This document shows, in pieces, positions 1-64,000 of a stretch of 64,000 nt of DNA. Numbering within the stretch: position 1 is the first letter of the stretch; each line of letters starts with the position of its first letter. The notes below the pieces were generated by a model, which was not told the origin of the DNA, did not search any database, and saw only the letters and a program-made list of their open reading frames with translations. Both the position numbers and the translations under genes were made by a program. The DNA comes from Candidatus Omnitrophota bacterium. GTDB taxonomy: Bacteria; Omnitrophota; Gorgyraeia; Gygaellales; Profunditerraquicolaceae. The DNA lies in NCBI GenBank assembly GCA_028716245.1, contig JAQUQW010000003.1, positions 84,638 to 148,637 on the forward strand. The letters are read 5' to 3'.

Positions 1-962
1 TCAGCGGAGTATTTTTGGCCGTCAGTCACAGCCCAACGCAGGAATTTGACTATTTTTTCCCCTTTTACTTTATCGGGCTGATTTTTATAGACTAAAATCC
101 AAGTCAGGCCCGCGATAGGATAAGCATCCGCTCCGTCGGGATTCACCAGAGAGACCCTAAAATCAGCAGGCATAGAATTAATTTTGCCGTTTACCGCCGC
201 GGTGGTTGATTCGATGCTCGGCTTTATGAAATTCCCGGACTTATTCTTAATCTCTGCGCAGGGAAGATTATTTTTAACTGCGTAAGCCAGCTCCACATAG
301 CCGATTGCTCCCTGAGTCTGTTTAACTAGACCCGCAACCCCTTCATTTCCCTTCCCGCCTAATCCTACCGGCCAATTAACCGATGTGCCTTTACCGACCG
401 AGTTTTTCCATGCTTTAGATACAGATGAGAGATAATCCGTAAAAATATTGGTTGTCCCGCTTCCATCCGAACGATGGCTAACAATAATGTTTTGACTCGG
501 TAGGTTTACGCCAGGATTATCAGAAACAATTCTGGGGTCATTCCACTTGCTGATCTTGCCCAGGTAGATATCCGCCACCACTTCCGGGCTAAACCTCAAT
601 GCTTGGTTTATCTGCGGTAAATTATAAGTAATAACCACAGCCCCCGCGATCATCGGTATATGCAACAATTCCCCCGGAGCTTGTTTTAGTTGTTCATCGG
701 TCAATGCGCCATCCGATGCGCCAAAATCAACTGTCTGAGCGGTAATCTGCCTTATCCCGCCGCCTGAGCCGATAGATTGATAATTAAAATTTACGCTCTC
801 ATCAACCTTGGTATATTCATAAAACCACTTTGAATATAAAGGATAGGGGAAAGTTGCTCCCGCTCCATTTACCAATAGCAGTTTATCGGCCAGTGCCGTG
901 CCAACGGTCAAGCCGATGACTGCCAATACTACAGTAATTATTCTTAAAACTCGTCTCTTCAT
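1..962 (-). CDS. pstS: Phosphate ABC transporter substrate-binding protein PstS; start codon at 962, 3' end runs off the window start
   Basis: The revcomp translation begins MKRRVLRIITVVLAVIGLTVGTALA (signal peptide). It continues GAGATFPYPLYSKWFYEY and SGSGTT-like motifs typical of the PstS/PBP2 family. An AGGAGG RBS lies 8 nt upstream of the ATG. It is absent from the ORF track because no stop codon lies inside the window. Confidence 0.85.
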   Translation of the reverse strand, partial: MKRRVLRIITVVLAVIGLTVGTALADKLLLVNGAGATFPYPLYSKWFYEYTKVDESVNFNYQSIGSGGGIRQITAQTVDFGASDGALTDEQLKQAPGELLHIPMIAGAVVITYNLPQINQALRFSPEVVADIYLGKISKWNDPRIVSDNPGVNLPSQNIIVSHRSDGSGTTNIFTDYLSSVSKAWKNSVGKGTSVNWPVGLGGKGNEGVAGLVKQTQGAIGYVELAYAVKNNLPCAEIKNKSGNFIKPSIESTTAAVNGKINSMPADFRVSLVNPDGADAYPIAGLTWILVYKNQPDKVKGEKIVKFLRWAVTDGQKYSA

Positions 963-1012
963 TTTAAAAACCTCCTTTTATGTTCACTTCGTTCCATAAA
1001 TCGTGGTCTCAC

Positions 1013-2332
1013 TTAGAATTTCATATTCCAGTCAACCTGTAAGACATGCTCCGGCGTCCTCCCGGTAGTTGCGCTCTGAGTAAGGCTCTCTGCGTAATAA
1101 TAATCGAGATCAAGCCACGTATTTTTCGCTAAGCCGTAAGAAAAAACTGCTTCATAGGCTTTGGAATTAGTTTTCCCGCCATATCTATCAGAATCAGTAA
1201 AAATATCCAGCCAGCAATCGCGGCCCAATTTTGAATATACAAGCTGGGTTCTCCATTGCCCCCAATCGGTTATATTTTCCGTTCCGAATTTTATACCAGC
1301 CTGATAACCTCCTGCTCCGGTTGCATCACTTGGCAGGCTAACATTATACATATACTCCCCAAATATAGCAGCGTAAGGCAACAAACCGGAAAATGGCTGC
1401 TTAAAGCTTAATTCAGCAGTCGGCTGAATTGAATTGTAGTTATATCTATACTGGCCGGTAGCGCTGCTGCCACTTCCGCTTACACCTGAATTTGTACGGG
1501 AACCGGCGTTACTAAATGCATTTGCGCCTTTTACGTTAAAAAATTGATTATACGCAACCGCAGTCTTCAAATTAGTTTTATTATTAACGGCAATATTAAC
1601 TCCTGGTTGGAATACTGCCAGCGCTACTTGTTTATCGGTCCTGGTGTCATTTTTCATGACATAAACCAAATCGTTCATGAAAATATCAACCTTTGGATTA
1701 AGTTTATAGCTATAATTCACACCGGCTCCGTCTGGAGTAATGTCGCCTTTCCAGAACACATCCCACGGCCGCCAAAGAGGATTTTGGATTTTTCCTCCGG
1801 ATAGCGCTAATCCGTTAAATGGCGTATACTGGGCATAGGCATAATCCAAAACGATACTTTTTGGCGAACCGGGAGTATTTGTCGTATTTGCATCGCTGCC
1901 AAGAGTAATATTCCTTGAACGCGGGTCATTGGTTGCGCCCGTTGCAATACCCACTGCCATTTTCAATTTATTATTTACTTGAGACTCAATACCTAACCTT
2001 GCCCTAATTCTTGCCCTTGAGTTATCCTGGGAGCCTTTATCTTTATCCCACTCATACCTTAACCGGAAATCGCCTTTTAGTTTCGTATTTTTTACCCAAT
2101 CAGGCATATTATCTTTTGCCAATTTTTTATAATCTTCTTCTTTTTGCTTATCTGCTTTTGTAATTTGTTCATTAGTCTGAGTCCTTATTTCCTGAGCCTC
2201 GGAAGCATTCAAAACCCCCTTATCAATTAGTTTCTGAAGCAGGGCATCCACTTCGCTGGCATAAGAAAAATGCATCCCCAGGCCCAACGAGATAATTCCG
2301 ATTAATACAATTGCCGTTAAAAACTTCCTCAT
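1013..2332 (-). CDS. Outer-membrane beta-barrel porin, phosphate-selective porin O/P-like
   Basis: 439 aa with an N-terminal signal peptide and a K/E-rich coiled N-terminal segment. Alternating amphipathic beta strands end in a C-terminal ...WNMKF with aromatic terminus, typical of OM barrels. It is adjacent to pstS and the Pho two-component genes. Confidence 0.55.
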   Translation of the reverse strand: MRKFLTAIVLIGIISLGLGMHFSYASEVDALLQKLIDKGVLNASEAQEIRTQTNEQITKADKQKEEDYKKLAKDNMPDWVKNTKLKGDFRLRYEWDKDKGSQDNSRARIRARLGIESQVNNKLKMAVGIATGATNDPRSRNITLGSDANTTNTPGSPKSIVLDYAYAQYTPFNGLALSGGKIQNPLWRPWDVFWKGDITPDGAGVNYSYKLNPKVDIFMNDLVYVMKNDTRTDKQVALAVFQPGVNIAVNNKTNLKTAVAYNQFFNVKGANAFSNAGSRTNSGVSGSGSSATGQYRYNYNSIQPTAELSFKQPFSGLLPYAAIFGEYMYNVSLPSDATGAGGYQAGIKFGTENITDWGQWRTQLVYSKLGRDCWLDIFTDSDRYGGKTNSKAYEAVFSYGLAKNTWLDLDYYYAESLTQSATTGRTPEHVLQVDWNMKF

Positions 2333-2465
2333 TTTGTTTCCTCCTTTTTTGTTAGCCTTCCACGCACAACTTGCGTATCTGGCGTAAATTTAACTCCACC
2401 TCGCAATATTACATTTTCCATATCAATTCCAAATTAAGAAAAAGTAAAATCCATGTAAATTCAGT

Positions 2466-2870
2466 TTACCTGCTTTTTACTAAAAATTCTTTATCCAGGT
2501 TTGCGCTTATTTCTCTTACCGTGCTTAATAAGCCTGCTAAATTAAACGGCTTGCTTAAATAACAATCTGCCCCCAAAAGATGGGCATATAATTTATCCTG
2601 TTCATGGGATTTAGCGCTCACCACCATAATAAAGGTGTGAAAATTCCGCGGGTCATCTTTTATCAGTTTGCATATATCAAACCCATCTATGCCGGGAAGC
2701 ATAATATCAAGGATAACGATATTGAAACTCTCTCTTCTAAGTCTCTCCCGCGCGCTTAATCCGTCAAAAACCTGTTCCGCATAAAAACCCTCATTGCGCA
2801 AGTTATAGGCAATAAGGTAATTTATATCCTTATCATCTTCTACGACTAATACTTTTTTATTGTTAAGCAT
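2466..2870 (-). CDS. Single-domain response regulator (CheY-like receiver only)
   Basis: 134 aa, KVLVVEDDKDI...ILDIMLPGIDGFDIC...VVSAK: receiver domain with phospho-acceptor Asp and no output domain. Confidence 0.7.
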   Translation of the reverse strand: MLNNKKVLVVEDDKDINYLIAYNLRNEGFYAEQVFDGLSARERLRRESFNIVILDIMLPGIDGFDICKLIKDDPRNFHTFIMVVSAKSHEQDKLYAHLLGADCYLSKPFNLAGLLSTVREISANLDKEFLVKSR

Positions 2871-3092
2871 ATTACTTACCTGTTATCCGTACTGCGCGTA
2901 AAACTTATTCAAGCTCTTGGATTCTTCATCAACAATCCGTCGTAAAGCCAGAATGAATAATTGCGCTATTTCTTTTATTTTCTTAACCATGACTAAAGTA
3001 TAAGAGAAAGGGGTTAAATCCACTTCAAGGGAAAGTAAAATGTGGGTAAAGTTAAAAGCGTGTTGGAAACTGGGAATTAAAACTTGAGGTGT

Positions 3093-4199
3093 TTACTGGG
3101 GGATGATAAACCAGAATTTGGAGCCTAAGCCTTCGGTGCTTTCAACTCCTACAGAACCGGAATGAAGCTCGATGATATGCTTAACAATAGAAAGCCCAAG
3201 GCCGGTGCCTCCAAGTTCGCGCGAGCGCGCTTTGTCTACGCGGTAAAAGCGCTCAAAAATACGGGGGATATCTTTTGCGGGTATTCCTGAGCCGGAGTCT
3301 TCGACGACAATCTTTATTTTCTCCGCAAGGGTTTCGGAATAAATTCGTACGGAACCTTTTTCCTTATTGTACTTAATAGCATTGTTGATCAGGTTGGCAA
3401 AGACCTGTTCAATCTTGCTCTTGTCGGCAACAATCTCCAGGCTTTGGGGTAATTCGATTTTAATCTCAACTGCCTTCTTTTTTGCCTGCGACTTAAATCC
3501 CAGTATAACCTCATCAACCAGTTTAGCGATAACAAATTTTTCCTTATTCAGCACGATTTCTTTGGATTCGATATGCGAAAGCTCCAGTAAATCATTAATT
3601 AAAGTATTTAGCCTGTCAGCGTGCGTATTGATGATCTTGAGGAAATGGACGCTGTTTTCTTTGTCCTCTAAAGCCCCTTCAAGCAAGGTTTCCACAAAGC
3701 CTTTTATAGAGGTAAGCGGGGTTTTCAGTTCGTGCGAAACATTGGCCACGAAATCCCGGCGCATAGCCTCTAGGCGCCTAATTTCAGTAATATCGTGAAT
3801 AACTAAAAGGCAGCCGCTGGTTGCTTTAGATTCAAAAATCGGGGAGGCATTCACCTGAAATACTTTTTGTACCGGCCAAATAAGGGTTAGCTCTTTAGAA
3901 ACAAGTTGCCCGCTTTTTAAAACTAAAGCAATTACTTCGGCTACATCATTATTAGGGAATACTTCCAGGAAAATCCTGCCTTGGGCGCTCTTTTGGGAGA
4001 TATTAAAAATTTTTTCGGCTGTAGGATTAAGCCAGAGCAGGCGGGTATCTTTATCCACCGCAATCACTCCCTCAACCATGCTGTTTAATATGGCGTGGAT
4101 GCGGTTGTTCTCAGTTTCTAAAATGTTAATCCGTTTTTTGAATATTTCCAGTTCGGAATTTAATTCAATGATTTTCTTCTTTAGGCGCAAATCAAACAA
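3093..4199 (-). CDS. phoR: Sensor histidine kinase with PAS domain, PhoR-like
   Basis: 368 aa with N-terminal coiled coil, PAS region and H-box VSHELKTPLTSIKGF. The HATPase_c motifs are NLINNAIKY (N-box) and DSGSGIP, GTGLGLSIVK (G-boxes). It is 3 nt downstream of the phoB-like gene, near pstS. Confidence 0.7.
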   Translation of the reverse strand: MFDLRLKKKIIELNSELEIFKKRINILETENNRIHAILNSMVEGVIAVDKDTRLLWLNPTAEKIFNISQKSAQGRIFLEVFPNNDVAEVIALVLKSGQLVSKELTLIWPVQKVFQVNASPIFESKATSGCLLVIHDITEIRRLEAMRRDFVANVSHELKTPLTSIKGFVETLLEGALEDKENSVHFLKIINTHADRLNTLINDLLELSHIESKEIVLNKEKFVIAKLVDEVILGFKSQAKKKAVEIKIELPQSLEIVADKSKIEQVFANLINNAIKYNKEKGSVRIYSETLAEKIKIVVEDSGSGIPAKDIPRIFERFYRVDKARSRELGGTGLGLSIVKHIIELHSGSVGVESTEGLGSKFWFIIPQ

Positions 4200-4202
4200 C
4201 TT

Positions 4203-4895
4203 TCAATCCTCGGTTTCAAAACGGTAACCGTAATTTTTCACTGTGATAATATGCTTAGCTTCGGTTTTAAGTTTTTTACGTAGAGTGCGGATATGCACGT
4301 CTACGGTGCGGGTCTGGATCTCCATGGCATGATCAAAACCCCAGATTGTATCCAATAAATAATCCCGCGATAAAACCCTGCCTTTGACCTTAAGCAGTGT
4401 CCTTAAAAGCTCAAACTCTTTAGCGGTTAACTCAACCGGTTTATCTTTGACCGTCACACATATCTTGGCAAAATCTATTTTTAAATCTCCTGTCTGGAAT
4501 ATTTCCGGAAGCTTTTCTTTTTCAGTTACCCTGCGCAGGACCGCTTTGATGCGGGCGGCTAACTCACGCGGGCTAAACGGCTTAGTAATATAATCATCCG
4601 CACCTAACTCTAAACCTACAACTTTATCCGATTCCTGTCCTTTAGCCGTAAGCATAATGATGGGTATGGCGGCGGCCTTGCTTTCTTTTTTTAAAGCTTT
4701 ACATACCTCTAAACCATCCATTCCCGGAAGCATTAAATCCAGCAAGATAAGATCCGGATGCTGGCGCACCGCCAGATCCAGAGCATCCTCTCCGTCCCCG
4801 GCAGTAATAACCTTAAAACCTTCCTTCTCAAGGTTATACTCAAGCATTTTAATGATATCTTTTTCATCTTCAACAACTAGAATTTTTTCTTTCAT
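4203..4895 (-). CDS. phoB: OmpR/PhoB-family winged-helix response regulator
   Basis: 230 aa with receiver (ILVVEDEKDI...LLDLMLPGMDGLEVC) and C-terminal trans_reg_C wHTH (TAKEFELLRTLL...RTVDVHIRTLRKKL...YGYRFE). Confidence 0.75.
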   Translation of the reverse strand: MKEKILVVEDEKDIIKMLEYNLEKEGFKVITAGDGEDALDLAVRQHPDLILLDLMLPGMDGLEVCKALKKESKAAAIPIIMLTAKGQESDKVVGLELGADDYITKPFSPRELAARIKAVLRRVTEKEKLPEIFQTGDLKIDFAKICVTVKDKPVELTAKEFELLRTLLKVKGRVLSRDYLLDTIWGFDHAMEIQTRTVDVHIRTLRKKLKTEAKHIITVKNYGYRFETED

Positions 4896-5590
4896 TTTTT
4901 ATTACCCCGGCAAACATTCACACATATCCCGCAGACAAACTGCTCCACCTGGCGCTGTTTTTGAAAACTCTTAAGTTTTTCAAAACATTTGATATGATCA
5001 AAATCCGCGGCAGACTCTCGGATTGCCCCTGACGGGCATATCTTAACACAAAGCCGGCACTGCCCGCAATCTTTTTTACTTAACTCATCTGTCTTTAACG
5101 GCATGTTGGTTAATATCGAAACTAGCCGAAATTGGCTGCCTAATTTCTCATTCACCAGAAGGTTATTTCTGCCAATCCAGCCTAAACCGGCCAAAACCCC
5201 TAATTTCCGGTGCGAAAGATGGGCAATATTATTTTCCCAATCAATGATTTGTGTTGCCGGCACGGCAAGCGCCAAAAAACCTTGTTTCTGGATTATATTG
5301 CCTAATCTTAAAGCTATGTGATCTAAAAAAGAATTTACTATTTTGTAATGATGGAAATATAATTTGGTTGGCACAATATCTATTTCAGAAAGCACGGAAG
5401 CAGAAAGCATAACTCCTAAACAAATGGCCTTATCAAAATTCTGTGAGATTTTAGGAGAGATCTTAAACTCATCCCTGATCTTGCTTATATCGGCAACCCC
5501 AAAAAGATCGATGCCTTCATCAAGGCAAAATTTCTTTAAAGCCAGATAATTTTTATCTTTATCCATCCCCAACCTCGAAACTGTTTCCAC
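4892..5590 (-). CDS. 4Fe-4S cluster protein resembling a short epoxyqueuosine reductase (QueG-like)
   Basis: 232 aa with a GIDLFGVADI motif resembling QueG GFDLVGI, and CGQCRLCVKICPSGAI (CxxCxxCxxxCP) plus a second CGICVNVC cluster motif. It is shorter than canonical QueG (~380 aa). It overlaps phoB by 4 nt (translational coupling). Confidence 0.4.
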   Translation of the reverse strand: METVSRLGMDKDKNYLALKKFCLDEGIDLFGVADISKIRDEFKISPKISQNFDKAICLGVMLSASVLSEIDIVPTKLYFHHYKIVNSFLDHIALRLGNIIQKQGFLALAVPATQIIDWENNIAHLSHRKLGVLAGLGWIGRNNLLVNEKLGSQFRLVSILTNMPLKTDELSKKDCGQCRLCVKICPSGAIRESAADFDHIKCFEKLKSFQKQRQVEQFVCGICVNVCRGNKK

Positions 5591-5628
5591 TCCAATCGGG
5601 AAATAGGGATACCCCGCGTCCCGAACAA

Positions 5629-7458
5629 CTAGGAAATAGTTTCGCCTTTTAGTTTCCTCAAATAAACCATAAGCAGGGAAATTGCCGCGGGGGTCACGCC
5701 GGAAATACGCGAGGCCTGGCCCAGATTAAGCGGTTTGAATTTAGCCAGCTTTTCTCTTATCTCCCGGGATATGCCGGCTAAACCGCTATAATCAAAATCC
5801 GGCGGCAGTTTGATTTTCTCTATATGCTTAAACCGCTCTACGTCTTTGAGCTGCCTTTGAATGAACCCGGCATATTTTACTTCGATTTCAATCTGCCGCC
5901 AAGCGGATTCAGGTATTGAGGTTTTTAATTTATGCATCTTATTTATATCTTTGATGCTTATCTGCGGCCGTTTTAACAATTTTTCCAAAGTTAACGGCTT
6001 ATTAAAAGGGGCGCAATTAACGCGGGTTTTTCTTAAAAAGATCAGGCCATCTTTAATACCTTGAGCTTTATTTTTTATTTTACGGTAAACATTTTCTTTT
6101 ACCAAACCCAAATCAAAACCCGCCTTGGCTAAACGCAGGTCCGCGTTGTCCTCACGGATAATTAAACGGTATTCCACTCTTGAGGTAAACATACGGTAGG
6201 GTTCAGCCGTGCCTTTAGTAGTTAAATCATCGATTAACACGCCGATATAACTGCTTGCCCGATCTAAGATAAAAGGCTCTTTCTCTTTAAGGCGCAGCGC
6301 AGCATTGATTCCGGCAACTAACCCCTGGGCCGCTGCTTCTTCATAACCGGTTGTGCCGTTAAGTTGTCCGGCCAAAAAAAGATTTTTGATTAATTTTGTT
6401 TCCAGGCTCGGGAAAAGTTGGGTGGGATCAACCACGGTATGTTCAATACCATAGCCAAAACGAATAACCTTGGTTTTCTCTAGCCCGGCAATAGAATGCA
6501 ATAGTTTAAGCTGCACATCTTCGGGCAAACTGGTGGATATGCCGTTAGGATAAATTTCATCCACCCCTAAACCTTCGGGCTCTAAAAACACCTGATGCCG
6601 TTCTTTATCCGCGAATTTAACAATTTTATCCTCGATTGACGGGCAATACCTGACGCCGGCAGCTTTAATTATGCCGGCATAAAGCGGCGAGCGGTCAAGG
6701 TTGGCCCGGATCAACTCATGCGTATCTTTATTGGTATAAGCAATGTGGCAGCAAACTTGTTTTTGCTTTATGTTTTTTGTCGAGAACGAAAACGGTTTAG
6801 GAATTAAATCGCCTTCCTGGATTATTAGATTGGAAAAATTAATGGTATGCTTATTCAGGCGCGGGCAGGTCCCGGTTTTAAAACGCAAAAGATTAAAACC
6901 TAAACTTTTCAGGTTATCCGCCAGCCCCACAGAAGCGCGTTCATTAATCCGGCCGGCGCTGAAATGTTTTAGCCCGATATGAATTAAACCGTCTAAAAAT
7001 GTCCCCGGGCAAATAACTACGCATTTAGCGCCGATCTCCCCCTTATCCGTAACTACTCCCAAAACCCTGCCATCTCTAACGATTAATTTCTTTGCCTCTG
7101 CCTCTTTTACCGTTAAATTCTTCTGATGTAAAACGATGCGCCGCATATAACGGCTGTATTTATGCATATCGATCTGGGCCCGCGATGATTGCACGGCCGC
7201 GCCTTTTGAGGAATTAAGAATACGGAATTGGATTGCGCAGGCATCAGCAGTCCGGCCCATTTGTCCGCCTAAAGCATCAATCTCTTTTACTAACTGGCCC
7301 TTACCTACCCCGCCGATAGCCGGATTACAGCTCATCCTTCCGATGGAATTGATATCCAAGGTAAGCATCAGGGTTTTAGCGCCAAGCCGGGCGCAGACCA
7401 AGCTTGCTTCAATACCGGCATGGCCGGCACCGATAATAATTACATCAAAATTATTCAT
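5629..7458 (-). CDS. mnmG: tRNA uridine-5-carboxymethylaminomethyl modification enzyme MnmG (GidA)
   Basis: 609 aa with N-terminal FAD-binding FDVIIIGAGHAGIEAS and the family-typical length and C-terminal helical domain (..GQASRISGVTPAAISLL..). Confidence 0.95.
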   Translation of the reverse strand: MNNFDVIIIGAGHAGIEASLVCARLGAKTLMLTLDINSIGRMSCNPAIGGVGKGQLVKEIDALGGQMGRTADACAIQFRILNSSKGAAVQSSRAQIDMHKYSRYMRRIVLHQKNLTVKEAEAKKLIVRDGRVLGVVTDKGEIGAKCVVICPGTFLDGLIHIGLKHFSAGRINERASVGLADNLKSLGFNLLRFKTGTCPRLNKHTINFSNLIIQEGDLIPKPFSFSTKNIKQKQVCCHIAYTNKDTHELIRANLDRSPLYAGIIKAAGVRYCPSIEDKIVKFADKERHQVFLEPEGLGVDEIYPNGISTSLPEDVQLKLLHSIAGLEKTKVIRFGYGIEHTVVDPTQLFPSLETKLIKNLFLAGQLNGTTGYEEAAAQGLVAGINAALRLKEKEPFILDRASSYIGVLIDDLTTKGTAEPYRMFTSRVEYRLIIREDNADLRLAKAGFDLGLVKENVYRKIKNKAQGIKDGLIFLRKTRVNCAPFNKPLTLEKLLKRPQISIKDINKMHKLKTSIPESAWRQIEIEVKYAGFIQRQLKDVERFKHIEKIKLPPDFDYSGLAGISREIREKLAKFKPLNLGQASRISGVTPAAISLLMVYLRKLKGETIS

Positions 7459-7475
7459 GGGAAATAATTAGGGAC

Positions 7476-7545
7476 AGGTAGCCGGGGACGTGCCAAAAAG
7501 GGACACCCTTTTTAAGGGTGTCCCTTTTTGGCACGTCCCCTTAAA
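7476..7545. terminator. Perfect 25-bp-arm inverted repeat (intrinsic terminator-like hairpin) between nrdJ stop and mnmG start
   Basis: ggggacgtgccaaaaagggacaccc-ttttta-agggtgtccctttttggcacgtcccc; perfect palindrome with internal A/T runs, likely terminating nrdJ (minus strand). Confidence 0.75.
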
Positions 7546-7546
7546 T

Positions 7547-9841
7547 TTAGCACTTAGAATATCCGCAGCCATGGCATTTAACGCAGCCTTCCTCATGGCG
7601 CAGGGCGCCTCCGCAATCAGGGCACATTCCAACGATATTGACCTGCTCATCCAAATCCGATGACTGTAATTGGTCATCATGCGAATGCTTCATCGGGATA
7701 GTTGCTGATTCTGCGGCAGCCATAGCAGCTGGCTGCGTATTGATCAGCCGGCGTTCGATAACCCGGGCAATCGCATCCGCGCAAGAGAATATTCTCTGGC
7801 CCTTTTCCCAGGAGGGAGACGGGCAGCGGATATTACGCAATTGCTCAATAATAGATTTTACCTCGATATTTGCGCGAAAGGCCAAAGAAACCAGGCGGCC
7901 GGTTGCCTCAAGCTGAGACGCTGCGCAACCGCCGGCTTTACCCATCTGGGTAAATAATTCAAATGGTTTACCGTCTTCGTCGATATTTATGGTGACATAA
8001 AGATTGCCGCAGCCGGTAGAAACCTTGGTGGTCGTGCCGATAATTACTTCCGGCCGCGGGCGCGGGGCAATCTCTTTCTTAATCTCATGAATGATTCTCT
8101 CCTGCTTCTCCTTGGGCTTGCCGACATTTAACACCTGCTCTTCACGGCTCTTATCGCGGTAAATAGTTATACCTTTACAGTTTAAATCAAACGCCATAAC
8201 ATAAGCTTTACGCACTTCTTCAATGGTCGCCTCATGCGGAAAATTAATCGTCTTGCTTGTCGCATTGTGCACGTATTTCTGGAAAGCCGCCTGCATGCGC
8301 ACATGCCATTCAGGAGCAATATCATGGCTGGTCACAAAAACCCTGCGCACATCTTCAGGAATTTCTTTAATATCTTTTATTGAAGCGCTCTCGGCAATCT
8401 TTTCCATAAGCTTGGTGCTATAGAACCCTCTTTGCCGCGCGGCCTGCTCAAACAACGGCTCTACCTCCACCAGCTTATCATTATCCATAACATTACGATA
8501 ATATGACAGGGCAAATAGAGGCTCGATTCCCGAAGAGCAGGGGCCGGCGATGATGCTGATTGTCCCGGTGGGGGCAATGGTTGTCAACGTGGCGTTGCGC
8601 ATCCTGCTTGAACCGTATTTTTTATCATAAATACTTCCTTCAAAAGCCGGGAATACGCCTTTATTTTTCCCCAACTCCAAGGATTTTTTATTCGCTTCCT
8701 CCAAAATAAATGACATTAATTTTTCCGCTAAGGCTACGGCCTCTTCGCTATTATAAGGAATATTCAGGCGGATCAATAAACTTGCCCAACCCATTACCCC
8801 TAAGCCAATTTTACGGGTAGCCTTGGTAGCCTTCTCGATTTCCGGAAGCGGGAATTTATTCACATCAATCAAATTATCCAGAAAATGCACCGCTAAAACC
8901 GTAACCTCTTTTAACCTGTCCCAATTAATCTCACAGCGTGTTCCAACCTTTTTACACATCTGATCCAGGTTTATCGAGCCTAAATCGCAGCTCTCATAAG
9001 GCAATAAAGGCTGTTCACCGCAGGGATTAGTGCTTTCAATCTCTCCTAATTTCGGAGTAGGGTTATACTGGTTAATCCGGTCAATAAAAATGATTCCCGG
9101 CTCGCCGTTTTTGTGCGCCTGTTTTACGATTAAATTAAACACATCTTTACTGTTAATCTTCTGCACCGGCTTATGCGTGTGCGGATCGATCAAATCATAA
9201 TCCTCCCCCTTGGCAAGTCTGCGCATAAACTCGTCGGTAATGGCAACGGAGATATTAAAATTAGTAATATGATTATTGTTTTCCTTGCAGGTGATAAATT
9301 CCATAATATCCGGATGATCCACGCGCAAAATACCCATATTGGCGCCGCGGCGGGTGCCGCCTTGCTTGACCGCCTCAGTCGCCGCGTCATACACGCGCAT
9401 AAATGAAATCGGCCCGCTGGCGACTCCGCCGGTAGTTTTAACTACGGCATTTTTGGGGCGCAGGCGCGAAAAATTAAAACCTGTGCCGCCGCCGGATTTA
9501 TGGATAAGGCTGGTGACTTTTAAGGTTTCAAAAATCGATTCCATCGAATCTTCAATGGGGAGGGTAAAACAAGCGGAAAGCTGCCCTAATTCTTTTCCCG
9601 CGTTCATCAGGCACGGGGAATTAGGCAGGAACTCTAAATTAGCCATCATCTTAAAAAATTCCTCCGCCAGGACCTTTACATCCTGCTCTAATACGCCGTA
9701 CTGTTTATCCGCAACAGCAATAGCATTGGCAACGCGGACAAACAACTGCTCCGGGGTTTCGATAAGTTTACCCTCTTGATCCTTGCGCAGATACCTGCGC
9801 TCAAGAACCTTGACGGCGTTAGGGGATAACTTTAATTCCAT
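7547..9841 (-). CDS. nrdJ: Class II (adenosylcobalamin-dependent) ribonucleoside-diphosphate reductase
   Basis: 764 aa with RNR catalytic-core motifs (NPCGEQPL, SCDLGSINL) and a C-terminal Cys-rich zinc-ribbon tail CPDCGG...CVKCHGCGYSKC, typical of monomeric NrdJ. Confidence 0.9.
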   Translation of the reverse strand: MELKLSPNAVKVLERRYLRKDQEGKLIETPEQLFVRVANAIAVADKQYGVLEQDVKVLAEEFFKMMANLEFLPNSPCLMNAGKELGQLSACFTLPIEDSMESIFETLKVTSLIHKSGGGTGFNFSRLRPKNAVVKTTGGVASGPISFMRVYDAATEAVKQGGTRRGANMGILRVDHPDIMEFITCKENNNHITNFNISVAITDEFMRRLAKGEDYDLIDPHTHKPVQKINSKDVFNLIVKQAHKNGEPGIIFIDRINQYNPTPKLGEIESTNPCGEQPLLPYESCDLGSINLDQMCKKVGTRCEINWDRLKEVTVLAVHFLDNLIDVNKFPLPEIEKATKATRKIGLGVMGWASLLIRLNIPYNSEEAVALAEKLMSFILEEANKKSLELGKNKGVFPAFEGSIYDKKYGSSRMRNATLTTIAPTGTISIIAGPCSSGIEPLFALSYYRNVMDNDKLVEVEPLFEQAARQRGFYSTKLMEKIAESASIKDIKEIPEDVRRVFVTSHDIAPEWHVRMQAAFQKYVHNATSKTINFPHEATIEEVRKAYVMAFDLNCKGITIYRDKSREEQVLNVGKPKEKQERIIHEIKKEIAPRPRPEVIIGTTTKVSTGCGNLYVTINIDEDGKPFELFTQMGKAGGCAASQLEATGRLVSLAFRANIEVKSIIEQLRNIRCPSPSWEKGQRIFSCADAIARVIERRLINTQPAAMAAAESATIPMKHSHDDQLQSSDLDEQVNIVGMCPDCGGALRHEEGCVKCHGCGYSKC

Positions 9842-9886
9842 TTTTCACCTCGAATATTAGGAAGGTTGATTATAAATTACTCAAGC

Positions 9887-9915
9887 AATATAACAAAGGC
9901 AATAACTATTGTCAA
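9887..9915 (-). promoter_or_regulatory. Candidate sigma70 promoter for nrdJ (TTGACA-N17-TATATT on minus strand)
   Basis: -35 TTGACA is the revcomp of 9910-9915 and -10 TATATT the revcomp of 9887-9892, with a 17-nt spacer. This leaves a ~40-nt leader with an AGGTGA RBS before the ATG at 9841. Confidence 0.4.
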
Positions 9916-9979
9916 CAAAAAACTTTACAATATATGGGGTAGCCATTTATTATAATATACTACTGATTGTAGCAAGAGC

Positions 9980-11011
9980 TTATCCGCCGGCAAAAGGCTT
10001 GCAGGACTCCCGGATCACTAATTCCGCGGGAAGCAGAATTTTTTTCGGCGCATTTTTATTTAAAACAATCAGGCGGTTTAATTCTTTGACACTTTCTTCG
10101 GCCATCCGGATCAACGGCTGGCGCACGGTAGTCAGCCCAACCGGGCCGTAAAGCCCCGAAGGGTTATCATCAAAACCGACAATCGATAAATCATCCGGAA
10201 TATTCTTGCCTAATTCACGGGCCACGGCCATTACTTCCAAGGCCATCGCATCAGAGGCGACAAACACAGCGGTTGCCGGATCAAAGGCCTTAATTAACTT
10301 CTCGGCCGCGCTTCTGGCTGCCCCGCGGGAATAATCAGTTTGAAATATATAATCCTCTCTGACCTTAATATTATTTTTCGTTAATGCGTGCTTGTAACCC
10401 TCCAGGCGCTTGGCTGCCGCCTGAGTCATTACATCCCCGGTAATATGCGCAATTTTTCGATGCCCTAACTCGATCAAATAATTGACCGCGCTCTCGGCGC
10501 CCCCGGCATTATCGATGGCGATACAGGAAACATTCAAGTCATCCACATAATAATTAATCACGACACTAGGTATGCCTTTGACTAAAGACTCTTCCAGCTG
10601 GGCGCGGTTACCGATAATATCGGAAAAGATTATCCCGCCTACCCCGCGTAAAGATAAGGGAGCGCGCGCGTCGGTTAAATGCAAAAGTAAATCCAGCTTG
10701 AGAGCTTCGCACATCGTGCCTACCCCGCGGATAAGCTCCAGGGCGTAGAATGAATAAAATACCCCTTCATAACGCGGAATTACCAAAGCCACAACATTGC
10801 TTTTGCCGGTTGCCAGGCGCTGCGCAAAGATAGACGGCTGGAATTTTAATTCGCGGACCGCATTCATTACTTTTATACGATTGGATTCTTTGACCGAGCC
10901 GATTTTATTGATCACCCGGGAAACGGTAGTAATGGATACTCCGCTGGCCCGTGCGACATCAACGATAGAATTATTTCTGGAGGGAGATGCTGCTTTTTTA
11001 GTGCGTGTCAT
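9980..11011 (-). CDS. LacI-family transcriptional regulator
   Basis: 343 aa with N-terminal HTH IVDVARASGVSITTVSRVINK and a periplasmic-binding-protein-like sugar-binding core. Confidence 0.85.
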   Translation of the reverse strand: MTRTKKAASPSRNNSIVDVARASGVSITTVSRVINKIGSVKESNRIKVMNAVRELKFQPSIFAQRLATGKSNVVALVIPRYEGVFYSFYALELIRGVGTMCEALKLDLLLHLTDARAPLSLRGVGGIIFSDIIGNRAQLEESLVKGIPSVVINYYVDDLNVSCIAIDNAGGAESAVNYLIELGHRKIAHITGDVMTQAAAKRLEGYKHALTKNNIKVREDYIFQTDYSRGAARSAAEKLIKAFDPATAVFVASDAMALEVMAVARELGKNIPDDLSIVGFDDNPSGLYGPVGLTTVRQPLIRMAEESVKELNRLIVLNKNAPKKILLPAELVIRESCKPFAGG

Positions 11012-11021
11012 TAGTGAAAAA

Positions 11022-11933
11022 CTATTTTATATTATCGCCGATTTTTAACGGGGCGCTTGTCCTCTTTATGTCACAGGCGGAAATATTGTCTCTTGTCTGG
11101 ATTACCGCGATAGAGCCGATTGATTTTTGCGCACGGTAAACATTAAACATATCCCCGACTTTAACTCCCGATGAAAGCCCCAAATCTATAATTACAAAGT
11201 TATTCTCCGCATTTACCGCTAAAATCTTACCGGGAAACAACGGCACCTCCGCCTTTTCCGAATAAGGAGAAGAACGCACGATTATCGCCGGCAGTTCCAC
11301 GGATTCCCTTTTCTTCTCTGAAACAGCCGCGGGCCCGTCGCTTTTAAGCGCATCCGATTCCCTTTTAACAGAACCAATCTGGGAAATCCTTTCGGTGAGC
11401 ATTATATTCATTTCACCCAAACGCTTCTCCAGCGTAGATTTGGCTTCCTGAAGGCTTTGGACTTTTTGGCTCAAAGTCATCTTACGGATGCTCAAACTCT
11501 TTAATTGCCGGACAAGTTCCTCATTCTCAGCCTTAAGTGTTTTCAGGGCGTCTTGGGTGACAGAAGCCTCCTGCTGACGCTGGTTCTGCTTCTTTAACTT
11601 ATCAATCAATTCATCCCTGACCTTAGTTACCGAGTCATACTTTTTCTGTAAATTGTTCAGCTCTTCGGCCCACTTATCCCTTTCGCCTTTGAGAGAATCT
11701 ATCTTGCTTTGGTTTCCTCTTAAGTCATTCTCCAGCCGGTTAACCTTGCTCAGCAGAGTAGCATTCTCACTCTTTAAGTCATTGCTTTCCCTAAGCAGTG
11801 TTTGCTGCTGGTTAGTTGCCTGCATAAAAAGAAAAAGGCAGACTACGGAAAAACCTATTAAGCCAACAATAATAAATTTTGTTTTCTGTTCCATAACACC
11901 CCCTATGGCTTTGCCAAGCGGAAGGCAAACCAT
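11022..11933 (-). CDS. Membrane-anchored coiled-coil protein with C-terminal beta-rich domain (function unknown)
   Basis: 303 aa with one N-terminal TM helix, a long heptad-like Q/K/E/L-rich coiled coil, and a C-terminal ~80-aa domain (VIIDLGLSSGVKVGDMFNVYR...). The product assignment is not supported beyond this architecture. Confidence 0.35.
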   Translation of the reverse strand: MVCLPLGKAIGGVMEQKTKFIIVGLIGFSVVCLFLFMQATNQQQTLLRESNDLKSENATLLSKVNRLENDLRGNQSKIDSLKGERDKWAEELNNLQKKYDSVTKVRDELIDKLKKQNQRQQEASVTQDALKTLKAENEELVRQLKSLSIRKMTLSQKVQSLQEAKSTLEKRLGEMNIMLTERISQIGSVKRESDALKSDGPAAVSEKKRESVELPAIIVRSSPYSEKAEVPLFPGKILAVNAENNFVIIDLGLSSGVKVGDMFNVYRAQKSIGSIAVIQTRDNISACDIKRTSAPLKIGDNIK

Positions 11934-11944
11934 CGTTTTCCGAC

Positions 11945-13177
11945 TTATAATTGGGCGAATACTCTCTCTAAAACCAGACTTGCCGCGCCCATGGCCACGG
12001 CGTTCTCTCTTAATTGAGAATAAGTAATTTTTAAATCAGCGGTTACTTCGCGAAAAGCCCAATCTACAACTGTATTCCTTACTTTATTTAAAAACTCTTC
12101 TCCTGACTCTTCGAAGCCTCCGCCGATAATTACCACCTGCGGGTTAAGCAGGTTAACTAAATAAGCAATTTTTATCCCTAATCTTTTGGCCGCCCGGGCT
12201 AGTGCCGCCAGGGCCACTTCATTCTTTAAACGGGAAGCGCTAAATATGCTTTTTAAATCTATGTTCTCTATGCTGGTTGATGTCGCCCGTAAAAATTCTG
12301 CTGCCTTTCCTTTATCTTTAAGCAAAATTGCTTTTATCTCATCGATAATTCCCAAATCCATATCCCAACGCTTGACAAAACAAGGGGACCCAGCCGGGCA
12401 GTTAAAAAGATCCTGTTCCTTATAATTATAAATAGAAACCTCGCCGGCATATCCTTGCCAGCCGCGATAAAGTTCTCCGTTAATCATGATCCCGCAGCCG
12501 ACTCCGGAGAACATATAAATAATATCTTTATAAGCTCCTCCTAAATCCAGCCAATGTTCGCCAAAACAGGCGCTGCTGGCGTCATTTTCGATCAATGCCG
12601 GCAGATTAAATTCTTTCTCGATTAACCCCTTTAAAGGAAGGTCTACTGAGGCATAAGTATAATAATGGTCCATTTTCTGCGGCCAGCGGATAGAGCCGTC
12701 TTTTTTATTAATTAATCCGGCAACGCCTATACCGATACCTTTTATGTTTTCAACATACCCCTTGGAACGCCTTAAGATTTCGCGTACAATTTCTAAAAGG
12801 CACTCCGATACTTCCTTAACCGAAGCCTGCGGCCGGGCAATTTGAGTTTTGGTAATAATGTTGCCTTTTAAATCTACCAGAAGACCGACCATATTCATCA
12901 GGTTTAATCCCACCCCGATGGCGTATCCGGCGCGTGGGTTTAAATCCAACAACACCGGCCGGCGGCCCCCTTCGGATACGTCCAGCTCCTTTTCATAAAC
13001 CAGGTTACTCTTGATGAAATCATCGATATAATTAGAAACGCTCACTATATTTATCCCCATCTCCTGAGAGATGTCCGGGCGGCTTATCGGCCCCTGTTTT
13101 CTAAGGATACCCAATATCTCAATATTGCGTTTTTCTTTCTCGCTAAAATCTTCTTTTTGTAAATCTAATAAATGCAT
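11945..13177 (-). CDS. ROK-family transcriptional repressor (NagC/XylR-like, HTH + sugar-kinase-like fold)
   Basis: 410 aa with an N-terminal MarR-like wHTH (ILGILRKQGPISRPDISQEMGINIVSVSNYI) followed by a ROK domain with GIGVGAG-type glycine-rich motifs and Cys/His zinc motif (CxCGxxGC-like: CPAGSPCFV). Confidence 0.8.
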   Translation of the reverse strand: MHLLDLQKEDFSEKEKRNIEILGILRKQGPISRPDISQEMGINIVSVSNYIDDFIKSNLVYEKELDVSEGGRRPVLLDLNPRAGYAIGVGLNLMNMVGLLVDLKGNIITKTQIARPQASVKEVSECLLEIVREILRRSKGYVENIKGIGIGVAGLINKKDGSIRWPQKMDHYYTYASVDLPLKGLIEKEFNLPALIENDASSACFGEHWLDLGGAYKDIIYMFSGVGCGIMINGELYRGWQGYAGEVSIYNYKEQDLFNCPAGSPCFVKRWDMDLGIIDEIKAILLKDKGKAAEFLRATSTSIENIDLKSIFSASRLKNEVALAALARAAKRLGIKIAYLVNLLNPQVVIIGGGFEESGEEFLNKVRNTVVDWAFREVTADLKITYSQLRENAVAMGAASLVLERVFAQL

Positions 13178-13262
13178 AGGAGAAAATTACCTCTTATTAT
13201 AAAAATAAATAAAATATTTATTTTACTTTACTACCAAAGAAGCCTTAAGTCAAGTGATTTCA

Positions 13263-13312
13263 ACCAAGACCCTGTTTCCCGATTGAGCAGGAAACAGGGT
13301 CTTGGTTTTTTT
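13263..13312 (+). terminator. Hairpin followed by T8 run (plus-strand-oriented intrinsic-terminator-like element)
   Basis: ccaagaccctgtttcc-cgattgagc-aggaaacagggtcttgg-tttttttt. The core gtttcccgattgagc.ggaaac recurs inside the giant ORF at 57024-57045. Confidence 0.5.
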
Positions 13313-13327
13313 TAAGGTGAGGCTGGA

Positions 13328-14878
13328 TTAATAGACATCAACCATTGTAAAAAAACGGTCTATGGCTCCTGCAGGTGAGATTATCACTATATTTATTGCT
13401 TTTGTCCCGGCATCAGGATAGGCGCATTGAAAACTGCCATCAGTTACTGCCGGGCTAGCCCCGCCTAAATCACCGCTCCAGAGGTACTGCAGCTCAACTT
13501 GATTACAACCGCTCTGCGGCATCTCAATCAGAGAGGAAATTGTGGCTTTTTGATCTTTATCGAGCACATAACTGGAAGATTTTAATTCTGCTTTGCCCAT
13601 CTCAACTAAGGGGTTGGCATTTTTTAAAGACAGGTCAAGAAAAGTCTTCAAGTTGTAATCGATCTGCTTATCCTCCTGGATCTCTTTAAGCCTGTCTTTA
13701 ACCAGTGCCGCTGTTGCGGCATAGCTATCCGCGGAATTTTTTAACAACAAACCATAATACTCTTTGGCTTTAACTAAATTGCCTTCCCATTGCGCTAACA
13801 ACCCTAACTGATAGAAGCTGGAAATAACCTGCGGGCTAAATACGGTTTTAGCCGCGAGCATTTCAAAATATTTCCTTGCTTCATTAATATTTGCCAAAAC
13901 ATATGCCTCAATCATGGCAACTTTATAAACGGCCTCATCAAAATGCTTGGTATCCGGATAAAGCCGGGTTAATTGTAAATAAAGCTTCTCTGCTCCTTTA
14001 TAATCCCTGAGTTTCTCTAAGTTAAAGGCGCGCAAGTAGATTGTTTCCTGATTAAAAACATTCTTGCTTCCCAATCCTTCTATCTTGGCATAAATTTCTT
14101 CAGCATAAGCCAGGTCATAAAGGCCTTGCGGCTTATAAACAAAAAGGCTGGCAATTTCAAACAACTCCTGAACAAGTTTCTCAGGAGCCAGGGTTTTTGA
14201 AATCCTTTCCGTATAAATATTATAAACAGCCTGCGCTAATTCTACGTTGCCCCCTTTGTAGAATCCGGCGGCCACGCTTTTAAGCTCTGGATCGGTTATC
14301 TTTCCGGCAACCAGCTGATCCACATAAAGTTTATAAATTTGGCGGGCTTTTGTTTTTTCTTCGCCGGCTAAGAGGGCATCGGCAATATCTTTAATCAACT
14401 CCGGGTCGCTTTTAACTTTGGCGTAAGCGTTGAGGTCGGCGATCAAATCATCCAAAGACGCTTGCACAAAAGCATCCTGCTGGCCATAATGAAATTGCCA
14501 AAGCAGAAGCCTCATCTTTGGCCTCAAGGGATTACCGGTATCAGCCTGCTCGATAACCTTCTGGGCATTCTCTACCAGCTGCTGCCGGTAAGTATTGCCG
14601 TTGGCAAAATAATCATCCCAGGATTGTTTTTCTTCCAGGTACTTAAGCTGCAGGTAACGCGCTTGGGCTTTATAAAATTTTAGGCAAAGCGGATCAACCT
14701 TATCCTTCTCCTTAAAATTATCCAGGAACTCGATAAATTCATTATACTGGTTAGCCGCCAGATATTTTGATTTGGATTCTTCAATACCGGAGCAGCCGGA
14801 GGTTTGAGCGCAATAAACCAAAGGCACAGATATCAATAGGCTTAAAAATAATACCGCAGACCTTAAAAAAACTAACAT
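13328..14878 (-). CDS. Secreted/lipoprotein with TPR-like helical repeats and C-terminal beta domain
   Basis: 516 aa with a signal peptide ending ...LVYCAQTSGCSG and Y/L-rich helical repeats with AxxY/LxxA periodicity. No enzymatic motif was seen. Confidence 0.4.
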   Translation of the reverse strand: MLVFLRSAVLFLSLLISVPLVYCAQTSGCSGIEESKSKYLAANQYNEFIEFLDNFKEKDKVDPLCLKFYKAQARYLQLKYLEEKQSWDDYFANGNTYRQQLVENAQKVIEQADTGNPLRPKMRLLLWQFHYGQQDAFVQASLDDLIADLNAYAKVKSDPELIKDIADALLAGEEKTKARQIYKLYVDQLVAGKITDPELKSVAAGFYKGGNVELAQAVYNIYTERISKTLAPEKLVQELFEIASLFVYKPQGLYDLAYAEEIYAKIEGLGSKNVFNQETIYLRAFNLEKLRDYKGAEKLYLQLTRLYPDTKHFDEAVYKVAMIEAYVLANINEARKYFEMLAAKTVFSPQVISSFYQLGLLAQWEGNLVKAKEYYGLLLKNSADSYAATAALVKDRLKEIQEDKQIDYNLKTFLDLSLKNANPLVEMGKAELKSSSYVLDKDQKATISSLIEMPQSGCNQVELQYLWSGDLGGASPAVTDGSFQCAYPDAGTKAINIVIISPAGAIDRFFTMVDVY

Positions 14879-14881
14879 AGG

Positions 14882-16207
14882 CTAGCCTCCCGCTCTTTTG
14901 TTGTGTGTTTTCTTTATTACCGGATGCTTCCAGAATTCCCTTATAACATAATAAGCCTTGCGTGGAATACGTTTATTTAAACCATTCTCAAGGCTTTCCG
15001 ATAAAGCGCAGATACCAAACCATTCTTCATTCATATTCATGCCGCCCGGCACTCTTATGTCAAAATAATAACTGCCGTTGGACCAGCCGCCTTCGGTATC
15101 ATGAACCTTCCAGCCTTCCGGATTATCAGGATTATGCTTCCACCATTCATCCGTCCACTCAAAAACCGTCCCGCCTATGCAATTACCCGCGCCTTTTTTG
15201 TTATTGGCTAAATTCTCATAGATCTGCTGCCATTGTGACTGCAGGAAGAACGCCTGCATATTCTGGTCTTCTCTTTTTAAGTAAGCATCGTAGCAATCCG
15301 CGCCGAATTCAGATAATAATACCGGTTTATCGAAAGTCATCCTGAGGGATTTAAAAAGATTCCCGAAAGTTTTACCGCGGTAAATTATACAGGCCACAAA
15401 ATCAACATCCCGGCAAAATTTGTCGGCAGAATCCAACCCCACCAACTCACCATTACCTAATCCTACGGGATGCTTGGAATCAATTTTATGTATTTCTTTG
15501 GATATGTCATTTACAAAAGAGTAATAAATTTTTGCGCGCAGTGCTTTTTGCCTCTGGGGGTTGGCCTCCTGATCAACCTCGGGGCTTGACCAGGGATTCA
15601 CATGCCCCAGGCAGGAATAATTATTCTCATTCCCTAAGATCCACCCGAGGATTCCGGGCTCATCTTTATAAAGCTTGACCATCTCTAATACCTGAGCCTT
15701 TACTTTATCCTGGAATTTTTGGTCGCCGTAAAAAGGACAGGGATATTCCCAGAACCCCAGCCAGTCACCCAAAAGCGTTCGGATTCCGTATAAGTTATAT
15801 AAATCCCGGATTACCCGCTTTACTTCTTCGGGGTTATCATGCGCTTGATAAAGACGAATAGTATTAATCCCCATCTCCTTCATCAGCTTACCGTCAACCA
15901 TCCAGGGCTTATTTGGATCACCCCACCAGTCATACTCTTGATTTGAGCCTATTGGGATCGGGCTGTAACAGACTCCTTTGATGATATAGGGACGGCCGTT
16001 GGCCATAAGACGATAATGTTGATTTTTTAACTTCTGGATATAGACGCCTTCCCTGGGCTGGCAGGCGGACAAAATAAATACAAACAAAAAACTACAGGCT
16101 ACAAGCAAAAAATGCCTGTAACCTGTAGCTTTGGAATTACTATTTTTATTATTCAAACTTGATCTCATCCAGATAGAAGGTAGCGCCTTCCGGGTTATTG
16201 TCCACAT
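14882..16207 (-). CDS. Lipoprotein glycoside hydrolase (TIM-barrel, clan GH-A-like; paralog of the C-terminal domain of 17362-19662)
   Basis: 441 aa with a lipobox-like signal (FILSAC). It carries GINTIRLYQ, LGNENNY (catalytic NE-type acid/base motif) and FEWTDEWWK. It shares these motifs with the 766-aa neighbour (GVNTIRLYHH, LLGNENVY, FEWLDEWWK). Confidence 0.55.
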   Translation of the reverse strand: MWTITRKALPSIWMRSSLNNKNSNSKATGYRHFLLVACSFLFVFILSACQPREGVYIQKLKNQHYRLMANGRPYIIKGVCYSPIPIGSNQEYDWWGDPNKPWMVDGKLMKEMGINTIRLYQAHDNPEEVKRVIRDLYNLYGIRTLLGDWLGFWEYPCPFYGDQKFQDKVKAQVLEMVKLYKDEPGILGWILGNENNYSCLGHVNPWSSPEVDQEANPQRQKALRAKIYYSFVNDISKEIHKIDSKHPVGLGNGELVGLDSADKFCRDVDFVACIIYRGKTFGNLFKSLRMTFDKPVLLSEFGADCYDAYLKREDQNMQAFFLQSQWQQIYENLANNKKGAGNCIGGTVFEWTDEWWKHNPDNPEGWKVHDTEGGWSNGSYYFDIRVPGGMNMNEEWFGICALSESLENGLNKRIPRKAYYVIREFWKHPVIKKTHNKRAGG

Positions 16208-17297
16208 TTGCCGACCAGCAAAAACCGCCGATAATATACGACAAATCTTTGCCTTTTAAATCAATGGTATATTGAGTCCACTCTTTATTCAAGAGGACCG
16301 GGCCGATGGTTGCGCTATCTGAATCCGAAAACTCTCCCATAATACCGCCGACCTTAAACTCTTCAATGCGCTCTGCGCCTTTTGCCCCGCGCGCCCAGAA
16401 GGTAAGCTTGGTGGCTTTGGAAAGATCAAAACCCGCGTCAACGCCACCCCAGTTGTTAGCCGGATTCTGCCAGAAAATTCCTGCCCAGCGCGCACCTTGG
16501 GCGGCTTTTCCGTTATAGATTATTTTAATGCAAGTATCGCCTAAATACGGATCTTCTTTTGAAGCTCCGTCATATTTTATATCGCCGTAATCACCCATCC
16601 AGCCGCTAGGTATAAAATGGTTGGCTGAAGTTGACCGGTCGGCATAAATATAGAACGGCATTGCCTGCTGTTTTTTACCTTCGGGTTTTAAAGCCGTATC
16701 CGCCTCGAATTTTACATCATCAATATAGAATGTGGCCCCGTCCGGATTTAAATCGGCGGTGGTGGTCCAGCCAAAAGCACCGTTAACATAAGAAAGGTCC
16801 TTGCCCACTAAATTAACTGTGTACTGTTTCCAGGCGTTAGTCAATTCAATAGGGCCCATCTCAACCATCACGGTATCAGGATAGGTTCCCTTGATCCCGC
16901 CGACCATCACTTTCTGGATCACTTCGCCGCCTTTTGCCCCGCGCGCCCAGAAGGTAAGCTTGGTCATGCCGGTTAAATCAAAACCGCCTTTTTTGTTTCC
17001 CCAGTTGTTTGAAGGATTCTGCCAGTAAACTCCGGCCCAACCCTGATTTTGTGATTTCTTGGCGCTATAAATAAATTGAATGCTGGTTGTCCCGCTATGC
17101 GGATTATCCGCTGCTTGGTCATTCATTTTAATATCGCCGTAATCACCCATCCAGCCGGAAGGAATATAATGATTATCCTTGGCGTTTTTATCCAAGTAGA
17201 TCACAAATTCCTTAGGGCCTGCGGCTTTTTCTTCGGCTGCGGCCATGCCGCAAACCAAAAGACTTAAAGCCAGTAATACTGCTGACAACTTTTTCAT
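16149..17297 (-). CDS. Secreted protein made of two tandem carbohydrate-binding-module-like repeats
   Basis: There are two ~185-aa repeats: HYIPSGWMGDYGDIK...WAGVYWQNPSNNWG...LTFWARGAKGGE...FYIDDVKFE and HFIPSGWMGDYGDIK...WAGIFWQNPANNWG...LTFWARGAKGAE...FYLDEIKFE. A DNA-level repeat ccttttgccccgcgcgcccagaaggtaagcttggt occurs at 16378-16415 and 16925-16962. The likely true start is MKKLSAVLL (ATG at 17297, RBS GGAGGTG). The longer ORF-track start at 17333 reads through the upstream conserved element. Confidence 0.5.
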   Translation of the reverse strand: MKKLSAVLLALSLLVCGMAAAEEKAAGPKEFVIYLDKNAKDNHYIPSGWMGDYGDIKMNDQAADNPHSGTTSIQFIYSAKKSQNQGWAGVYWQNPSNNWGNKKGGFDLTGMTKLTFWARGAKGGEVIQKVMVGGIKGTYPDTVMVEMGPIELTNAWKQYTVNLVGKDLSYVNGAFGWTTTADLNPDGATFYIDDVKFEADTALKPEGKKQQAMPFYIYADRSTSANHFIPSGWMGDYGDIKYDGASKEDPYLGDTCIKIIYNGKAAQGARWAGIFWQNPANNWGGVDAGFDLSKATKLTFWARGAKGAERIEEFKVGGIMGEFSDSDSATIGPVLLNKEWTQYTIDLKGKDLSYIIGGFCWSANVDNNPEGATFYLDEIKFE

Positions 17298-17361
17298 ACC
17301 ACACCTCCTGCCCACAAGGGCATACCCGCGCAATTCATTATAAGCGCGGGGTAACTTTCCT
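17298..17361 (-). promoter_or_regulatory. Conserved ~45-nt leader/operator element (copy A) upstream of the CBM gene, containing TATAAT and two small palindromes
   Basis: Minus-strand reading CCCGCGCTTATAATGAATTGCGCGGGTATGCCCTTGTGGGCAGGAGG. It is 39/45 identical to copy B at 22708-22756 and contains CCCGCGC-N12-GCGCGGG and TGCCC-N4-GGGCA inverted repeats. Confidence 0.5.
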
Positions 17362-19662
17362 TTATCTCCACTTTTTCTGATACATATAATACGCTTTGCG
17401 CAATTGCCGCAAAAACGGGCTTAGTTTACCATCCCCCTGGCCGGCCATACCCAGCCACTCCTCATGCATATATCCATCGGGAAACGGCCCGGTCCATAAA
17501 CCTTTGGTATCATGAATTGCCGGTTCATAAGCCTTCCACCATTCATCCAGCCATTCAAAGACCACTCCGCCTATGGCATTACCCGCTCCATTTTCAAATG
17601 CCATATTATTCTGAATATCTTCCCAGGAACCTAAATGATATTGCGCCTGCAGTTCCTCAGCCTCATCGACACTTTTTCCCTCAGCGTATGCCGGGCAGCC
17701 AAACTCGGTAATAAAAGCCGGCTTGCCTGCCTGCTCCTTAACCTGCCTCCAAAAAGCGCCAAAACCATAATCCCCGCGGTAAGCATTGGTACCAAAGATA
17801 TCTATATCCGGGGCATTCTTGCCGAATTTATCCAAAAATAAAATATCTCCGCTGCATATGGCTACCGGGTGATTTGGGTCGATAGACTTAATTATCCTGG
17901 CCACTTCATTGGCAAATTTAAAATAAGCTTCCGGATATTCATTGGCATTACAAGCATACCCGTAAACATTCTCATTGCCCAGGAGCCAGAATAAAATGTA
18001 AGGCTCATCTTTAAACTCATTGACCATTCCTTTGACCGACTCAATCATTTTTTTCTTTTGCTCTTCATTATTATAGTCGGTCCCGGGATTCCAGGTTGCT
18101 CCTGAGCCGATGGCGTATTTGCCCAAAAAATCCCCCATAATTACGCTTATACCATAAGTATTATACATATCACGCATTAATTCTTTATTTACCTTTAAAG
18201 GATGATGGTAAAGGCGGATGGTATTAACGCCCATATCCTGCATCAATTTAAAATCACCGACAGCCGGCTCATCGGCATCCTGGATATTGTTCCTGTTCTT
18301 ATCCACAAAGGCATCATATGGCCCGTCGATTTTTCCGTTTCCGTCAAGATCCTCCTCCATCCAGTTCTTCAGGGTTCCGTCATCCGGAGACTGGCCTACT
18401 TTTGTCGGCGCGTAAGTAATCCCTTTAATAATATAAGGCTTATCTTCAACCACTAACTGCCAATCATCATTATTATACTGCACTAGACGCACTTTACCAT
18501 GGCCAATCTTCTTTTTAATCCCCACCGATTCAGCCGTAGGCTTAGGCTTGACTGCTTCCTGGGCCATGTCAACTTTGACGAATTTTCCGGGATTAGTTAC
18601 CGCGATATCATTGGAGATATCATTGTCAAAACCATTAATGATATCGATCCGGGCGCCTTCCAGTTTATAACCCAGCTGGGGATTGCGCCTGAGCAGAAAA
18701 TTTATTTTGGCAATCGCGGCCTGGCCCACATACCAGGGGGTATGCCAATAAGTCCAACCGTAGCTGCCGGGGAAATGCACGACAATCGAATAATAACATT
18801 TAATCGCCTGGGTAATTAAACCGGCCTTCTCCAAAATCAAACCAGTGCCATACAACTTTACCCCTTGCGGCTCGCTGGAGGTTGTCCATTTGACAAACGC
18901 CGCCTCTAAATCCGGGGAATAAAGAAAATCCCAAACATCCCCCTCCAGGCGCTTGTCTTTAATCACCTGCTTAAAAATCGGATCCTTCCTGACCGCGCTG
19001 TTGTTGGGATAAACACCTTCTCCAACTGCCTCGATTAAACCCTTCTGGTCGGCGATAACATATTTATAATCTTTGGTCCCGGTGTTTTGAAATTCGCCGT
19101 ATTTGGCGTAATCGACAAATTCTTCTTTACCCGGATCAAATAGAGATAATTTTGTCAGAAGCTGGCTGACTTTTTTCTTCTGCTCTACTTCTATGGAGCC
19201 GGTCTCGATTTTTTTAATGCTTTGTTCGGCAGCCAGTTTTATCGACCAGAACCAGCCGCGCGGGTCCCATCCCTGGCCATAAGAATATTTATCGATGATT
19301 AATTTGAATATTTTTTTGGCCTCATCAAGTTTCTGCTGGCGCATCAGGCTCTCTGCCTGGATAAAATAACAGGTGGTCACATCATTTAATACCTGCACTG
19401 CCTCAATTTCTTTTTTATTCTTAGGCAAAGCGGTTAAAGCTGCCTGCTCTTTATCCGCCTGAGAAGCATACAGATCAATGCATTCCTGAGTATATTTATT
19501 CGTAGCCTCGATATCCCTCTTGCCGTGGGCAATCCAGGCCTTAGTGGTCAGCTCCCCTGAAGAAGGCTTGGCCGCAAGGGGGATTGGCTGGGCAGCCAAC
19601 ACACTAGTACACTGGCAGATAAATGCCATCGTAAAAATTAATTTTACAAACTTGAATTTCAT
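17362..19662 (-). CDS. Secreted glycoside hydrolase with N-terminal TPR-like region, Ca-binding dockerin/EF-hand-like loop and C-terminal GH-A TIM barrel
   Basis: 766 aa with signal peptide and a DLDGNGKIDGPYDAFVDKNRNNIQDADE Ca-binding-like loop pair. The C-terminal domain is paralogous to 14882-16207 (GVNTIRLY, LLGNENVY, FEWLDEWWK). Confidence 0.55.
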   Translation of the reverse strand: MKFKFVKLIFTMAFICQCTSVLAAQPIPLAAKPSSGELTTKAWIAHGKRDIEATNKYTQECIDLYASQADKEQAALTALPKNKKEIEAVQVLNDVTTCYFIQAESLMRQQKLDEAKKIFKLIIDKYSYGQGWDPRGWFWSIKLAAEQSIKKIETGSIEVEQKKKVSQLLTKLSLFDPGKEEFVDYAKYGEFQNTGTKDYKYVIADQKGLIEAVGEGVYPNNSAVRKDPIFKQVIKDKRLEGDVWDFLYSPDLEAAFVKWTTSSEPQGVKLYGTGLILEKAGLITQAIKCYYSIVVHFPGSYGWTYWHTPWYVGQAAIAKINFLLRRNPQLGYKLEGARIDIINGFDNDISNDIAVTNPGKFVKVDMAQEAVKPKPTAESVGIKKKIGHGKVRLVQYNNDDWQLVVEDKPYIIKGITYAPTKVGQSPDDGTLKNWMEEDLDGNGKIDGPYDAFVDKNRNNIQDADEPAVGDFKLMQDMGVNTIRLYHHPLKVNKELMRDMYNTYGISVIMGDFLGKYAIGSGATWNPGTDYNNEEQKKKMIESVKGMVNEFKDEPYILFWLLGNENVYGYACNANEYPEAYFKFANEVARIIKSIDPNHPVAICSGDILFLDKFGKNAPDIDIFGTNAYRGDYGFGAFWRQVKEQAGKPAFITEFGCPAYAEGKSVDEAEELQAQYHLGSWEDIQNNMAFENGAGNAIGGVVFEWLDEWWKAYEPAIHDTKGLWTGPFPDGYMHEEWLGMAGQGDGKLSPFLRQLRKAYYMYQKKWR

Positions 19663-19663
19663 C

Positions 19664-20512
19664 TTATCCTACTACCGCTCCCTGGGTAACGCCTTTAATA
19701 ATGTATTTCTGCATAAATAGGTATACTAAAATAATCGGCAAAGCGGTGATCGTTAAACCCGCCATTAATAACGGATAATTGGTAACAAACTCGCCTTGAA
19801 AAGATTGCAAGGCTACCTGCAGCGGCATAAACTTGCGGTTATCAAAAATAATCAGCGCCAGGATATATTCATTCCATACGGCTAAAGCGTTAAAAACAAT
19901 CACCACTGCCAACACCGGCTTAGCCAGCGGCAGGGCAACGTGCCACCAAATCCCGATTTTCGAACAGCCGTCAATGCGCGCGGCATCTTCCAGCTCTTTA
20001 GGCATCTTATCAAAAAAAGTTTTAAGCAAAAATATACTCGTGGAGAGCCCGACGTTAATCATACACAAAATATAACCAATGGGAGTATTCCTTAAATGTA
20101 ATTTATTCAATAAGACATAGAGGGCGACAAAACTTCCCGGAATGGGAATCATCATTGCCGCCATAAACATGATGAACAAAAATTTGCTTCCCACAAACCG
20201 TAAGCGGCTAAAGGCATAGGCGGCCATGGAAGAAATGATCACTATCCCAAAGACTACCGATACGGTATAGATAATACTGTTACAAAAGTTGCCGCCGAAT
20301 CCCCCCTCTTTCCAGGCCAAGACATAATTCTCCAGGCGGAACTGGTGCGGGATCAAAGAAATATCCTTAAAAATCATATCCTGGGTTTTAAGGCTGGAGA
20401 CAATCATCCAAAGCAGCGGATAGAGACAGGTTATGGCCACGGTAATTAGGAAAAGATGGATCAGCGTATTTACCACGATCTTTTTACTCTTATAATAAAA
20501 TGAGTTCATCAT
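19664..20512 (-). CDS. ABC sugar transporter permease (MalG/LacG-like)
   Basis: 282 aa with 6 TM helices and the EAA-like loop AARIDGCSKIGIWWHVALPLAKP. Confidence 0.85.
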   Translation of the reverse strand: MMNSFYYKSKKIVVNTLIHLFLITVAITCLYPLLWMIVSSLKTQDMIFKDISLIPHQFRLENYVLAWKEGGFGGNFCNSIIYTVSVVFGIVIISSMAAYAFSRLRFVGSKFLFIMFMAAMMIPIPGSFVALYVLLNKLHLRNTPIGYILCMINVGLSTSIFLLKTFFDKMPKELEDAARIDGCSKIGIWWHVALPLAKPVLAVVIVFNALAVWNEYILALIIFDNRKFMPLQVALQSFQGEFVTNYPLLMAGLTITALPIILVYLFMQKYIIKGVTQGAVVG

Positions 20513-20520
20513 TTTTTATT

Positions 20521-21399
20521 TTACTGGCCTTTCTTGGAAAAACGGTATTGGATAAAAGATATTATAATCAATACCAGGCCAAAAGTAATCCCCTGGGCGC
20601 AGGCATAACCAAAACGCGATGAGCCGCGCATCGAAGCCAGGATCCTTAAAACCGGAACCGAAGTATGCCCGGCGAATTCTCCCCCGACAAGGCTGACAAT
20701 CAATACAAACACCTGCATCGTGCCTAGAACCGTAAGGATGGCAACCAGCACCATCACCGGGATCATTAAAGGCAGGGTTATTTTTTTAAATGACTGCCAG
20801 GCGCTGGCTCCGTCGACCCGGGCGGCTTCGTAAAGCTCGCGCGGAATAGTCTGTAAGCCCGCCAGAAAGATTAAAAATCCCCAGCCAAAACCTTTCCAGC
20901 AATGCACAATCGCCACGGTAGTAAGGGCGGTATTGGGGTCGGATAACCAATTATGCACTAAATGCGGAAAACCCATTTGCGTAAGCGTCCGGTTGATTAC
21001 GTTTGCTCCGTCAATATCATTGATAATAAAACGCCAGGCCATGCCCACGACCACTTCCGAGAGGACCGGGGGGATAAAAAAAATCACCCGGTAAAAATTT
21101 TTCATCCTGATTTCACGGTCGCAGGCCCAGGCAAGCATAAAAGCCAGGATATTCTGGAAGGTCAAGGCAATCAAAGTAATATAACCGGCGTTCCACATTG
21201 ACTGCCACCAGTTTCTATCTTGCAGGAAGATCTCTTTAAAATTCTGCAGGCCGACGAATACCTTAGTAAAAGAAATCCCATCCCAATCAAAGAGGCCCAA
21301 CTGAAAAACCCAAATAAAAGGAATAATATAGAATATGGAAAATATGGTTACTGCCGGCAGGACAAAGGTGTAATTTTCTAATGTATCTTTTATCTTCAT
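20521..21399 (-). CDS. ABC sugar transporter permease (MalF/LacF-like)
   Basis: 292 aa with 6 TM helices and the EAA loop EAARVDGASAWQSFKKITLPLMIP. Confidence 0.85.
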   Translation of the reverse strand: MKIKDTLENYTFVLPAVTIFSIFYIIPFIWVFQLGLFDWDGISFTKVFVGLQNFKEIFLQDRNWWQSMWNAGYITLIALTFQNILAFMLAWACDREIRMKNFYRVIFFIPPVLSEVVVGMAWRFIINDIDGANVINRTLTQMGFPHLVHNWLSDPNTALTTVAIVHCWKGFGWGFLIFLAGLQTIPRELYEAARVDGASAWQSFKKITLPLMIPVMVLVAILTVLGTMQVFVLIVSLVGGEFAGHTSVPVLRILASMRGSSRFGYACAQGITFGLVLIIISFIQYRFSKKGQ

Positions 21400-22697
21400 T
21401 ATTTCGCTTTTCTCTTGGCCATCTCACGATCCTTAATCTGCTGCACTTCCGCGGCTACCTGTTCGGGAGTTTTCTCTCCGATAATAATGGACTGGATGCC
21501 GCGGTCAAAGGCCTCGATGACCAAAGAAAACTCCGAAACCCCCCAGACATTCGGATGGGTCGCATATTCCATACCGCGGGCAAATTGGGCAAGCACTTCA
21601 GGAATCTTAGCCAGACAGTTTTTGTTGGCAGGCAGATTATTGGTGGCTTTGGATAAATACGCCTGCTGGTCCTGGTCGGTCAACCAAATTAAAAACTTAA
21701 CCGCTTCTTCCTTATTCTTAGAACGCGCGTTAACCATAAAAGAAGAACCTGCTCCGCCCCAAATAGACATCGGATACTTGTCCGAGGCCTGCGGCGGCAG
21801 CATCGCCCCGTATTCAAGGTTAGGATTCATTCCTTTATAAACATTCACGCACCAGGAGCCGTTAAAAGCAAAAACAGCTTTTTCATTGGCAAAAAGCTGT
21901 TCCGCGGATTTATTAATCATGGTTACCAGGCCTTTAGCTAAGACACCTGAATCCTGCATCTGTTTAAAGATAGAAAATACCTTGACCCAATCCAGATCGG
22001 TGTAGGGGACTTCCCCTCTTATCGTCGCCATTACCTTGTCTTTACCCATAATATTAAAGGCATAGTCGTTGGCCAGGCAATCAATCATCCAAACCTCACC
22101 CCATCCGGAGACCAGCCCTTGCAATCCGTTGGCTTTGATTTTAGCCCCGATTTCCAAGAATTCAGGAAGAGTTTTGGGAGGATGATTGGGATTTAAACCT
22201 AATTGCGCAAAAAGTTTTTTGTTATAGACCATCTGGATGGTCATAATATCGATCGGAACACCATATGTGCCGGGATTTATCCCATAACTATTACCCAAGA
22301 TAAATTCATTCACTGCCAGCGCCTTGGGGAAAAAGCTGTTCTTCCAACCGCTATTGTTAGCTTCCATATAAGAGGTAAGATCTAAGATGTGGCCGGCTTT
22401 GATAAAAGAAGCAAAATCCCTCTTCTCTCCCAAAATGCCGAAAACATCCGGAAGGTTTATGCCTTGGGCCGCGGCGCGGATCTTCTGCGAATAAGCGTCC
22501 GAAGGGGCATAAAGCTCGAAATTTACTTTTACGCCGGTTAAAGTCTCATATTTTTTTGCCAGTTCCTGAAAGGTTGCGTCGCGGTCGGTCATCCAGTGCC
22601 AAATAGTTATGGCGGGCTTGGAATCAACTTTTTGGCCTGAACAGCCTAATACTGAAAATAATACAAAAATACCCAGAAACAAGTTCTTAAACCACAT
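21399..22697 (-). CDS. Extracellular solute-binding protein (family 1, sugar ABC transporter SBP), lipoprotein
   Basis: It has a lipobox (FSVLGCSGQ). The length and composition fit a MalE-like SBP. The likely start is MWFKNL (ATG 22697, RBS AAGGAG). It overlaps the first permease by 1 nt. Confidence 0.8.
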   Translation of the reverse strand: MWFKNLFLGIFVLFSVLGCSGQKVDSKPAITIWHWMTDRDATFQELAKKYETLTGVKVNFELYAPSDAYSQKIRAAAQGINLPDVFGILGEKRDFASFIKAGHILDLTSYMEANNSGWKNSFFPKALAVNEFILGNSYGINPGTYGVPIDIMTIQMVYNKKLFAQLGLNPNHPPKTLPEFLEIGAKIKANGLQGLVSGWGEVWMIDCLANDYAFNIMGKDKVMATIRGEVPYTDLDWVKVFSIFKQMQDSGVLAKGLVTMINKSAEQLFANEKAVFAFNGSWCVNVYKGMNPNLEYGAMLPPQASDKYPMSIWGGAGSSFMVNARSKNKEEAVKFLIWLTDQDQQAYLSKATNNLPANKNCLAKIPEVLAQFARGMEYATHPNVWGVSEFSLVIEAFDRGIQSIIIGEKTPEQVAAEVQQIKDREMAKRKAK

Positions 22698-22707
22698 CTT
22701 AATACTC

Positions 22708-22756
22708 CTTGCCCACACGGGCACACCCGCATAATTCCTTATAAGCGCGGAGTGTT
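22708..22756 (-). promoter_or_regulatory. Conserved leader/operator element (copy B) upstream of the SBP-permease-GH transcription unit
   Basis: cttgcccacacgggcacacccgcataattccttataagcgcggag. It aligns 39/45 with copy A, with the same TGCCC-N4-GGGCA palindrome immediately 5' of the RBS. Confidence 0.5.
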
Positions 22757-22860
22757 CTGTTTTTGGTGGGAGATTTATTCCCTAGGAATAGATCATAAAA
22801 AGACATAATACAAAAATTTAACATATTTTAGCCAACAAATCAAGTTCTTTATTGGCTAAA

Positions 22861-23556
22861 TCAGGCACGTAGGAGGCGCGAAACACCCATAAGATCAGCC
22901 CTTTCCAACTCAATACCCGAGCGATATCCGGTTACTCCTGCTAACCTGGACCAGACAACCTGCCCCCTTGTGTATAAAGGGTCGGTACTACCGGGAACAT
23001 CCAGCCAAATCTCTAAAGGAGTATTAGATTCCAATTCGTTTGCGGTGGATAACCCCAAACCTTTTGCGCTTACGTCAAATGTCTGAGCCTGCCCTTCTCT
23101 TCCGTCTAAGCCGATAAACCGGGCGGAAAACTCCTTCTTGAACCTTTCGAAGATCCGATGATCATTCATCCCTTCGCCTCCTTTCTCTTTTTCCACCTTT
23201 ACAGCTCCCAGCCACGGCTTCTGCTTTGAACCATTAGGACGATACATGTTGATAAATTTATAAATTTTGTCCTTATCCGCGTCCTTTATCCTGCTAAAAT
23301 AAAGCCCGTAATGATTAATGCCGTTAACCGCCTTGTGCCAGGCAACCCAAATTTCCGCCTCAACGGTATAATTTTCAGAGAGCCGTAAACTCATCTTAAG
23401 CTGGCGATCCTGCGGCAATTTTGTATTTAAAGTAACCTTTGCTCCTTTAGAATTGATATCCTTGATCTGGCAGAATAATTCCTCGGTCACCTGCTCTAAC
23501 TTAAGCGCGGCGTGTTGATTCACCTGCCATCTGGCTAATCTTCTGCGTTCCTGCAT
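22861..23556 (-). CDS. Tandem PilZ-domain protein (putative c-di-GMP receptor)
   Basis: 231 aa with two PilZ signatures: ERRRLARW ... DINSKGAKV, and DHRIFERF ... DVSAKGLGL (RxxxR + D-x-S-x-x-G). Confidence 0.55.
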   Translation of the reverse strand: MQERRRLARWQVNQHAALKLEQVTEELFCQIKDINSKGAKVTLNTKLPQDRQLKMSLRLSENYTVEAEIWVAWHKAVNGINHYGLYFSRIKDADKDKIYKFINMYRPNGSKQKPWLGAVKVEKEKGGEGMNDHRIFERFKKEFSARFIGLDGREGQAQTFDVSAKGLGLSTANELESNTPLEIWLDVPGSTDPLYTRGQVVWSRLAGVTGYRSGIELERADLMGVSRLLRA

Positions 23557-23652
23557 GATTTACTCCTAATTCTAAACTGCTGAACCAAGCTAAGTTACAC
23601 ATACATTATCTCCTATTTATTAAATTAATCAAGAAAAAAATATCTGTATACA

Positions 23653-26600
23653 TCAGTCGCCGATTACGGCCGTTTTAACTGCTTCAAGATTAGTTACTGC
23701 GGGTAAGACGGGCGCGGTTGATACTGTTGAAGGAAGGACACTAAGGGTTTCTTTAATATCGCTAATAATCCGATTGAGCCGCTCCGGAGAATTTGTATTA
23801 AAAATTGCCTCGGCAATAAGCTTAAGATTTGCTGAAGCCGGATAGCTATTGTTACTGGGCTGTGCTAGAAAATCTTTGGTCTCTTTTACAATACTTTTAT
23901 TCTCTTCAATCAAATTCAGCGTAAGTATTTCTTCTATTTCTTTAAGCCCATATTTATTGGCTAATTTTGTTATTGCTTCTTTAGAAAAAGAATAATATAA
24001 TTTATTTTTAAGATTATCCAATTTGCCCAATCCTATATCCTCAATTATAAGTTTCGCGATCAACTCCGGCACGGTTTTATTAAGTTCTTTTGCAAATTTA
24101 GAAATTGCCGGCTGAGCGACCAATCTTTCATCAATAATTCCAATAATATTCTCTATCTTCTTTTCATCAATCCCGTCTACTTTTGCCTGTTTATAGAACT
24201 CCATTTTTGCTTTCTCAACAGTAAAGTCGATTTTTAAATCGGCCGTATCCATATTAATCACCTGAGCCAACCATGCCTTGAACAACGCCGGATTACCCGC
24301 GGTTTCTTTAACAAGCTTTAGGATAATCTCTTTGCCATATCCGCTATTAAAGAGCTTGTTCAAGTCGCCATTTTTGAAATTTTCGGCATTTAACCAATTT
24401 CTGATTTGCCCCTCGGATGCGGCAAGAATATCCGTTTCTTTTATCGAAACCTCTTTTATAAGATTATTCAGCGCCCCGGTTCCGCCGACTGACTCAATAT
24501 TTAAAAGGTATTCAAACAAATCGGATTTTATTTCCTTTACCTGCGCATCCTTAAGCTGAGAATATTGCGGCAGGTCGGTTAATTGTAGATTTTCCACGTC
24601 TTTGGACTTAATAAAAATATTTTGTTCTTCAAGCGCTTCTAATACTTGGGGTTTTAATATTGGGTTATTTATTAAAGACCACATATTCAATATTATGTAG
24701 GGAGCGGGAATATCTTTGCCATCCTCTAAAATCTTGTTTAAAACATCCTCTTCCTTGGCTAGAATACTCAATTTATCCGGCAGATCCGTTGAAAAATTAT
24801 TTGGATCATTTAATTGCCCGAGCAAAACATCCTGCTTGATCCTTAACTGGTCTCTGGCTATTTTAAGGAACTGATAAGGATTGGCCGATCCTCTCATTAT
24901 CTGCTCTTCAAAATTTGCCAAGAATTCCAGGAAGCGCTTACCGCGCAAGGTAAGCTCATCCTGTGTTCCTCTTACGCGTCCGTCAAATACCAGGCCCAGG
25001 GACTTAAGGGCTTCAACCGGTTGGCTTAGCCCTCTTTGAGATAAATATTTCTCTAATTGCGCAGCCGTGGCGATGTCTCCTTGCGCAATTACCCCCGCGC
25101 GCTGCCTAATCTTTTTTAAATATTCCGACTGTAAGTATTCGATATCTTTATCGGTAACTTCCGCCTGATGCCGGCTGACATCAACCAATTTTCCCGCCTC
25201 CTGCCGCAGCCGGCTTACCCCCTGCGCGTCCTGCTCTTTGTTTATCTTCTCGGATATCGCCAATACAGCTTCCTTCTTAGCTTCAGGAGAGGAAATTTTG
25301 CCTAACTCTTCTTTTTCTTTTGTGGTAATTAATCTATCTTTTCTTTCATTTACTATAACCGAAAAAGTTCCTTCGGCGCGGTTAGCTTTATTTATGCGGC
25401 CGCTAAGCTGAGTAAGCTTATCCTTAGAATCCACTCCCACCTTAATCAACGCCACTTTGTATTTGCCGTTAGGCGCGTTAAAAGTATTGACGCCCGCGCC
25501 CATACCCTGGATAATCAATATCGGCTTCTTTGACGGGTCAACTTTATTATTCTCCCTTATCTCCTCGAATTTTCTTCCCTGCAACTCGCGATTCTCCCCG
25601 GTTACAAATTCTATTTCACTGCGCGGGATAATGCCGTCATCCATTGCCTTAAGTATCCCCGCGCGCACCTCCTCCAATTTAGACGCGCTGATATCGGTAA
25701 CCGCAACCTGGGAAACTTCTTTACTTTTTATAAGCTCCACGACGTGTTTTACAGCCGCCGCCACATCAGGCAAATCCGTTGATATTACGTCTAATTTATT
25801 GATTCCATTATCCCAATCCACTTTTTCTTCCGGCGTAACTCTTACCGTGCTGACTCCCATTTCATTTAAAGTCTTGCCCTGTCCCTCAGTGGTAGCAGAG
25901 CCGAAAATTGCCTTATCTATCCCTATTTTCTTCAACAGCTCAGTGGTGGTAATACGGTCTGTAGGTTTATGTAATAAATTATCCGCCACCTGCTCATCGG
26001 TTGCGCCTTCTTTTAACGCGATAAGCCCGGCTACTTCCTGGCTGCCAAACCTGGTATTCGGCCGCTCTGTGCCGTCGCTATCGGCGATACGGTAATCCAC
26101 GTATTTGCCTTCTTTATCGCTGGTTATCCAATAATGTTTGCCTTTTTCTTTATTAAATAGCGTATCCGCGGCTAAATCTATAAGATTTGAAAACTCCTCT
26201 TTAGCCCGGCCATAACCCAAATCTTTCAATAAATCTTTATGGCTGATAGAGATACTCTCAATAATTTTTCCTCTGCTTGCCGGCTTTAACTGGTATTCCG
26301 AGCGAACCTCATGTCCGCTTAAAAGAGAACGGGTTTTGGTTATGCCTTCGATCCCATTATCATGCAAGCCCGCCTCCTTGTTGATTTCTTCATTAATCAC
26401 CCTGAGAAGTTTTACTTCTTTCATTACCAAACTCTTTGCGTTTTCATCGGTAAGCTTGGAATAAATACCTTCGCGCGGGCCTTTAATCAAATCCGCATCC
26501 ACTAAAACAAGCTGGATTTCATTGACGATTACGCCGGTTACGCCTTCTAAAATTTTCTTTTGTCGCGCACTTGCTCCCTTTTCATCCAAACCAATGCTCT

Positions 26601-28929
26601 TAGCGTCATAATTCTCCATAAGATAAATTTGGGGTTTCTGCGGCTTAAATTGACCTATCAAGACGGGCGCGTGCGCATCCTCTATTTTAAAAACGTTGCA
26701 GTCCTTTGCTAACCTTTCCACCGTAGGGTTATCTTTAAGCTGCTCTAAATTTTTGGAATCGGGGTCGATGTAAATATTTTTAATTTTGGATTCTTGATTA
26801 GCGTTTATCTTTTGGGTTATATCCAAAGCCACCTTTATTCCGCTTAGATAACCATCCATCTTCCCGCCGCTCATTTCCAGCCCCACTGCCAGGCCTTTGG
26901 TAGGCATTTCCAAATTTGATTGGGCAAGATGGACTGCTACGCTATATGTAAATGCCAGCTGGTCCGGACGGATATTAAAATTCCTGTTTTTAACAAGGCC
27001 GGCAAATTCACGCGCCACTAAATTATCTATGGTTATATCCTTGCCTACCTTACCTGCTAATATATTTTTTGTTTCCTCCGCTATTCTTTTGCCGATCGCG
27101 TTTAAATTATCTACGGTTAAAACCTCAAGTTTTATGCCAGCCAACTCGTTCCTTAAATTATCTCCTACGCCCTTTAAATTATCATCGCCGTGGATGCGCG
27201 GTAATTCAAATGGGTTTACTTCGATAGAAGAAGGCAGGGGGACGGTTTTTATATTTTCCGGAGCGGAACCTCCGGCTGTGCCGCCTGTATTTATACCTGA
27301 AAAATCGACAGGAGTAAGTTTATTTTTTACAATACCCGGCCCAAACATATTCACCGCCATCACCGCTGTTGCGCTAGCCGCTGTCCCCAAATTGCCGGTT
27401 TTTCCGCCCTCCCATAAAGCAGCCGCGGCCAATGGCAGAGTTACTACAGCCATAGTTACCGGCGCCTTATATTTTTCATACGCGGGCGGTAATGACAATA
27501 AGCTAAACTGCGTTTTAGCTGACTTTACCCCGCGCAAGGCTTCTCCGCTGCCGCCGCGCAGGATAAATAAACTACCGGCTGCCTCACCTAAGTTACGGTA
27601 ACCGGAATCGTAATCCCATCTGCCGTCAACAATTGAACCGCGGCGCAACCCTACGCCTGCTTCAAGAGGATTAGCTACAAAATCCGCAAAACCGCGCCAG
27701 CTATAACTCGGACTTGCGCCCGCGTTGGCGCCAATAGATAAACCGGTAAGCGGGCTAAAAGACCCTACGCTCTTTATAAATGCTCCGGCAAACGGAACGC
27801 CATAATTATCCAATCCTTTACTAATCGGAACAACCAGAGAATCGCTAATACCAGCCAAACCGGTAAAACCTTTTTCATACCAATTAAAACCATTGGTTAA
27901 ATTTTGGTTCTGAACATTAAGACTGGCTATTTCAGTCGCATCTGCCACTACCCGCTCATTAGTCTTAATCTTTCTCTCTTCTAAATAATTCTTAACTCCC
28001 TGCGGTGTAGCGGCTACCTCAGATAGGCCGCTGAGCATATCATCATTATATTTTCCCGGCGCAAGCAAATGCTCCTCTTGCCTGATTTCGTTCATCAGGT
28101 AACCGATTCTCCCGTTATTGTCGGCAAAAGTATTATAGGCAGGGGATTTAAGCGGAGAAAGACCATAGACTGTATTGACCAAAACCCCTGCGCCGGCAAG
28201 GCCGATATAGCTTCTTACGGCAGGATTCCCCCAAATCATATTGCTACCTTGCCAGGCATAATTAAGCCCTTGCGCTACCCGGCCGCTCCGTAATGCCCAA
28301 GAGCCGCTGTCTATTGCTAAAGAAGGCACGTATCTGGAAACCCCAGTGGTTAATAAATCGCCGGCGCTTGAAAGTACTCCTTCAGCTGCTCCACCCGGGA
28401 GGGTTATAAATGCAAAATACTGACTAAGAAACTCCTTATGCTCTCTGCCTTCGGGAGTATCCCAAAATCCCGGCTTAAATATGGTTTGGTCTATTGCCCA
28501 GTTTGCCTTATCGTAAATAGCATTTTTTATTCCGGGGAGCTGGTTAGATATTGTTTTAGTCCAATTGGTATTAGCTACTGCGATTCCCGCTTGGGGATTA
28601 TTGGTCAGTACACCAGTAACCAAGCCAGCAGTAGATTTAATGCCCTGGATATTGATATTACTAAAAGGAGAAGTAAAATTTGTTGTAGAAATGCCAGTTA
28701 CAGACTTAACTGTGTTGTAGACATTGCTTGCGGCAGTATAGGTGCTGCTGGCTTTGGAAACATAAGATTGGGCGGTAGAACTAATGCTGGATAGGCTGGA
28801 TTGAACGCTTGATTTGAGGCTGGATACGCTGGGAAGACGAGATGTAATTTCATCGGTGATACCAACGGCTAAGCATACCTGCTGCGACAGAAAAATCGCT
28901 ATTATTAATAAAGCAACTGCCTTTTTCAT
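23653..28929 (-). CDS. Giant secreted protein (1758 aa), S/T-rich N-terminal region, no recognisable catalytic domain
   Basis: It has the signal peptide MKKAVALLIIAIFLSQQVCLA and a Ser/Thr-rich low-complexity stretch (SVSSLKSSVQSSLSSISSTAQS...), then a G/A-rich and long K/E-rich helical C-terminal half. It starts 22 nt after the upstream giant gene. Confidence 0.6.
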   Translation of the reverse strand: MKKAVALLIIAIFLSQQVCLAVGITDEITSRLPSVSSLKSSVQSSLSSISSTAQSYVSKASSTYTAASNVYNTVKSVTGISTTNFTSPFSNINIQGIKSTAGLVTGVLTNNPQAGIAVANTNWTKTISNQLPGIKNAIYDKANWAIDQTIFKPGFWDTPEGREHKEFLSQYFAFITLPGGAAEGVLSSAGDLLTTGVSRYVPSLAIDSGSWALRSGRVAQGLNYAWQGSNMIWGNPAVRSYIGLAGAGVLVNTVYGLSPLKSPAYNTFADNNGRIGYLMNEIRQEEHLLAPGKYNDDMLSGLSEVAATPQGVKNYLEERKIKTNERVVADATEIASLNVQNQNLTNGFNWYEKGFTGLAGISDSLVVPISKGLDNYGVPFAGAFIKSVGSFSPLTGLSIGANAGASPSYSWRGFADFVANPLEAGVGLRRGSIVDGRWDYDSGYRNLGEAAGSLFILRGGSGEALRGVKSAKTQFSLLSLPPAYEKYKAPVTMAVVTLPLAAAALWEGGKTGNLGTAASATAVMAVNMFGPGIVKNKLTPVDFSGINTGGTAGGSAPENIKTVPLPSSIEVNPFELPRIHGDDNLKGVGDNLRNELAGIKLEVLTVDNLNAIGKRIAEETKNILAGKVGKDITIDNLVAREFAGLVKNRNFNIRPDQLAFTYSVAVHLAQSNLEMPTKGLAVGLEMSGGKMDGYLSGIKVALDITQKINANQESKIKNIYIDPDSKNLEQLKDNPTVERLAKDCNVFKIEDAHAPVLIGQFKPQKPQIYLMENYDAKSIGLDEKGASARQKKILEGVTGVIVNEIQLVLVDADLIKGPREGIYSKLTDENAKSLVMKEVKLLRVINEEINKEAGLHDNGIEGITKTRSLLSGHEVRSEYQLKPASRGKIIESISISHKDLLKDLGYGRAKEEFSNLIDLAADTLFNKEKGKHYWITSDKEGKYVDYRIADSDGTERPNTRFGSQEVAGLIALKEGATDEQVADNLLHKPTDRITTTELLKKIGIDKAIFGSATTEGQGKTLNEMGVSTVRVTPEEKVDWDNGINKLDVISTDLPDVAAAVKHVVELIKSKEVSQVAVTDISASKLEEVRAGILKAMDDGIIPRSEIEFVTGENRELQGRKFEEIRENNKVDPSKKPILIIQGMGAGVNTFNAPNGKYKVALIKVGVDSKDKLTQLSGRINKANRAEGTFSVIVNERKDRLITTKEKEELGKISSPEAKKEAVLAISEKINKEQDAQGVSRLRQEAGKLVDVSRHQAEVTDKDIEYLQSEYLKKIRQRAGVIAQGDIATAAQLEKYLSQRGLSQPVEALKSLGLVFDGRVRGTQDELTLRGKRFLEFLANFEEQIMRGSANPYQFLKIARDQLRIKQDVLLGQLNDPNNFSTDLPDKLSILAKEEDVLNKILEDGKDIPAPYIILNMWSLINNPILKPQVLEALEEQNIFIKSKDVENLQLTDLPQYSQLKDAQVKEIKSDLFEYLLNIESVGGTGALNNLIKEVSIKETDILAASEGQIRNWLNAENFKNGDLNKLFNSGYGKEIILKLVKETAGNPALFKAWLAQVINMDTADLKIDFTVEKAKMEFYKQAKVDGIDEKKIENIIGIIDERLVAQPAISKFAKELNKTVPELIAKLIIEDIGLGKLDNLKNKLYYSFSKEAITKLANKYGLKEIEEILTLNLIEENKSIVKETKDFLAQPSNNSYPASANLKLIAEAIFNTNSPERLNRIISDIKETLSVLPSTVSTAPVLPAVTNLEAVKTAVIGD

Positions 28930-28951
28930 CGGCTTTATCTCTTTTCCAAAT

Positions 28952-31900
28952 TTAATTCCTTGTCATCACTTCACCTGCAGCTGTCTCTACTTTTTCAGCT
29001 TCTTTTTCAACATCTTTGGCTTTCACCCCTGTGCTAATCGCTGCGATGAGATTCTTATCGCTGAGCGTTTCCAGAGACGCCTTATTTACAAGTAGAAAAT
29101 CCCTGACTTTTTTCGCGCTCACCTTTAATCCATTGGCGATATCAATTAGAGCTTGCGCTTTTTTCAATCCAATCATTACTAACAATTCTTTGGCTTGCAT
29201 AACTGCCAGCGCTGAACTGCCGCCTGTTGAGATATAAATCCCCTCGCCGGAGATGCCAAACTGCTCTGCCATTGCTCCGGTATCCGAACCCACTAATCCG
29301 ATATTGGCTTTGTTTTTGGCGGCTTCCAGGCAAGTCTTGCCAACCTCTTTTGAGCCAACCTCAAACTGCGGTATTTCGCTCACGCCTAGCGCGCCATTCC
29401 AAACATTCCATCTTCCGGCAGGAGTCTGAAGAATAATTTTGCTAAACTCTTCAATACTCTGTTTATAAATATCATAGATGAAAAGATTTTTAGCGATTAA
29501 TGTATCTCCTGATTCGGTATCAGCGAATGTACCCTGCTTCAACTGCTCCAGGGTTACATGATAAATCTTGGCGTTTTGGGGAATTTTCTTTAACTCAAGC
29601 CAGGATTTTTCACTGCCTTCAGCCGGTTTGGTTAAATCCATATTCACCACCACAAAATCAGAAGGCAACGCCAATTTGATGTTATATTGCTTAGACAGAT
29701 CAATAATACTCTGGGCTTGTTTAAGATCGTTCTCGCCGACCTTTGCTCCGACCTCGATATTATGCAGTGCTTTTAAGAATGGAGCAACCGGCCCGGTTCC
29801 AATCATTAGGAATCCGCCCTCCTTCATGTTCGGGATGACTTTTTGCAGCATCGGCACCTTCTCGCTGACCTTGGGGCCTCCGCCGATAATAACTCCGTGA
29901 AGATTTTGCAAAGCAAGTTGTAGATTTTTATCCTCATTTTCCATTATCAAGCCAAGGGCGATCTTTTCCACGTAGTTGGCGACTAAATCCAATGATCCGC
30001 CGGTCCTTTCCGCCGCGCCAAAGGCGTCAAAAATAAATACCTCATTATCCACTAAATCCGCCAGCCCCGCGGCAAAAGACGGATCATTTCCTTCTTCTCC
30101 TTCATAGAAACGGCTATCCTCAAGGATATTTATCGCGCCAGGAATGATTCTTTGCTTTAATCCTTTTGCTAACCCCTTAGCCGTTATGCTATTCTCATGA
30201 AACACCGCTTTATAATTGTATCCTTGCGCTTCTAAAGCTTTTTGGATTTCTACGGAAATCGGCCCCATAGAATATGCTTTATCCACTTTCCCGTCGGGCC
30301 TTCCATTATGGCTGATAACTACCACAGTCTTAGCTCCGTTTTCCAAGGGATAAACCATGGTGCGTACGGCTTCAAAGATCTTCTTTGTTGATTTAATTTC
30401 TCCCTTTGCGCCGGAAACATTAAGGTCTACACGTTCAAGGACACTTTTACCTTCAAGCTCTGCCTTACCCCAACTGCTCATATAAGGAACAGTTGCAACT
30501 TCCGTGGTTTTAATTTGTACAGGAGCGGGCGTCAAAATTTCCTTTGCCCTTCTTGCGTCAACCATCCAGGGCGCCCATCTGTGCGCAATCTGGCCAGGTG
30601 CCGCGGATTGATTATCATAGAGGCCTTTGATTATTATGGTTTTCTTGTTATTAAGCACTTGGATCATAAACCCGTCAATAATCGAAACACTAGACCATCC
30701 TACAATAGAGTTGGTATCTAAAGGAGTGCCGGCAACACCGGGTATTCCTTCATAGAACCTGACCATACCATTTGATTTATTTTTTGCAAAGTTCCTCAAC
30801 GCGTCTCTGACTTCTTTTTCAGTAACTTCTTTTTTTAGATTCATCGTGATCGTAAAGGCGCTCCCCGTGATTGCGCCAACCCGTTTAGCCGTAATCGGGA
30901 AATTACCTTCCAATTCCGGGATTATCTTAAACAGGTTCTTGGCCGCTCCGGTAGAAGCTTCCTGGATATCCTGGATTATCGAGAACCCTCTCAAAACATC
31001 CACCGGATCTCTTTCCCTGCCGCTAGGTTCAGGGAAAACAGCGTTAGAAGCGGTCTGCGCATGAACCGTCTCACCAGAACCTGACTCAACGCCAAAAGCT
31101 TCATGCGCAGCGACAATCGCAGAAATCATGGCATTAGAAGTACAAGATAAAGTATCTACTGCCCAGGTATTCGAAGTCACCTTATCTCTGTTAAAAGAAA
31201 ATAATGCTTCCTTGAAAGCAATTTTAGGATTCAAACCCGCTGCCTTAAGCCCGACTTTTATTCCGTCTTTATTCACCGGAGAAGCGCAGGCTACCGGCAA
31301 CCCCATCTGTATGAATTCTTTGATACGCAACGCCTGATAAGTGCCGCCTTTACCGCCTCCTTCATCTTTACCCGGGCCATATTCCGCGACTACATCCGGG
31401 CCGATTCCTAATTGCCTCATTATTCCCACTGCGTCTTTATTGCTTATTTCCGGGCCAAAATAAAGAATGCGCATTTCCGGCCGGCCTGAATTTTTATCTT
31501 CAGGAACAATAATAGTATCTATCTTCTTCCCATCTACATTTACAGGCTCACCGAGATGTAAGCCGGCGACTTGATATCGCGCGAACACTCCGCCGGAATA
31601 AAAATTCTGCCGAACAAATGCCGCAGCATTAAGTTGTTTAGCTCCTTTGAGTGTTTTTATGGCAACGATGTTTTGCCCCGGTTCCCATTCATTTAGCCAT
31701 GAATTAAACGCGCCTTCCGAAAAAATAACCGCGTTGCCGGCGCTGACAAAGATATTTGTCGGTTTCAAAGCAATGGCTAATTTCCTATCCAAGTCATCAT
31801 TCTTGAACAAATCCGCTTTGGCAATGCCTTTTAACGCAGCCAACTGCTCAGCGCTTAAACGATGGACTATCTTTCTTATCCGGCTAAACGTCTCGGTTTC

Positions 31901-33433
31901 AGTAAGGTTAGCCAATTTCCCCAACACAACCACCGCTTCCAGCCTGCTCAACTCTAATTTTTCGGCTTTGGGGAGGCTATTCAATTTCTTTGCTATACCG
32001 TCTAAGATTTCTGCTGATTTGACATCGGAAGCTAAAATTTCCTTGAGTTCCGCCATATTCAAAGAAGCCAATAAGAACTTTGGATTAGTCCGCATAAATT
32101 CAGCTTCTGCTTTTGCTAATGCCTGCTGCCAATCTCCCAAATTAGAATCTTGTTCGGCAATAAACAAAGATGTCCTGGAAGCATCAATTTCTCCTTTATT
32201 TATTGCTTCATAAATTCCTGCCAAGAATTGATCCGGAGGTGTTTTATCCTTATTGTCAAATGCTTTTAAATTAACGAAACAAACGTACTTATTATTGTCT
32301 GCTATGGCTGCCCTGCTTACCCCTTTAGCCACAGCAAGAAAACCGGGAACTTTTTTGCCTGAAGAGGCAAATAATACGCCATGGACAAGCGGAACGCCCG
32401 CCATATCCGGCCTATTACTTTTAACCGACATAATCCTATCGATATTCTTGCCGTCTACGCTTGCGCCATAAAGCATTAAAAATGATTTACCCCATATTGA
32501 GTTAACAATATCTTTACCGTATTTTACTTCAAGTAAATTATATATAGCTTGATGGACATCGCGAACCTCATCAGTATCTGCGGCTACATCCTTACCTCCC
32601 GCATCTGCGACCTTTCCGATTTTGTCCGGAGGTTCATTAGCGACATAAAACTTAGTATCTTTTAACCGCTCTGCCGGAATATGATTAAAATAAGCATTTA
32701 ACTGCGCTAAAATCTCCTCTTTGGAACCTCCAACGCAAATGGGTATATCTTTGATTCCGGCATCAAGCAATGCGAGGATACGATGATTTATAACTTCATT
32801 AAATCTTGCTGAAGCGATATTTTTAGCTTCAATTCGAGCCTTATCATTCGCAACAGGAATTTCTGTTAATAGATTTTCCATTGCTTTAGTCATTGTCTTA
32901 ATCCAAGCATCTCTTACTATTAAAGGAACAGTGCCTAATGTCGAATCACCTATTTTCACTGGCCCTACAGCTGAATTAAAACTATTTTCTGCGATTTCTT
33001 TAATCTTGATCTTAGCTAAATCTTTATCAATGCCGCCGGAAATTAAAAGGCGCTCTCCCACTTTAGTTAACTCCTTAATACAATCTTCCCTTGTTGCCGA
33101 ATGTCCTAAAAGAGCACCTGCAAGTTTTCTCTCTAATAATTGACTTAAGAGTATAATTTGACCAACATTTTTCTCTTGCTCCTTAGTAGTCTTACCTCCA
33201 ACTTTAAAATTTTCTGCAAAAATCTTGACGTTAGGTAAAGGCGTTCCACTTAGTTCCCTTTCAATGGAATCTATCATGCCAGAATTACTCTCTACTACCG
33301 GAGCGCGCAGCTTATCCACAGTACCTAAAGCGGCATAGCTTCTCACCGGAACACTGGTAATAATAAAACTTACCACGGCGAGGCCGGAAATTAATTTTGA
33401 AAACAATGATTTCTTAGGAAACTGTGCGAACAT
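28952..33433 (-). CDS. Giant secreted multi-domain protein (1493 aa) containing TPI-like, GAPDH-like and PGK-like domains in series
   Basis: The signal peptide is MFAQFPKKSLFSKLISGLAVVSFIITSVPVRSYA. The TPI-like domain carries VANEPPDKIGKVADAGG...LYGASVDGKNI (cf. AYEPVWAIGTGKTAT...IxYGGSV). The GAPDH-like domain carries LSCTSNAM (cf. SCTTN), TVHAQT (cf. TTVHA.T) and STGAAKNLFKIIPELEGNF...RVGAITGS (cf. STGAAKAV.KVLPEL.GKL.G.A.RVPT). The PGK-like domain carries ISHNGRPDG, LEDSRFYEGEEGNDPSFA (cf. LENLRFH.EEE.ND..FA), IIGGGPKVSEKV, WNVWNGALGVSE (cf. WNGPMGVFE) and ISTGGSSALAV (cf. STGGGASLE). Confidence 0.65.
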   Translation of the reverse strand: MFAQFPKKSLFSKLISGLAVVSFIITSVPVRSYAALGTVDKLRAPVVESNSGMIDSIERELSGTPLPNVKIFAENFKVGGKTTKEQEKNVGQIILLSQLLERKLAGALLGHSATREDCIKELTKVGERLLISGGIDKDLAKIKIKEIAENSFNSAVGPVKIGDSTLGTVPLIVRDAWIKTMTKAMENLLTEIPVANDKARIEAKNIASARFNEVINHRILALLDAGIKDIPICVGGSKEEILAQLNAYFNHIPAERLKDTKFYVANEPPDKIGKVADAGGKDVAADTDEVRDVHQAIYNLLEVKYGKDIVNSIWGKSFLMLYGASVDGKNIDRIMSVKSNRPDMAGVPLVHGVLFASSGKKVPGFLAVAKGVSRAAIADNNKYVCFVNLKAFDNKDKTPPDQFLAGIYEAINKGEIDASRTSLFIAEQDSNLGDWQQALAKAEAEFMRTNPKFLLASLNMAELKEILASDVKSAEILDGIAKKLNSLPKAEKLELSRLEAVVVLGKLANLTETETFSRIRKIVHRLSAEQLAALKGIAKADLFKNDDLDRKLAIALKPTNIFVSAGNAVIFSEGAFNSWLNEWEPGQNIVAIKTLKGAKQLNAAAFVRQNFYSGGVFARYQVAGLHLGEPVNVDGKKIDTIIVPEDKNSGRPEMRILYFGPEISNKDAVGIMRQLGIGPDVVAEYGPGKDEGGGKGGTYQALRIKEFIQMGLPVACASPVNKDGIKVGLKAAGLNPKIAFKEALFSFNRDKVTSNTWAVDTLSCTSNAMISAIVAAHEAFGVESGSGETVHAQTASNAVFPEPSGRERDPVDVLRGFSIIQDIQEASTGAAKNLFKIIPELEGNFPITAKRVGAITGSAFTITMNLKKEVTEKEVRDALRNFAKNKSNGMVRFYEGIPGVAGTPLDTNSIVGWSSVSIIDGFMIQVLNNKKTIIIKGLYDNQSAAPGQIAHRWAPWMVDARRAKEILTPAPVQIKTTEVATVPYMSSWGKAELEGKSVLERVDLNVSGAKGEIKSTKKIFEAVRTMVYPLENGAKTVVVISHNGRPDGKVDKAYSMGPISVEIQKALEAQGYNYKAVFHENSITAKGLAKGLKQRIIPGAINILEDSRFYEGEEGNDPSFAAGLADLVDNEVFIFDAFGAAERTGGSLDLVANYVEKIALGLIMENEDKNLQLALQNLHGVIIGGGPKVSEKVPMLQKVIPNMKEGGFLMIGTGPVAPFLKALHNIEVGAKVGENDLKQAQSIIDLSKQYNIKLALPSDFVVVNMDLTKPAEGSEKSWLELKKIPQNAKIYHVTLEQLKQGTFADTESGDTLIAKNLFIYDIYKQSIEEFSKIILQTPAGRWNVWNGALGVSEIPQFEVGSKEVGKTCLEAAKNKANIGLVGSDTGAMAEQFGISGEGIYISTGGSSALAVMQAKELLVMIGLKKAQALIDIANGLKVSAKKVRDFLLVNKASLETLSDKNLIAAISTGVKAKDVEKEAEKVETAAGEVMTRN
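29110..30460 (-). other. Phosphoglycerate-kinase-like domain inside the 1493-aa protein
   Basis: VDLNVSGAKGEIKST..VYPLENGAKTVVVISHNGRPDG ... LEDSRFYEGEEGNDP ... FIFDAFGAAERTGGSL ... IIGGGPKVSEKV ... FLMIGTGPVAPFL ... WNVWNGALGVSE ... YISTGGSSA: full-length match to both PGK lobes. Confidence 0.65.
30640..31630 (-). other. Glyceraldehyde-3-phosphate-dehydrogenase-like domain inside the 1493-aa protein
   Basis: FYSGGVFARYQVAG...VNVDGKKIDTIIVPEDKNSGRPEM..GIGPDVVAEYGPG (cf. KYDSVHGRF.G.V...V.GK.I.V..ERDP..L.W...GVDIV.E.TG). The catalytic Cys (LSCTSNAM) and His (TVHAQT) are both present. Confidence 0.6.
32350..32980 (-). other. Triosephosphate-isomerase-like domain inside the 1493-aa protein
   Basis: FYVANEPPDKIGKVADAGGKDVAADTDEVRDVHQAIYNLL...MLYGASVDGKNI aligns with the TPI catalytic-Glu loop (EPVWAIGTG), the His-containing region and IxYGGSV. 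The Glu is retained (ANEPP). Confidence 0.5.
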
Positions 33434-33453
33434 TTTTCTTCCTCCTTATAAAA

Positions 33454-36400
33454 TTAATTTTTACCGCTTACTGCGTTCTCTTCTATCTTTTGCTTCTCAG
33501 CTGCATCATTAATTTCTTTGGTTTCTTTCACTAGTGGCGCGAAAGAAACTATTATTTTTTTATTTTGATCGTCATTCTTATTTATATCTTCCATCTTTCC
33601 TTTAACGATTTTGATGGCGACATCGCCGATCTCTTGTAATTCTCCTTCTTTAGCCAATCTTCTCCACTCTTTCCAGTAGATATCGACGCCTGCCCAAGCT
33701 GCTCCCAACATTATTTTGTCAAAAGTTACAAAATTTAAACCCGTTCCAAGATCTTTGAAATATTCGAAATATTTATCCACAGCCAGTGTATCGCTAGGCG
33801 TAGCAATATTAACACCCAGCTGTAAGCCGTCTTCGCCGGGAATAATACCCATATCTTTCAAGATATATTTCCAAGCAATAATTACCGCGCCGCTCTGAGT
33901 TCCTTTAAGTTCGGTAATTTGTAAACCAAAATCCTTTCTTTCTTTGACAGGCAATGCCGCTCTTACTTCTTTAAATGCCTCTAACTCAAGGCGGTTGATC
34001 TCCCAAAAATCGCCAATCGCCCTGGCTGCTCCTAATAAACCATAGTCAGGGTTAGGATTAACCTGTTCCACCAAGAAACCGAAATTCATATTCCTAAATA
34101 CCAGGCAATTCAAACTTGTTGTCTTATGCACCACAAATTGCCCTTTATTTTTCTCTATAATTTCTTGCATCTGCTGCTTAAACGAATCCTTTATGAATTC
34201 CTTAGCGGATTTTCCGTTAAGGCGGCTGACAATTCTCTTCCTCATGTCCGCGAAATATCTATTCCTTAATTCTTCCAGCCAATTTTTAGATAACGCTGCT
34301 CCATCATTACGGGTTATTTTATCAAGTTTATCCTGTAAAAATTCTTTTATGATTTTCTCAGGTTCTTTTTTAATCTTTTCCTGTATTTCGTTAATTAAAC
34401 TCAGTTTCTTATCCTGGTATTTCTCTTTTGCGATTTTATCCAGCTCATCGATTAATTTCCCCACATATTCGTCAAATACTTTTCCTAAAGAATCTTCTAA
34501 AGTTTTACCTTTTATCTGTTCATTTTCAAACGCCAACAGAACTAACGGGTTAAACTCAATCTTCGAATAAACGCTATTCGCATTTTCTTCAACGGCCTGT
34601 TTTGTATCTATTTGCGGGTCATACTGCGGTATTGGCAAGGAGCGGACAATTGCTTTTTTCTTTTCAACCTTAAGATTACCTTTATAAATCTTCTTGGCTG
34701 CGTAGTCAATCGTGACAAATTGCCCTTCTAATTGCGGGCGCATCGCGCCTATACCCTTGGCAATAGCTTTTATTCTTGTAGGTACGATACCCTTGTCGCG
34801 GCGAAACACATCCCAGCCATCCAGATTTACGTCGCCATCGACAATAATTGCCTTCGCGTATTGCAAATCATCCCAATCAATGCCCCTTCTTTCAAGCCCT
34901 TCAATGGTATTGTCCCAGCATTTCTGCCAAATAGCCATTATTTTAGTCCGCTCATCATCACTGAATCTTCTATCTTTTAATTGAGCGGAAAATTTCTTAG
35001 CGTGCACGTTAAGATTGGTCCATACGTAAAGATTATTTCCTATAGGCTTAAGCAACCCCTCTCGTTTAAACTGTTCAAAATATGCCGGGGTCATCGCTTT
35101 CACTAATTCATCTTCAGAAATAGCGACAAGGTTTCGGTTTAAAACAACGACCTTATTATATGTTTTCATTGTGCTGCGCGCGCTCTCTAAGCTTTGTAAC
35201 TTTAAGAATTCTCTTTTCTCTTCTAACTCCGCGCCTTCCAACCCTTTTAACGCATCGGGCAATAAATCTTCCGCTTTCTCTACGTAAATCACTTCGCCTT
35301 TAATAACTCCTGTGCGTTGTTTAACTTCCCCTGCGTTTAGATCAAACAATACCTCTTTTTCCGATTCAGGCGCGATGATTTCTTTTGTTGCCGACATTGT
35401 ATCGAGCCGGGTCATCGATGCCAAAAGCCGGACCGACATCATGCTTATGCCAAAAGAATCCAATAAATTCATAATCTTTCCGGCAGAATCATAATCCCCT
35501 CTTCCCACTAAACTGGTAACCGATTCTCCGCAAAGGTTTATTCGGATACCTAGCTCTTTCGCTTCCTTTACTACCGCCTCCATTAACTGAATCATTACAT
35601 CCGCACCTTCGTCAATTAAAGGCAACTTCTTAATGCTATCATTATAGAAAAATCCCGCCTCTTTAATCGCGTTAATCGCTTTAATAGCCGCAGGGTCAAG
35701 AAGCTCCAGCTTCATCCGCGGATCTTCTCTGTCGCCTTTACCGGCAAGATGAGAATAATCGTTTGTTCCAAAAGAAAAAAAGGTAAGTTCCACCCCGTAT
35801 TTTTTGTATTTTTCCCTCATTGCCAGCAATTTCTTACCGAGTTTATCCGCCAGTATAGCGTCACTGGGAACTTCAATCATAATACCGATCTGTTTAGGCA
35901 GCTTTCCTTTTCTAGCCGCTATTCTCTCAAGAGCGATATCTAACATGTCCAATTCCCTGACGAATCGTATAAAAACATAAAACCAGGCTTGGTTATGGGT
36001 GTTCTGGTTAGCATCAATAACCGAGTCCAACAAAAAGCTCAACACCTTCTGATTACCATCAAAATCCTCATCTATTCCCTCAATTTCCAGAGAGGCGCCT
36101 CTTAAGCCCACTAATGGATTGACACCGGGCCAGGAAAATATTTCAGAGCCGGGCATCCCCCTAATTTTATCCTGCGCGAAGTCATAGGCCCTGTTCTTTG
36201 CTTTCTGATCCGGACTAACACTAAATCCCATTAAGTTATAGAAAGTACGAAATTCTGTCCCGACGTATTTCCCAAATGACGAATACCCTTTTTCTACCAA
36301 CTTGTTTTCTATCTCTTTAAGAATCCAAGGGCTCTTGTTTAATTGAGAAATAATATTATAATCAAAATTAAATCTTCTTTGCATAGCGCCGTATTGATCT

Positions 36401-39400
36401 GTTAACGCTGACACTATACCGGGTATTTTCATGGAATAATCTAATAAACGCAGTTGCTCCCTGTTTAGCGGGGAATCTTGCTCTCGTAATTTCATAAGAT
36501 CGAAAATACTTAACAATTTTATGCCGTCTTCAATCTTATATTCCCTGCTAAATTGCTCTTTAAAGCCATTTAAAATCTCCGGCTTATCCTTATAATATTT
36601 AAAAATTTCATTATTTACTTTAGAAACAAATTTTTCAGAGCCTTCAATCTTTCCTTCAATTAACTGCTCTACGGTTACCAGCTCCGGCATTTTTGAACGG
36701 CCCGCTTTAATATTCTGAATAAGATCGTAGCCGTAACCCGCGAATACATTCAAACCTAATTGCTCCGCTTTAAATTCAGCGCGGGTTAATGCATTACCCG
36801 CGTCATCTTCAGCCAGCATAATCGGCGCATTCTGTTGAGCGGTCGAATCCGAAGCAATAATCTGGCCGATTGAGGGATATGGCATTCCATCGTCATCTCC
36901 CGGGATACCGTATGGCTTAATCCTGAATTTTACGAAATTGACCGGGATTCTCTTTGCTGGATCAGGTTCAAGTTTGTATAGAAGACCATTATTGGCGTCT
37001 ACAGTTAAACCATCTCCCGTAGCCACAAGCCTTTCCTCAAGTGTAAACTTACCCACCCCTGTTACAGCCGGAATACCCTGCTCTCTGCAGAAAATTGCCG
37101 CGTGGCAGGTATCTCCTCCTCTAATAGTAATTACCGCGTCCACCAGCCGCATAATCGGATCATGGTTCGGATCCGCTTCTAACAAATATAACGCTATCGG
37201 CAAAACCTTATCTTTACCTATACCGAATTCATCGGGATTAAATCCCAGTTTCTTTATCTGCCTCTTTTCTTCATCGCTAAACTGTCCTGCCTTTAATCTT
37301 CTTATTGTCTCAGCATGCCAATCAATGGTTTTATTTGGGTCAAATACCAGCACATACGCTTCGGTCGCATTTTCGCCTTTTGTACCGCTGGTAATAGCTT
37401 TTATATTATTATCCTCAATAAATTTCTCGTCCACTTCACTTCTTTGCCGGACAACATCGGTTTTTTGAATAGCGGCGGTATAAGGACGCGCCTGCACGTT
37501 ATAGAGTTTTAAAACAACTTTTCCTCCCCTAGCTGTATCTTCAACTTTTACCAGTTTGCCGTCTTTTTGCATTTTAAGGCGAGCGCCATCCACATCGGCA
37601 GTATATGCTTCGAGCCGGCCTTCCTGGCCTTTAGGCACAGAAGGGTCTATCTCAACCGCGAACTCAATATCTCTCTGGTCTTTATAAAAATTTGCAATGT
37701 TCCATGCCATATGGGCAATCTCAATTGCTTCCTCATCGTTAATACTAAATGAGTCCTGATGAGTAGGCGTGGTTTCCAAATTACAGGTAAAGCTATTATC
37801 TACCAGCGCCCTTATGAGATAACTTAAGTTCCTCATTTCTTTAGCTTCTAACCCCAATTTTTTTAATACGTCGCCTCTATGCACTAAATCGAATTCCTTA
37901 TTTTCCCACACCTCTTTTGTCATCAGTATAAACGCTTCGGCTGTTTCTATGCTATTGCCAAAAAACTCATGCAAACTACTCATCCCGGCTTTTGCCTCAT
38001 TGCTGGCGTTTTCAACCGAAGCAAAAACTTCTTGTATTAATTTATTAACTGCCGATTCCTTTAGTCCATTCTTTTCATTATTAGGAGAAACATGGAAATT
38101 CTGCTTGATATATTCTTGTACCGCGCCTATTGAACTATTCGCCTTGATCATATTCGCTATATCTGTGGCGATTTTTTGTACTCGCGCTTTTTTATCTTTC
38201 TCGGTTTCTGTTTTATCCGGTAATTCGTTTAAATACCGTGTCCCGTATAAATTTGTGACCAAAATGCCGTTTATCCTTTTGTCAACCTCATCGTAACTAA
38301 TTGCTTTTTCCACCATACCTGCCAATGACCGTATCTTATCCTGGCTTAGTTTGCTTTTTAAGAGGTCGATCGATTTTTCAATGTTAATCATCTGAATAAG
38401 CTTAGTGCCCTTATGCCTTTCTAAGAAAAACCAGTTTATGCCGTCATAAGTAGCCATAACAAATTTATCCGGATCGACTTTCCCTCCAACTACATTTTCT
38501 CCATAACCATAAGCGATTTCAAAGCTGACTACTATCGGCTTTGTGCCGACTATATTGCCTTCTTTATCTAACTGCACCAGGCTTTTGTCGCCTTTCCAGG
38601 CCTTATATAATGCCTGTGAAACACCCGCCATCTTGGTCGCCGGGTTAACCGAAAAAATTACACCGGCCAAATAACTCCTAACCATTTGCATAATCACAAC
38701 GTCGATTCCGATCTCTTCAGGATGGATAAATTCCAAAGCGATTTTTTGCATCGTTTCCAAACTGTGTCTTATCTCGGGATTGTTTTCATATTTTAAAATC
38801 TCTTCCATCGCATTCATTAAATTTACCGAACCGGGATTGCGGTAATTAGTTAAAGTTTCGGCATAGTCGGTAAATTCCGGCTTGTTCAATCTTACAGCGT
38901 ATTCGCGGAGCTTATTGATTAAATCATAATATACGCGCTTGGGCTGCTTGCCTTCAAATTCGATTGCGCTGGAAAAAATCAAAAATATAGCATCATCTCT
39001 ATAGCTTACTGCCCTATCTGTAAAAAGGCTGGCCCAATCAGCTTTCAGTTTATCAAGCACATTTTTTTCACCGCTGACATTAAGAAAAGTATCGGATTGG
39101 CCTGCCTGGGAACCAGTAGTAATCGGAAGCCAAGACGAGACCTTGATATCTTCTTTTATACCCGAGCTTCTCACCGCAACTCTTGCGGGGATGTCTTTTT
39201 TCGCCAGAACGCGCAGGACATTCAACTGGCGATACATTACTAATACCTCGTTTTTGATATCATCCGGAATCGAAGAACGTTTCATGACTTCTCGGATTTT
39301 TCTAGTTATTGCGTCCCTTTTCTGGTCATCCATCGTATCTAATACTTTTAATTCTTCTTTGATTAAGTCATACAGTTCAGGGTTTGCTTTCACAAATTTA

Positions 39401-40257
39401 AAATAAGCGGTTGTGGTAACATTAAATCCGGGGGGAACGCTGACTACATCATCCATAATGGCCAGGCTCAACCCCTTGCCGCCCGCAAGCCTCAACCCGT
39501 CATTTTTTAAGAAAACCGCATATTCTTCTTTTAATATTTTAAGTTGGTTTTTAGCATCTGGGGTATTTTGTTGTTGTAGTTGTTTTATTTTTTCTTTATA
39601 TTCTTCGTTTTTATTCGTAAATTCCTGATCGTGATATAGCCTTAATTCACGGTAATCCAGAGTCATTCTGTCCGCGACAGCTATCGTAGCTCTCTTTTCC
39701 AAGAAAAGATAATCGGATAATACAATATCTATAGCTTTTATACCTTCTGCCTTAGCCTTAGCGGCATCTTCAACGAACGCCTCAAGCGGAATCTTCTTTA
39801 TGTCTTCACCAATTTTCTTTATGCTAAAACCCGCGTTGTCTTTTTTCACGAAGGCCACCGGTTCACCGATAAAATAAAGCACAGAATATTCTTCTCCGTC
39901 CTTTACCGAAGCGCCAAACACTTCTTCCATTTTCTTTTTCGCTTCAGGAGAATGCTCTAAATCAATTACCTGTTTAGAGTAAGTATCGAATGAAAAATTA
40001 ACGGTTGAAGAAACTTTATAATCACCCAGCATTTCCCGCATAAAGTCATTTTTAATGCTGGTTATGCTCAAATCTTCTGTGAACGCTTCTGGTCTTAGCT
40101 TGTCCGCAGCTGCATAGGCCTGTTTAATAGACGCATTAGTGAGAATAAAACTGGCTAACACAACTCCTATAATAAACTTTGAAACCAGGCCGTCTTTAGA
40201 AAACTGCGCGGACATTTTCTTCTCCTTTTTTAAATAAGTTTTTGATTTTTTATGCAT
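33454..40257 (-). CDS. Giant secreted multi-domain protein (2267 aa) with a complete PEP synthase / pyruvate-phosphate-dikinase-like module
   Basis: The N-terminal hydrophobic leader (..KFIIGVVLASFILTNASIKQAYAA) is paralogous to the leader of the 1493-aa protein. The PPDK/PEPS N-terminal ATP-grasp carries GGKGLSLAIMDD..PPGFNVTT..VAVRSSGIKED..WASLFTDRAVSYR. The phospho-His swivel domain carries RGGDTCHAAIFCREQGIPAVTGVG. The PEP-utilising TIM barrel carries IMIEVPSDAILAD...FFSFGTNDYSHL...NLCGESV. About 700 aa of unassigned K/E-rich C-terminal sequence follow. Confidence 0.65.
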   Translation of the reverse strand: MHKKSKTYLKKEKKMSAQFSKDGLVSKFIIGVVLASFILTNASIKQAYAAADKLRPEAFTEDLSITSIKNDFMREMLGDYKVSSTVNFSFDTYSKQVIDLEHSPEAKKKMEEVFGASVKDGEEYSVLYFIGEPVAFVKKDNAGFSIKKIGEDIKKIPLEAFVEDAAKAKAEGIKAIDIVLSDYLFLEKRATIAVADRMTLDYRELRLYHDQEFTNKNEEYKEKIKQLQQQNTPDAKNQLKILKEEYAVFLKNDGLRLAGGKGLSLAIMDDVVSVPPGFNVTTTAYFKFVKANPELYDLIKEELKVLDTMDDQKRDAITRKIREVMKRSSIPDDIKNEVLVMYRQLNVLRVLAKKDIPARVAVRSSGIKEDIKVSSWLPITTGSQAGQSDTFLNVSGEKNVLDKLKADWASLFTDRAVSYRDDAIFLIFSSAIEFEGKQPKRVYYDLINKLREYAVRLNKPEFTDYAETLTNYRNPGSVNLMNAMEEILKYENNPEIRHSLETMQKIALEFIHPEEIGIDVVIMQMVRSYLAGVIFSVNPATKMAGVSQALYKAWKGDKSLVQLDKEGNIVGTKPIVVSFEIAYGYGENVVGGKVDPDKFVMATYDGINWFFLERHKGTKLIQMINIEKSIDLLKSKLSQDKIRSLAGMVEKAISYDEVDKRINGILVTNLYGTRYLNELPDKTETEKDKKARVQKIATDIANMIKANSSIGAVQEYIKQNFHVSPNNEKNGLKESAVNKLIQEVFASVENASNEAKAGMSSLHEFFGNSIETAEAFILMTKEVWENKEFDLVHRGDVLKKLGLEAKEMRNLSYLIRALVDNSFTCNLETTPTHQDSFSINDEEAIEIAHMAWNIANFYKDQRDIEFAVEIDPSVPKGQEGRLEAYTADVDGARLKMQKDGKLVKVEDTARGGKVVLKLYNVQARPYTAAIQKTDVVRQRSEVDEKFIEDNNIKAITSGTKGENATEAYVLVFDPNKTIDWHAETIRRLKAGQFSDEEKRQIKKLGFNPDEFGIGKDKVLPIALYLLEADPNHDPIMRLVDAVITIRGGDTCHAAIFCREQGIPAVTGVGKFTLEERLVATGDGLTVDANNGLLYKLEPDPAKRIPVNFVKFRIKPYGIPGDDDGMPYPSIGQIIASDSTAQQNAPIMLAEDDAGNALTRAEFKAEQLGLNVFAGYGYDLIQNIKAGRSKMPELVTVEQLIEGKIEGSEKFVSKVNNEIFKYYKDKPEILNGFKEQFSREYKIEDGIKLLSIFDLMKLREQDSPLNREQLRLLDYSMKIPGIVSALTDQYGAMQRRFNFDYNIISQLNKSPWILKEIENKLVEKGYSSFGKYVGTEFRTFYNLMGFSVSPDQKAKNRAYDFAQDKIRGMPGSEIFSWPGVNPLVGLRGASLEIEGIDEDFDGNQKVLSFLLDSVIDANQNTHNQAWFYVFIRFVRELDMLDIALERIAARKGKLPKQIGIMIEVPSDAILADKLGKKLLAMREKYKKYGVELTFFSFGTNDYSHLAGKGDREDPRMKLELLDPAAIKAINAIKEAGFFYNDSIKKLPLIDEGADVMIQLMEAVVKEAKELGIRINLCGESVTSLVGRGDYDSAGKIMNLLDSFGISMMSVRLLASMTRLDTMSATKEIIAPESEKEVLFDLNAGEVKQRTGVIKGEVIYVEKAEDLLPDALKGLEGAELEEKREFLKLQSLESARSTMKTYNKVVVLNRNLVAISEDELVKAMTPAYFEQFKREGLLKPIGNNLYVWTNLNVHAKKFSAQLKDRRFSDDERTKIMAIWQKCWDNTIEGLERRGIDWDDLQYAKAIIVDGDVNLDGWDVFRRDKGIVPTRIKAIAKGIGAMRPQLEGQFVTIDYAAKKIYKGNLKVEKKKAIVRSLPIPQYDPQIDTKQAVEENANSVYSKIEFNPLVLLAFENEQIKGKTLEDSLGKVFDEYVGKLIDELDKIAKEKYQDKKLSLINEIQEKIKKEPEKIIKEFLQDKLDKITRNDGAALSKNWLEELRNRYFADMRKRIVSRLNGKSAKEFIKDSFKQQMQEIIEKNKGQFVVHKTTSLNCLVFRNMNFGFLVEQVNPNPDYGLLGAARAIGDFWEINRLELEAFKEVRAALPVKERKDFGLQITELKGTQSGAVIIAWKYILKDMGIIPGEDGLQLGVNIATPSDTLAVDKYFEYFKDLGTGLNFVTFDKIMLGAAWAGVDIYWKEWRRLAKEGELQEIGDVAIKIVKGKMEDINKNDDQNKKIIVSFAPLVKETKEINDAAEKQKIEENAVSGKN
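35450..39550 (-). other. PEP synthase/PPDK-like three-domain module (nucleotide-binding, phospho-His, PEP/pyruvate TIM barrel)
   Basis: See the parent CDS. The catalytic His (GGDTCHAA) lies near 37115 and the GTNDYSH/CGE motifs near 35560-35775. Confidence 0.6.
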
Positions 40258-40301
40258 GCGCTAATTAATTATGAGGACAAAAAACTGTTGATTATATGTT
40301 T

Positions 40302-40327
40302 GTAACCGGGGACGGGAAATTCCCGTC
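40302..40327. terminator. GC-rich hairpin ggggacggg-aaatt-cccgtcccc followed by ATTTTT (between the 1279-aa and 2267-aa giant genes)
   Basis: It shares the ccggggacg arm start with the nrdJ terminator palindrome at 7476. It has plus-oriented terminator geometry although the flanking genes are on the minus strand, so it may act bidirectionally or as an mRNA-processing/attenuation hairpin. Confidence 0.4.
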
Positions 40328-40348
40328 CCCGATTTTTCCTTAAATGAA

Positions 40349-43300
40349 TTAAATTGCAACTACAGCCGCGACTTCTGCTTTATATTCTTCAACTGCATTT
40401 GCAATAGAAGGTATTACCGCATTAGATTTAACTGTAAAACTGCCCTTTGCATCTTGAGCGAATAATGCATCCAATGCCGTCAATTTATCATTGGTTAACG
40501 TACCCTCTGAAATGAGATTTAACGCTAGTTTCAATGCCTTAGCCATTGAAACTGTCTGTCCTTTTTCTTTTGTTTCCCCAAGTACGATCATATTCTCAGA
40601 AGAACCCTTGAACTGTTCAATATAGCCCTGAGAACCAATTACGACATAAATACCCGTGCCGAATTTCTCGTTTACAACGTTAACTACATTCGCGGGATTT
40701 TTGCCTACCACAATACTGGCGAACATATCCCGGTTTAAGTTAGTGAAATCTCCATTGATATCATTTACTTTCGCAAAGAACTTATCCACCAACTTATTCG
40801 CTTCTTCAGCACTTATTTTACTAGGAACATCGATAATAAACTTAATGTTGTTTTTGCTAAGCTCGCCTTTCTTAAGAAACTTTCCCTGCTTTTCAAGAAG
40901 TTGTTTAAGCACGTTTTCCAAAGCCATAACCCCATCAGGGCCTGATTCAACAAGAGCGGCATAGTTTATAACTACTGGGATGGCCTTATCACCACGCGTA
41001 TTTTTTTCCACAACAGCATCAGGGACATTAACGTCGATATCATCTGAGAATGCATCCATAATCGGCACCGCCGGGCCATACTTAACTAATTTAGAAACTT
41101 TGGCCCCGCCCTTAAAGGAAACTTTCTCTAAATACCTTTTACCGAAAAGAAGCTCTAAAACATCGGCAATTGTAGAGTTTTCATCCCCGCCTATCTCACC
41201 TACCTCAGTCTCGACTCCGCTGTCTTGGTGTATTAATGTTGCCAAAAACGCGCTAACCAATGCGTTTAACCTCATTGGCATAAATGAAGCATCTAAAGCA
41301 AATTCGGTAAAACCAGCTGCAACTTCCACCTCAACTAATTTATACGCCTTTTCAATTGCTTTAAGCGCGCCTAATACATTCTTTTGAGTTTGAGTAGGAT
41401 TGGATAACTCTTTTAATTCCTTAACTTTACTTGCAAAAATCGCTTTTCTCTGAACAATATCTTTTTCTTTTAAAATATTATTAAGAAGCTTGGCAACTTC
41501 TTCTTGGGCTTCCTTATCCTTCAAAAACTCCTTATCCGCTTTTACGGTTACATGGTCTCCTTTGATAATGAAATTTTTAAACCCAAGCGCTTTAGTTCTT
41601 GCTTTTATCAATTCAGCAAACTTTTTAGGATTGTCGAACGAAAAACCGCCCGCATAGGTATAATCCAATTCGCTCATTGCCTGCTGGAATATAACAAAGC
41701 TCTTTGTGTTGATTGCCGCTTTAATAATTCCATCTATACTCAAAGGCGTTCGAATATTATCAGCCATAATGATGCGATCTGTGTCTTTTAATGCGTCCAA
41801 AACAATACGCCCCGGATAAGAGGCGCCTTCCGGCACTATAAAAGGCTCGGGTTTGACAGAATCAATAATGCCGCCATTATTATCGACTAATCTGGTTTCA
41901 AACCAAGCGCAGGGCTTCCCGTTTACCACACCTAAACGCAAAAAATTGATTTTACTTCCTTGCTCTCCAATTTCTACGCCATCTGTTCTGAATACGCCAT
42001 TATTGCTGATAAATGCCATAGATCCACGAATACTGGCATCTATATCGCTATGCATATACAATACTTTACCGGCAATAATATCCTTCCATTCTTCGGGATA
42101 GGCTTTCTTTATGGCGTCTATTTCACTTTCTTGCTCCCCTTCTTTTGGTTTGTCGCTAAAAGCGTACCTGCGTTTTAAATCCTTTGCATCTTTACCATCC
42201 GAAGCCTTATTTACATTCTCAGAAACTAACCGATTAAAGACAAGCGCGCCTAATGCCTTAAATCCACTGCCTATGGCGCGAATATATTCTCCTTCCGGAG
42301 CGCCGACTAAAGTCATCATAACTTTATGTTTCTCTCTTGTTTTAATACCAAGGATGGCATCGATACCATGCGCTACCGTTCCGTCTTTGATAGTCGTAAG
42401 CGTTAATCCTTTATATTTTTCCTGCAATTGCTTTATTGCGGCTATTCTTGCTGTTTCTCTGGGCCTATCCATTATTACAACTTCTAAGTCGCCAATGGTT
42501 TTCCCGTTAGCTTTTGCAATCCTATCCAGCATTGCTTCTATTTTATTAATATCACCATCCGCGGTTAACTCCGGGTCTAATGGATTAGCAATAAATTCTA
42601 TCAACTTCTCAGGAGGCACCCGGGTAACAACCTGATCTATATAAGCATCTAAGGTATTACGCATAAATCTTTTAACACCGGGCCCATAAAGCATAATGCT
42701 GGTTGCCCCAGATTCTTTTTCTTTTAAATCTGCTGTTGCTTTTCCATATACATTAGCAACAAACGCGTTTGTTCCCTCGATTACATCCATAATCCCATAT
42801 TCTATTCTAAACTTCTCTCCGCTTGTTGATGTATATTCATCTAAACCATCCTCTATCGCGGCTTTAATAATCGCTGCTTCTTCCGCCTTAAGGCTTTCCG
42901 GGATTATAACATCGCCTGCCTTAAAGCTGGCTTTTAGCGCATCCCTGCCAAATCCTTCACTTACACGCGCTATTAAAATAATTTTTTCACGATTCACTAT
43001 TTCTTGGAATATTGCTTTTGCCGCTCCATCTGCTTCATCTTTAATAAGGTTTATTTGATTTTTAAGAGCATCTGTTTCATCTTTTTTTGTTTTAATTATT
43101 AATTCGTTATTTCCCGCCTTTTCTAGTTCTTTTACTTCCTTTTCCAAAGCTTCTTTCTTTATTACTAAATCTAGCGCTTTCCCACGTAAACCTTTTACAG
43201 TTAAAACAGCAGCGGTTGCGCCTGTGATCTGAAGAGAAAAATCATCTACTAAGGGCTTAAGCGGCTCATATCCTATTTTAAATACCGAACTTTTTCGAAC

Positions 43301-44188
43301 CGGAACAACAAGGCCGGATTTTAAATAATCATTCACTAAAGCATCCGTTCCCGCGCTGCCAAAAGCGATCATGTGTTCAGTAGCACTTTTTTCTGTAGCT
43401 ATATCAATTTTTTCTTTTACATCGGGAGGTAAATTTTCCCACTCTTGACTATATTTACCTATGAGATTCTTTAGCTCTTTACCAATAAGTCTTTCTAAAT
43501 TCTTTTGGCTAGCTCCTTCTCTCTGGGTAACATCGTATTTCTTACCGTAAGTTTTTATCAAATCATCGATCATCCTATTGACTAAATTTTGCAGTTCAGG
43601 GTGAGTTGTCTTTGCTTCCTGAATTATAACTTCCCATGCTATATTCTGCCAATTAGTTCCCACATGGCCAATCCTCATCCCTACTTTTCTAAGGGACGGA
43701 ATGTTTGGAATCGGTGTGCCGGTTATGCCATGCTGAACTACAAGTATTCCATAATAAGCAAGAATACGAGAAATAGCATCAGTACCCGGTAAATTCATCT
43801 TTGTTTCTATTAAATTGCCGTCTGCATCATAATTATTACCGTGCGCGGTGCCATTGTTCAGGGCTAATAAATAAGGCAAAGGATTCAATTCCTGTGCTGT
43901 TAATAAAGCAAAAAGCCCTTCGGAAGGTTCTTTCGTAACAATTAAGTCGCCTTTTCCAACTCCGGTTTTTATCGCGTTTTTTATAGCAAAAATTTGTTCC
44001 GCGTCTGCTGTGGTCGTAGGATTAGTTTTAGCTGAGTTATTTCTTAAATTAAACGTAGAAACCACGCCTGCGGTAGCAATGTTGCTAAAAACAAAAGTTA
44101 CTGTAACTACCAATGAAACTAACCTATACCACATCTTTTTATTTAATTGCCCTAACATTTTCCTTCCTCCTGTTTTCTTAATTTTCAT
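40349..44188 (-). CDS. Giant secreted multi-domain protein (1279 aa) with class-II aldolase-like (C-terminal half) and GlpX-type fructose-1,6-bisphosphatase-like domains
   Basis: The signal/anchor is MKIKKTGGRKMLGQLNKKMWYRLVSLVVTVTFVFSNIATA. The aldolase-like region carries NNGTAHGNNY (cf. GTSHGAYK) and ILVVQHGITGTPIPN..LRKVGMRIGHVGTNWQ (cf. PLVLHGGSG.P.E.I..AI..GV.KINIDT..Q). The GlpX-like region carries MDVIEGTNAF (cf. VDPIDGT), VVIMDRPRETARIAAIKQL..LTLTTIKDGTVAHGI (cf. ILDRPRH..LI..IR..GA.V.LI.DGDVA.AI) and MTLVGAPEGEYIRAIGSGFKALGALVFNRL (cf. G.GGAPEGV..AAA.RCLGG..QGRL). Confidence 0.6.
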   Translation of the reverse strand: MKIKKTGGRKMLGQLNKKMWYRLVSLVVTVTFVFSNIATAGVVSTFNLRNNSAKTNPTTTADAEQIFAIKNAIKTGVGKGDLIVTKEPSEGLFALLTAQELNPLPYLLALNNGTAHGNNYDADGNLIETKMNLPGTDAISRILAYYGILVVQHGITGTPIPNIPSLRKVGMRIGHVGTNWQNIAWEVIIQEAKTTHPELQNLVNRMIDDLIKTYGKKYDVTQREGASQKNLERLIGKELKNLIGKYSQEWENLPPDVKEKIDIATEKSATEHMIAFGSAGTDALVNDYLKSGLVVPVRKSSVFKIGYEPLKPLVDDFSLQITGATAAVLTVKGLRGKALDLVIKKEALEKEVKELEKAGNNELIIKTKKDETDALKNQINLIKDEADGAAKAIFQEIVNREKIILIARVSEGFGRDALKASFKAGDVIIPESLKAEEAAIIKAAIEDGLDEYTSTSGEKFRIEYGIMDVIEGTNAFVANVYGKATADLKEKESGATSIMLYGPGVKRFMRNTLDAYIDQVVTRVPPEKLIEFIANPLDPELTADGDINKIEAMLDRIAKANGKTIGDLEVVIMDRPRETARIAAIKQLQEKYKGLTLTTIKDGTVAHGIDAILGIKTREKHKVMMTLVGAPEGEYIRAIGSGFKALGALVFNRLVSENVNKASDGKDAKDLKRRYAFSDKPKEGEQESEIDAIKKAYPEEWKDIIAGKVLYMHSDIDASIRGSMAFISNNGVFRTDGVEIGEQGSKINFLRLGVVNGKPCAWFETRLVDNNGGIIDSVKPEPFIVPEGASYPGRIVLDALKDTDRIIMADNIRTPLSIDGIIKAAINTKSFVIFQQAMSELDYTYAGGFSFDNPKKFAELIKARTKALGFKNFIIKGDHVTVKADKEFLKDKEAQEEVAKLLNNILKEKDIVQRKAIFASKVKELKELSNPTQTQKNVLGALKAIEKAYKLVEVEVAAGFTEFALDASFMPMRLNALVSAFLATLIHQDSGVETEVGEIGGDENSTIADVLELLFGKRYLEKVSFKGGAKVSKLVKYGPAVPIMDAFSDDIDVNVPDAVVEKNTRGDKAIPVVINYAALVESGPDGVMALENVLKQLLEKQGKFLKKGELSKNNIKFIIDVPSKISAEEANKLVDKFFAKVNDINGDFTNLNRDMFASIVVGKNPANVVNVVNEKFGTGIYVVIGSQGYIEQFKGSSENMIVLGETKEKGQTVSMAKALKLALNLISEGTLTNDKLTALDALFAQDAKGSFTVKSNAVIPSIANAVEEYKAEVAAVVAI
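42100..42900 (-). other. GlpX (class II FBPase / F/SBPase)-like domain inside the 1279-aa protein
   Basis: The DRPRE..I..DG(T/D)VA..I and GAPEG signatures sit in the correct order and spacing. The metal-site DxxDGT is present as DVIEGT (Asp to Glu). Confidence 0.55.
43600..43970 (-). other. Class-II fructose-bisphosphate-aldolase-like C-terminal half (degenerate/truncated)
   Basis: The GT.HG.Y and hhhQHG..G.P motifs are present, but no upstream DHG/EAELG half is visible. Confidence 0.4.
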
Positions 44189-44192
44189 TTAT

Positions 44193-45788
44193 TTATTCCT
44201 CATCACTGCCATTTGTACCGCTGTTACCTTTATCTATATTCTCGCTCTGCAGGTTTTTCTTTTCGCTTCTTAAGACGGAAAGATAAACGCTGGAGTCGGT
44301 TTTCTTAGTGATTGTCGGGGTGACTACCGCGTAGGAATAGCCTTTTTCTTTAAACATCTGCGTCATACCGGGCGTGTGAAACCCGCCGGCGATAAATACC
44401 GCTATTTTTTCTCCGGATTCATCCATTTTCTTGACAATGTTCTTAATAAACGCCTGCTCGCGGTCAGAACCCAATTTATAAAATTCCTCAAATTTACTCA
44501 TGTTCTCATCGATTACCCCGGAGGCCGACGGCCGCAGCGCTAAATTGTATTTGGCGCAGTTATCGCTTAAGAAACTTAACCAGGAACCGGTTGACATATC
44601 CGCCCGGTTTGCCTTAAAATATCCGTAATCTTCGGGGGTCAACTCTAAACTGACAACACCTTTAAGCACATCAAGCGCTTTTGAAATTTCATACAATTTT
44701 TTCTGGTCGGCGTTGGCGAAAAGCTCCTCTTTTATTTTCTCTTCCAAAGAACCGACTTCTTTTAAGAGCTGGGCGACATCTATTTTTTTGTTTTCGTTTA
44801 TGTAGCGGATATAGGCGGCCAACTGGGGATAATTTTGTTCAAGGTTGATTCTTTTCTTTGCCGCCAGGTCTTTCAAAAATGAATAATATTCCCCGGAGGT
44901 GATATTTCCAGCCTTAAAATCCTGGCTCTTGTCAACTACAGTTTTTACCTGCTTTTCATTGAGCAGGCTGGCTAAGCTCTTGATAAACTCATTCCTTTGG
45001 GCTTCCGCTTCCTTAAAATCAACCTCTTTTTCCATCCGGGCAAGCTCCGCGAAAGCGCTTAAAAAAGGATAGCTTTGAAGGTCAAAACCTTTATTACTGG
45101 CAATATTTTTAAGATAGCCGCAGTATTCCCCCAAAGATAAAGTTTTATCCTCATAGTTTTTCTTGGCGCTCTCTAAATATTTTACTTCTTCGCTGTAGAT
45201 CTTTGGCTTTAAAGCGTTGACAACTTTGGCTAAATCCTCTAAGTATTTTAAACTTTCGTCCCTAAGGGCATCTACTTTATGAAAAACATCCAAATGCGCC
45301 TCATACAAGGCTTCATCTTCTATCCCGTAAAGGTCAAGAGGATAATCGGCAACAATGTCCAAATACTCTTCGCCTGAGATTTTTCCCAGCTTCAGGTATT
45401 TATCCGCCACGCCTTCCCGGGCTTTTTTATCAGCGTAGTTGCGCAAAAACTCAAGGTTGACATTTCCGCTGCCGCCTTCAACCATGATCAATTTAAGATT
45501 TTGCTCCTTGGCCAGATAATCCAACAACTGCGCCATATTTTTCTGGGCTTCATAATTACAATGGGCATCCTGGATATGGATAATCGTCTTACCTAAATTA
45601 GAATTCTGCGTATTGACAGGTGTAGTGTCCTGGCTATCAAACACCTCTTTGATGTTTCCGAATATGGAGGGAATATTGATGGTTTTTACTAATGAGGTTG
45701 GGCTTGCTAAGCTAATTCCAAAGAAGAAAAAGAATTGGATCGCTAAGAATATTAGAATTTTTCCGCGATGAGGCTTATTTTCCAACAT
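44193..45788 (-). CDS. TraB/GumN/Tiki-superfamily-like secreted protein (first gene of the giant-protein operon)
   Basis: 531 aa with a signal peptide (ILIFLAIQFFFFFGISLASP). The N-terminal TIIHIQDAHCNYE motif (cf. GTMHV..) and the C-terminal VFIAGGFHTPGMTQMFKEKGYSYAVV (cf. VGAGHL.G..G....L...GY.V) match the two conserved motif regions of the TraB/GumN family. The assignment is tentative. Confidence 0.4.
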   Translation of the reverse strand: MLENKPHRGKILIFLAIQFFFFFGISLASPTSLVKTINIPSIFGNIKEVFDSQDTTPVNTQNSNLGKTIIHIQDAHCNYEAQKNMAQLLDYLAKEQNLKLIMVEGGSGNVNLEFLRNYADKKAREGVADKYLKLGKISGEEYLDIVADYPLDLYGIEDEALYEAHLDVFHKVDALRDESLKYLEDLAKVVNALKPKIYSEEVKYLESAKKNYEDKTLSLGEYCGYLKNIASNKGFDLQSYPFLSAFAELARMEKEVDFKEAEAQRNEFIKSLASLLNEKQVKTVVDKSQDFKAGNITSGEYYSFLKDLAAKKRINLEQNYPQLAAYIRYINENKKIDVAQLLKEVGSLEEKIKEELFANADQKKLYEISKALDVLKGVVSLELTPEDYGYFKANRADMSTGSWLSFLSDNCAKYNLALRPSASGVIDENMSKFEEFYKLGSDREQAFIKNIVKKMDESGEKIAVFIAGGFHTPGMTQMFKEKGYSYAVVTPTITKKTDSSVYLSVLRSEKKNLQSENIDKGNSGTNGSDEE

Positions 45789-45825
45789 TTTCTCCTTCCT
45801 TTCTCGCGGCCGGCAACAAATAAGA

Positions 45826-45902
45826 CAGCCGCGATTTTTTTAATTGAGCTAACAACTCCGGCGAAAAGCCGGAGTTGTTAGCTCAATTAAAAACCGTGGC
45901 TG
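45826..45902. repeat. 77-nt near-perfect inverted repeat (23-bp perfect core arms) in the 5' leader of the giant-protein operon
   Basis: cagccgcg-atttttt-ttaattgagctaacaactccggc-gaaaa-gccggagttgttagctcaattaa-aaaa-ccgtggctg. Confidence 0.6.
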
Positions 45903-45977
45903 TCTTTAATTACCTAACTAGAAAATTATAAGCTTCAGAAAAACTTTTAAAAACTATTTCTCTCAGATTCGTTGTAA

Positions 45978-46005
45978 AGTATACAATATTTAAAAGCCTT
46001 GTCAA
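45978..46005 (-). promoter_or_regulatory. Candidate sigma70 promoter (TTGACA-N16-TATACT, minus strand) for the TraB-like/giant-protein operon
   Basis: -35 is the revcomp of 46000-46005 and -10 the revcomp of 45978-45983. It predicts a ~180-nt leader containing the 45826-45902 palindrome. Confidence 0.35.
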
Positions 46006-46139
46006 GTATTTTTTTAACTTTTTTTCTTTTTTATTTATCAGAGCCAAAACCCTCGGGATATGCAATAGTTAAGTGATTAAAACATCCCCCGGATCATAGG
46101 CAACAATGTCATTTCTGGCCTCCAAAACGTAAGTTAGAT

Positions 46140-46198
46140 AGGGAACGTTTCTATTTTTTACCAGAGTCATACTTTCTTAAAAAATAGACACGTTCCCT
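46140..46198. repeat. Inverted repeat with 20-nt arms (1 mismatch) and 19-nt loop downstream of the giant ORF stop
   Basis: agggaacgtttctatttttt ... aaaaaatagacacgttccct. Confidence 0.5.
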
Positions 46199-46250
46199 GG
46201 TTTTTCGCCTGTCAGACTCGCCTTAATATGAATTTAAAGTGCACTTATCC

Positions 46251-46310
46251 AGATTGGACAAATATCAAGCCAGAATGGACAATAATACGCTCTATTATTA
46301 AGATTGGACA
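46251..46310. repeat. Three direct repeats AGAWTGGACA (46251, 46272, 46301) immediately 3' of the giant ORF
   Basis: agattggaca / agaatggaca / agattggaca with 21- and 29-nt spacing in an ORF-free 550-bp region. Confidence 0.4.
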
Positions 46311-46336
46311 TAAGTTACACTTAATATTTCTGAAAT

Positions 46337-64000: not shown

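What the first reader, a model, noticed from the sequence alone, without database searches (positions are those of the whole stretch)
23653..45788. Operon of giant signal-peptide proteins built from glycolysis/gluconeogenesis/Calvin-cycle enzyme-like domains
Five tightly packed minus-strand genes have gaps of 4, 91, 20 and 22 nt. They encode a TraB/GumN-like protein followed by four giant proteins of 1279, 2267, 1493 and 1758 aa, each with an N-terminal signal peptide or anchor. Three of the four embed clear homologues of central carbon enzymes. These are a class-II FBA-like half plus a GlpX-type FBPase (1279 aa), a complete PEPS/PPDK module with the catalytic His (2267 aa), and TPI, GAPDH and PGK domains in pathway order (1493 aa). 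The catalytic Cys/His of GAPDH, the phospho-His of PEPS and the PGK substrate motifs are retained, arguing against decayed pseudo-domains. The GlpX metal site and the aldolase half look divergent. No described system is known to combine exported or membrane-anchored, K/E-rich giant scaffolds with five or six consecutive sugar-phosphate enzymes. Possibilities are a surface- or prey-directed metabolic module, a membrane-tethered metabolon, or enzymes repurposed as binding domains.
Basis: partly seen in the sequence, partly recalled or inferred. Interest (0 to 1): 0.95.

Follow-up and report, generated by a model that had tools for sequence, protein, structure and literature searches.

The report
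Leader-tagged glycolytic enzyme giants, Omnitrophota
An uncultured Omnitrophota bacterium carries a conserved operon of very large proteins built from intact-looking but highly divergent copies of sugar-breakdown enzymes, each starting with an export-type leader; this puzzling feature of the phylum's giant-protein loci has been noted briefly in two preprints, and its purpose is still unknown.

Summary
Five minus-strand ORFs with gaps of 4, 91, 20 and 22 nt encode 531, 1279, 2267, 1493 and 1758 aa. Profile, PDB and structure searches recover FBA-II + GlpX, a three-domain PEP synthase/PPDK, and TPI + GAPDH + PGK. Catalytic residues are present here and invariant across divergent relatives.

The claim that no such system is described is wrong. 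The window is from an Omnitrophota MAG. The operon sits exactly where that phylum's giant (Archaeovorin / multi-enzyme) genes sit: after a 5868-aa SecA-like ORF, and before PilZ, a sugar ABC importer and GH2. West-Roberts 2023 already lists TPI, FBPase, FBA and PPDK domains in such giants, predicted extracellular.

New here:
- This is a split, sub-giant version, conserved in over 30 assemblies.
- 52 of 56 such proteins carry a family-specific leader (Sec-like, then DxLRPxAA, often KDGG).
- The aldolase is a circularly permuted barrel with GlpX nested inside.
- The PGK is only about 31% identical to any canonical PGK, while other Omnitrophota MAGs hold normal gap-pgk-tpiA operons.

Most likely this is an accessory set of active enzymes targeted out of the cytoplasm, not housekeeping glycolysis. 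Localisation and purpose remain inferred.

The parts
46337..63943 (-). g0. A 5868-aa giant ORF of the same locus. It has a protein-kinase-like domain (aa 1118-1278), an M48 peptidase (about aa 3341-3500) and a SecA-like motor (SecA_DEAD, SecA_PP_bind, P-loop_SecA; aa 5041-5624). It has several TM segments and no N-terminal leader.
   Evidence: Pfam. Hydropathy. 20 DGG motifs against 1.35 expected.
45978..46005 (-). Sigma-70-like promoter match, TTGACA-16-TATACT (11 of 12), about 190 nt upstream of g1.
   Evidence: This is a consensus match only.
45822..45906 (-). Near-perfect hairpin of about 40 bp in the g1 leader RNA, within the g0-g1 spacer.
   Evidence: MFE -75 kcal/mol for the 172-nt stretch, z = -8.5. 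Coordinates. No Rfam family matched.
44193..45788 (-). g1. A 531-aa protein with an N-terminal anchor or signal (aa 11-29). It has invariant QDAHCN, EGG and GGFH motifs and is a possible Tiki/TraB/ChaN-superfamily hydrolase.
   Evidence: At least 175 relatives in JGI metagenomes.
40349..44188 (-). g2. A 1279-aa protein: leader (aa 1-42), class-II FBA C-terminal part (aa 106-225), GlpX-type FBPase (about aa 400-675), FBA N-terminal part (about aa 800-1010), and C-terminal domain CTD-B (aa 1020-1279).
40307..40331 (.). GC-rich 11-bp-stem hairpin in the 91-nt g2-g3 spacer. There is no U-tract on the coding (minus) strand.
33454..40257 (-). g3. A 2267-aa protein: leader with AADKLRPEA, PEPS/PPDK ATP-grasp domain (aa 257-648), phospho-His swivel domain (aa 1027-1091, His1052), PEP/pyruvate domain (aa 1378-1579; Arg1386, Glu1462, Asn1499/Asp1500, Cys1576), and a conserved unannotated tail.
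   Evidence: 56% identity over the full length to the L002 and L006 proteins.
28952..33433 (-). g4. A 1493-aa protein: leader (..RSYA|ALGTVDKLRAP), TPI with a helical insertion of about 110 aa (aa 60-450), GAPDH (aa 540-970; Cys764, His791, Arg851; no GxGxxG), and PGK (aa 991-1415).
23653..28929 (-). g5. A 1758-aa Omnitrophota-specific protein with a signal-like leader. Its S/T/G-rich N-terminal region has 3 weakly hydrophobic segments. Relatives carry a C39 peptidase or SF2-type Walker A/DEVD motifs that g5 lacks.
   Evidence: The AF2 model is unusable, pLDDT 38.
22861..23556 (-). PilZ (c-di-GMP receptor) gene. It lies directly downstream of the operon in all related loci.
17362..22724 (-). 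Sugar ABC importer (solute-binding lipoprotein and two permeases) and a secreted GH2/TPR protein, syntenic with the operon.
9980..13177 (-). LacI-family regulator, a 303-aa ORF of unknown function, and a ROK-family (sugar kinase or regulator) gene, at the distal end of the carbohydrate locus.

Best explanation
What it is. This is the distal part of an Omnitrophota 'giant-gene' locus of the Archaeovorin / multi-enzyme type. Here the giant polypeptide is divided into six ORFs totalling 13,196 aa. g0 carries a SecA-like motor, a kinase and an M48 peptidase. It is followed by g1 to g5, which appear to be transcribed from their own promoter.

The enzymes. g2 to g4 are catalytically competent but very divergent paralogues. 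They are a permuted FBA with a nested FBPase, a PEP synthase/PPDK, and TPI-GAPDH-PGK. Together they can interconvert pyruvate/PEP and, separately, 3-phosphoglycerate up to fructose-6-phosphate. Enolase and mutase are missing here, though enolase is present in sister loci.

The leader. Each protein starts with a family-specific leader: a K/R-rich n-region, an h-region of about 18-20 aa, (G)YA, then DxLRPxAA. Relatives often add KDGG.

What is shown: homology, invariant active-site residues, the leader, the conserved operon, and fusion and splitting of the same modules between lineages.

What is inferred:
1. They are an accessory set, not the cell's housekeeping glycolysis.
2. The leader takes them across, or anchors them in, the inner membrane through Sec. 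The SecA-like module of the giant and trimming by the Tiki-like g1 may assist.
3. They work with the giant protein at the envelope or prey interface, on phosphorylated intermediates and nucleotides released from attached prey. This would supply hexose to the co-encoded GH2 and ABC importer under PilZ/c-di-GMP control.
For: Organism and locus type:
- NCBI names the proteins as 'Candidatus Omnitrophica bacterium'.
- g0 has SecA_DEAD, PP_bind and P-loop_SecA.
- The genes downstream are PilZ, SBP, two permeases and GH2, exactly as the literature describes downstream of giant genes.

Enzyme identity and competence:
- Pfam, PDB and AF2/Foldseek searches agree.
- Catalytic residues are invariant across relatives of about 30-55% identity. 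TIM His/Glu is kept in 13/13, GAPDH Cys/His/Arg in 11/11, PGK His/Arg/Arg/Lys in 9/9, and PEPS His in 14/14.

Leader:
- 52 of 56 complete module-bearing ORFs have a hydrophobic leader. 46 have LR, with D at -2 in 28/46 and P at +2 in 26/46.
- The leaders end like the window's own porin signal peptide (..SYA|).
- g2 to g4 have no further TM segments.

Operon conservation and Rosetta-stone fusions:
- Synteny holds across many loci.
- One ORF in L123 joins FBA, GPI, GAPDH and PPDK.
- g1-like modules are fused into ORFs of 2-3.8 kaa in more distant lineages.

Accessory status:
- The embedded PGK is only 29-33% identical to any canonical PGK.
- Canonical gap-pgk-tpiA-secG operons occur in at least 8 Omnitrophota MAGs. 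Those PGKs are 52-57% identical to Clostridia PGKs.
- Nielsen & Lui report strict KO hits for GAPDH, PGK and enolase in 176/176 complete genomes.
Against: - PGK, PEPS and GAPDH need ADP/ATP, Pi and NAD(P). No source of these is known in a periplasm or outside a cell.
- No export has been demonstrated. SignalP and DeepTMHMM were not available.
- West-Roberts themselves doubt the extracellular prediction.
- Topology read from hydropathy puts g0's own SecA ATPase on the 'wrong' side. Such predictions are therefore unreliable for this protein class.
- A canonical gap-pgk-tpi operon was not shown in this same genome.
- The window set lacks enolase and phosphoglycerate mutase, so it is not a continuous pathway.
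- The GAPDH dinucleotide-binding motif is absent.
Confidence: 0.5

Rival explanations
1. Cytoplasmic, membrane-tethered glycolytic/gluconeogenic metabolon. The leader is an uncleaved anchor, or a docking tag bound by the giant's SecA-like preprotein-binding domain. It keeps the enzymes on the cytoplasmic face, next to the sugar importer and ROK kinase. There they channel imported sugar, possibly as the main glycolysis of the cell.
For: - All the enzymes, and g0's kinase and SecA ATPase, need cytoplasmic cofactors.
- Catalytic residues are under purifying selection.
- The operon is invariably linked to a sugar ABC importer. In this window it is also linked to ROK and LacI genes.
- Sister loci together supply GPI, PFK, FBA, TPI, GAPDH, PGK, enolase and PPDK. 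That is nearly the whole EMP pathway.
- The leader is far more conserved than ordinary Sec signals. This suggests a dedicated partner.
Against: - The positive-inside rule argues against it. The n-regions are strongly basic, giving an N-in, C-out orientation.
- The c-regions look like SPase I sites, identical in style to the porin's.
- Canonical gap-pgk-tpiA operons exist in the phylum.
- The embedded enzymes are unusually divergent for housekeeping genes.
Confidence: 0.27
2. Pseudoenzymes. The enzyme folds are kept only as sugar-phosphate or nucleotide-binding, or structural, modules of a surface scaffold, without catalysis.
For: - Sequence divergence is very high. The TIM Pfam score is 33 bits and phmmer finds no PDB TPI.
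- GAPDH lacks GxGxxG, and its N-domain is not recognised by a profile search.
- There are large insertions, and the aldolase is permuted.
Against: - Every catalytic residue checked is invariant across the family. This includes the GAPDH nucleophile Cys, the PEPS phospho-His, the TIM His/Glu and the PGK Lys/Arg set.
- The phosphate-gripper motifs are also kept.
Confidence: 0.08
3. Artefact. The ORFs would be a mis-assembled or frameshifted single giant gene, or a chimeric contig.
For: In other genomes the same modules occur inside single, longer ORFs.
Against: - Each ORF has its own start codon and leader. Purine-rich, Shine-Dalgarno-like spacers are evident before g1 and g4.
- The same split order recurs in independent NCBI, JGI and Logan assemblies.
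Confidence: 0.02

Closest known systems
Archaeovorin-type giant proteins of Omnitrophota (West-Roberts et al. 2023, bioRxiv 10.1101/2023.11.21.568195). Type protein: the 39,678-aa ORF of Ca. Velamenicoccus archaeovorus.
   Same: - Same phylum.
- A SecA-like DEAD and preprotein-binding module on the giant.
- TPI, FBPase, FBA and PPDK-type domains predicted to lie outside the membrane.
- PilZ, then a solute-binding protein, permeases and glycosyl hydrolases downstream.
   Different: - The polypeptide here is split into six ORFs of 0.5-5.9 kaa, far below the >30-kaa class studied.
- Each enzyme protein has its own leader.
- GAPDH and PGK are not in the preprint's list.
- No GT, HEAT, NUDIX or methyltransferase domains were found in g0.
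- There is no C39 or S8 peptidase in the window. It has M48 and a Tiki-like g1 instead.
'Multi-enzyme metabolic cluster' class of Omnitrophota long proteins (Nielsen & Lui 2026, bioRxiv 10.64898/2026.06.07.730766).
   Same: - Many distinct metabolic Pfam domains tile one polypeptide.
- 94% of those proteins have TM helices or signal peptides.
- GH2 genes flank them.
   Different: - That catalogue covers proteins of 10 kaa or more.
- Its sugar module is centred on starch synthase, GT1, PGM/PMM, ROK and hexokinase.
- Text searches of the preprint found no mention of phosphoglycerate or triosephosphate enzyme domains, or of polyprotein cleavage sites, in the long proteins.
Natural fusions of glycolytic enzymes: PGK-TIM of Thermotoga maritima (own knowledge) and TPI-GAPDH of stramenopile mitochondria (PMC3527533, listed).
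   Same: Consecutive triose-stage enzymes joined in one chain. In stramenopiles the fusion has an N-terminal targeting peptide that relocates the pathway to another compartment.
   Different: - Those fusions are two enzymes of normal sequence, and they are the cell's working copies.
- Here three enzymes are joined, with large insertions and about 30% identity to canonical forms.
- They carry a bacterial Sec-type leader and belong to a giant-protein locus.
Canonical bacterial gap-pgk-tpiA-secG operon.
   Same: The same three enzyme families, in the same order GAPDH-PGK-TPI or a permutation of it. The operon is present in other Omnitrophota MAGs.
   Different: The canonical products are 350, 393 and 246 aa, have no leader, carry GxGxxG (for example MAVKIGINGFGRIGR in L165), and are 52-57% identical to Clostridia and other non-Omnitrophota bacterial PGKs.

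Membership tests
Omnitrophota giant-gene locus (Archaeovorin / multi-enzyme type) | Encoded in an Omnitrophota genome | tested here: met
   The exact proteins are named 'MAG... [Candidatus Omnitrophica bacterium]' at NCBI. All close homologues that carry a source name are labelled Omnitrophota.
Omnitrophota giant-gene locus (Archaeovorin / multi-enzyme type) | A single ORF of giant size (at least 10 kaa; the Archaeovorins studied were >30 kaa) | tested here: not met
   The largest ORF is 5868 aa. The six ORFs sum to 13,196 aa.
Omnitrophota giant-gene locus (Archaeovorin / multi-enzyme type) | Divergent SecA DEAD and preprotein-binding domains on the giant, without the SecA scaffold/wing | tested here: met
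   SecA_DEAD 4e-69, SecA_PP_bind 2e-13 and P-loop_SecA 2e-40 in g0. There was no SecA scaffold/wing hit at E <= 0.01.
Omnitrophota giant-gene locus (Archaeovorin / multi-enzyme type) | PilZ immediately downstream, then a solute-binding protein, permeases and glycosyl hydrolases | tested here: met
   The same order is seen in L002, L004, L005, L007 and L008.
Omnitrophota giant-gene locus (Archaeovorin / multi-enzyme type) | Type II/IV secretion-like gene cluster upstream of the giant | not testable with these tools
   g0 starts at 63943 and the window ends at 64000.
Omnitrophota giant-gene locus (Archaeovorin / multi-enzyme type) | Glycosyltransferase, methyltransferase, NUDIX and HEAT content; a C39 or S8 peptidase near the N-terminus | tested here: not met
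   None was found in g0 to g5 at E <= 0.01. Only a g5 relative (P0029) carries C39.
Triosephosphate isomerase | TIM-barrel fold with catalytic Asn/Lys, His and Glu, and the phosphate-binding YGGS-type loop | tested here: met
   NFK, GHS, NEP and YGASV motifs. His111 and Glu267 are kept in 13/13 relatives. The AF2 model has pLDDT 80 and its top 50 PDB matches are all TPI. It carries a helical insertion of about 110 aa.
Glyceraldehyde-3-phosphate dehydrogenase | Catalytic Cys/His in the C-domain | tested here: met
   SCTSN, TVHAQT, STGAAK and Arg851. These are kept in 11/11 relatives.
Glyceraldehyde-3-phosphate dehydrogenase | N-terminal Rossmann domain with GxGxxG and Asp32 for NAD | tested here: not met
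   The sequence reads IFVSAGNAVIF and VAIK. The profile search aligns only from GAPDH residue 106 onward at the earliest. The ASPV (SAP) motif is kept.
Phosphoglycerate kinase | Both domains present, with the 3PG basic patch and nucleotide-site Lys and Gly motifs | tested here: met
   Pfam covers positions 4-379 of 379, E 3e-63. RVDLNV, SHNGRP, DSRF..ER and GGGPKVSEK motifs. Key residues are kept in 9/9 relatives. There is an insertion of about 75 aa.
PEP synthase / pyruvate phosphate dikinase | ATP-grasp, swivel phospho-His and PEP/pyruvate domains with their catalytic residues | tested here: met
   Whether the enzyme is water- or phosphate-dependent was not determined. The best PDB hits are PEP synthases.
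Class II fructose-bisphosphate aldolase | Contiguous (beta/alpha)8 barrel with Asp-His, His and His Zn/catalytic residues | tested here: inconclusive
   The DH (KGDHV), AHG, VQHG and E..GG..E motifs are present, but in permuted order with GlpX between them. No structural model was made.
GlpX-type FBPase | Metal-binding DPxDGT, GEGE and GGxPEG motifs | tested here: inconclusive
   DVIEGT (Asp to Glu), SEGFGRD and GAPEGE, read by eye. The Pfam match covers profile positions 136-252 only.
Sec (SPase I) signal peptide | Basic n-region, hydrophobic h-region, and small residues at -3/-1 | tested here: inconclusive
   All three features are visible and resemble the window's porin signal. No trained predictor and no experiment was available.
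Tiki / TraB / GumN / ChaN superfamily (g1) | Paired GxxH motifs with a conserved Glu; profile match | tested here: inconclusive
   QDAH76, E104 and GGFH471 are invariant. Only 5 of 33 members hit PF04187, best E 0.008. The PDB profile search gave nothing relevant.

The most novel reading that the evidence does not exclude
A dedicated leader (basic n-region, h-region, GYA, DxLRPxAA, KDGG) sends a whole set of catalytically active glycolytic/gluconeogenic enzymes out of the predator's cytoplasm. They would operate in the prey cell or in a predator-prey junction, where ATP, NAD and sugar phosphates are available. This would be 'metabolism in trans': prey metabolites are converted into sugars or energy that the predator imports. 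The periodic KDGG motifs would be the long-sought processing sites of the giant polyproteins.
Probability: 0.25. Interest if true: 0.92.

Novelty: new variant of a known kind. Interest (0 to 1): 0.6.

Why it matters
- If these enzymes are active outside the cytoplasm, central carbon metabolism would be used as a secreted or injected tool in bacterial predation. No textbook precedent exists for that.
- If they are tethered inside, this would be a natural membrane-bound glycolytic metabolon.
- Either way, the split operon offers proteins of 1.3-2.3 kaa instead of more than 30 kaa. The open questions about Omnitrophota giant proteins (are the enzyme modules active, are they exported, where are they cut) could therefore be tested by ordinary cloning, reporter fusions and enzyme assays.
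- The conserved leader and the KDGG motif give concrete sequence handles for re-analysing the existing V. archaeovorus proteomes.

Tried and rejected
- AlphaFold2 on g5 aa 540-1500 with 8 sequences gave pLDDT 38, so it was not used for fold search.
- g1 and g2 could not be modelled with deep alignments, because locus-derived sequences are not accepted by the structure tool.
- Single-sequence phmmer of the g4 TIM region against the PDB found nothing. This was resolved later by the structure model.
- The profile of the GAPDH module did not recover the NAD domain.
- The profile of 33 g1 homologues against the PDB gave only weak EF-hand-like noise.
- The Rfam gathering scan of the whole window gave no family.
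- The test for canonical glycolytic genes in the same genome failed.
  - The genome scan with a canonical Omnitrophota PGK returned other MAGs only.
  - The NCBI contig itself was not returned.
  - A look-up of the top canonical PGK hit led to a contig with sporulation-type genes, whose other copies include a human-gut metagenome.
- The Kizina et al. 2022 paper (PMC9004380) is not held.
- CTD-A against CTD-B by hhalign gave probability 10%, so homology is left open.
- No PilZ remnant was found in the 548-nt g0-g1 spacer.
- The idea that g3's tail duplicates the PEP-binding domain was rejected (self-BLAST E 0.005 over 41 aa).
- No enolase, GPI or CTD-A was found in the window proteins.

Full report
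**1. Observation**

The minus strand of 23653-45788 holds five ORFs of 531, 1279, 2267, 1493 and 1758 aa. I call them g1 to g5. The intergenic gaps are 4, 91, 20 and 22 nt, as reported.

Pfam finds the following, all above gathering scores:
- class-II aldolase and GlpX FBPase in g2;
- PPDK_N (9e-54), the swivel domain and PEP-utilizers_C in g3;
- TIM, Gp_dh_C and PGK (3e-63, full length) in g4.

g1 and g5 have no significant family. Directly upstream, on the same strand and outside the reported coordinates, lies a 5868-aa ORF (g0, 46337-63943). It carries a protein-kinase-like domain, an M48 peptidase and a SecA-like module made of SecA_DEAD, SecA_PP_bind and P-loop_SecA.

Downstream follow a PilZ protein, a sugar-type ABC importer (solute-binding lipoprotein and two permeases), a GH2/TPR protein, further secreted proteins, a ROK protein and a LacI regulator. 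Ordinary housekeeping genes come after these.

**2. Organism and prior description**

g4 and g5 are identical to NCBI proteins of a 'Candidatus Omnitrophica bacterium' MAG, on a 151,874-bp contig.

West-Roberts et al. 2023 describe giant (>30 kaa) Omnitrophota 'Archaeovorins'. Their account includes:
- divergent SecA DEAD and preprotein-binding domains;
- many TM helices;
- 'less common' domains homologous to TPI, GPI, FBPase, PGM/PMM and FBA, plus frequent PPDK domains, predicted extracellular (a prediction the authors themselves doubt);
- pilZ genes immediately downstream, followed by solute-binding proteins, permeases and glycosyl hydrolases.

Nielsen & Lui 2026 add a 'multi-enzyme metabolic cluster' class of proteins of at least 10 kaa, 94% of which have TM helices or signal peptides.

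The window therefore shows a known, poorly understood kind of locus.

**3. Are the enzyme modules real and competent?**

*GAPDH.* It aligns to solved GAPDHs at E 1e-20, with SCTSN (Cys764), TVHAQT (His791), STGAAK and Arg851. The N-terminal half keeps the SAP-like ASPV motif. It has no GxGxxG, and a family profile does not recognise it.

*PGK.* It aligns over both domains (E 2e-40). RVDLNV, SHNGRP, DSRF, an Arg in GAAER, GGGPKVSEK, WNGALGV and a C-domain insertion of about 75 aa are all visible.

*TIM.* It was invisible to single-sequence PDB search, but the sequence shows NFK, GHS, NEP and YGASV. An AlphaFold2 model built with 19 family sequences reached pLDDT 80 and pTM 0.75. Its 50 best PDB matches are all triosephosphate isomerases. 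A helical insertion follows the catalytic His.

*PEPS/PPDK (g3).* It keeps the GGK, RSS, AGQxDT and WxSxF...R..YR motifs of the ATP-grasp domain. It also keeps the TCH phospho-His (His1052) and, in the PEP domain, Arg1386, Glu1462, Asn1499/Asp1500 and Cys1576.

*FBA and GlpX (g2).* The aldolase is not a 'half'. Profile positions 167-276 lie at aa 106-225 (AHG, VQHG). Positions 87-145 lie at aa 950-1007, preceded by KGDHV. GlpX (DVIEGT, GAPEGE) sits between the two parts. Relatives have either the two aldolase parts adjacent in the same permuted order, or the canonical order. I read g2 as a circularly permuted barrel with a nested FBPase. This is inferred and has not been modelled.

*Conservation across relatives.* Non-identical homologous modules were collected from 87 related loci. 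The catalytic residues are invariant while overall identity is about 30-55%:
- TIM His/Glu 13/13;
- GAPDH Cys/His/Thr/Arg 11/11;
- PGK His1042, Arg1108, Arg1143 and Lys1188 9/9;
- PEPS His 14/14;
- PEP-domain Arg/Glu/Asn/Asp 9/9.

This is the pattern expected of working enzymes, not of binding-only relics.

**4. The leader**

Each of g1 to g5 has one strong N-terminal hydrophobic segment after a basic start. g2 to g4 have no other TM-like segment, even at a lax threshold. The c-regions (..KQAYA|AADK..RSYA|ALGT) look like the window's own porin signal (..FSYA|SEVD).

Of 56 module-bearing ORFs with complete N-termini in related loci, 52 have such a leader. One of the four exceptions is a canonical, leaderless GAPDH.

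The leader is much more conserved than generic Sec signals. It commonly starts MFxQFxKKxLFxK. After the h-region and (G)YA comes D-x-L-R-P-x-[AS]-A. In 46 anchored leaders, D at -2 occurs in 28, P at +2 in 26, and A or S at +4 in 38. In many relatives (K/R)DGG follows 8 to 40 residues later.

The window's copies read AADKLRPEAF (g3), VDKLRAPVV (g4) and TFNLRNNSA (g2), and have lost DGG.

By the positive-inside rule, the bulk of each protein should be outside the cytoplasmic membrane. That is a sequence-based inference only.

**5. Conservation, splitting and fusion**

The operon is conserved in NCBI, JGI and Logan assemblies in this order:
1. giant ORF;
2. PilZ, in some loci;
3. g1;
4. an FBA(+PFK/GAPDH), DeoC or GlpX giant;
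5. a PPDK giant;
6. an enolase/GPI protein, in some loci;
7. a TIM/PGK protein, with GAPDH or enolase in some loci;
8. g5 or a shorter unknown protein;
9. PilZ, SBP, two permeases and GH2/TPR.

g3 is 56% identical over its whole length to 2.6-kaa proteins of L002 and L006. g1 is 55-57% identical to neighbours in L001 and L004.

Modules are shuffled between lineages:
- one 3298-aa ORF joins FBA, GPI, GAPDH and PPDK (L123);
- PPDK and PGK are joined in L113 and L114;
- g1-like modules form part of ORFs of 2-3.8 kaa in more distant loci.

Such Rosetta-stone fusions argue that the parts work together. They also argue that the window is a naturally split version of a longer protein, not an assembly error. 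An independent Logan contig encodes the identical g4.

Elsewhere, nearly all these enzyme giants end in a shared C-terminal domain of about 190 aa (CTD-A). It is absent from the window. g2 instead ends in another domain (CTD-B), shared with P0002.

**6. Relation to housekeeping glycolysis**

The embedded PGK is 29-33% identical to every canonical PGK found, including an Omnitrophota one. That canonical PGK sits in a normal gap-pgk-tpiA-secG operon. It has 56-92% identical counterparts in at least 8 Omnitrophota-labelled MAGs, and it is 52-57% identical to Clostridia and other non-Omnitrophota bacterial PGKs.

Nielsen & Lui report strict-threshold KO hits for GAPDH, PGK and enolase in 176/176 complete genomes. 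The very divergent g4 GAPDH would be unlikely to produce such hits (my inference).

So the phylum has ordinary cytoplasmic enzymes, and the leader-tagged ones form a separate, old and fast-evolving paralogue family. I could not show both sets in this same genome. That remains the most important untested point.

**7. The other genes**

*g1.* It has an N-terminal anchor and invariant QDAHCN, EGG and GGFH motifs across 33 homologues. Five of these hit the Tiki-superfamily ChaN family weakly, best E 0.008. 'TraB/GumN-like' is thus plausible but unproven. A Tiki-like N-terminal trimming protease acting on the conserved DxLRP...DGG propeptide is an attractive but speculative role.

*g5.* It is Omnitrophota-specific. 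Its aa 21-172 are 48% identical to the segment that follows a C39 peptidase domain in P0029. More distant relatives carry GTGKT and DEVD (SF2-type) motifs that g5 lacks. Its model was unusable.

*g0.* It has 20 DGG tripeptides against 1.35 expected. DGG is the most enriched tripeptide, usually as K-D-G-G-(A/S), spaced 100-325 aa apart. Giants upstream of g1 in L103, L115, L121 and L123 show 10- to 26-fold enrichment. In relatives of g4, DGG sits at module boundaries. C39 peptidases cut after Gly-Gly (own knowledge), and the preprint states that cleavage points are unknown. KDGG is therefore a candidate linker or processing site.

*Regulatory signals.* A near-consensus promoter (46005-45978) and a hairpin of about 40 bp (45822-45906, z = -8.5) precede g1.

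**8. Mechanism**

The best-supported reading is an accessory set of active sugar-phosphate enzymes belonging to the giant-protein apparatus. They would be targeted to or across the inner membrane by a dedicated Sec-type leader. They would act with the giant, the GH2 enzymes and the ABC importer, under PilZ/c-di-GMP control, on material from prey.

The window's set is FBA, FBPase, PEPS, TPI, GAPDH and PGK, which leans gluconeogenic. Sister loci carry PFK, GPI and enolase instead or in addition.

The weak step is cofactor supply outside the cytoplasm. It is only satisfied if the enzymes meet prey cytoplasm.

The main rival is a cytoplasmic-face metabolon, anchored or docked through the leader. 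It solves the cofactor problem and fits the importer/ROK linkage. It conflicts with the charge distribution and the cleavage-site-like c-regions, and it leaves the canonical operons unexplained.

Binding-only pseudoenzymes and artefacts are unlikely.

**9. Verdict**

The locus is a new variant of a known kind: split, sub-giant and leader-tagged, with GAPDH/PGK and a permuted aldolase. It is biologically puzzling and experimentally tractable, but it is not categorically new.

Noticed in passing
window 46337-63943 (g0); also L103, L115, L121, L123 upstream giants: The tripeptide DGG, usually as K-D-G-G-(A/S), occurs 20 times in g0 against 1.35 expected. It is the most enriched tripeptide there and is spaced 100-325 aa apart. 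Related giants show 10- to 26-fold enrichment. In g4 relatives it sits at module boundaries. It is a candidate linker or double-glycine processing site of the polyprotein. g1 to g5 of the window have none.
   Followed up: partly
N-termini of g2, g3 and g4 (window 44063-44188, 40108-40257, 33329-33433) and 52 ORFs of L001-L162: A family-specific leader: MFxQFxKKxLFxK, an h-region, (G)YA, then D-x-L-R-P-x-[AS]-A. It is far more conserved than ordinary Sec signal peptides, which suggests a dedicated recognition or processing partner.
   Followed up: partly
window 45822-45906 and 45978-46005: A near-consensus sigma-70-like promoter (11 of 12), followed by a near-perfect hairpin of about 40 bp (z = -8.5) in the 5' leader of g1. 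No Rfam family matched. It could be an attenuator, a stabiliser or a repeat element.
   Followed up: partly
window 40307-40331: A GC-rich hairpin with an 11-bp stem in the g2-g3 spacer. The T-run lies only on the non-coding strand.
   Followed up: no
window 41159-43873 (g2): The class-II aldolase appears circularly permuted (barrel part beta6-8 first, beta1-5 last), with the GlpX FBPase nested between the parts. Relatives show both the permuted-adjacent and the canonical order.
   Followed up: partly
C-termini of proteins in L001-L008 and L101-L126, and P0003-P0020; window 40352-41131: A shared C-terminal domain of about 190 aa (CTD-A, often ending ..EFMDKV) caps nearly all enzyme giants in other genomes, but it is absent from the window. 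g2 ends in a different domain (CTD-B), shared with P0002. Their function is unknown. They could be docking or sorting domains.
   Followed up: partly
L135-L175 (for example L136, L140, L142, L174): g1-like modules are part of ORFs of 2-3.8 kaa in more distant lineages. More than 175 relatives exist in JGI metagenomes, so this unannotated family is widespread.
   Followed up: partly
L004 and L005 (both GCA_040961635.1): One MAG carries two paralogous copies of the whole enzyme-giant, PilZ and ABC importer locus. One copy has an archaeal-type GAPDH (SCNTT). Either this is a real duplication or the bin is mixed.
   Followed up: no
window 1-64000: GC content falls from about 44-46% in the housekeeping part to 35-39% across g0, with 39-45% across g1 to g5. 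GC skew is uniformly negative, because all genes lie on the minus strand.
   Followed up: no
L165 8645-9694: A canonical, leaderless GAPDH (MAVKIGINGFGRIGR) lies directly upstream of a 1071-aa g1-like ORF. This is the only case seen of a housekeeping-type glycolytic gene next to a component of the system.
   Followed up: no

What the first reader, a model, noticed from the sequence alone, without database searches (positions are those of the whole stretch)
28952..33433. Single 1493-aa polypeptide carrying TPI-like, GAPDH-like and PGK-like domains behind a secretory leader
Three consecutive lower-glycolysis / Calvin-cycle enzymes are fused N-to-C in metabolic order: TPI at ~32350-32980, GAPDH at ~30640-31630 and PGK at ~29110-30460. 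PGK-TPI fusions are known in Thermotoga, but a TPI-GAPDH-PGK triple fusion with a ~150-aa helical N-terminal extension and a cleavable-looking signal peptide (..VPVRSYA/AL) is not a described architecture. The GAPDH Cys and His and the TPI Glu are conserved.
Basis: partly seen in the sequence, partly recalled or inferred. Interest (0 to 1): 0.9.

Follow-up and report, generated by a model that had tools for sequence, protein, structure and literature searches.

The report
Leader-bearing TPI–GAPDH–PGK fusion, Omnitrophota
One 1493-residue protein of an uncultured Omnitrophota bacterium fuses three consecutive sugar-breakdown enzymes behind an export-type leader, and it is one piece of a conserved locus that stands where related predatory bacteria carry a single giant gene.

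Summary
ORF 28952-33433 (-) encodes 1493 aa with TPI-like, GAPDH-like and PGK modules behind one N-terminal hydrophobic leader. It is identical to NCBI MDD5477844.1 ("phosphoglycerate kinase", Candidatus Omnitrophica MAG) and recurs in an independent assembly.

Corrections:
- The "150-aa helical extension" is part of the TPI barrel, which appears circularly permuted (canonical strands β3-β8, then β1-β2). Asn388, Lys390, His111 and Glu267 are kept.
- The GAPDH module keeps Cys764 and His791, but its dinucleotide fingerprint is degenerate (SAGNAVIF).
- PGK is nearly canonical (Arg38→Lys, two Gly→Ser).

Context changes the reading. The gene lies in an apparent operon with FBA/FBPase and PPDK fusions that carry the same leader and a (D/E)NLRP motif. 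Upstream is a 5868-aa SecA-bearing ORF; downstream are pilZ, a sugar ABC importer and a GH2-like gene. Published work finds this same downstream synteny after Omnitrophota giant "Archaeovorin" genes, which contain TPI, FBA, FBPase and PPDK domains.

In related loci the same modules are shuffled among three or four leader-bearing ORFs.

Best reading: an active, exported or membrane-tethered triose-phosphate module of a split giant-gene locus. Localisation and role are inferred. Verdict: new variant of a known kind; interest 0.6.

The parts
28952..33433 (-). g1493: 1493-aa ORF (NCBI MDD5477844.1), leader + permuted TPI-like + linker + GAPDH-like + PGK + tail
33441..33447 (-). Shine-Dalgarno-like AAGGAGG in the 20-nt spacer after g2267
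   Evidence: read directly from the sequence
33332..33433 (-). Leader aa 1-34: 13-aa basic n-region (MFAQFPKKSLFSK), 17 uncharged residues, Arg31, then SYA|A
   Evidence: No signal-peptide predictor was available.
33299..33316 (-). DKLRAP, the local form of the family motif (D/E)NLRP just after the predicted cleavage site
32093..33238 (-). TPI-like (beta/alpha)8 barrel aa ~66-447, circularly permuted (canonical b3-b8, then b1-b2). Key residues: His111, Glu267, Tyr322-Gly-Ala-Ser, Asn388, Lys390.
32792..33082 (-). Variable helical insert aa ~118-214 between barrel strands 2 and 3 (pLDDT 47-89; 47-68 over aa 130-198). It is as short as ~20 aa in relatives.
31772..32092 (-). Helical linker aa 448-554, conserved in P0002, P0003 and P0022; no known family
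30554..31771 (-). GAPDH-like two-domain module aa ~555-960. Kept: Cys764, His791, STGAAK at 827, Arg851, Asn941. Degenerate GxGxxG (SAGNAVIF at 564); Lys593 in place of Asn31 and Thr594 in place of Asp32.
29174..30481 (-). PGK module aa ~985-1420. Kept: Asp1003, Asn1005, His1042, Arg1045, Arg1108, Arg1143, Lys1188, Lys1192, Asn1346, Glu1353, Asp1384. Changed: Arg38 equivalent is Lys1018; Gly->Ser at 1383 and 1406.
28955..29173 (-). C-terminal tail aa 1421-1493. It is a junction module conserved after PGK in relatives, but the ~250-330-aa C-terminal domain of orthologues P0002 and P0003 is missing.
33454..40257 (-). g2267: PPDK/PEP-synthase-type fusion (PPDK_N, PEP-utilizers, PEP-utilizers_C) with the same leader from Met15 (probable true start at nt 40215)
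40349..44188 (-). g1279: class II FBP-aldolase-like + GlpX-type FBPase-like fusion. Same kind of leader from Met11 (probable start nt 44158). Its C-terminal 240 aa is homologous to the C-terminus of P0002.
44193..45788 (-). g531: first ORF of the apparent operon, signal-like N-terminus, conserved in related loci, function unknown
45978..46005 (-). Best sigma-70-like site (TTGACA-16-TATACT, 11 of 12) in the 548-bp gap upstream of g531
   Evidence: a consensus match only
46337..63943 (-). g5868: 5868-aa ORF with a protein kinase domain, Peptidase_M48, several TM segments and a SecA-type motor (DEAD, PPXD, NBD2; no wing/scaffold)
23653..28929 (-). g1758: last large ORF of the block, signal-like N-terminus, no detectable family
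17362..23556 (-). Conserved downstream block: PilZ (22861-23556), sugar-binding protein (21399-22724), two ABC permeases (20521-21399 and 19664-20512), GH2-like/TPR protein (17362-19662)

Best explanation
g1493 is a three-enzyme module: circularly permuted TPI, then a GAPDH-like dehydrogenase, then PGK. It most likely catalyses DHAP <-> glyceraldehyde-3-P <-> 1,3-bisphosphoglycerate <-> 3-phosphoglycerate on one chain. It belongs to a conserved Omnitrophota locus in which glycolytic and gluconeogenic enzymes are fused into three or four large polypeptides. Here these are g1279 (FBA/FBPase), g2267 (PPDK) and g1493. Each starts with the same conserved signal-type leader followed by a (D/E)NLRP motif. 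The block from g5868 to g1758 (13,196 aa in six ORFs) lies between a SecA-bearing giant ORF and pilZ / sugar ABC importer / glycoside hydrolase genes. Other Omnitrophota carry one giant 'Archaeovorin' gene at that position, so this is the multi-ORF form of that system. Shown: the architecture, the folds, conservation of catalytic residues, the synteny and the module shuffling. Inferred: the leader sends or tethers the enzymes to the outer face of the cytoplasmic membrane (periplasm, or the predator-prey interface), possibly with help from the SecA-like motor of g5868. There they would process phosphorylated C3/C6 intermediates, for example from lysed prey, alongside the adjacent sugar-uptake system.
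Against: No signal-peptide predictor was available, and no experiment bears on localisation. GAPDH, PGK and PPDK need NAD(P), ADP/ATP and AMP/PPi, which are not expected in a periplasm. The adjacent ABC importer delivers sugars to the cytoplasm, which would fit a cytoplasmic pathway. The leader is far more conserved than ordinary Sec signals. It has a Tat-like register, but KK replaces RR in g1493. The GAPDH dinucleotide site is degenerate and poorly modelled. g1493 has Arg38->Lys and two Gly->Ser changes in PGK, and a degenerate TPI lid (PPDKIGKV versus PAGNIGTG in relatives). The C-terminal b-a-b-a of the barrel alone finds no TPI by sequence. I could not check whether the genome also has canonical tpiA, gap and pgk. 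A preprint reports strict-threshold GAPDH and PGK hits in 176 of 176 complete Omnitrophota genomes, which suggests that it does, but this is indirect.
Confidence: 0.5

Rival explanations
1. It is a cytoplasmic, membrane-tethered glycolytic metabolon. The hydrophobic N-terminus is an uncleaved anchor or is not used for export. The fused enzymes sit on the inner face of the membrane next to the sugar ABC importer and form the organism's main route for imported sugar.
For: The locus is always next to a sugar-binding protein, ABC permeases and a GH2-like gene, with LacI- and ROK-family genes further down. All cofactors needed are cytoplasmic. Catalytic residues are under strong constraint. The 2026 preprint reads 46% of Omnitrophota long proteins as membrane-anchored with their bulk in the cytoplasm.
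Against: In g1493 and P0004 the n-region carries more positive charge than the residues after the hydrophobic stretch, which predicts N-in/C-out by the positive-inside rule. The h-regions are 17-20 uncharged residues in most leaders and Ala/Gly/Ser-rich in several members (for example IFCLTLAAGSAAAVAYA), so they look like signal peptides rather than anchors. An AxA site is conserved. The modules are very divergent for housekeeping enzymes: the TPI domain finds no canonical TPI among 1.84 billion representative proteins, and the GAPDH module scores 83 bits against a TIGR01534 cut-off of 367. Strict-threshold GAPDH and PGK hits are reported in all 176 complete Omnitrophota genomes.
Confidence: 0.3
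2. The modules are non-catalytic or moonlighting. They act as binding or scaffold units (adhesin-like, as surface GAPDH, enolase and PGK do in many bacteria) on the cell surface of a predatory ultramicrobacterium.
For: Departures from the canonical enzymes: degenerate GAPDH GxGxxG and loss of Asp32; TPI Glu97->Thr and a degenerate lid in g1493; PGK Arg38->Lys and Gly->Ser. The published context is giant surface proteins thought to attach to prey.
Against: The residues that are invariant across sequences 40-55% identical are the catalytic and phosphate-binding ones: TPI Asn, Lys, His, Glu and YG.S; GAPDH Cys, His, Thr, STGA, Arg and YDN; PGK His, Arg, Lys, Asn, Glu and Asp. The set of pathway steps is kept while the fusion order changes. 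Selection on catalysis explains this better than selection on binding.
Confidence: 0.12
3. It is an artefact: a chimeric or frameshift-joined ORF created by metagenome assembly, or three adjacent genes read as one.
For: The source is a MAG, and giant-gene loci are prone to assembly errors.
Against: The identical 1493-aa product is on an independent Logan assembly. P0003, from another sample, has the same module order, and the truncated P0002 has the same GAPDH-PGK order. Conserved linkers join the modules. GC content is even across the ORF.
Confidence: 0.01

Closest known systems
Omnitrophota giant 'Archaeovorin'-type genes and multi-enzyme metabolic giant proteins (West-Roberts et al., bioRxiv 10.1101/2023.11.21.568195; bioRxiv 10.64898/2026.06.07.730766)
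   Same: Same phylum. Same downstream synteny (pilZ, solute-binding protein, ABC permeases, glycoside hydrolase). A SecA-like motor without wing/scaffold in the neighbouring giant ORF. Shared content of TPI, FBA, FBPase and PPDK domains. The enzyme domains are predicted to lie outside the cytoplasm.
   Different: Here the modules are separate ORFs of 1.3-2.3 kaa, each with its own leader and no further TM helices, rather than one protein of 30-147 kaa with dozens of TM helices. PGK and GAPDH modules, the permuted TPI barrel, the shared leader/NLRP motif and the module shuffling are not mentioned in those texts.
Stramenopile TPI-GAPDH fusion proteins with a mitochondrial presequence (PMC3527533, PMC6198282)
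   Same: TPI and GAPDH are fused N-to-C in the same order behind an N-terminal targeting peptide. The payoff phase of glycolysis is relocated to another compartment.
   Different: Those are eukaryotic, carry two modules rather than three, have a canonical TPI topology, and import into mitochondria has been shown. Here the protein is bacterial, PGK is added, TPI is permuted and localisation is untested. Independent origin is likely, but I did not test it phylogenetically.
Thermotoga-type bifunctional PGK-TPI (NCBIfam NF010569)
   Same: PGK and TPI lie on one polypeptide. The best NCBIfam hit of g1493 is this model (E 1.3e-58).
   Different: The order is opposite (PGK then TPI), there is no GAPDH and no leader, and TPI is canonical. 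The score of 198.7 bits is far below the cut-off of 883, and the match covers only the PGK part.
Accessory Sec (SecA2) export of substrates with unusual conserved leaders
   Same: A second, divergent SecA-type motor is encoded next to large substrates that share an atypically conserved N-terminal leader.
   Different: This is an analogy only. No SecY2 or Asp genes were seen, the motor is embedded in a 5868-aa protein, and nothing was tested.

Membership tests
Triosephosphate isomerase (PF00121) | (beta/alpha)8 barrel closest to TPI structures | tested here: met
   AlphaFold gives mean pLDDT 83.5 and 8 strands. All 50 listed Foldseek PDB hits are TPI, probability 1.0, 144-181 columns at 2-3.6 A.
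Triosephosphate isomerase (PF00121) | Catalytic Asn10, Lys12, His95, Glu165 and the YGGS and phosphate loops | tested here: met
   Asn388, Lys390, His111, Glu267, YGAS at 322 and GVLFASSGK at 352. All lie at strand C-termini and are invariant in 14 of 14 sequences. Glu97 is Thr, and the lid of g1493 is PPDKIGKV.
Triosephosphate isomerase (PF00121) | Collinear full-length match to the family profile (b1 to b8 order) | tested here: not met
   Only profile positions 102-221 of 245 match. The N-terminal segment aligns to TPI residues 59-102. After in-silico permutation, the alignment becomes collinear over chain 37-239. The C-terminal segment alone gives no TPI hit.
Triosephosphate isomerase (PF00121) | DHAP/G3P isomerase activity | not testable with these tools
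   Needs an enzyme assay.
Phosphorylating GAPDH, type I (PF00044 + PF02800, TIGR01534) | Catalytic domain with Cys149, His176, Thr179, Thr208-Gly209, Arg231 and Asn313 | tested here: met
Phosphorylating GAPDH, type I (PF00044 + PF02800, TIGR01534) | N-terminal Rossmann domain with GxGxxG and an acidic residue at position 32 (NAD binding) | tested here: not met
   PF00044 is not detected. NGFGRIG aligns to NIFVSAG and Asn31-Asp32 to Lys-Thr. Relatives have IAGNGLIF. AlphaFold pLDDT is below 35 there. An altered cofactor site, for example for NADP, is not excluded.
Phosphorylating GAPDH, type I (PF00044 + PF02800, TIGR01534) | Score above the curated equivalog cut-off | tested here: not met
   83 bits against a cut-off of 367.2.
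Phosphoglycerate kinase (PF00162) | Full-length two-domain match above the gathering score | tested here: met
   Profile 4-379 of 379, 214.5 bits against a cut-off of 27. E 3.6e-40 to 1PHP in two collinear stretches.
Phosphoglycerate kinase (PF00162) | 3-PG basic patch and catalytic/nucleotide residues (Arg38, His62, Arg65, Arg122, Arg170, Lys215, Lys219, Asn336, Glu343, GGGD, STGGG) | tested here: inconclusive
   All are kept except Arg38->Lys1018, GGGD->VGSD and STGGG->STGGS. These three changes are specific to the g1493/P0002/P0003 subgroup.
Thermotoga-type bifunctional PGK/TPI (NF010569) | PGK-then-TPI order and score above the cut-off | tested here: not met
   The order is reversed, and the score is 198.7 against 883 bits.
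Omnitrophota Archaeovorin-type giant protein | Single ORF of 30,000 aa or more with many TM helices and a SecA-like domain | tested here: not met
   g1493 has 1493 aa and one hydrophobic segment. The SecA-like domain is in neighbouring g5868, which has 5868 aa.
Omnitrophota Archaeovorin-type giant-gene locus | Followed by pilZ, solute-binding protein, ABC permeases and GH; contains TPI, FBA, FBPase and PPDK domains | tested here: met
   Window synteny, compared with the published description. The same order is found in most of the related loci L001-L015, as far as each locus reaches.
Sec-type cleavable signal peptide | Basic n-region, hydrophobic h-region, small residues at -3 and -1 | tested here: inconclusive
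   The features are present by inspection: three Lys in the n-region, 17 uncharged residues, and Ser and Ala at -3 and -1 (SYA|A). No trained predictor or experiment was available.
Tat signal peptide | Twin arginine in an S/T-R-R-x-F-L-K motif | tested here: not met
   g1493 has P-K-K-S-L-F-S-K. RR occurs in 5 of 24 related leaders, and a basic residue sits just before the AxA triplet in 8 of 24.

The most novel reading that the evidence does not exclude
The lower half of glycolysis/gluconeogenesis (here FBA/FBPase, TPI-GAPDH-PGK and PPDK; enolase, PFK and GPI in relatives) is exported as a few fused polypeptides. It would work outside the cytoplasm of a predatory ultramicrobacterium, in an enlarged periplasm or at or inside the prey. 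This would be a bacterial counterpart of compartmentalised glycolysis, using a dedicated leader/NLRP sorting signal and a giant-protein-borne SecA motor. It would also contain the first natural circularly permuted triosephosphate isomerase.
Probability: 0.3. Interest if true: 0.9.

Novelty: new variant of a known kind. Interest (0 to 1): 0.6.

Why it matters
Two preprints report glycolytic domains on the predicted outer face of Omnitrophota giant proteins. Those proteins have 30-147 thousand residues and dozens of membrane helices, so both their topology and their activity are nearly untestable.

This locus offers the same modules as stand-alone proteins of 1.3-2.3 thousand residues, each with one N-terminal leader. 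That makes them practical to express, assay and localise. If they are exported and active, a predatory bacterium would be running energy-yielding or sugar-building steps outside its cytoplasm, which would change how its predation and energy budget are understood.

Independently, a TPI barrel that starts at strand 3 and ends with the strand carrying the catalytic lysine would be a natural experiment in TIM-barrel folding. The movement of one GAPDH module between fusion partners also shows how multi-enzyme polypeptides are assembled.

Tried and rejected
- **TPI region alone against PDB.** A single-sequence phmmer search of the TPI region found nothing relevant; only family profiles worked.
- **C-terminal part of the barrel.** A profile of the C-terminal b-a-b-a alone found no TPI. 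The permutation therefore rests on topology, motif position and a weak collinear hit, not on independent sequence homology of that piece.
- **GAPDH N-domain.** AlphaFold gave pLDDT below 35 for the first 85 residues, so the NAD site could not be judged structurally.
- **AFDB search.** The afdb50 fold library was unavailable, so I could not ask whether similar permuted barrels exist in AFDB.
- **SecA search.** The last homologue search, with the SecA region of g5868, returned almost only canonical SecA (about 37% identity) and two fragments. It gave no synteny information.
- **Species representatives.** The GTDB scan found only 3 loci, and one of them, from Saccharibacteria, is a weak 30% match.
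- **Missing steps.** No enolase, GPI or PFK module is detectable in the window by tblastn with family modules.
- **g1758.** It has no significant Pfam, NCBIfam or PDB hit.
- **Unassigned segments.** The linker, the tail and the family C-terminal domains match no Pfam family.
- **Kizina et al. 2022.** The paper on V. archaeovorus could not be retrieved.
- **Calvin-cycle reading.** Rejected, because nothing in the window supports it.
- **Walking the contig.** The window's own NCBI contig could not be walked to look for canonical glycolytic genes; the contig look-up returned only a 12-kb Logan contig.
Full report
**1. The observation**

The minus strand carries an uninterrupted ORF at 28952-33433: ATG start, 1493 aa. 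It sits 20 nt after the previous ORF, and the spacer contains AAGGAGG.

- Pfam places PGK at aa 991-1415 (whole profile, E 3e-63), the GAPDH catalytic domain at aa 776-894 (E 2.6e-15), and part of TIM at aa 212-338 (profile 102-221 of 245, E 7e-8).
- PDB sequence searches agree for PGK (E 3.6e-40 to 1PHP) and GAPDH (E 1.4e-20).
- A Kyte-Doolittle scan finds a single hydrophobic segment, aa 10-30.
- The protein is identical to NCBI MDD5477844.1, 'MAG: phosphoglycerate kinase [Candidatus Omnitrophica bacterium]', on a 151,874-bp contig. It is also encoded on an independent Logan assembly.
- P0003 (67% identity), from another sample, has the same leader-TPI-GAPDH-PGK order. P0002 (77% identity, N-terminally truncated) has the same GAPDH-PGK order.

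The triple fusion is therefore real and is not an assembly artefact.

**2. The TPI module is larger than reported and appears circularly permuted**

That stretch actually contains two barrel strands.

- *Motifs read from the sequence.* The family motif IFAEN...LLGHSATR matches the canonical b3-b4 stretch gAQN...GHSERR. Further on come ICVGG (b5), ANEPP (b6, Glu267), LYGASV (b7) and GVLFASSGKK (b8). Two extra beta-alpha units follow: CFVNLK and LFIAEQD.
- *Native-order profile.* A profile of 14 family sequences aligns its N-terminal segment to T. maritima TPI residues 59-102 and the next part to residues 99-229.
- *Permuted profile.* When the C-terminal piece is moved to the front in silico, the profile aligns collinearly to TPI chain positions 37-120 and 125-239.
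- *Structure prediction.* AlphaFold on the native sequence gives mean pLDDT 83.5 and pTM 0.78, with eight strands alternating with helices. The strands are aa 69-73, 106-109, 229-235, 261-267, 318-322, 352-355, 383-388 and 421-427.
- *Fold search.* All 50 listed Foldseek hits in the PDB are TPI, aligned over 144-181 columns at 2-3.6 A. A sequential aligner can reach only about that much on a permuted barrel.
- *Position of catalytic residues.* Counting strands from the one carrying His111, Glu267 is at +2, YGAS at +3, the phosphate loop at +4 and Lys390 at +5. This is exactly the canonical spacing b4, b6, b7, b8, b1. N-L-K is invariant in all 14 sequences.

Caveat: the C-terminal b-a-b-a alone does not find TPI by sequence. 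'Permutation' could therefore also mean that b1-b2 were lost and two new units were gained. In g1493 the lid is degenerate (PPDKIGKV against PAGNIGTG in relatives), and Glu97 is Thr.

**3. The GAPDH and PGK modules**

The N-domain is homologous, but its dinucleotide fingerprint is not canonical. NGFGRIG aligns to NIFVSAG, and Asn31-Asp32 aligns to Lys-Thr. PF00044 is not detected. The TIGR01534 score is 83 bits against a cut-off of 367. AlphaFold is unconfident there, with pLDDT below 35.

Relatives carry IAGNGLIF. Cofactor use is therefore open: a changed specificity such as NADP is possible, but this is only an inference.

*PGK.* The equivalents of Asp23, Asn25, His62, Arg65, Arg122, Arg170, Lys215, Lys219, Asn336, Glu343 and Asp374 are all kept. 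Three changes are specific to the g1493/P0002/P0003 subgroup: Arg38->Lys, GGGD->VGSD and STGGG->STGGS.

**4. The family**

A scan of 1.84 billion representative proteins with the TPI-like domain finds only 20 clusters at E <= 1e-3, and no canonical TPI. Only two or three species-representative genomes carry it.

All relatives are multi-enzyme fusions:
- TIM-PGK-enolase;
- cupin-GPI-TIM-PGK-enolase;
- TIM, archaeal-type GAPDH, PGK;
- TIM-PGK followed much later by a GAPDH-like module.

The loci are strongly syntenic. The order is a g531-like ORF, an FBA/(PFK or FBPase)/GAPDH fusion, a PPDK fusion, a TIM-PGK-x fusion, sometimes an unknown ORF, then PilZ, a sugar-binding protein, two ABC permeases and a GH2/TPR protein.

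The divergent GAPDH module of g1493 is about 50% identical over 410 aa to a module in the five other loci whose upstream region was fetched. There it lies in the ORF upstream of PPDK, after the FBA or FBA/PFK part. Only this lineage has it between TPI and PGK.

Pathway steps stay clustered while the fusion order changes, and the invariant columns are the catalytic ones. Both facts argue for active enzymes. In this window no enolase, GPI or PFK module is detectable.

**5. The leader**

g1279, g2267 (from Met15; a Logan gene call of 2253 aa agrees) and g1493 share an N-terminus. g2267 and g1493 are 37.5% identical over 72 aa.

Across about 24 ORFs of four enzyme classes the pattern is as follows:
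- a fixed 13-aa n-region, M-x-x-x-F-S-[RK][RK]-x-L-x-x-K;
- 17-20 uncharged residues in most leaders;
- a basic residue just before the AxA triplet in 8 of 24;
- an AxA site (AYA, GYA or VFA);
- then (D/E)NLRP a few residues into the predicted mature protein.

This is a signal-peptide layout. In g1493 and P0004 the charge balance predicts N-in/C-out.

Its register resembles the Tat motif S-R-R-x-F-L-K. RR occurs in 5 of 24 leaders, but g1493 has KK. No predictor was available, so the route (Sec, Tat or other), cleavage and the role of NLRP are all inferred or unexplained.

**6. The locus**

The ORF upstream, g5868, carries a protein kinase domain, an M48 peptidase, several TM segments and a SecA-type motor without wing/scaffold. 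The motor is about 37% identical to canonical SecA.

West-Roberts et al. (bioRxiv 2023) describe Omnitrophota giant genes with several matching features:
- such SecA-like domains lie after C-terminal TM anchors;
- the genes are followed by pilZ, solute-binding proteins, ABC transporters and glycoside hydrolases;
- they contain TPI, GPI, FBPase, PGM, FBA and PPDK domains predicted to be extracellular.

A 2026 preprint reports SecA-DEAD giant proteins and 'multi-enzyme metabolic' giants whose enzyme content is predicted periplasmic or extracellular. Neither text mentions PGK, GAPDH or a permuted barrel.

The window block g5868-g531-g1279-g2267-g1493-g1758 (13,196 aa) occupies exactly the position of such a giant gene. 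It is best read as the multi-ORF form of that system. The best sigma-70-like site on this strand lies in the 548-bp gap upstream of g531.

**7. Mechanism**

*Shown:* the architecture, the folds, conservation of catalytic residues, the shared leader, the synteny and the module shuffling.

*Inferred:* the protein interconverts DHAP, glyceraldehyde-3-P, 1,3-bisphosphoglycerate and 3-PG on one chain. It is exported or tethered to the outer face of the inner membrane together with the FBA/FBPase and PPDK fusions, perhaps with the help of the g5868 SecA motor. There it would process phosphorylated intermediates, for example from lysed prey, next to a sugar-uptake system.

The main rival is a cytoplasmic, membrane-tethered metabolon for imported sugar. 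It is favoured by cofactor needs and by the adjacent importer. It is disfavoured by the leader's features, by the extreme divergence of the modules, and by the reported presence of strict-threshold GAPDH and PGK hits in all 176 complete Omnitrophota genomes. I could not examine the rest of this genome.

**8. Comparison and verdict**

The closest known system is the Archaeovorin-type giant-gene locus. The locus features are met, but the single-giant-ORF definition is not.

The closest architectural analogues are the stramenopile TPI-GAPDH fusions with mitochondrial presequences and the Thermotoga PGK-TPI fusion, which has the opposite order and whose cut-off is not met.

I rate this a new variant of a known kind. 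The triple fusion, the permuted TPI, the shared leader/NLRP motif and the mobile GAPDH module were not found in the literature I could search. The general phenomenon, glycolytic domains in apparently exported Omnitrophota mega-proteins, is already reported at preprint level.

Interest: 0.6.

Noticed in passing
window 46337-63943 (-): g5868 is a 5868-aa ORF. It combines a Ser/Thr-type protein kinase domain (aa ~1118-1278), a Peptidase_M48 domain (aa ~3340-3500), TM segments (aa ~554-598, 3426, 5209-5256, 5838-5868) and a SecA motor (aa ~5040-5624, about 37% identical to canonical SecA, without wing/scaffold or SEC-C). It looks like a small member of the SecA-bearing giant proteins described for Omnitrophota.
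   Followed up: partly
window 33299-33316, 40150-40215 and 44060-44158 (-); loci L001, L003, L004, L010-L014: A conserved motif, (D/E)NLRP (DKLRAP, DKLRPE or FNLRNN in the window), lies 3-10 residues after the predicted AxA cleavage site of every glycolytic fusion ORF. The 13-aa n-region has a Tat-like register, [ST]-[RK][RK]-x-L-x-x-K (RR in 5 of 24, KK in 11 of 24). No known sorting signal matches it.
   Followed up: partly
window 40349-41080 (-): The C-terminal 240 aa of g1279 is homologous (38% identity, E 7e-40) to the C-terminal domain of P0002, the 77%-identical orthologue of g1493. g1493 itself lacks this domain. Many family members end in a ~200-aa domain terminating in ...EF(M/I)xK(V/I). 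No Pfam family matches either.
   Followed up: partly
window 23653-28929 (-): g1758 is a 1758-aa ORF with a signal-like N-terminus and a Ser/Thr-rich start. It has no significant Pfam, NCBIfam or PDB match. By eye only, aa ~1090-1160 resemble helicase motifs V-VI. Related loci have different, shorter unknown ORFs at this position.
   Followed up: partly
window 40215-40257 (-): The longest-ORF start of g2267 (MHKKSK...) is probably wrong. The conserved leader begins at Met15 (MSAQFSK...), and an independent gene call gives 2253 aa.
   Followed up: yes
window 40307-40331: A perfect palindromic hairpin with an 11-bp stem (9 G-C pairs) lies in the 91-nt spacer between g1279 and g2267. On the coding (minus) strand no T-run follows it, so it is not a canonical terminator. 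It might be an attenuator or a processing site.
   Followed up: no
loci L003 and L004: Two different loci of this type come from the same NCBI assembly, GCA_040961635.1, on different contigs (P0017 on a 358-kb contig, P0009 on a 95-kb contig). Either one genome carries two paralogous loci or the assembly holds more than one organism.
   Followed up: no
window 1013-19662 (-): Downstream of the sugar-uptake genes lie ordinary housekeeping and regulatory genes: GH72-like/TPR proteins, a ROK-family protein, a LacI-type regulator, class II ribonucleotide reductase, MnmG, a 4Fe-4S protein, a PAS histidine kinase with its response regulator, and a porin.
   Followed up: no

What the first reader, a model, noticed from the sequence alone, without database searches (positions are those of the whole stretch)
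33300..40257. Paralogous N-terminal leaders on the PEPS-like and TPI/GAPDH/PGK giants
The PEPS-like giant starts MSAQFSKDGLVSKFIIGVVLASFILTNASIKQAYAAADKLR and the TPI/GAPDH/PGK giant starts MFAQFPKKSLFSKLISGLAVVSFIITSVPVRSYAALGTVDKLR. The two share AQF.K..L.SK.I.G...VSFI.T......YAA...DKLR. The shared leader suggests a dedicated targeting or processing signal for this protein family, such as a specific export route or sortase/rhomboid-like processing, rather than two generic signal peptides.
Basis: seen in the sequence. Interest (0 to 1): 0.6.

Follow-up and report, generated by a model that had tools for sequence, protein, structure and literature searches.

The report
Shared address tag on glycolytic giants
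In this Omnitrophota genome and its relatives, the oversized fused enzymes of sugar breakdown (glycolysis) all begin with the same conserved, signal-peptide-like tag of about 45 residues, so the whole pathway is probably sent to one place at or across the cell membrane, which is unusual for enzymes normally free in the cytoplasm.

Summary
The first 50 residues of the two proteins align with score 81. Shuffles give 22±4 (0 of 5000 reach 81), and the best of 120 real Omnitrophota signal or anchor N-termini scores 45.

A profile built only from homologues in other genomes finds both N-termini (52 and 47 bits). It also finds, weakly, a third: the aldolase/FBPase giant. It finds no other N-terminus in the window.

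The 58-position leader profile alone retrieves 71 cluster representatives from 1.84 billion proteins, nearly all matching from residue 1. Their cargo is TIM, PGK, GAPDH, enolase, iPGM, PFK, GPI, aldolases, PGM and PPDK.

The leader has these parts:
- a basic n-region;
- a 14–17-residue hydrophobic core with a nearly invariant Phe;
- Pro at −6 and [S/G/A]-[Y/F]-Ala at −3 to −1;
- a D-x-L-R-P-x-A box.

These genes sit in a conserved locus: giant gene (here with a SecA-like module), a conserved 531-aa protein, the tagged enzymes, PilZ and a sugar ABC importer.

The leader is a dedicated address tag, most likely a specialised Sec-type signal. Whether the enzymes end up outside or stay tethered inside is unresolved. 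Nothing supports sortase or rhomboid processing. I found no published description of the leader.

The parts
33299..33433 (-). Leader of the TIM/GAPDH/PGK protein (aa 1-45): n-region MFAQFPKKSLFSK, hydrophobic core LISGLAVVSFIITSV, c-region PVRSYA (predicted signal peptidase I site A34|A35), then the DKLR(A)P box
40084..40215 (-). Leader of the PEPS/PPDK-like protein (aa 1-44 counted from the Met at 40215): MSAQFSKDGLVSK / FIIGVVLASFILTNAS / IKQAYA (predicted site A35|A36) / ADKLRPEA
44036..44158 (-). Probable divergent leader of the aldolase/FBPase protein (start at the Met at 44158): MLGQLNKKMWYR / LVSLVVTVTFVFSNIATAG / VVSTFNLRNN
28952..33433 (-). Leader-tagged fusion of TIM, GAPDH and PGK (1493 aa). 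The leader is its only hydrophobic segment.
33454..40215 (-). Leader-tagged PEP synthase / pyruvate phosphate dikinase-like giant (2253 aa from the Met at 40215)
40349..44158 (-). Class II FBP aldolase + GlpX-type FBPase fusion (1269 aa), with a divergent leader
44193..45788 (-). p531: a conserved Omnitrophota-specific protein of unknown function with an N-terminal signal or anchor. It always lies between the giant gene and the tagged enzymes. Invariant motifs are QDAHCNYEAQ, VEGG and GGFHT.
46337..63943 (-). 5868-aa giant membrane protein directly upstream on the same strand. It has a protein kinase domain (60110-60592), a Peptidase_M48 domain (53444-53923) and a C-terminal SecA-like module.
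46337..48856 (-). SecA-like module at the C-terminal end of the giant: SecA_DEAD (48359-48823 plus a second stretch), the preprotein cross-linking domain (47555-47908) and P-loop_SecA (47072-47374). A hydrophobic hairpin is inserted in NBD1, the module ends in a C-terminal TM segment, and there is no scaffold/wing hit. It is a candidate receptor or motor for the leader.
   Evidence: literature
22861..23556 (-). PilZ-domain protein, a conserved downstream member of the locus
17362..22724 (-). Sugar uptake set that ends the conserved locus: solute-binding protein, two ABC permeases and a GH2-like glycosidase

Best explanation
The two N-termini are copies of one conserved leader module of about 45 residues. 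In Omnitrophota this module sits at the N-terminus of nearly every glycolytic or gluconeogenic multi-enzyme protein encoded just downstream of the lineage's 'giant gene'.

Shown: its anatomy is that of a Sec-type signal peptide cleavable by signal peptidase I.
- A basic n-region, (M)F-x-Q-F-x-K-K-x-L-F-x-K.
- A non-amphipathic hydrophobic core of 14-17 residues with a nearly invariant Phe.
- Pro at about -6.
- [S/G/A]-[Y/F]-Ala at -3 to -1.
- 2-7 residues later, a conserved D-x-L-R-P-x-A box.
- In about 45% of members, a (K/R)-D-G-G box as well.

Inferred: the leader works as a shared address tag. It brings every enzyme of the pathway to the cytoplasmic-membrane translocon. The signal part inserts N-in and is probably cut after Y-A. 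The conserved face of the core and the LRP box are the lineage-specific elements read by a partner. Candidate partners are the SecA-like/M48 module of the adjacent giant protein and the conserved 531-aa protein. The glycolytic megaenzymes would then be gathered in one place at the outer face of the membrane or in the periplasm, beside the giant protein and the sugar importer.

I hold the 'dedicated shared address tag' part with about 0.85 confidence. I hold the 'translocated and cleaved' part with about 0.5.
For: Significance of the similarity.

Family-wide conservation:
- 16 of 17 N-terminally complete homologues of the TIM/PGK fusion in other genomes carry the leader. L and R of the box are at least 90% conserved.

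Specificity:
- The leader-only profile finds 71 representatives at E≤1e-3 among 1.84e9 proteins, almost all from residue 1.
- Of 34 long hits, 15 have TIM, 14 PGK, 6 PPDK, 6 GAPDH, 4 enolase, 4 iPGM, and one each PFK, GPI, DeoC aldolase, FBA-II and PGM.
- 10 of 10 mid-size hits have glycolytic domains.

Locus:
- In five loci from different genomes, every enzyme gene after p531 has the leader.
- In 79 p531 loci there are 32 leader hits on the p531 strand and none on the other strand.

Signal-peptide anatomy:
- A single N-terminal hydrophobic segment and no other TM segment.
- Mean hydrophobicity 0.69 and hydrophobic moment 0.12, like classical signal peptides in the window.
- The N flank carries +3.1 net charge against +1.35 for the C flank, and the N flank is the more positive in 80% of sequences.
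- The Pro and small-x-small pattern is visible.

Selection acts on the peptide, not the DNA. The leader is more conserved than its cargo, the opposite of a conventional signal from the same loci.

A SecA-like module and an M48 peptidase lie in the adjacent giant. West-Roberts et al. 2023 (bioRxiv 10.1101/2023.11.21.568195) independently proposed that such SecA-like domains export the giant 'or accessory proteins', and reported TMHMM placing glycolytic domains of giants outside the cell.
Against: - The cargo enzymes need ATP/ADP, NAD+ and phosphorylated intermediates, which are not expected outside the cytoplasm. Their catalytic motifs look intact: GAPDH SCTSN/TVHA, TIM N-x-K/H/E and PGK RVDLNV (read; motif knowledge is from memory).
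- The same conserved operon ends in a sugar ABC importer, a ROK protein and a LacI regulator. That fits cytoplasmic glycolysis.
- The c-region and early mature part carry basic residues (R/K at -4, K/R in the box; about 3 in 15 residues). In E. coli such residues hamper Sec export (own knowledge).
- No SignalP or DeepTMHMM run and no proteomic N-termini were available.
- The SecA-like module was not found in the last 1600-3250 residues of three other giants next to tagged enzymes, so the link between leader and SecA-like module is not shown.
- I could not check whether these genomes also have ordinary leaderless glycolytic enzymes.
Confidence: 0.5

Rival explanations
1. Cytoplasmic tether or docking tag. 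The leader is not used for export. It stays uncleaved and holds the glycolytic megaenzymes on the cytoplasmic side. It could do so as a membrane anchor, or by being clamped by the signal-peptide-binding SecA-like module (NBD1-PPXD-NBD2, without a functional scaffold/wing) of the giant protein. The result would be a membrane-bound glycolytic assembly next to the sugar importer.
For: - The cargo needs cytoplasmic cofactors and appears catalytically intact.
- The operon is linked to an ABC sugar importer, ROK and LacI.
- The hydrophobic core is conserved residue by residue (nearly invariant Phe, S-F..T-S face), which is typical of specific helix-protein recognition rather than of Sec signals.
- Basic residues sit in the c-region and early mature part.
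- The uncharged stretch averages 20 residues, long enough to span a membrane.
- The SecA-like module with its own TM segments is adjacent, with no SecA_SW hit. The literature says these modules lack the scaffold/wing domain, that normal SecA exists elsewhere, and doubts some 'extracellular' calls.
Against: - Charge distribution predicts N-in/C-out in 80% of sequences.
- The Pro(-6)/small(-3)/Ala(-1) pattern is what signal peptidase I needs, and an anchor would have no reason to keep it.
- There is no second TM segment to bring the chain back inside.
- The helix is not amphipathic, so it is not a surface anchor.
- The SecA-like module was not found at the equivalent position of other giants.
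Confidence: 0.3
2. Tat-like export. The leader is a divergent twin-arginine-type signal that carries the folded, cofactor-loaded enzymes across the membrane.
For: - The n-region S-K-K-x-L-F-x-K resembles S-R-R-x-F-L-K.
- The leader is long, about 35 residues up to the cleavage-type site.
- A basic residue is frequent in the c-region, like a Sec-avoidance residue, and is followed by an A-x-A-type site.
- Folded export would suit multi-domain, cofactor-binding enzymes (inference).
Against: - The basic pair is RR in only 3 of 84 sequences. It is KK in 32 and KR in 8, and KD, RN and NK also occur. Twin lysine blocks Tat export in model systems (own knowledge).
- Core hydrophobicity is not lower than that of Sec signals in the same window.
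- Cargo of 140-280 kDa exceeds known Tat substrates (own knowledge).
- No tat genes are in the window.
Confidence: 0.07
3. Inherited but ordinary signal peptide. The leaders are alike only because all these genes descend from one ancestral secreted fusion. The conserved residues have no function beyond generic Sec targeting.
For: - The leader meets the generic Sec rules.
- The cargo genes are clustered and clearly shuffle domains among themselves.
Against: - Generic signals drift fast. The p531 family's own signal is 20% identical while its mature part is 53% identical, whereas this leader is 38% identical against about 20% for its cargo.
- The leader is kept in front of non-homologous first domains (TIM, PGK, PPDK, enolase, iPGM, GPI, methyltransferase).
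- Synonymous divergence shows long-term purifying selection.
- A conserved box lies beyond the cleavage-type site.
Confidence: 0.08
4. Chance or compositional similarity of two hydrophobic N-termini, or a nucleotide-level element such as a recent duplication or gene conversion.
For: None beyond the fact that all signal peptides share composition.
Against: on significance; 63% nucleotide identity, and half of the identical residues use different codons.
Confidence: 0.01

Closest known systems
Sec-type signal peptides cleaved by signal peptidase I
   Same: Tripartite n-h-c layout, a single N-terminal hydrophobic segment, Pro near -6, small residues at -3/-1, and an N flank more positive than the C flank.
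   Different: - The residue-level sequence is conserved across paralogues and genera, and more so than the cargo.
- There are basic residues in the c-region and early mature part.
- There is an extra conserved D-x-L-R-P box.
- The cargo is normally cytoplasmic glycolytic enzymes.
Specialised conserved signal peptides: YSIRK-G/S, KxYKxGKxW of accessory-Sec (SecA2/SecY2) adhesins, and the ESPR extension of large autotransporters
   Same: A family-specific, sequence-conserved N-terminal leader on very large proteins, possibly paired with a dedicated SecA paralogue, as in the accessory Sec system.
   Different: - No sequence relation. NCBIfam, a library of curated protein-family models, gave no hit on the three N-terminal fragments.
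- Different phylum.
- The cargo is a metabolic pathway rather than adhesins.
- The SecA-like partner is a domain inside a giant membrane protein and is only a candidate.
Twin-arginine (Tat) signal peptides
   Same: Length, an n-region pattern polar-basic-basic-x-hydrophobic-hydrophobic, a basic residue in the c-region and an A-x-A-type site.
   Different: The twin arginine is absent from most members. Hydrophobicity is not reduced. The cargo is far larger than known Tat substrates.
Omnitrophota giant-gene loci (West-Roberts et al. 2023, bioRxiv 10.1101/2023.11.21.568195; 2026 preprint 10.64898/2026.06.07.730766)
   Same: The window is such a locus: a giant gene with a divergent SecA_DEAD/PP_bind module lacking scaffold/wing, followed by pilZ, solute-binding-protein transporters and glycosidases. 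TPI, GPI, FBPase, PGM, FBA and PPDK domains are reported inside some giants, with puzzling 'extracellular' predictions.
   Different: - In the passages my term searches returned (signal peptide, N-terminal, SecA, PPDK, glycolysis and the enzyme names), those papers do not describe the separate leader-tagged glycolytic fusions, the shared leader, the LRP/DGG boxes or the conserved 531-aa gene.
- Kizina et al. 2022 could not be read.
Pathway-wide targeting tags: PTS1/PTS2 on glycosomal glycolytic enzymes of Kinetoplastea, and encapsulation peptides of bacterial microcompartments
   Same: It works like these. One short shared tag sits on the successive enzymes of one pathway, implying co-localisation (functional analogy, own knowledge).
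   Different: No homology. Those tags are not hydrophobic signal peptides. No compartment is known in Omnitrophota.

Membership tests
Sec / signal peptidase I signal peptide | Positively charged n-region followed by one hydrophobic h-region at the extreme N-terminus | tested here: met
   one hydrophobic segment at residues ~10-30, N flank +3.1 net charge, mean hydrophobicity 0.69, hydrophobic moment 0.12.
Sec / signal peptidase I signal peptide | c-region with a helix breaker and small uncharged residues at -3 and -1 | tested here: met
   ...S-V-P-V-(R/K)-[S/G/A]-[Y/F]-A in most of 84 sequences. In the window: SYA|A and AYA|A.
Sec / signal peptidase I signal peptide | Few or no basic residues just after the cleavage site | tested here: not met
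   conserved K/R in the D-(K/N/S)-L-R-P box, about 3 basic residues in the 15 after the core.
Sec / signal peptidase I signal peptide | Actual translocation and cleavage | not testable with these tools
   Needs proteomic N-termini or reporter fusions.
Tat signal peptide | Nearly invariant twin arginine in S/T-R-R-x-F-L-K | tested here: not met
   RR 3, KK 32, KR 8, RK 1 of 84. KD (window PEPS), RN and NK also occur.
Tat signal peptide | h-region less hydrophobic than Sec signals | tested here: inconclusive
   Kyte-Doolittle means are 1.7-2.0 against 2.3-2.4 for two neighbours, but Eisenberg means equal the controls.
Lipoprotein (signal peptidase II) signal | Lipobox L-x-x-C at the end of the h-region | tested here: not met
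   No conserved Cys in the alignments.
Type IV pilin / class III signal | Short basic leader, G|F(M)-x-x-x-E, cleavage on the cytoplasmic side | tested here: not met
   Motif absent from the alignments.
YSIRK / KxYKxGKxW / ESPR conserved leaders | The eponymous n-region motifs | tested here: not met
   Motifs absent from the alignments. NCBIfam scan of the three window N-termini at E≤10 gave no such hit.
   The element is N-terminal. No sortase, exosortase or rhomboid domain was found in the window genes scanned, which cover 9980-63943 but not the six genes at 1013-9841.
Omnitrophota giant-gene locus (West-Roberts et al. 2023) | Giant ORF with TM segments and divergent SecA_DEAD + PP_bind lacking scaffold/wing; pilZ and SBP transporter/glycosidase genes downstream | tested here: met
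   compared with the description read.
Accessory Sec (SecA2) system | A second SecA dedicated to a small substrate set with special leaders, with genetic linkage of the two across genomes | tested here: inconclusive
   A SecA-like module is adjacent in the window. It was not detected in the last 1600-3250 aa of three other giants next to tagged enzymes. The full giants were not available.

The most novel reading that the evidence does not exclude
Glycolysis in giant-gene-bearing Omnitrophota is physically compartmentalised by a dedicated leader. All Embden-Meyerhof enzymes, fused into megaproteins, would take one of two routes. Either they are exported and operate outside the cytoplasmic membrane, in the periplasm or at the predator-prey interface. 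Or the giant protein's SecA-like domain captures them through their signal-like tag and builds a membrane-bound glycolytic machine. The second route would be a new use of SecA as a docking receptor.
Probability: 0.3. Interest if true: 0.9.

Novelty: new variant of a known kind. Interest (0 to 1): 0.72.

Why it matters
Glycolytic enzymes are the textbook soluble cytoplasmic proteins. Here an entire phylum-level set of them carries one conserved, signal-peptide-like address tag. The set covers PGM, GPI, PFK, aldolases, FBPase, TIM, GAPDH, PGK, iPGM, enolase and PPDK. The genes lie beside giant membrane proteins whose metabolic domains have puzzling 'extracellular' predictions in two recent studies.

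The leader turns that open localisation problem into a simple experiment on a 45-residue peptide, using reporter fusions, N-terminal proteomics or binding to the SecA-like module. It also gives annotators a searchable marker for this protein class.

If the enzymes are really exported, or docked on a SecA-like receptor, that would be a new way for bacteria to organise central metabolism. It would bear on how ultra-small predatory cells feed.

Tried and rejected
- Chance or composition: rejected by shuffles, by a null of real signal peptides and by an independent HMM.
- Recent duplication, gene conversion or a DNA/RNA-level element: rejected by 63% nucleotide identity and synonymous differences.
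- Amphipathic surface helix: rejected, hydrophobic moment 0.12.
- Known sorting-signal families: NCBIfam and Pfam gave nothing on the leader.
- Internal copies of the leader in the giant, p531 or p1758: none. Database hits are N-terminal only.
- SecA-like module as a constant neighbour: not found at the C-terminal ends of three other giants.
- Shared C-terminal domain: an HMM of it does not hit the window's three proteins.
- Literature: five full-text searches and the three Omnitrophota papers gave no description of the leader. Kizina et al. 2022 is not held.
- Whether leaderless canonical glycolytic genes coexist in the same genome could not be tested with the available look-ups.
Full report
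**What is in the window.** All long ORFs lie on the minus strand. From 63943 down to 17362 they form one tight array:
- a 5868-aa giant (46337-63943);
- a 531-aa protein, p531 (44193-45788);
- a 1279-aa class II aldolase + GlpX-FBPase fusion (40349-44188);
- the PEP synthase/PPDK-like giant (33454-40257);
- the TIM/GAPDH/PGK fusion (28952-33433);
- a 1758-aa Ser-rich protein with a classical signal peptide and no Pfam hit;
- a PilZ protein, a solute-binding protein, two ABC permeases and a GH2-like glycosidase;
- further on, ROK and LacI genes.

The TIM/GAPDH/PGK protein is 100% identical to a protein that NCBI names 'MAG: phosphoglycerate kinase [Candidatus Omnitrophica bacterium]' on a 152-kb contig.

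**Checking the observation.** Both quoted N-termini are present. The PEPS-like leader starts at the second Met (40215). This Met has an AAGGAG Shine-Dalgarno sequence in front of it, and an independent 2253-aa gene call starts there. The TGP start at 33433 has AAGGAGG in front of it.

The local alignment of the first 50 residues scores 81.
- Shuffles give 21.7±4.4, and none of 5000 reach 81.
- 120 genuine N-terminal signal or anchor sequences of Omnitrophota proteins give 22.4±5.2, with a maximum of 45.

At the DNA level the two leaders are 63% identical, and only 11 of 21 identical residues share a codon. The similarity is therefore maintained by selection on the peptide. It is not a recent copy.

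**It is a family, and a third member sits in the window.** Homologues of the TIM/PGK fusion from other metagenomes are giant fusions of TIM, PGK, GAPDH, enolase or GPI, 1500-2400 aa long. Of the 17 that are N-terminally complete, 16 carry the leader. An HMM built only from those foreign sequences was run against all 1187 candidate N-termini of the window.
- PEPS scores 51.7 bits and TGP 46.5 bits.
- The aldolase/FBPase protein scores 19 bits (E 6.5e-5).
- Nothing else is found.

Negative controls reach at most 16.2 bits (120 p531 N-termini) and 8.8 bits (1224 opposite-strand N-termini). Proteins at the same position after p531 in related genomes have a clear leader, for example MFKQIGKKDLFSRLVLSLVIICFVLSSVPVSGHAGLTIADKLRPQ. 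The window's aldolase copy is therefore a degenerate member.

**Specificity.** The 58-position leader profile alone was searched against 1.84 billion representative proteins. It gave 71 hits at E≤1e-3 (11 at ≤1e-10), nearly all beginning at residue 1 of the hit.

Pfam on 34 long hits gave TIM 15, PGK 14, PPDK 6, GAPDH-C 6, GAPDH-N 4, enolase 4 and iPGM 4. It gave one each of PFK, GPI, DeoC aldolase, class II aldolase, PGM/PMM and a methyltransferase. Ten of ten mid-size hits contain iPGM, PGK, TIM, enolase or PGM domains.

In the loci, a few tagged proteins carry other or no recognisable domains: F420_oxidored, GatZ/KbaZ + Metallophos, and an unknown 736-aa protein. The tag therefore marks essentially the whole Embden-Meyerhof/gluconeogenic enzyme set of these organisms. 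The two named hits are Omnitrophota.

**Anatomy.** The consensus is MF(T/A)QF(S/P)KKTLFSK-(I)ISG(I)VAVSFILTSVPV(R/K)-SYA-x2-7-D(K/N/S)LRP-x-A.
- It is the only hydrophobic segment in each protein.
- It is not amphipathic: hydrophobic moment 0.12, mean hydrophobicity 0.69, like classical signals in the window.
- The N flank is more positive than the C flank in 80% of 84 sequences, +3.1 against +1.35.
- Pro at about -6 and [S/G/A]-[Y/F]-Ala at -3 to -1 fit signal peptidase I. The predicted sites are A34|A35 in TGP and A35|A36 in PEPS.
- L and R of the box are at least 90% conserved, and a Phe in the core is nearly invariant.
- In 33 of 74 members a (K/R)DGG motif follows 8-25 residues later. This motif is 12-fold enriched over the rest of the proteins. 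The window's three copies lack it.

The leader is more conserved than the cargo, 38% against 20% pairwise identity. The p531 family from the same loci has an ordinary signal or anchor and shows the usual opposite pattern, 20% against 53%. One caveat applies: the 34-protein set was selected by leader similarity. The cargo-selected set shows the same conservation.

**Context.** The order giant gene, p531 homologue, leader-tagged enzyme fusions, (unknown protein), PilZ, sugar ABC importer, glycosidase recurs in four other genomes. The giants there reach 31,973 and 32,476 aa.

p531 is a phylum-wide family, with at least 556 hits in species-representative genomes, nearly all labelled Omnitrophota. 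In 79 such loci the leader HMM hits 32 ORFs on the p531 strand and none on the other strand.

The window's giant carries a protein kinase domain, a Peptidase_M48 domain and, at its C-terminal end, a SecA-like module.
- SecA_DEAD scores 5e-69, the preprotein cross-linking domain 2e-13 and P-loop_SecA 2e-40.
- There is no scaffold/wing hit.
- A hydrophobic hairpin is inserted in NBD1, and the module ends in a C-terminal TM segment.

This locus type is already published. West-Roberts et al. 2023 describe giant genes with divergent SecA domains lacking scaffold/wing, alongside normal SecA and SecYEG elsewhere in the genome. They describe downstream pilZ and solute-binding-protein transporters, and TPI, GPI, FBPase, PGM, FBA and PPDK domains inside some giants. 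Those domains are predicted 'extracellular', a call the authors themselves distrust. They suggest the SecA-like domains export the giant 'or accessory proteins'. A 2026 preprint meets the same paradox for 'multi-enzyme metabolic' giants. In the passages my term searches returned, neither paper mentions the shared leader, the boxes or p531.

**How it most likely works.**

Shown:
- a conserved, pathway-specific, strictly N-terminal module with full signal-peptide anatomy plus an extra conserved box;
- a conserved operon context that includes a SecA-like domain in the window.

Inferred:
- it is a common address tag that brings all these megaenzymes to the same site at the cytoplasmic membrane;
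- sequence rules (charge bias, -3/-1 pattern, no second TM segment) favour N-in insertion, translocation of the body and cleavage after Y-A;
- the LRP box is then left near the new N-terminus as the lineage-specific recognition element.

Against this stands biochemistry. The cargo enzymes need ATP, NAD+ and phosphorylated intermediates. Their catalytic motifs look intact. The operon ends in a sugar importer. Basic residues around the site are also unfavourable for Sec.

The main rival is therefore a cytoplasmic tether or docking tag, possibly clamped by the giant's SecA-like preprotein-binding module. A Tat-like route is unlikely, because RR occurs in only 3 of 84 sequences. I put 'dedicated shared tag' at about 0.85, export with cleavage at about 0.5, cytoplasmic tether or docking at about 0.3, Tat at about 0.07 and 'ordinary inherited signal' at about 0.08.

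The core idea, a dedicated signal rather than two generic signal peptides, holds. It proved much broader than two proteins. A conserved cleavage-type motif and a candidate dedicated component exist. Sortase or rhomboid processing has no support.

**Novelty.** No Pfam or NCBIfam model matches the leader. Five literature searches and three Omnitrophota papers gave no description of it. Kizina et al. 2022, which may discuss these proteins, could not be read. I class it as a new variant of a known kind: a specialised, conserved signal-type leader, comparable in concept to YSIRK, KxYKxGKxW or ESPR. Its cargo is unprecedented, a whole central metabolic pathway.

**Limits.**
- No dedicated signal-peptide or topology predictor was available, and no proteomic data.
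- No whole-genome inventory of leaderless glycolytic paralogues or tat genes was possible.
- The full sequences of the other giants were not available.
- The p531 fold assignment is unresolved.

Noticed in passing
window 46337-63943 (- strand): The 5868-aa giant combines a protein kinase domain (60110-60592), a Peptidase_M48 domain (53444-53923) and a C-terminal SecA-like module (46337-48856). The module has a hydrophobic hairpin inserted in NBD1, ends in a C-terminal TM segment and has no scaffold/wing hit. Simple TM counting would place the ATPase outside the cell, so the topology calls are unreliable.
   Followed up: partly
window 44193-45788; L005 5103-6620 and 18560-20071; L007 10001-11548; L008 10001-11494: p531 is an Omnitrophota-wide protein family of unknown function (at least 556 genome hits) with invariant QDAHCNYEAQ, VEGG and GGFHT motifs. 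It always lies between the giant and the tagged enzymes and is duplicated in one genome. The AF2 model (pLDDT 84) is an α/β core split by a 300-residue helical insert, with only weak erythromycin-esterase-like Foldseek hits. In distant lineages the domain forms the N-terminus of 1800-3800-aa fusions with NTP_transferase, PIG-L or hexapeptide domains.
   Followed up: partly
P0004-P0019 and at least 24 of the leader hits (last ~200 aa); window 40349-41050 for a variant: Many leader-tagged proteins also share a C-terminal domain of about 200 residues, ending ...EFMDKV, with no Pfam match. These proteins are therefore bracketed by a common N-terminal leader and a common C-terminal module. An HMM of this domain does not hit the window's three proteins. 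However, the last ~230 aa of the window's aldolase fusion match the C-terminus of the FBPase_3 protein in L005/L006 at 36% identity.
   Followed up: partly
leader family, residues ~45-75 (e.g. P0013 ...FIANELKKDGG|KAAAA): A (K/R)DGG motif lies 8-25 residues after the LRP box in 33 of 74 members, 12-fold enriched, sometimes repeated at a spacing of about 20 residues. It loosely recalls double-glycine leaders cut by C39 peptidases, a domain reported as common in Omnitrophota giants. It is absent from the window's copies.
   Followed up: partly
window 40257 vs 40215; 44188 vs 44158: The longest-ORF starts overshoot the likely true starts. The PEPS-like gene starts at the Met at 40215 (Shine-Dalgarno sequence plus leader alignment). 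The aldolase fusion probably starts at 44158, and the MKxKKTGGxxM extension recurs in related genomes.
   Followed up: yes
window ~40305-40335 (- strand): A G+C-rich inverted repeat (GGGGACGGGAAATTCCCGTCCCC) lies in the 91-nt gap between the aldolase fusion and the PEPS-like gene. It looks like an intrinsic-terminator-like or attenuator hairpin inside the otherwise tight gene array.
   Followed up: no
window 23653-28929 (- strand): A 1758-aa Ser/Thr-rich protein with a classical signal peptide and no Pfam hit lies between the tagged enzymes and PilZ. Other genomes have unrelated unknown proteins of 401-736 aa at this position, one of which carries the leader.
   Followed up: no
P0004-P0007, P0013-P0019 vs window 33200-33230: In the enolase-containing clade, the TIM-like domain reads AENVIVG/AENTFVG where the window's protein has AENFKVG. 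The catalytic Lys of the N-x-K motif therefore seems to be replaced in that clade.
   Followed up: no

What the first reader, a model, noticed from the sequence alone, without database searches (positions are those of the whole stretch)
40349..44188. 1279-aa protein fusing an aldolase-like half-domain with a GlpX-type FBPase-like domain
A class-II aldolase C-terminal signature (GT.HG.Y; VVQHGITG..RIGHVGTNWQ) lies near the N-terminus, but the zinc-binding N-terminal half appears missing. A GlpX-like domain (DVIEGT; VIMDRPRE...DGTVAHGI; LVGAPEG...ALG..VFNRL) lies ~400 aa downstream. Together with the neighbouring genes this completes an FBA, F/SBPase, TPI, GAPDH, PGK set, which is the regenerative or gluconeogenic upper-pathway set. 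The partly degenerate aldolase suggests some domains may have been repurposed, for example as sugar-phosphate-binding modules.
Basis: partly seen in the sequence, partly recalled or inferred. Interest (0 to 1): 0.8.

Follow-up and report, generated by a model that had tools for sequence, protein, structure and literature searches.

The report
Permuted aldolase with a nested FBPase
This gene from an uncultured Omnitrophota bacterium encodes a signal-peptide-bearing fusion enzyme: a complete sugar-bisphosphate aldolase barrel whose two parts sit in swapped order, with a complete GlpX-type fructose-bisphosphatase inserted between them, so the "missing" aldolase half is present after all.

Summary
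The ORF (40349..44188, minus strand, 1279 aa; likely start M11, giving 1269 aa) is real, conserved and under purifying selection (dN/dS 0.10). The aldolase and GlpX signatures are real. The claim that the zinc-binding half is missing is wrong. Strands beta1-5 lie at residues ~790-1040, downstream of GlpX. Strands beta6-8 lie at ~85-300. The class II aldolase is therefore circularly permuted, and a complete GlpX module (~301-780) is inserted where the old C- and N-termini were joined. All three Zn histidines, the catalytic Asp and 9 of 10 GlpX active-site residues are conserved across the family. AlphaFold models both pieces as one closed barrel. Relatives at ~50% identity carry the same aldolase in canonical order or permuted without an insert. 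The gene occupies a conserved operon slot downstream of an Omnitrophota giant SecA-domain gene, next to PPDK and TIM-GAPDH-PGK fusions. In another genome this slot holds a bifunctional FBP aldolase/phosphatase (PF01950) with the same C-terminal domain. Most likely it converts triose phosphates to FBP and then F6P. Every protein in the set has a Sec-type signal peptide, so its location is unresolved. Glycolytic domains in Omnitrophota giant proteins were already reported; I found no report of this permuted, nested architecture.

The parts
40349..44188 (-). Whole ORF, 1279 codons plus stop. The probable real CDS is 40349..44158 (1269 aa, start at M11).
   Evidence: ORF list and translation. Orthologues P0001 and P0002 start at MLGQLNKK. 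AGGAGG lies at 44166..44171, 7 nt upstream of the ATG at 44158. dN/dS is 0.10 against the 93%-identical orthologue in L004.
44069..44158 (-). Sec-type signal peptide or signal anchor, residues 11-40. It has a K/K/R n-region, a 16-18-residue hydrophobic core and A-T-A|G at positions -3 to +1. A conserved L48-R49 motif follows 8 residues later.
   Evidence: This is the only hydrophobic segment in the protein. The same n/h/AXA pattern, followed by [DS]xLR[xP], is present in nearly all family members and in the neighbouring ORFs. The assessment is heuristic only; no SignalP-type predictor was available.
43289..43936 (-). Class II aldolase, C-terminal part of the barrel: beta6-beta8 plus the C-terminal helical extension, residues ~85-300. 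It carries Zn ligands H116 (GTAHG) and H153 (QHGITG), T156, H175 (which replaces E. coli Asn286) and T178.
   Evidence: Pfam match to profile positions 167-276 of 277. Alignments to GatY and FbaA. Residue table. AF2 places strands at model positions 28-31, 70-73 and 92-97, with pLDDT ~80-97.
43052..43288 (-). Conserved leader of the GlpX module, residues 301-379. It is partly beta and partly a long helix running into GlpX. It travels with GlpX in other architectures.
   Evidence: BLAST shows query residues ~300-770 moving as one block in P0026-P0032. AF2 secondary structure.
41879..43051 (-). Complete GlpX-type class II FBPase domain, residues ~380-770. Active-site residues are D387, E411, D468, E471, T473, Y516, R575, R577 and E632. 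T604 replaces E. coli Asp188.
41069..41821 (-). Class II aldolase, N-terminal part of the barrel: beta1-beta5, residues ~790-1040. It carries N811, D878-H879 (catalytic Asp and Zn His), D966, E993/E995 and the mobile-loop D1002/E1003. A ~65-residue helical insert (residues ~882-950; nt 41339..41545) sits after beta3.
   Evidence: NCBIfam cbbA match of residues 808-1005 to profile positions 21-147. PDB 7ncc_A residues 96-152. De-permuted alignments. Residue table. AF2 places strands at model positions 728-732, 753-758, 794-802, 883-887 and 912-917, with pLDDT ~88-98.
40352..41068 (-). C-terminal domain (CTD) of unknown fold, residues 1041-1279. It is alpha/beta with low model confidence. It recurs as the C-terminal module of signal-peptide-bearing proteins that carry FBP/F6P-node enzymes.
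   Evidence: No Pfam hit. pLDDT is 35-77. The CTD is found at the C-terminus of proteins with FBPase_3, FBA+TIM, PFK+PGI or GlpX domains. dN/dS is 0.10.
23653..63943 (-). Operon context, all on the minus strand and tightly spaced. The genes are: a 5868-aa giant gene (46337..63943; Ser/Thr kinase, M48 peptidase and SecA domains); a 531-aa conserved protein with no Pfam hit (44193..45788); this ORF; a 2267-aa PPDK fusion (33454..40257); a 1493-aa TIM-GAPDH-PGK fusion (28952..33433); and a 1758-aa protein with no Pfam hit (23653..28929).
   Evidence: Pfam scans. One N-terminal signal-peptide-like segment on each of the five downstream ORFs. The same gene order is seen in L004, L007 and L018.

Best explanation
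The ORF encodes one polypeptide with two complete catalytic domains. The first is a metal-dependent class II ketose-bisphosphate aldolase TIM barrel that is circularly permuted: the chain starts, after a signal peptide, with beta6-beta8 and the C-terminal helices (residues ~85-300) and supplies beta1-beta5 much later (~790-1040). The second is a complete GlpX-type class II fructose-1,6-bisphosphatase module (~301-780), inserted exactly where the ancestral C- and N-termini of the barrel were joined. A ~240-residue C-terminal domain of unknown function follows.

Shown: the order of the segments, their colinearity with canonical aldolases once re-ordered, conservation of the active-site residues, purifying selection, the conserved operon slot, and a model in which the two aldolase pieces close into one barrel in cis.

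Inferred: the protein condenses DHAP + GAP to FBP in the barrel and hydrolyses FBP to F6P + Pi in the GlpX domain, which commits triose phosphates to hexose phosphate. It would act with the co-operonic PPDK and TIM-GAPDH-PGK fusions as a gluconeogenic set attached to an Omnitrophota giant-gene locus.

Also inferred, and less certain: the N-terminal Sec-type signal exports or membrane-anchors the protein.
For: (1) Permutation.
- The same PDB aldolase chain matches query 955-1010 with its residues 96-152, and query 135-186 with its residues 190-241.
- The Pfam and NCBIfam half-matches lie in swapped order.
- The re-ordered sequence aligns colinearly with GatY and FbaA through all eight strands.
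- The re-ordered sequence aligns as a single HMMER domain to natural canonical-order relatives P0022-25 and P0008, with E 1e-110 to 1e-129.

(2) Natural series at 44-53% identity.
- Canonical Nhalf-Chalf order: 30 proteins.
- Contiguous permuted Chalf-Nhalf order: 13 proteins, which are PFK/GAPDH or PPDK fusions.
- Chalf-GlpX-Nhalf-CTD, the type found here: 6.
- P0033 has the order FBA-GlpX-FBA.

(3) Structure.
- The native-order AF2 model has pLDDT 82.9 and pTM 0.76 over 1200 residues.
- Foldseek, which aligns sequentially, finds aldolases only weakly in native order (E 0.03-0.08, TM <=0.37).
- For the re-ordered construct (pTM 0.85), the top 50 Foldseek hits are all class II aldolase-family structures (FBP, tagatose-BP and sulfofructose-phosphate aldolases, YdjI, GatZ-like), with E ~1e-11 and TM up to 0.83.

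(4) Catalytic residues.
- Aldolase N35, D109, H110, D144, E174, H226, G227, H264, G265 and T289 equivalents are kept in 30 of 30 members (roles from PMC11194214).
- GlpX D33, E57, D85, E88, T90, Y119, K164(R), R166 and E213 equivalents are kept in at least 43 of 46 modules (list from PMC5892879).

(5) Selection. dN/dS is 0.05-0.19 in every segment.

(6) Context.
- The same operon slot holds permuted FBA+PFK+GAPDH in L007.
- In L018 it holds a signal-peptide-bearing PF01950 protein (the bifunctional FBP aldolase/phosphatase family) that ends in the same CTD.
- This is non-orthologous displacement by an enzyme that performs exactly the inferred two-step reaction.
Against: - No activity was measured.
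- Two family-wide substitutions sit in the active sites: E. coli FbaA Asn286 becomes His175 (30 of 30), and GlpX Asp188 becomes Thr604 (43 of 46). Substrate specificity or chemistry may therefore differ from FBP.
- The equivalent of the aldolase mobile-loop Glu182 is not strictly conserved.
- Scores are far below the NCBIfam equivalog cut-offs: 39 against 259 bits for glpX, and 27 against 216 for cbbA.
- AF2 and co-variation cannot distinguish a barrel closed in cis from one closed between subunits.
- A Sec-type signal peptide on FBA/FBPase, and on ATP- and NAD-dependent neighbours, is hard to reconcile with ordinary cytoplasmic gluconeogenesis.
- Enolase and phosphoglycerate mutase were not found in this window's set.
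Confidence: 0.72

Rival explanations
1. The two aldolase pieces do not pair within one chain. They complement in trans: the beta6-8 piece of one subunit pairs with the beta1-5 piece of another, giving a domain-swapped dimer or polymer. In that case the 'permutation' acts as an assembly device for a multi-enzyme lattice.
For: Class II aldolases and GlpX are obligate oligomers (PMC5892879; and established knowledge). About 480 residues separate the two pieces. AF2 and co-variation cannot tell intra-chain from inter-chain contacts. P0006, P0008 and P0033 show tandem FBA-GlpX-FBA arrays.
Confidence: 0.12
2. Both domains are folded and catalytic but act on other substrates, for example tagatose-, sedoheptulose- or sulfosugar-bisphosphates. 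Alternatively one domain is a regulatory pseudoenzyme, so the protein is not an FBP aldolase/FBPase pair.
For: Family-wide Asn286 to His and Asp188 to Thr substitutions. The protein and its closest stand-alone relatives fall below every NCBIfam FBA equivalog cut-off. Structural neighbours include tagatose-BP, sulfofructose-phosphate and YdjI aldolases as well as FBP/SBPases.
Against: The metal ligands and general acid/base residues are intact. The operon partners (TIM, GAPDH, PGK, PPDK) produce exactly DHAP and GAP. The slot can be filled by PF01950 FBP aldolase/phosphatase, or by FBA+PFK.
Confidence: 0.13
3. One reading: only a degenerate C-terminal aldolase half survives, and it has been repurposed as a sugar-phosphate-binding module next to GlpX.
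For: Pfam's best stretch covers only profile positions 167-276. Pfam reports nothing convincing for the N-terminal half at default settings.
Against: The N-terminal half, with its DH motif, is present at residues 790-1040. Both halves are under purifying selection. The re-ordered sequence is a full aldolase by sequence and by fold.
Confidence: 0.02
4. The ORF is an artefact: a fragment of a longer multi-domain giant gene that was cut inside an aldolase domain by an assembly or sequencing error, or by gene decay.
For: In other Omnitrophota the same enzyme domains lie inside giant ORFs. P0006 and P0008 are contig-truncated arrays. The upstream ORF ends only 4 nt before this one.
Against: The same boundaries, a dedicated Shine-Dalgarno sequence, an ATG and a signal peptide recur on independent contigs from JGI, NCBI and Logan samples, and in relatives at 42-78% identity. 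dN/dS is 0.10. The N-terminal module of signal peptide plus beta6-8 is shared by about 20 proteins.
Confidence: 0.03

Closest known systems
Class II (metal-dependent) fructose/tagatose-bisphosphate aldolases (PF01116; E. coli FbaA and GatY, Bacillus FBA 7ncc/7nc7)
   Same: Same (beta/alpha)8 fold. Same Zn ligands (three His plus Glu), catalytic Asp and phosphate-binding glycines. The de-permuted model matches them at TM up to 0.83.
   Different: The strand order is beta6-8 then beta1-5, a circular permutation. A 480-residue FBPase module sits at the old termini. There is a ~65-residue helical insert after beta3. Asn286 is replaced by His. The protein has an N-terminal signal peptide. It belongs to a divergent subfamily that falls below all NCBIfam FBA cut-offs.
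GlpX / class II FBPase (PF03320; E. coli 1ni9/3d1r, M. tuberculosis 6ayy, cyanobacterial FBP/SBPase 3roj)
   Different: It is embedded inside another enzyme rather than standing alone as a ~330-residue tetramer subunit. It has several insertions and a conserved 80-residue leader. Asp188 is replaced by Thr. Sequence identity is only ~21-25%.
Bifunctional FBP aldolase/phosphatase (FBPase class V, PF01950; the Say and Fuchs 2010 enzyme, cited from my own knowledge)
   Same: Same inferred net reaction (triose phosphates to FBP to F6P). In L018 a PF01950 protein occupies the same operon slot, with the same signal peptide, LR motif and CTD.
   Different: There is no sequence or fold relationship. 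Here the two steps sit in two separate catalytic domains, not in one remodelling active site.
Omnitrophota giant proteins ('Archaeovorins'; 'multi-enzyme metabolic clusters')
   Same: Same phylum and same locus type. West-Roberts et al. 2023 list TPI, GPI, FBPase, PGM, FBA and PPDK domains in Archaeovorins, predict them to be extracellular, and describe pilZ and ABC-transporter genes downstream, as in this window. The 2026 preprint describes sugar-metabolism modules and widespread signal-peptide/TM content.
   Different: This is a separate 1.3-kaa gene downstream of a 5.9-kaa SecA-domain gene, not part of a protein over 10 kaa. Neither paper mentions the permuted aldolase, the nested GlpX, the conserved five-gene set, the CTD or the LR motif.
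Transaldolase as a circularly permuted relative of class I aldolase barrels (from my own knowledge; not checked here)
   Same: A precedent for circular permutation of an aldolase TIM barrel.
   Different: It belongs to a different (Schiff-base) superfamily, has no inserted domain, and the permutation is ancient. Here canonical and permuted forms coexist at ~50% identity.

Membership tests
Class II fructose/ketose-bisphosphate aldolase (PF01116) | Sequence match above the curated family threshold | tested here: met
   Pfam 37.1 bits against a cut-off of 25.5. NCBIfam subfamily and equivalog cut-offs are not reached: cbbA 27 against 215.6.
Class II fructose/ketose-bisphosphate aldolase (PF01116) | (beta/alpha)8 barrel fold | tested here: met
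   The native-order model aligns to whole small TIM barrels (177 of 190, 194 of 228). For the de-permuted model the top 50 hits are all class II aldolase-family structures, with TM up to 0.83.
Class II fructose/ketose-bisphosphate aldolase (PF01116) | Zn site: three His (E. coli H110, H226, H264) plus Glu174 | tested here: met
   H879, H116, H153 and E995 are kept in 30 of 30 family members. Residue roles from PMC11194214.
Class II fructose/ketose-bisphosphate aldolase (PF01116) | Catalytic Asp109 (DH motif) | tested here: met
   D878, 30 of 30.
Class II fructose/ketose-bisphosphate aldolase (PF01116) | Mobile-loop Glu182 (DHAP deprotonation) | tested here: inconclusive
   D1002/E1003 align here. 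Glu is present in most permuted members but varies in canonical-order fusions, and loop alignment is uncertain.
Class II fructose/ketose-bisphosphate aldolase (PF01116) | Asn286 (E. coli numbering; its role is from my own knowledge of the mutagenesis literature) | tested here: not met
   Replaced by His175 in 30 of 30 Omnitrophota fusion members. Asn is retained in the stand-alone relatives.
Class II fructose/ketose-bisphosphate aldolase (PF01116) | Canonical beta1 to beta8 chain order | tested here: not met
   The order is beta6-8 (residues 85-300) then beta1-5 (residues 790-1040).
Class II fructose/ketose-bisphosphate aldolase (PF01116) | Aldol cleavage or condensation activity on FBP | not testable with these tools
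   Needs an enzyme assay.
GlpX / class II FBPase (PF03320) | Sequence match above the curated family threshold | tested here: met
   Pfam 43.4 bits against a cut-off of 27. The TIGR00330 equivalog cut-off is not reached: 39.1 against 259.3.
GlpX / class II FBPase (PF03320) | Complete GlpX two-domain fold | tested here: met
GlpX / class II FBPase (PF03320) | Active-site residues Asp33, Glu57, Asp85, Glu88, Thr90, Tyr119, Lys164, Arg166, Asp188 and Glu213 (PMC5892879) | tested here: inconclusive
   Nine of 10 are kept: D387, E411, D468, E471, T473, Y516, R575 (Arg, as in M. tuberculosis), R577 and E632. Asp188 is Thr604 in 43 of 46 modules.
GlpX / class II FBPase (PF03320) | Stand-alone ~330-residue subunit of a homotetramer | tested here: not met
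   It is nested inside an aldolase in a 1.27-kaa chain. The oligomeric state cannot be tested here.
Bifunctional FBP aldolase/phosphatase (PF01950) | Homology to the FBPase_3 family | tested here: not met
   No PF01950 hit in the query. The query only shares the CTD and the operon slot with PF01950 proteins.
Omnitrophota giant proteins (Archaeovorin type) | Giant single ORF (over 10 kaa) with many TM helices, SecA-like domains and sugar-metabolism domains | tested here: not met
   The ORF is 1279 aa with one hydrophobic segment and no SecA domain. It lies in the same operon as a 5868-aa SecA-domain gene, and homologous slots follow ORFs of 7-30 kaa.
Sec-dependent secreted or signal-anchored proteins | N-terminal positively charged n-region, 15-20-residue hydrophobic h-region and an AXA-type c-region | tested here: inconclusive
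   The pattern is present and conserved: KK..R / LVSLVVTVTFVFSNI / ATA|G. No dedicated predictor and no experimental test were available.

The most novel reading that the evidence does not exclude
The signal peptides are real. Omnitrophota would then export a whole gluconeogenic/glycolytic enzyme set (PPDK, PGK, GAPDH, TPI, permuted FBA::GlpX) across the cytoplasmic membrane, marked by a lineage-specific 'signal peptide + xLRxP' tag and possibly handled by the SecA-like motor of the adjacent giant protein. Central carbon metabolism would then run outside the cytoplasm: in the periplasm, on the cell surface or inside attached prey. In this system TIM-barrel enzymes have repeatedly been circularly permuted; the aldolase here is one case and the TPI in the next gene is probably another.
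Probability: 0.25. Interest if true: 0.9.

Novelty: new variant of a known kind. Interest (0 to 1): 0.62.

Why it matters
Four reasons.

1. It corrects an annotation trap. Domain scanners see only "half an aldolase" because the barrel is permuted. Public names for relatives range from "class II FBA, partial" to "6-phosphofructokinase" and "type II GAPDH".

2. It offers a clean natural series for protein-evolution studies. Canonical, permuted, permuted-with-nested-enzyme and FBA-GlpX-FBA forms coexist at ~50% identity. I found no report of circular permutation in class II aldolases.

3. It is a two-domain analogue of the single-domain bifunctional FBP aldolase/phosphatase and can be exchanged with it in the same operon slot. 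This ties a concrete metabolic role (triose phosphate to F6P) to the little-understood giant-gene loci of predatory or epibiotic Omnitrophota.

4. Every member of the set carries a secretion signal. If export is real, the finding makes the puzzling "extracellular glycolytic domains" noted by West-Roberts et al. directly testable with a tractable 1.3-kaa protein instead of a 30-kaa one.

Tried and rejected
- A homologue search with the C-terminal domain alone returned nothing, even though P0001 is 93% identical. I treated this as a tool failure. The CTD was characterised instead from the representative-library hits.
- The CTD fold could not be assigned. It has low pLDDT and no Pfam hit.
- I tested whether the protein is a two-sided truncation of a P0033-like FBA-GlpX-FBA ancestor. 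Both halves are slightly closer to P0033's first aldolase (51% and 49%) than to its second (47% and 44%), so that specific route is not supported. A rough NJ tree groups contiguous-permuted and GlpX-inserted forms together, but places P0034 apart. The order of events is unresolved.
- No modules are shared between this ORF and its operon neighbours, apart from N-terminal leader similarity between the 1493- and 2267-aa ORFs.
- The window contains no tRNA genes.
- Kizina et al. 2022 (PMC9004380) is not held in the library. Seymour 2023 and Williams 2021 do not mention these fusions.
- The GTDB representative scan found only 7 loci. All are of the contiguous-permuted or partial type, and none carries the GlpX insert.
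- I could not determine whether the same genome also encodes ordinary cytoplasmic FBA or FBPase.

Full report
OBSERVATION. A 1279-codon ORF occupies 40349..44188 on the minus strand. Pfam gives two matches above threshold. F_bP_aldolase scores 37.1 bits against a cut-off of 25.5; its best stretch is residues 106-225, matching profile positions 167-276 of 277. FBPase_glpX scores 43.4 bits against 27, covering residues 549-675. NCBIfam cbbA aligns residues 808-1005 to profile positions 21-147. A single solved aldolase (7ncc_A) matches the query twice in swapped order: chain 96-152 with query 955-1010, and chain 190-241 with query 135-186. The likely initiation codon is M11 (ATG at 44158). It has AGGAGG 7 nt upstream, and the close orthologues start there. 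Residue numbers below count from the first ATG at 44188.

ANATOMY. The parts, in order, are as follows (coordinates):
- Residues 11-40: the only hydrophobic segment of the protein. It has a K/K/R-rich n-region and A-T-A|G at its end.
- Residues ~85-300: aldolase strands beta6-beta8 and the C-terminal helices.
- Residues 301-379: a conserved leader that always travels with the GlpX module.
- Residues ~380-770: GlpX.
- Residues ~790-1040: aldolase strands beta1-beta5, with a ~65-residue helical insert after beta3.
- Residues 1041-1279: a C-terminal domain (CTD) with no Pfam match.

Joining residues 785-1030 to residues 75-300 gives a sequence that aligns colinearly with E. coli GatY and FbaA through all eight strands. 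A similar chimera (790-1035 + 85-300) aligns as one uninterrupted HMMER domain to natural canonical-order relatives, with E 1e-110 to 1e-129.

A NATURAL SERIES. Relatives are rare. There are 196 hits among 1.84 billion representative proteins. Those that carry source names are Omnitrophota. A module census finds the same aldolase subfamily at 44-53% identity in four arrangements:
- Canonical Nhalf-Chalf order: 30 proteins, mostly fused to TIM, enolase or PPDK.
- Permuted and contiguous, SP-Chalf-Nhalf: 13 proteins, followed by PFK+GAPDH or PPDK.
- Permuted with the GlpX block between the pieces: this ORF, P0001-P0005 and P0034.
- FBA-GlpX-FBA: P0033.

In the contiguous permuted proteins, query 11-300 maps to subject 1-296 and query 780-1039 maps to subject 290-538. 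The GlpX block of this ORF therefore sits exactly at the junction of the old C- and N-termini. A rough NJ tree groups the two permuted classes. Whether the permutation came before the insertion is not settled.

STRUCTURE. AlphaFold2 on residues 80-1279, with a 26-row alignment, gave mean pLDDT 82.9 and pTM 0.76. That pTM is high for a 1200-residue chain in which the last ~240 residues are poorly modelled. I infer that the aldolase pieces and GlpX are placed confidently relative to each other.

Foldseek shows the contrast. In native order, class II aldolases score only E 0.03-0.08 with TM <=0.37. For the re-ordered construct (pLDDT 84.2, pTM 0.85), the 50 best hits are all class II aldolase-family structures, at E ~1e-11 and TM up to 0.83.

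ACTIVE SITES. I used the E. coli FbaA residue roles summarised in PMC11194214: Zn bound by His110, His226 and His264 plus Glu174; Asp109 as proton donor; Glu182 on a mobile loop. The equivalents here are H879, H116, H153, E995 and D878. With the N35, D144, G227, G265 and T289 equivalents, they are invariant in all 30 family members regardless of segment order. Two caveats apply:
- The Asn286 equivalent is His175 in all 30 fusion proteins, while stand-alone relatives keep Asn.
- The Glu182 equivalent (D1002/E1003) is variable.

For GlpX, PMC5892879 lists Asp33, Glu57, Asp85, Glu88, Thr90, Tyr119, Lys164, Arg166, Asp188 and Glu213. Nine are kept here, each in at least 43 of 46 modules: D387, E411, D468, E471, T473, Y516, R575, R577 and E632. 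Asp188 is Thr604 in 43 of 46.

Against the 93%-identical orthologue on L004, dN/dS is 0.10 overall. By segment it is 0.05 (GlpX), 0.08 and 0.12 (the aldolase pieces), 0.10 (CTD) and 0.19 (leader). All parts are under purifying selection.

CONTEXT. All genes in the window are on the minus strand. Upstream lies a 5868-aa gene with Ser/Thr-kinase, M48-peptidase and SecA domains. It is followed by a 531-aa protein with no Pfam hit, then this ORF, a 2267-aa PPDK fusion, a 1493-aa TIM-GAPDH-PGK fusion and a 1758-aa protein with no Pfam hit. Next come pilZ, an ABC sugar importer, a GH2-like protein, ROK and LacI genes. West-Roberts et al. describe this same downstream neighbourhood for Omnitrophota giant genes.

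The core order recurs in other genomes: a giant gene, then a ~511-535-aa protein without Pfam hits, then X, then a PPDK fusion, then a TIM/PGK(/enolase/GPI) fusion. X differs between loci:
- L004: the orthologue of this ORF.
- L007: permuted FBA+PFK+GAPDH, after a 30,339-aa ORF.
- L018: a 1019-aa protein with a PF01950 domain, the bifunctional FBP aldolase/phosphatase family.

The PF01950 proteins end in the same CTD as this ORF. They also start with the same kind of leader. This displacement by an unrelated enzyme that performs aldol condensation plus FBP hydrolysis is the strongest contextual argument for the inferred function. The CTD otherwise occurs on proteins carrying FBA+TIM, PFK+PGI or GlpX. 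It is therefore tied to the FBP/F6P node, but its own role is unknown.

MECHANISM. My commitment, at about 0.7 confidence: the barrel condenses DHAP and GAP to FBP, and the nested GlpX domain removes the 1-phosphate. Together they pull triose phosphates irreversibly to F6P, downstream of the co-operonic PPDK, PGK, GAPDH and TPI domains. The architecture, residue conservation, selection and synteny are shown. The substrates, the direction and any substrate channelling are inferred.

LOCALISATION. This remains open. Each of the five ORFs after the giant gene has one N-terminal segment with a basic n-region and an AXA-like end. Across the family this is followed 5-12 residues later by a [DS]xLR[xP] motif. 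By the positive-inside rule this predicts export or an N-in/C-out anchor. West-Roberts et al. also predicted glycolytic domains of Archaeovorins to be extracellular and flagged the oddity. The 2026 preprint reports that 94% of long Omnitrophota proteins carry signal-peptide or TM content. ATP- and NAD-dependent enzymes outside the cytoplasm would be remarkable, so I treat export as the novel case (probability ~0.25) rather than as established.

COMPARISON AND NOVELTY. It works like an FBA plus a class II FBPase, and in net terms like the PF01950 bifunctional enzyme. As for membership, it belongs to the PF01116 and PF03320 superfamilies by sequence, fold and metal sites. It fails the canonical chain order, the Asn286 and Asp188 positions and every NCBIfam equivalog cut-off. 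It is best filed as a new architectural variant.

Glycolytic domains in Omnitrophota giant proteins, and 'multi-enzyme metabolic clusters', are already described. I found nothing on circular permutation of class II aldolases. The two Omnitrophota giant-protein papers say nothing of the nested GlpX, the conserved accessory operon, the CTD or the leader motif.

Verdict: a real, conserved and probably active enzyme fusion. Interest 0.62; novelty: new variant of a known kind.

Noticed in passing
window 28952..33433 (-), residues ~61-480 of the 1493-aa ORF: The triosephosphate isomerase barrel of the neighbouring TIM-GAPDH-PGK fusion also looks circularly permuted. The beta4-beta8 part (LGHSATRE, ANEP, YGASV motifs; residues ~61-370) precedes the beta1-beta3 part (VNLK; residues ~371-480). 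The catalytic Lys, His and Glu appear to be kept. Support is weak: phmmer E 4.5e-4 and 5e-3 against P0033's TIM, and a Pfam match only to profile positions 102-221.
   Followed up: partly
N-termini of window ORFs 40349..44188, 33454..40257 and 28952..33433; also P0001-P0036, P0075, P0076, P0084, P0095, P0107 and P0142: A conserved leader consisting of a basic n-region, an ~18-residue hydrophobic core and an AXA-like site, followed 5-12 residues later by [DS]xLR[xP]. Examples are AAADKLRPEAF, GTVDKLRAPVV and STFNLRNNS. It marks nearly all of these multi-enzyme proteins and may be a lineage-specific sorting signal.
   Followed up: partly
L018 10001-13060 (GCA_023247825.1); also P0081, P0084, P0095 and P0118: Signal-peptide-bearing proteins with a PF01950 (bifunctional FBP aldolase/phosphatase family) domain plus the same C-terminal domain as the query. 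In L018 this protein sits in the same operon slot, between a 535-aa protein with no Pfam hit and a PPDK fusion.
   Followed up: yes
window 46337..63943 (-): A 5868-aa ORF with a Ser/Thr protein kinase domain (residues ~1118-1278), an M48 peptidase domain, SecA DEAD / preprotein-binding / P-loop domains near residues ~5040-5620, and several TM segments. This is the Omnitrophota SecA-type giant-gene class, here at modest size.
   Followed up: partly
window 44193..45788 (-); L004 8367-9965; L007 8452-9987; L018 8360-9967: A 511-535-aa signal-peptide-bearing protein with no credible Pfam match (only sub-threshold hits) always sits immediately upstream of the aldolase/FBPase slot. It contains an HIQDAHCNYEAQ motif. 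Its function is unknown.
   Followed up: no
window 23653..28929 (-): A 1758-aa protein, Ser/Thr-rich after its signal peptide, with no Pfam hit. It closes the run of large ORFs before pilZ.
   Followed up: no
window 1..23556: Downstream of the large ORFs lie pilZ (22861..23556), an ABC sugar importer (SBP 21399..22724 and two permeases), a TPR+GH2-like protein, ROK and LacI genes, then RNR, MnmG, a two-component system and a porin. The pilZ and transporter arrangement matches what West-Roberts et al. report downstream of giant genes.
   Followed up: partly
L015 (JAHIYG010000011.1) and L009 (CAYQXW010000036.1): Contigs encoding relatives of the aldolase are binned as 'Candidatus Altiarchaeota archaeon' (36% identity) and 'uncultured Planctomycetales' (51%). 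This could reflect mis-binning or transfer.
   Followed up: no
L018 4809-8180: A 1123-aa protein combining a PF01676 Metalloenzyme domain (the phosphoglycerate-mutase/phosphopentomutase superfamily) with methyltransferase domains lies between pilZ and the conserved 535-aa gene. It may supply the mutase step that is missing from the window's set.
   Followed up: no
P0033, P0037, P0051, P0006 and P0008: Some relatives carry two or more aldolase copies in one chain (FBA-GlpX-FBA; N-C-C-N-C-C patterns). This indicates tandem amplification of these modules, which is the raw material for permutation by duplication.
   Followed up: partly

Follow-up and report, generated by a model that had tools for sequence, protein, structure and literature searches.

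All genes in the window (the whole stretch of 64,000 nucleotides analysed here) run in one direction. The gap under study, at 45789-46336, is bounded by two minus-strand ORFs, one of 5868 aa that ends at its upstream edge (stop 46337) and one of 531 aa that starts at its downstream edge (ATG 45788). The gene arrangement suggests that the gap forms the head of a co-directional operon, which would reach from 45788 down to about 13328. This operon is about 30-32 kb long with intergenic gaps of at most 150 nt; besides the conserved 531-aa protein it encodes giant fusions (aldolase/FBPase, PPDK and TIM-GAPDH-PGK), a protein with PilZ and an ABC transporter for sugar. For the 531-aa product of the first gene, no relative was found in Pfam, NCBIfam or PDB. 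A sequence-only reading had described the gap as an ORF-free region of about 550 bp; this holds, as none of its ORFs exceeds 51 aa. A leader peptide was rejected, since the leader contains no ATG and the small ORFs in the gap appear spurious.

Our comparison is based on about 20 orthologous Omnitrophota loci (97 loci were fetched in all), from which 20 promoter-leader-hairpin cassettes were compared. Synteny ends at this gap: the upstream gene is the giant ORF in the window versus a 238-aa, 434-aa or 1123-aa gene in the relatives, and the downstream order of 531-aa protein, FBPase and PPDK is retained in the orthologous loci. The four elements that had been named earlier (a large palindrome, a minus-strand promoter, an inverted repeat and three direct repeats) all exist and are non-random. 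According to the ortholog comparison they fall into two classes, a conserved control module and lineage-specific elements (Table 1).

Table 1. Features of the gap upstream of the operon, in window coordinates; all lie on the minus strand.
Feature	Position	Strand	Remarks
Conserved control module	composite	-	A-rich upstream tract, promoter 46005-45978, leader of ~180 nt, big palindrome 45906-45822
A-rich tract AAAAAAGAAAAAAAGTTAAAAAAATAC	46006..46034	-	Directly 5' of the -35 hexamer; read from the sequence
Sigma-70-type promoter TTGACA-N16-TATACT	45978..46005	-	-35 at 46005-46000, -10 at 45983-45978
5' leader, ~180 nt	45789..45977	-	Shine-Dalgarno GGAAGGAG 45799-45792, ATG 45788
Decayed remnant of a cre/LacI-type operator, AGAAATAGTTTTTA	45948..45961	-	5 mismatches to the 14-mer (9/14), without central CG
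Leader hairpin (big palindrome)	45822..45906	-	5' base GCCACGG 45900-45894, 3' base CGCGGC 45833-45828
U-rich tail UGUCUUAUUUGUUG after the hairpin base	45814..45827	-	Partly eroded U-run plus AUU
Lineage-specific hairpin, 3' region of the giant ORF	46140..46198	-	139 nt after the stop codon; without U-tract
Three direct repeats (T/A)TGTCCAWTCT, coding strand	46251..46311	-	Start-to-start distances ~29 and 21 nt

The promoter scores 11/12 against the consensus, which is the best match in the region and one of three 11/12 matches between 40 and 60 kb. Of the 21 closest orthologous loci, 18 likewise have the motif TTGACA-N15-18-TAnnnT, 130-215 nt 5' of the start codon, so that the minus-strand promoter proposed from the sequence is borne out by both consensus and conservation; transcription is predicted to start near 45971. 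The A-rich tract occupies the same place in most orthologous cassettes, and from AAAAAAAGTTAAAAAAATAC onward the window and L001 do not differ in it. Its appearance is that of an UP element, and it may act as one. Promoter and leader together are 96% identical to those of L005 versus 80% at four-fold degenerate sites; in further pairs, leader and four-fold site identities amount to 79 vs 75%, 77 vs 71% and 65 vs 53%. This excess over four-fold degenerate sites suggests that the leader is under selection. The entire leader folds with -81.2 kcal/mol (z -8.95). In the window, the stem begins 72 nt 3' of the promoter and the ATG lies 33 nt beyond the stem; the order of promoter, hairpin and start codon is identical in all cassettes, the start site being a predicted one. 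The earlier placement of the big palindrome inside the operon leader is supported by the same arrangement in the relatives, despite their differing upstream gene.

The palindrome consists of inner arms of 26 nt (45837-45862 / 45868-45893), which are 100% complementary around a loop of 5 nt, and outer arms of 18 nt (45822-45839 / 45889-45906) with 89% complementarity. Because the outer arms extend the pairing beyond the inner ones, the full element measures 85 nt, slightly more than the near-perfect palindrome of 77 nt reported before. As minus-strand RNA it reaches -62.1 kcal/mol, compared with -18.4 kcal/mol for shuffled sequences (z -13.6). Its outer stem carries a lineage-specific extension in which AAGACA pairs with UGUCUU; UUUUCU also pairs with AGAAAG around the window stem. 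No second copy of the palindrome arm was found elsewhere in the window. An Rfam/Infernal scan, suggested earlier as a check, turned out negative: Rfam 15 yielded no gathering-level match in the window and 15 orthologous loci, and the sub-threshold matches over the palindrome belong to generic long-hairpin miRNA/sRNA models, the best with 51.6 bits against a gathering score of 116.6. Under our covariance model R1 the palindrome scores 61.6 bits (E 2e-11), though as a training member of that model.

In the relatives, a hairpin is found at the same position in every orthologous locus, and the window palindrome is homologous to the hairpins of the 20 cassettes. All 20 are closed by GCCACG/CGUGGC; the interior of 20-73 nt is free in sequence and length and always paired, with interior-shuffled folding z-scores from -1.5 to -12.7 across cassettes. 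Covariation was assessed within a subclade, where 8 of 34 predicted pairs show changes on both sides and none of 500 shuffles reaches the observed values; pairing is kept in 94.5% of cells versus 34-53% when the partners are slid. The hairpin is therefore maintained by compensatory changes, which answers the covariation check proposed for homologous loci. The two sides of the stem base evolve differently. The 5' arm GCCACGG has no substitution in 20 sequences, and the 3' arm has undergone about 10 independent changes, namely C to U wobbles plus two A.C mismatches. An alternative cis partner for GCCACGG was found neither in the leader nor in the early coding region. We conclude from this comparison that the palindrome of the window represents a lineage-specific lengthening of a much shorter conserved element with the invariant 5' base GCCACGG.

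In the Omnitrophota DNA scanned (606 kb plus 38 kb), model R1 finds the element at the heads of these operons and at a single other place, in L004. This extra copy precedes an iPGM-fusion gene, and the cassette there is duplicated as a unit. Because iPGM is an internal operon gene without a cassette of its own in four other genomes, the copy is a local duplication of the operon head, and its reading as a sign of a regulon was rejected. A metagenome search with GCCACGGTTTTTAATT-N20-50-AATTA returned 13 loci, all of them chance matches without hairpin or promoter context. The single-copy state in the window and the restriction of R1 matches to orthologous operon heads also led us to reject a dispersed element of the REP/MITE type for the palindrome.

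The character of the hairpin is easier to recognize in the relatives than in the window. Most relatives possess a short stem (8-18 bp) with a perfect run of U7-9; the U-run plus AUU after the stem lies 8-35 nt 5' of the start codon in most loci (about 210 nt in L016). Of the 9 nt that follow the stem, 7-9 are U in 18 of the 20 cassettes; the window and L018 reach 6. A consensus scanner calls terminators at L012 361-382 and L010 2929-2948, directly 3' of 10/12 promoters. By its features, the homologous hairpin of the relatives would be a canonical intrinsic terminator, with a strong promoter on its 5' side and the first start codon on its 3' side. Because the start codon follows the U-run by 8-35 nt in most loci, no second promoter fits between them. 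The window itself deviates from this pattern: its tail UGUCUUAUUUGU has 6 U in 9 nt, of which the first 6 nt pair with the upstream AAGACA and lengthen the stem, and the terminator scanner did not call the window hairpin site. Termination may thus be inefficient in this lineage. A separate second terminator between palindrome and Shine-Dalgarno sequence was not found in the window. In L009, L011, L017, L018 and L008 an upstream segment pairs significantly with the left arm; no such pairing exists in L010, L012, L014, L016, L020 and L051. Some species do form a fold with GCCACGG in a loop, but it does not hold throughout the clade: the upstream pairing is seen in roughly half of the cassettes (mean z -0.77), and a conserved antiterminator could not be demonstrated.

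A further element in many relatives is TGAAAGCGCTTTCA or a close variant of it, an operator of the cre/LacI type situated shortly behind the start site, 10-24 nt 3' of the -10 hexamer. The operator consensus of the cre/LacI family is a 14-bp palindrome, TGWNANCGNTNWCA (PMC8091064). The sites of the relatives resemble such operators in their typical roadblock position near the promoter, and the window also encodes a LacI-family regulator (9980-11011), beside regulators of the OmpR type (4203-4895) and the ROK type (11945-13177). The likeness ends with the leader of the window, which holds only a 9/14 remnant, at an offset of about 14 nt after the -10 hexamer, the same as that of the sites with 0-3 mismatches in L008, L004b, L009-L014 and L020. 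No intergenic region of the window contains a cre-like site with at most 3 mismatches. In 606 kb, 6 of the 12 matches with at most 2 mismatches fall in cassette leaders. This layer of control has probably been lost or changed in the lineage of the window.

The two remaining elements were regarded earlier as parts of one general control region together with promoter and palindrome. Both are real, and neither is general among the relatives. The inverted repeat near the giant ORF has arms of 28 nt (46140-46167 / 46171-46198; 20 nt had been claimed) with 86% complementarity and a fold of -25.4 kcal/mol (z -6.4). It has no copy in the 97 fetched loci or elsewhere in the window, and is missing even from L001, the nearest relative found (92% identity in the first-gene protein), in a region that otherwise aligns. 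This hairpin probably structures the 3' end of the giant-ORF transcript; it could be a 3'-end former or stabiliser of that mRNA, or an inserted palindromic element. Long perfect hairpins are rare in the 64 kb, with four intergenic ones. Other long intergenic hairpins of this genome that lack a U-tract are located at 7484-7540, 13262-13307 and 40307-40331.

The direct repeats AGAWTGGACA are located at 46251, 46272 and 46301 and occur nowhere else in the 64 kb, where 0.13 copies are expected; none of 100 shuffles contains at least 3 copies. The TGTCCA block recurs in L001/L005 at the same spacing, with both flanks unalignable, and is absent from all relatives except one species, again that with the 92%-identical first-gene protein. 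By eye, the repeat cores are about 90% and the spacers about 62% identical to L001, versus 80% at four-fold sites. The repeats are probably DNA sites for a regulator, i.e. candidate protein-binding sites as the sequence-only reading had it; RNA structure in the TGTCCA block (z -0.5) and at 46030-46110 is no different from that of shuffles. Together with the 46140-46198 hairpin, they would be recent local additions and not core parts of the switch. Several other identities were considered and rejected. A Tn7/Mu-like transposon end finds no inverted partner cluster anywhere in the window. Although TTATCCAGA at 46245 matches a DnaA box in 8 of 9 positions (by eye), DnaA boxes or a replication origin do not agree with the cumulative GC skew, which is monotonic across the window, and with genes that all point one way. 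A sigma-54 promoter was dismissed because the GG-N10-GC spacing is absent (by eye) from both the 3' arm with its tail and the TGTCCA block.

A conserved module, compensatory changes in its hairpin and a textbook terminator in the relatives therefore make a control region with an attenuator-type hairpin the best reading of the locus. The suggestion that the gap is the most likely control region of the glycolytic-domain giants stands for the conserved promoter, leader and big hairpin; the other repeats do not belong to it. With moderate confidence, we propose that the leader hairpin attenuates transcription at the entrance to the operon and that read-through depends on a factor. The hairpin is a lengthened form of a terminator-like RNA element found throughout the clade, and so probably an on/off gate of the operon. 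According to this model, the strong sigma-70 promoter (46005-45978, minus strand) would initiate a leader of about 180 nt that contains the big hairpin, where by default many polymerases would presumably halt. A postulated trans-acting factor, whose existence and nature we infer, would read the GCCACGG strand, either in RNA or in non-template DNA; read-through would then let polymerases enter about 30 kb of costly genes. Directly observed grounds for the model are the promoter consensus and its conservation, the hairpin with its covariation, the invariant 5' arm, the U-tract of the relatives and, in most loci, the lack of space for another promoter.

The hairpin could instead be an element of 5'-UTR processing, stability or translation and not a terminator; we consider this unlikely, although it is the most probable of the alternatives. 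A near-perfect duplex of about 35 bp could serve as a substrate of the RNase III type, as a protective 5' structure, or as a gate of ribosome access. In the window, the duplex is indeed of great length and stability (-62 kcal/mol), and the U-tract after it has eroded; further long U-less intergenic hairpins lie within and at the ends of operons, and because there are several of them in this genome, long hairpins may have some other general role in RNA processing or stability. For a translation gate speaks the start codon at about 10 nt or less from the stem in several relatives (L008, L019), which places the stem base within the ribosome footprint. Against all this, the short stems with perfect U7-9 in most relatives are a signature of termination and not RNase III sites, and the conserved parts, stem base and U-run, are exactly those relevant to termination. 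Furthermore, a duplex-specific nuclease would leave the invariance of GCCACGG on a single strand unexplained.

Promoter and terminator might also constitute an independent small-RNA gene (about 100-180 nt) whose product acts in trans, the operon being served by leaky read-through only. The cassette is complete from promoter to terminator and was duplicated as a unit in L004, and the terminator is canonical in the relatives. We nevertheless rate this as quite improbable: across the clade, GCCACGG is the one conserved piece of the transcript body, joined in about half of the loci by the operator-like box, so that no obvious seed region exists; the cassette is always coupled to a co-oriented downstream gene in 644 kb; and in most loci no other promoter is able to serve the operon.

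A bidirectional insulator at the operon boundary, directed against antisense transcripts or read-through from outside, has a very low probability in our view. Because an A-tract precedes the stem in most cassettes, the opposite strand also reads as a hairpin with a T-run; antisense matches of R1 reach E 0.003-0.06, the scanner calls L010 on both strands, and the window hairpins at 13262-13307 and 40307-40331 have a T-run on the non-coding strand only. The sense-strand U-run is better conserved, though, R1 scores are 33-64 bits in sense versus 19-28 bits in antisense orientation, and an insulator 3' of the operon's own promoter would block that promoter too. Least probable are palindromes and repeats without function, as chance sequence or as selfish insertions, palindromic or MITE/REP-like, in a tolerant gap. 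Small elements do accumulate there: the hairpin at 46140-46198 is found in this genome alone, and the homologous gap of L001 holds two copies of the REP-like GGGTGTCCC-N5-GGCACGTCCC, also present at window 7485-7539. The big palindrome, however, is single-copy, occupies an orthologous position between conserved flanks in about 20 species, and shows compensatory changes, which excludes such a reading for it; the reading is conceivable for no element but the 46140-46198 hairpin.

The Omnitrophota, a group noted for giant genes, are uncultured. The literature on them that we searched is concerned with protein domains and mentions neither promoters nor terminators nor intergenic regions. The locus described here yields a concrete promoter consensus, a conserved leader element that is missing from Rfam, and a testable hypothesis of how an operon of about 30 kb with fused glycolytic enzymes could be switched. 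At 20-45 nt, the short versions of the relatives lend themselves to in vitro transcription with a heterologous RNA polymerase, and the invariant 7-mer offers a handle for the discovery of the factor by phylogenetic profiling across complete Omnitrophota genomes, which have become available (bioRxiv 10.64898/2026.06.07.730766).

Leader-encoded intrinsic terminators are familiar from Bacillus, in riboswitches, T-boxes and leaders under protein control, among them the RAT/terminator pairs of BglG/LicT-type systems. The present leader resembles these attenuators in its promoter, which is strong and looks constitutive, in its length of about 100-180 nt and in a GC-based stem with a U-run (partly eroded in the window) directly ahead of the first gene; in both, conserved sequence overlaps the 5' arm of the terminator. 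What differs is the extent of that sequence, which measures 7 nt here and is itself the stem base. The leader has no aptamer-sized conserved region upstream (in L004b, only about 35 nt precede the stem), no consistent antiterminator fold and no match in Rfam.

The ops element, to which RfaH responds, has the consensus GGCGGTAGnnT; neither an ops-like sequence nor a UNCG loop was found in the leaders of the window and its relatives. A parallel in scale is the 32-kb conjugation operon of pLS20, which is gated by a leader terminator with the zipper-type attenuator cATT (PMC13401043). Here, too, a long stem-loop lies in the leader of an operon of more than 30 kb, and its flanks are able to extend the stem. 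The long stem of cATT acts as the antiterminator, with the terminator as a separate structure behind it (PMC13401043), whereas the long stem of the present leader bears the terminator features itself, with no second terminator before the Shine-Dalgarno sequence. Operons of great length are controlled by leader terminators in the LoaP/dfn system as well (PMC12691694), and LoaP, more loosely RfaH/ops, resembles our case in the combination of a long and costly operon, an intrinsic terminator in the leader and a short sequence-specific recruitment element. The LoaP element of the dfn and mln polyketide operons is a separate hairpin with a UNCG tetraloop 5' of the terminator (PMC12691694); in contrast, the invariant motif here sits within the stem of the terminator itself, and UNCG loops are absent. 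GCCACGG is nonetheless a short, invariant and strand-specific leader element of a very long operon, present in 20 of 20 cassettes with a complementary arm that varies. It is conceivable, if rather unlikely, that a processive antitermination system peculiar to this lineage is recruited at this motif, which would then function much as ops does for RfaH or the hairpin does for LoaP. If this were true, transcription of the operon of about 30 kb would depend strictly on such a system via a leader terminator, and the locus would offer a first glimpse of how giant genes are transcribed in Omnitrophota.

All large ORFs of the window, which derives from a metagenome-assembled genome of Candidatus Omnitrophota, lie on the minus strand, and an ORF-free gap divides the giant upstream ORF from a densely packed downstream string of genes (see the table). 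Since the intergenic gaps of this string measure at most 150 nt as far as ~13328, the transcription unit may be ~32 kb long. The window's strongest canonical terminator-like site falls at the overlap of two called ORFs (16149-17333 and 14882-16207); the downstream ORF start may be miscalled there, and the string may contain an internal terminator. The 531-aa protein encoded first is identical to PHG87_06605 and conserved in many Omnitrophota (258 matches); Pfam, NCBIfam and PDB contained no relative. The window also codes for a LacI-family and a ROK/NagC-like regulator.

Features of the window and of homologous Omnitrophota loci (L numbers)
Feature	Position	Strand	Description
5868-aa ORF	46337-63943	-	protein-kinase, full SecA motor (DEAD, preprotein-binding, P-loop domains) and M48 peptidase in one frame
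Gap	45789-46336		between 5868-aa ORF and gene string
Second inverted repeat	46140-46198		-25 kcal/mol, z -6.4
Promoter	46005-45978	-	TTGACA-16-TATACT
Big palindrome	45822-45906	-	leader hairpin
531-aa gene	44193-45788	-	first operon gene; N-terminal hydrophobic segment; invariant motifs QDAHCNY and GGFHT
Downstream string			531-aa protein, aldolase/FBPase fusion (1279 aa), PPDK fusion (2267 aa), TIM-GAPDH-PGK fusion (1493 aa), 1758-aa protein, PilZ protein, sugar ABC transporter
GC-rich hairpin	40307-40331		between FBPase-fusion and PPDK-fusion genes
Terminator-like site	16088-16132	-	20-bp hairpin, then UUUUUUGUUUGU
GC-rich hairpin	13262-13307		end of long gene string
Second promoter	9887-9915	-	TTGACA-17-TG-TATATT, extended -10; between LacI-family regulator and ribonucleotide-reductase genes
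27-bp hairpin	7484-7540		perfect; between ribonucleotide-reductase and MnmG genes
REP-like copies	L001 5462-5485, 5729-5752		GGGTGTCCC-N5-GGCACGTCCC
Extra cassette	L004 2290-2450		promoter, operator-like box, GCCACGG hairpin
GCCACGG leader	L023 ~2386-2470		genome labelled Ratteibacteria
cre/LacI-type palindrome	L012 303, L020 2907, other leaders		TGAAAGCGCTTTCA; just downstream of promoter
cre/LacI-type palindrome	L041 2797		TGAAAGCGCTTTCA; upstream of paralogous gene

Homologous loci came from exact-protein look-ups and from scanning a single genome for each species, the latter contributing 80 loci. Synteny ends at the gap: downstream, the genes of the 531-aa protein, the FBPase fusion and the PPDK fusion are retained, the upstream gene varies among relatives, and no homologue of the giant ORF adjoins the operon in five of them (L001, L002, L004, L006, L007). 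The closest relative found, L001/L005, shares 92% identity with the window in the 531-aa gene, DNA and protein alike; upstream of the leader only two islands align, i.e. the promoter with its A-tract and a 60-nt block of TGTCCA repeats, and the sequence between and around these islands cannot be aligned.

The promoter proposed by the sequence-only reading scores 11/12 and recurs in the ~20 orthologous loci in which the 531-aa protein shares at least ~45% identity with that of the window, as a strong TTGACA-N15-18-TAnnnT with an A-rich upstream tract, 130-215 nt ahead of the start codon. Identity of promoter plus leader exceeds that of four-fold degenerate sites in the adjoining gene, both in the closest relative (96 vs 80%) and in the most distant of four relatives compared (65 vs 53%). 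Elsewhere in the window, a second promoter also scores 11/12.

The near-perfect palindrome noted in the gap is real: its inner arms are perfect over 26 nt, its outer arms span 18 nt, and its folding energy is -62 kcal/mol (z -13.6). Every one of the ~20 loci has a hairpin between promoter and start codon, with GCCACGG at its 5' base and CGUGGC or a near variant at its 3' base. The interior is wholly different in sequence from species to species and self-complementary in every case (interior-shuffle z-scores -1.5 to -12.7), and lengths range from an 8-bp stem with a 4-nt loop (L010, L012) to ~70 nt in the window's subclade. After the stem comes a U-run leading into AUU (18 of 20 cassettes have 7-9 U in 9 nt, a cassette being promoter, leader and hairpin at the operon head), and the start codon lies a further 8-35 nt away in most loci, ~210 nt in L016. 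A consensus scanner independently called the L012 and L010 hairpins terminators, directly downstream of promoters scoring 10/12. Covariation, a check suggested at the outset, is seen in the window's subclade: 8 of 34 predicted pairs have changed on both sides, pairing reaches 94.5% against 34-53% with partners slid, and none of 500 shuffles attained the observed level. In the window and L005, the stem is lengthened outward (AAGACA paired with UGUCUU) and the U-run, UUUUUUUAUU in L006, L002 and L008, has become UGUCUUAUUUGU; accordingly, the scanner does not call the big palindrome a terminator, and its efficiency in this genome is uncertain. The big palindrome is a lineage-specific elongation of a conserved terminator-like hairpin.

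The 5' arm GCCACGG shows no substitution in 20 sequences, and four of its positions could turn to a wobble pair with the stem intact. In the 3' arm, ~10 changes have occurred independently: C-to-U changes that leave G.U pairs, two U-to-C changes that yield A.C mismatches, and replacements of C by G or A. On this comparison, the G.U-preserving changes show selection on the predicted RNA pairing, and the frozen arm shows an added, sequence-specific constraint on the GCCACGG strand. No alternative cis partner for GCCACGG was found in the leader or the early coding region, and no more than about half of the loci can form an antiterminator fold with the motif in its loop. We infer that this invariance is most simply explained by a trans-acting factor, protein or RNA, that reads either the nascent RNA or the non-template strand of the DNA. 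In the L023 leader, GCCACGG is followed by a small hairpin and by another terminator stem, AGCCGGGUU...AACCCGGG-U7; hence the 7-mer is kept there even outside the terminator stem.

Across the window and 606 kb of Omnitrophota DNA, a covariance model built from the 20 hairpins matched only the cassette sites; all 20 match by construction, so the informative part is the absence of other matches. A further 38 kb of Omnitrophota DNA gave no match. The one extra copy, in L004, is a full cassette duplicate upstream of a gene for a 1123-aa methyltransferase-iPGM fusion inserted immediately ahead of the operon. A wider regulon was considered and rejected, since the iPGM gene is operon-internal and lacks its own cassette in four other genomes; as far as the data show, the element thus marks the head of the glycolytic operon. 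More distant paralogous loci (at most 40% identity) lack the hairpin, with L023 the exception in keeping GCCACGG. The proposed Rfam/Infernal scan returned no family matching the leader hairpin, and in published work on Omnitrophota giant genes the terms promoter, terminator and intergenic are absent where searched. By these searches, the leader element is new and clade-restricted, of a familiar class, its oddity being the frozen 7-nt arm.

In about half of the cassettes, TGAAAGCGCTTTCA or a close variant lies 10-24 nt past the -10 hexamer, in agreement with the cre/LacI-family consensus TGWNANCGNTNWCA (PMC8091064). Six of the 12 sites with at most two mismatches in 606 kb fall in cassette leaders; a seventh is upstream of a paralogue. 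The window has a 9-of-14 remnant at the equivalent offset, its central CG missing, and no good site anywhere, so that the operator seems to have been lost or altered in this lineage.

The remaining elements of the gap are confined to few genomes. The second inverted repeat is present as described, but the comparison lends it no support as a general component of the control region: it has no U-tract, is missing from L001 and all 97 loci compared, and would at most be a 3'-end structure of the giant-ORF transcript. The equivalent space of L001 holds other small elements, including a REP-like unit present twice in direct orientation, inside a 49-nt direct repeat flanking the TGTCCA block; two inverted copies of the same unit make up the window's perfect 27-bp hairpin. 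Small structured elements are thus gained and lost in this gap. The three AGAWTGGACA repeats (TGTCCA on the coding strand) stand against 0.13 expected. Between the window and L001 their spacing is kept, with cores ~90% and spacers ~62% identical (our count from the alignment); they show neither RNA structure nor an inverted partner cluster, and are absent from all relatives other than L001/L005. Suggested as iterated protein-binding sites, the repeats are plausible candidates for DNA targets of a regulator in these two species, nothing further. Selfish or neutral insertions are a rival explanation that applies to the lineage-specific elements alone. Two GC-rich intergenic hairpins elsewhere in the window, with a T-run on the non-coding strand and so preceded by an A-run on the coding strand, look like antisense-transcription terminators or U-less 3'-end structures.

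All the elements described at the outset are present. The sequence-only reading of a control region with an attenuator-type hairpin is largely borne out for the promoter and the hairpin, given their conservation in ~20 loci and the covariation; as general parts of such a region, the lineage-specific elements are not supported. The best-supported model is a gate, in which the promoter and then the leader terminator would control a long, costly operon, read-through being set by a factor recognising GCCACGG. One rival, a hairpin acting in processing, stability or translation, is strengthened within the window by the eroded U-tract and by the presence of further U-less hairpins. Other rivals are a small-RNA gene with the operon fed by leaky read-through, and a bidirectional insulator.

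For the promoter and leader-terminator gate, the nearest functional precedents are the leader terminators of the LoaP-controlled dfn and mln operons (PMC12691694) and the attenuator of the 32-kb pLS20 conjugation operon (PMC13401043). Neither the UNCG hairpin of LoaP nor the separate terminator of pLS20, zipped into a long stem, is present here. By analogy, the leader of the window would work like these systems, with membership in neither being claimed.
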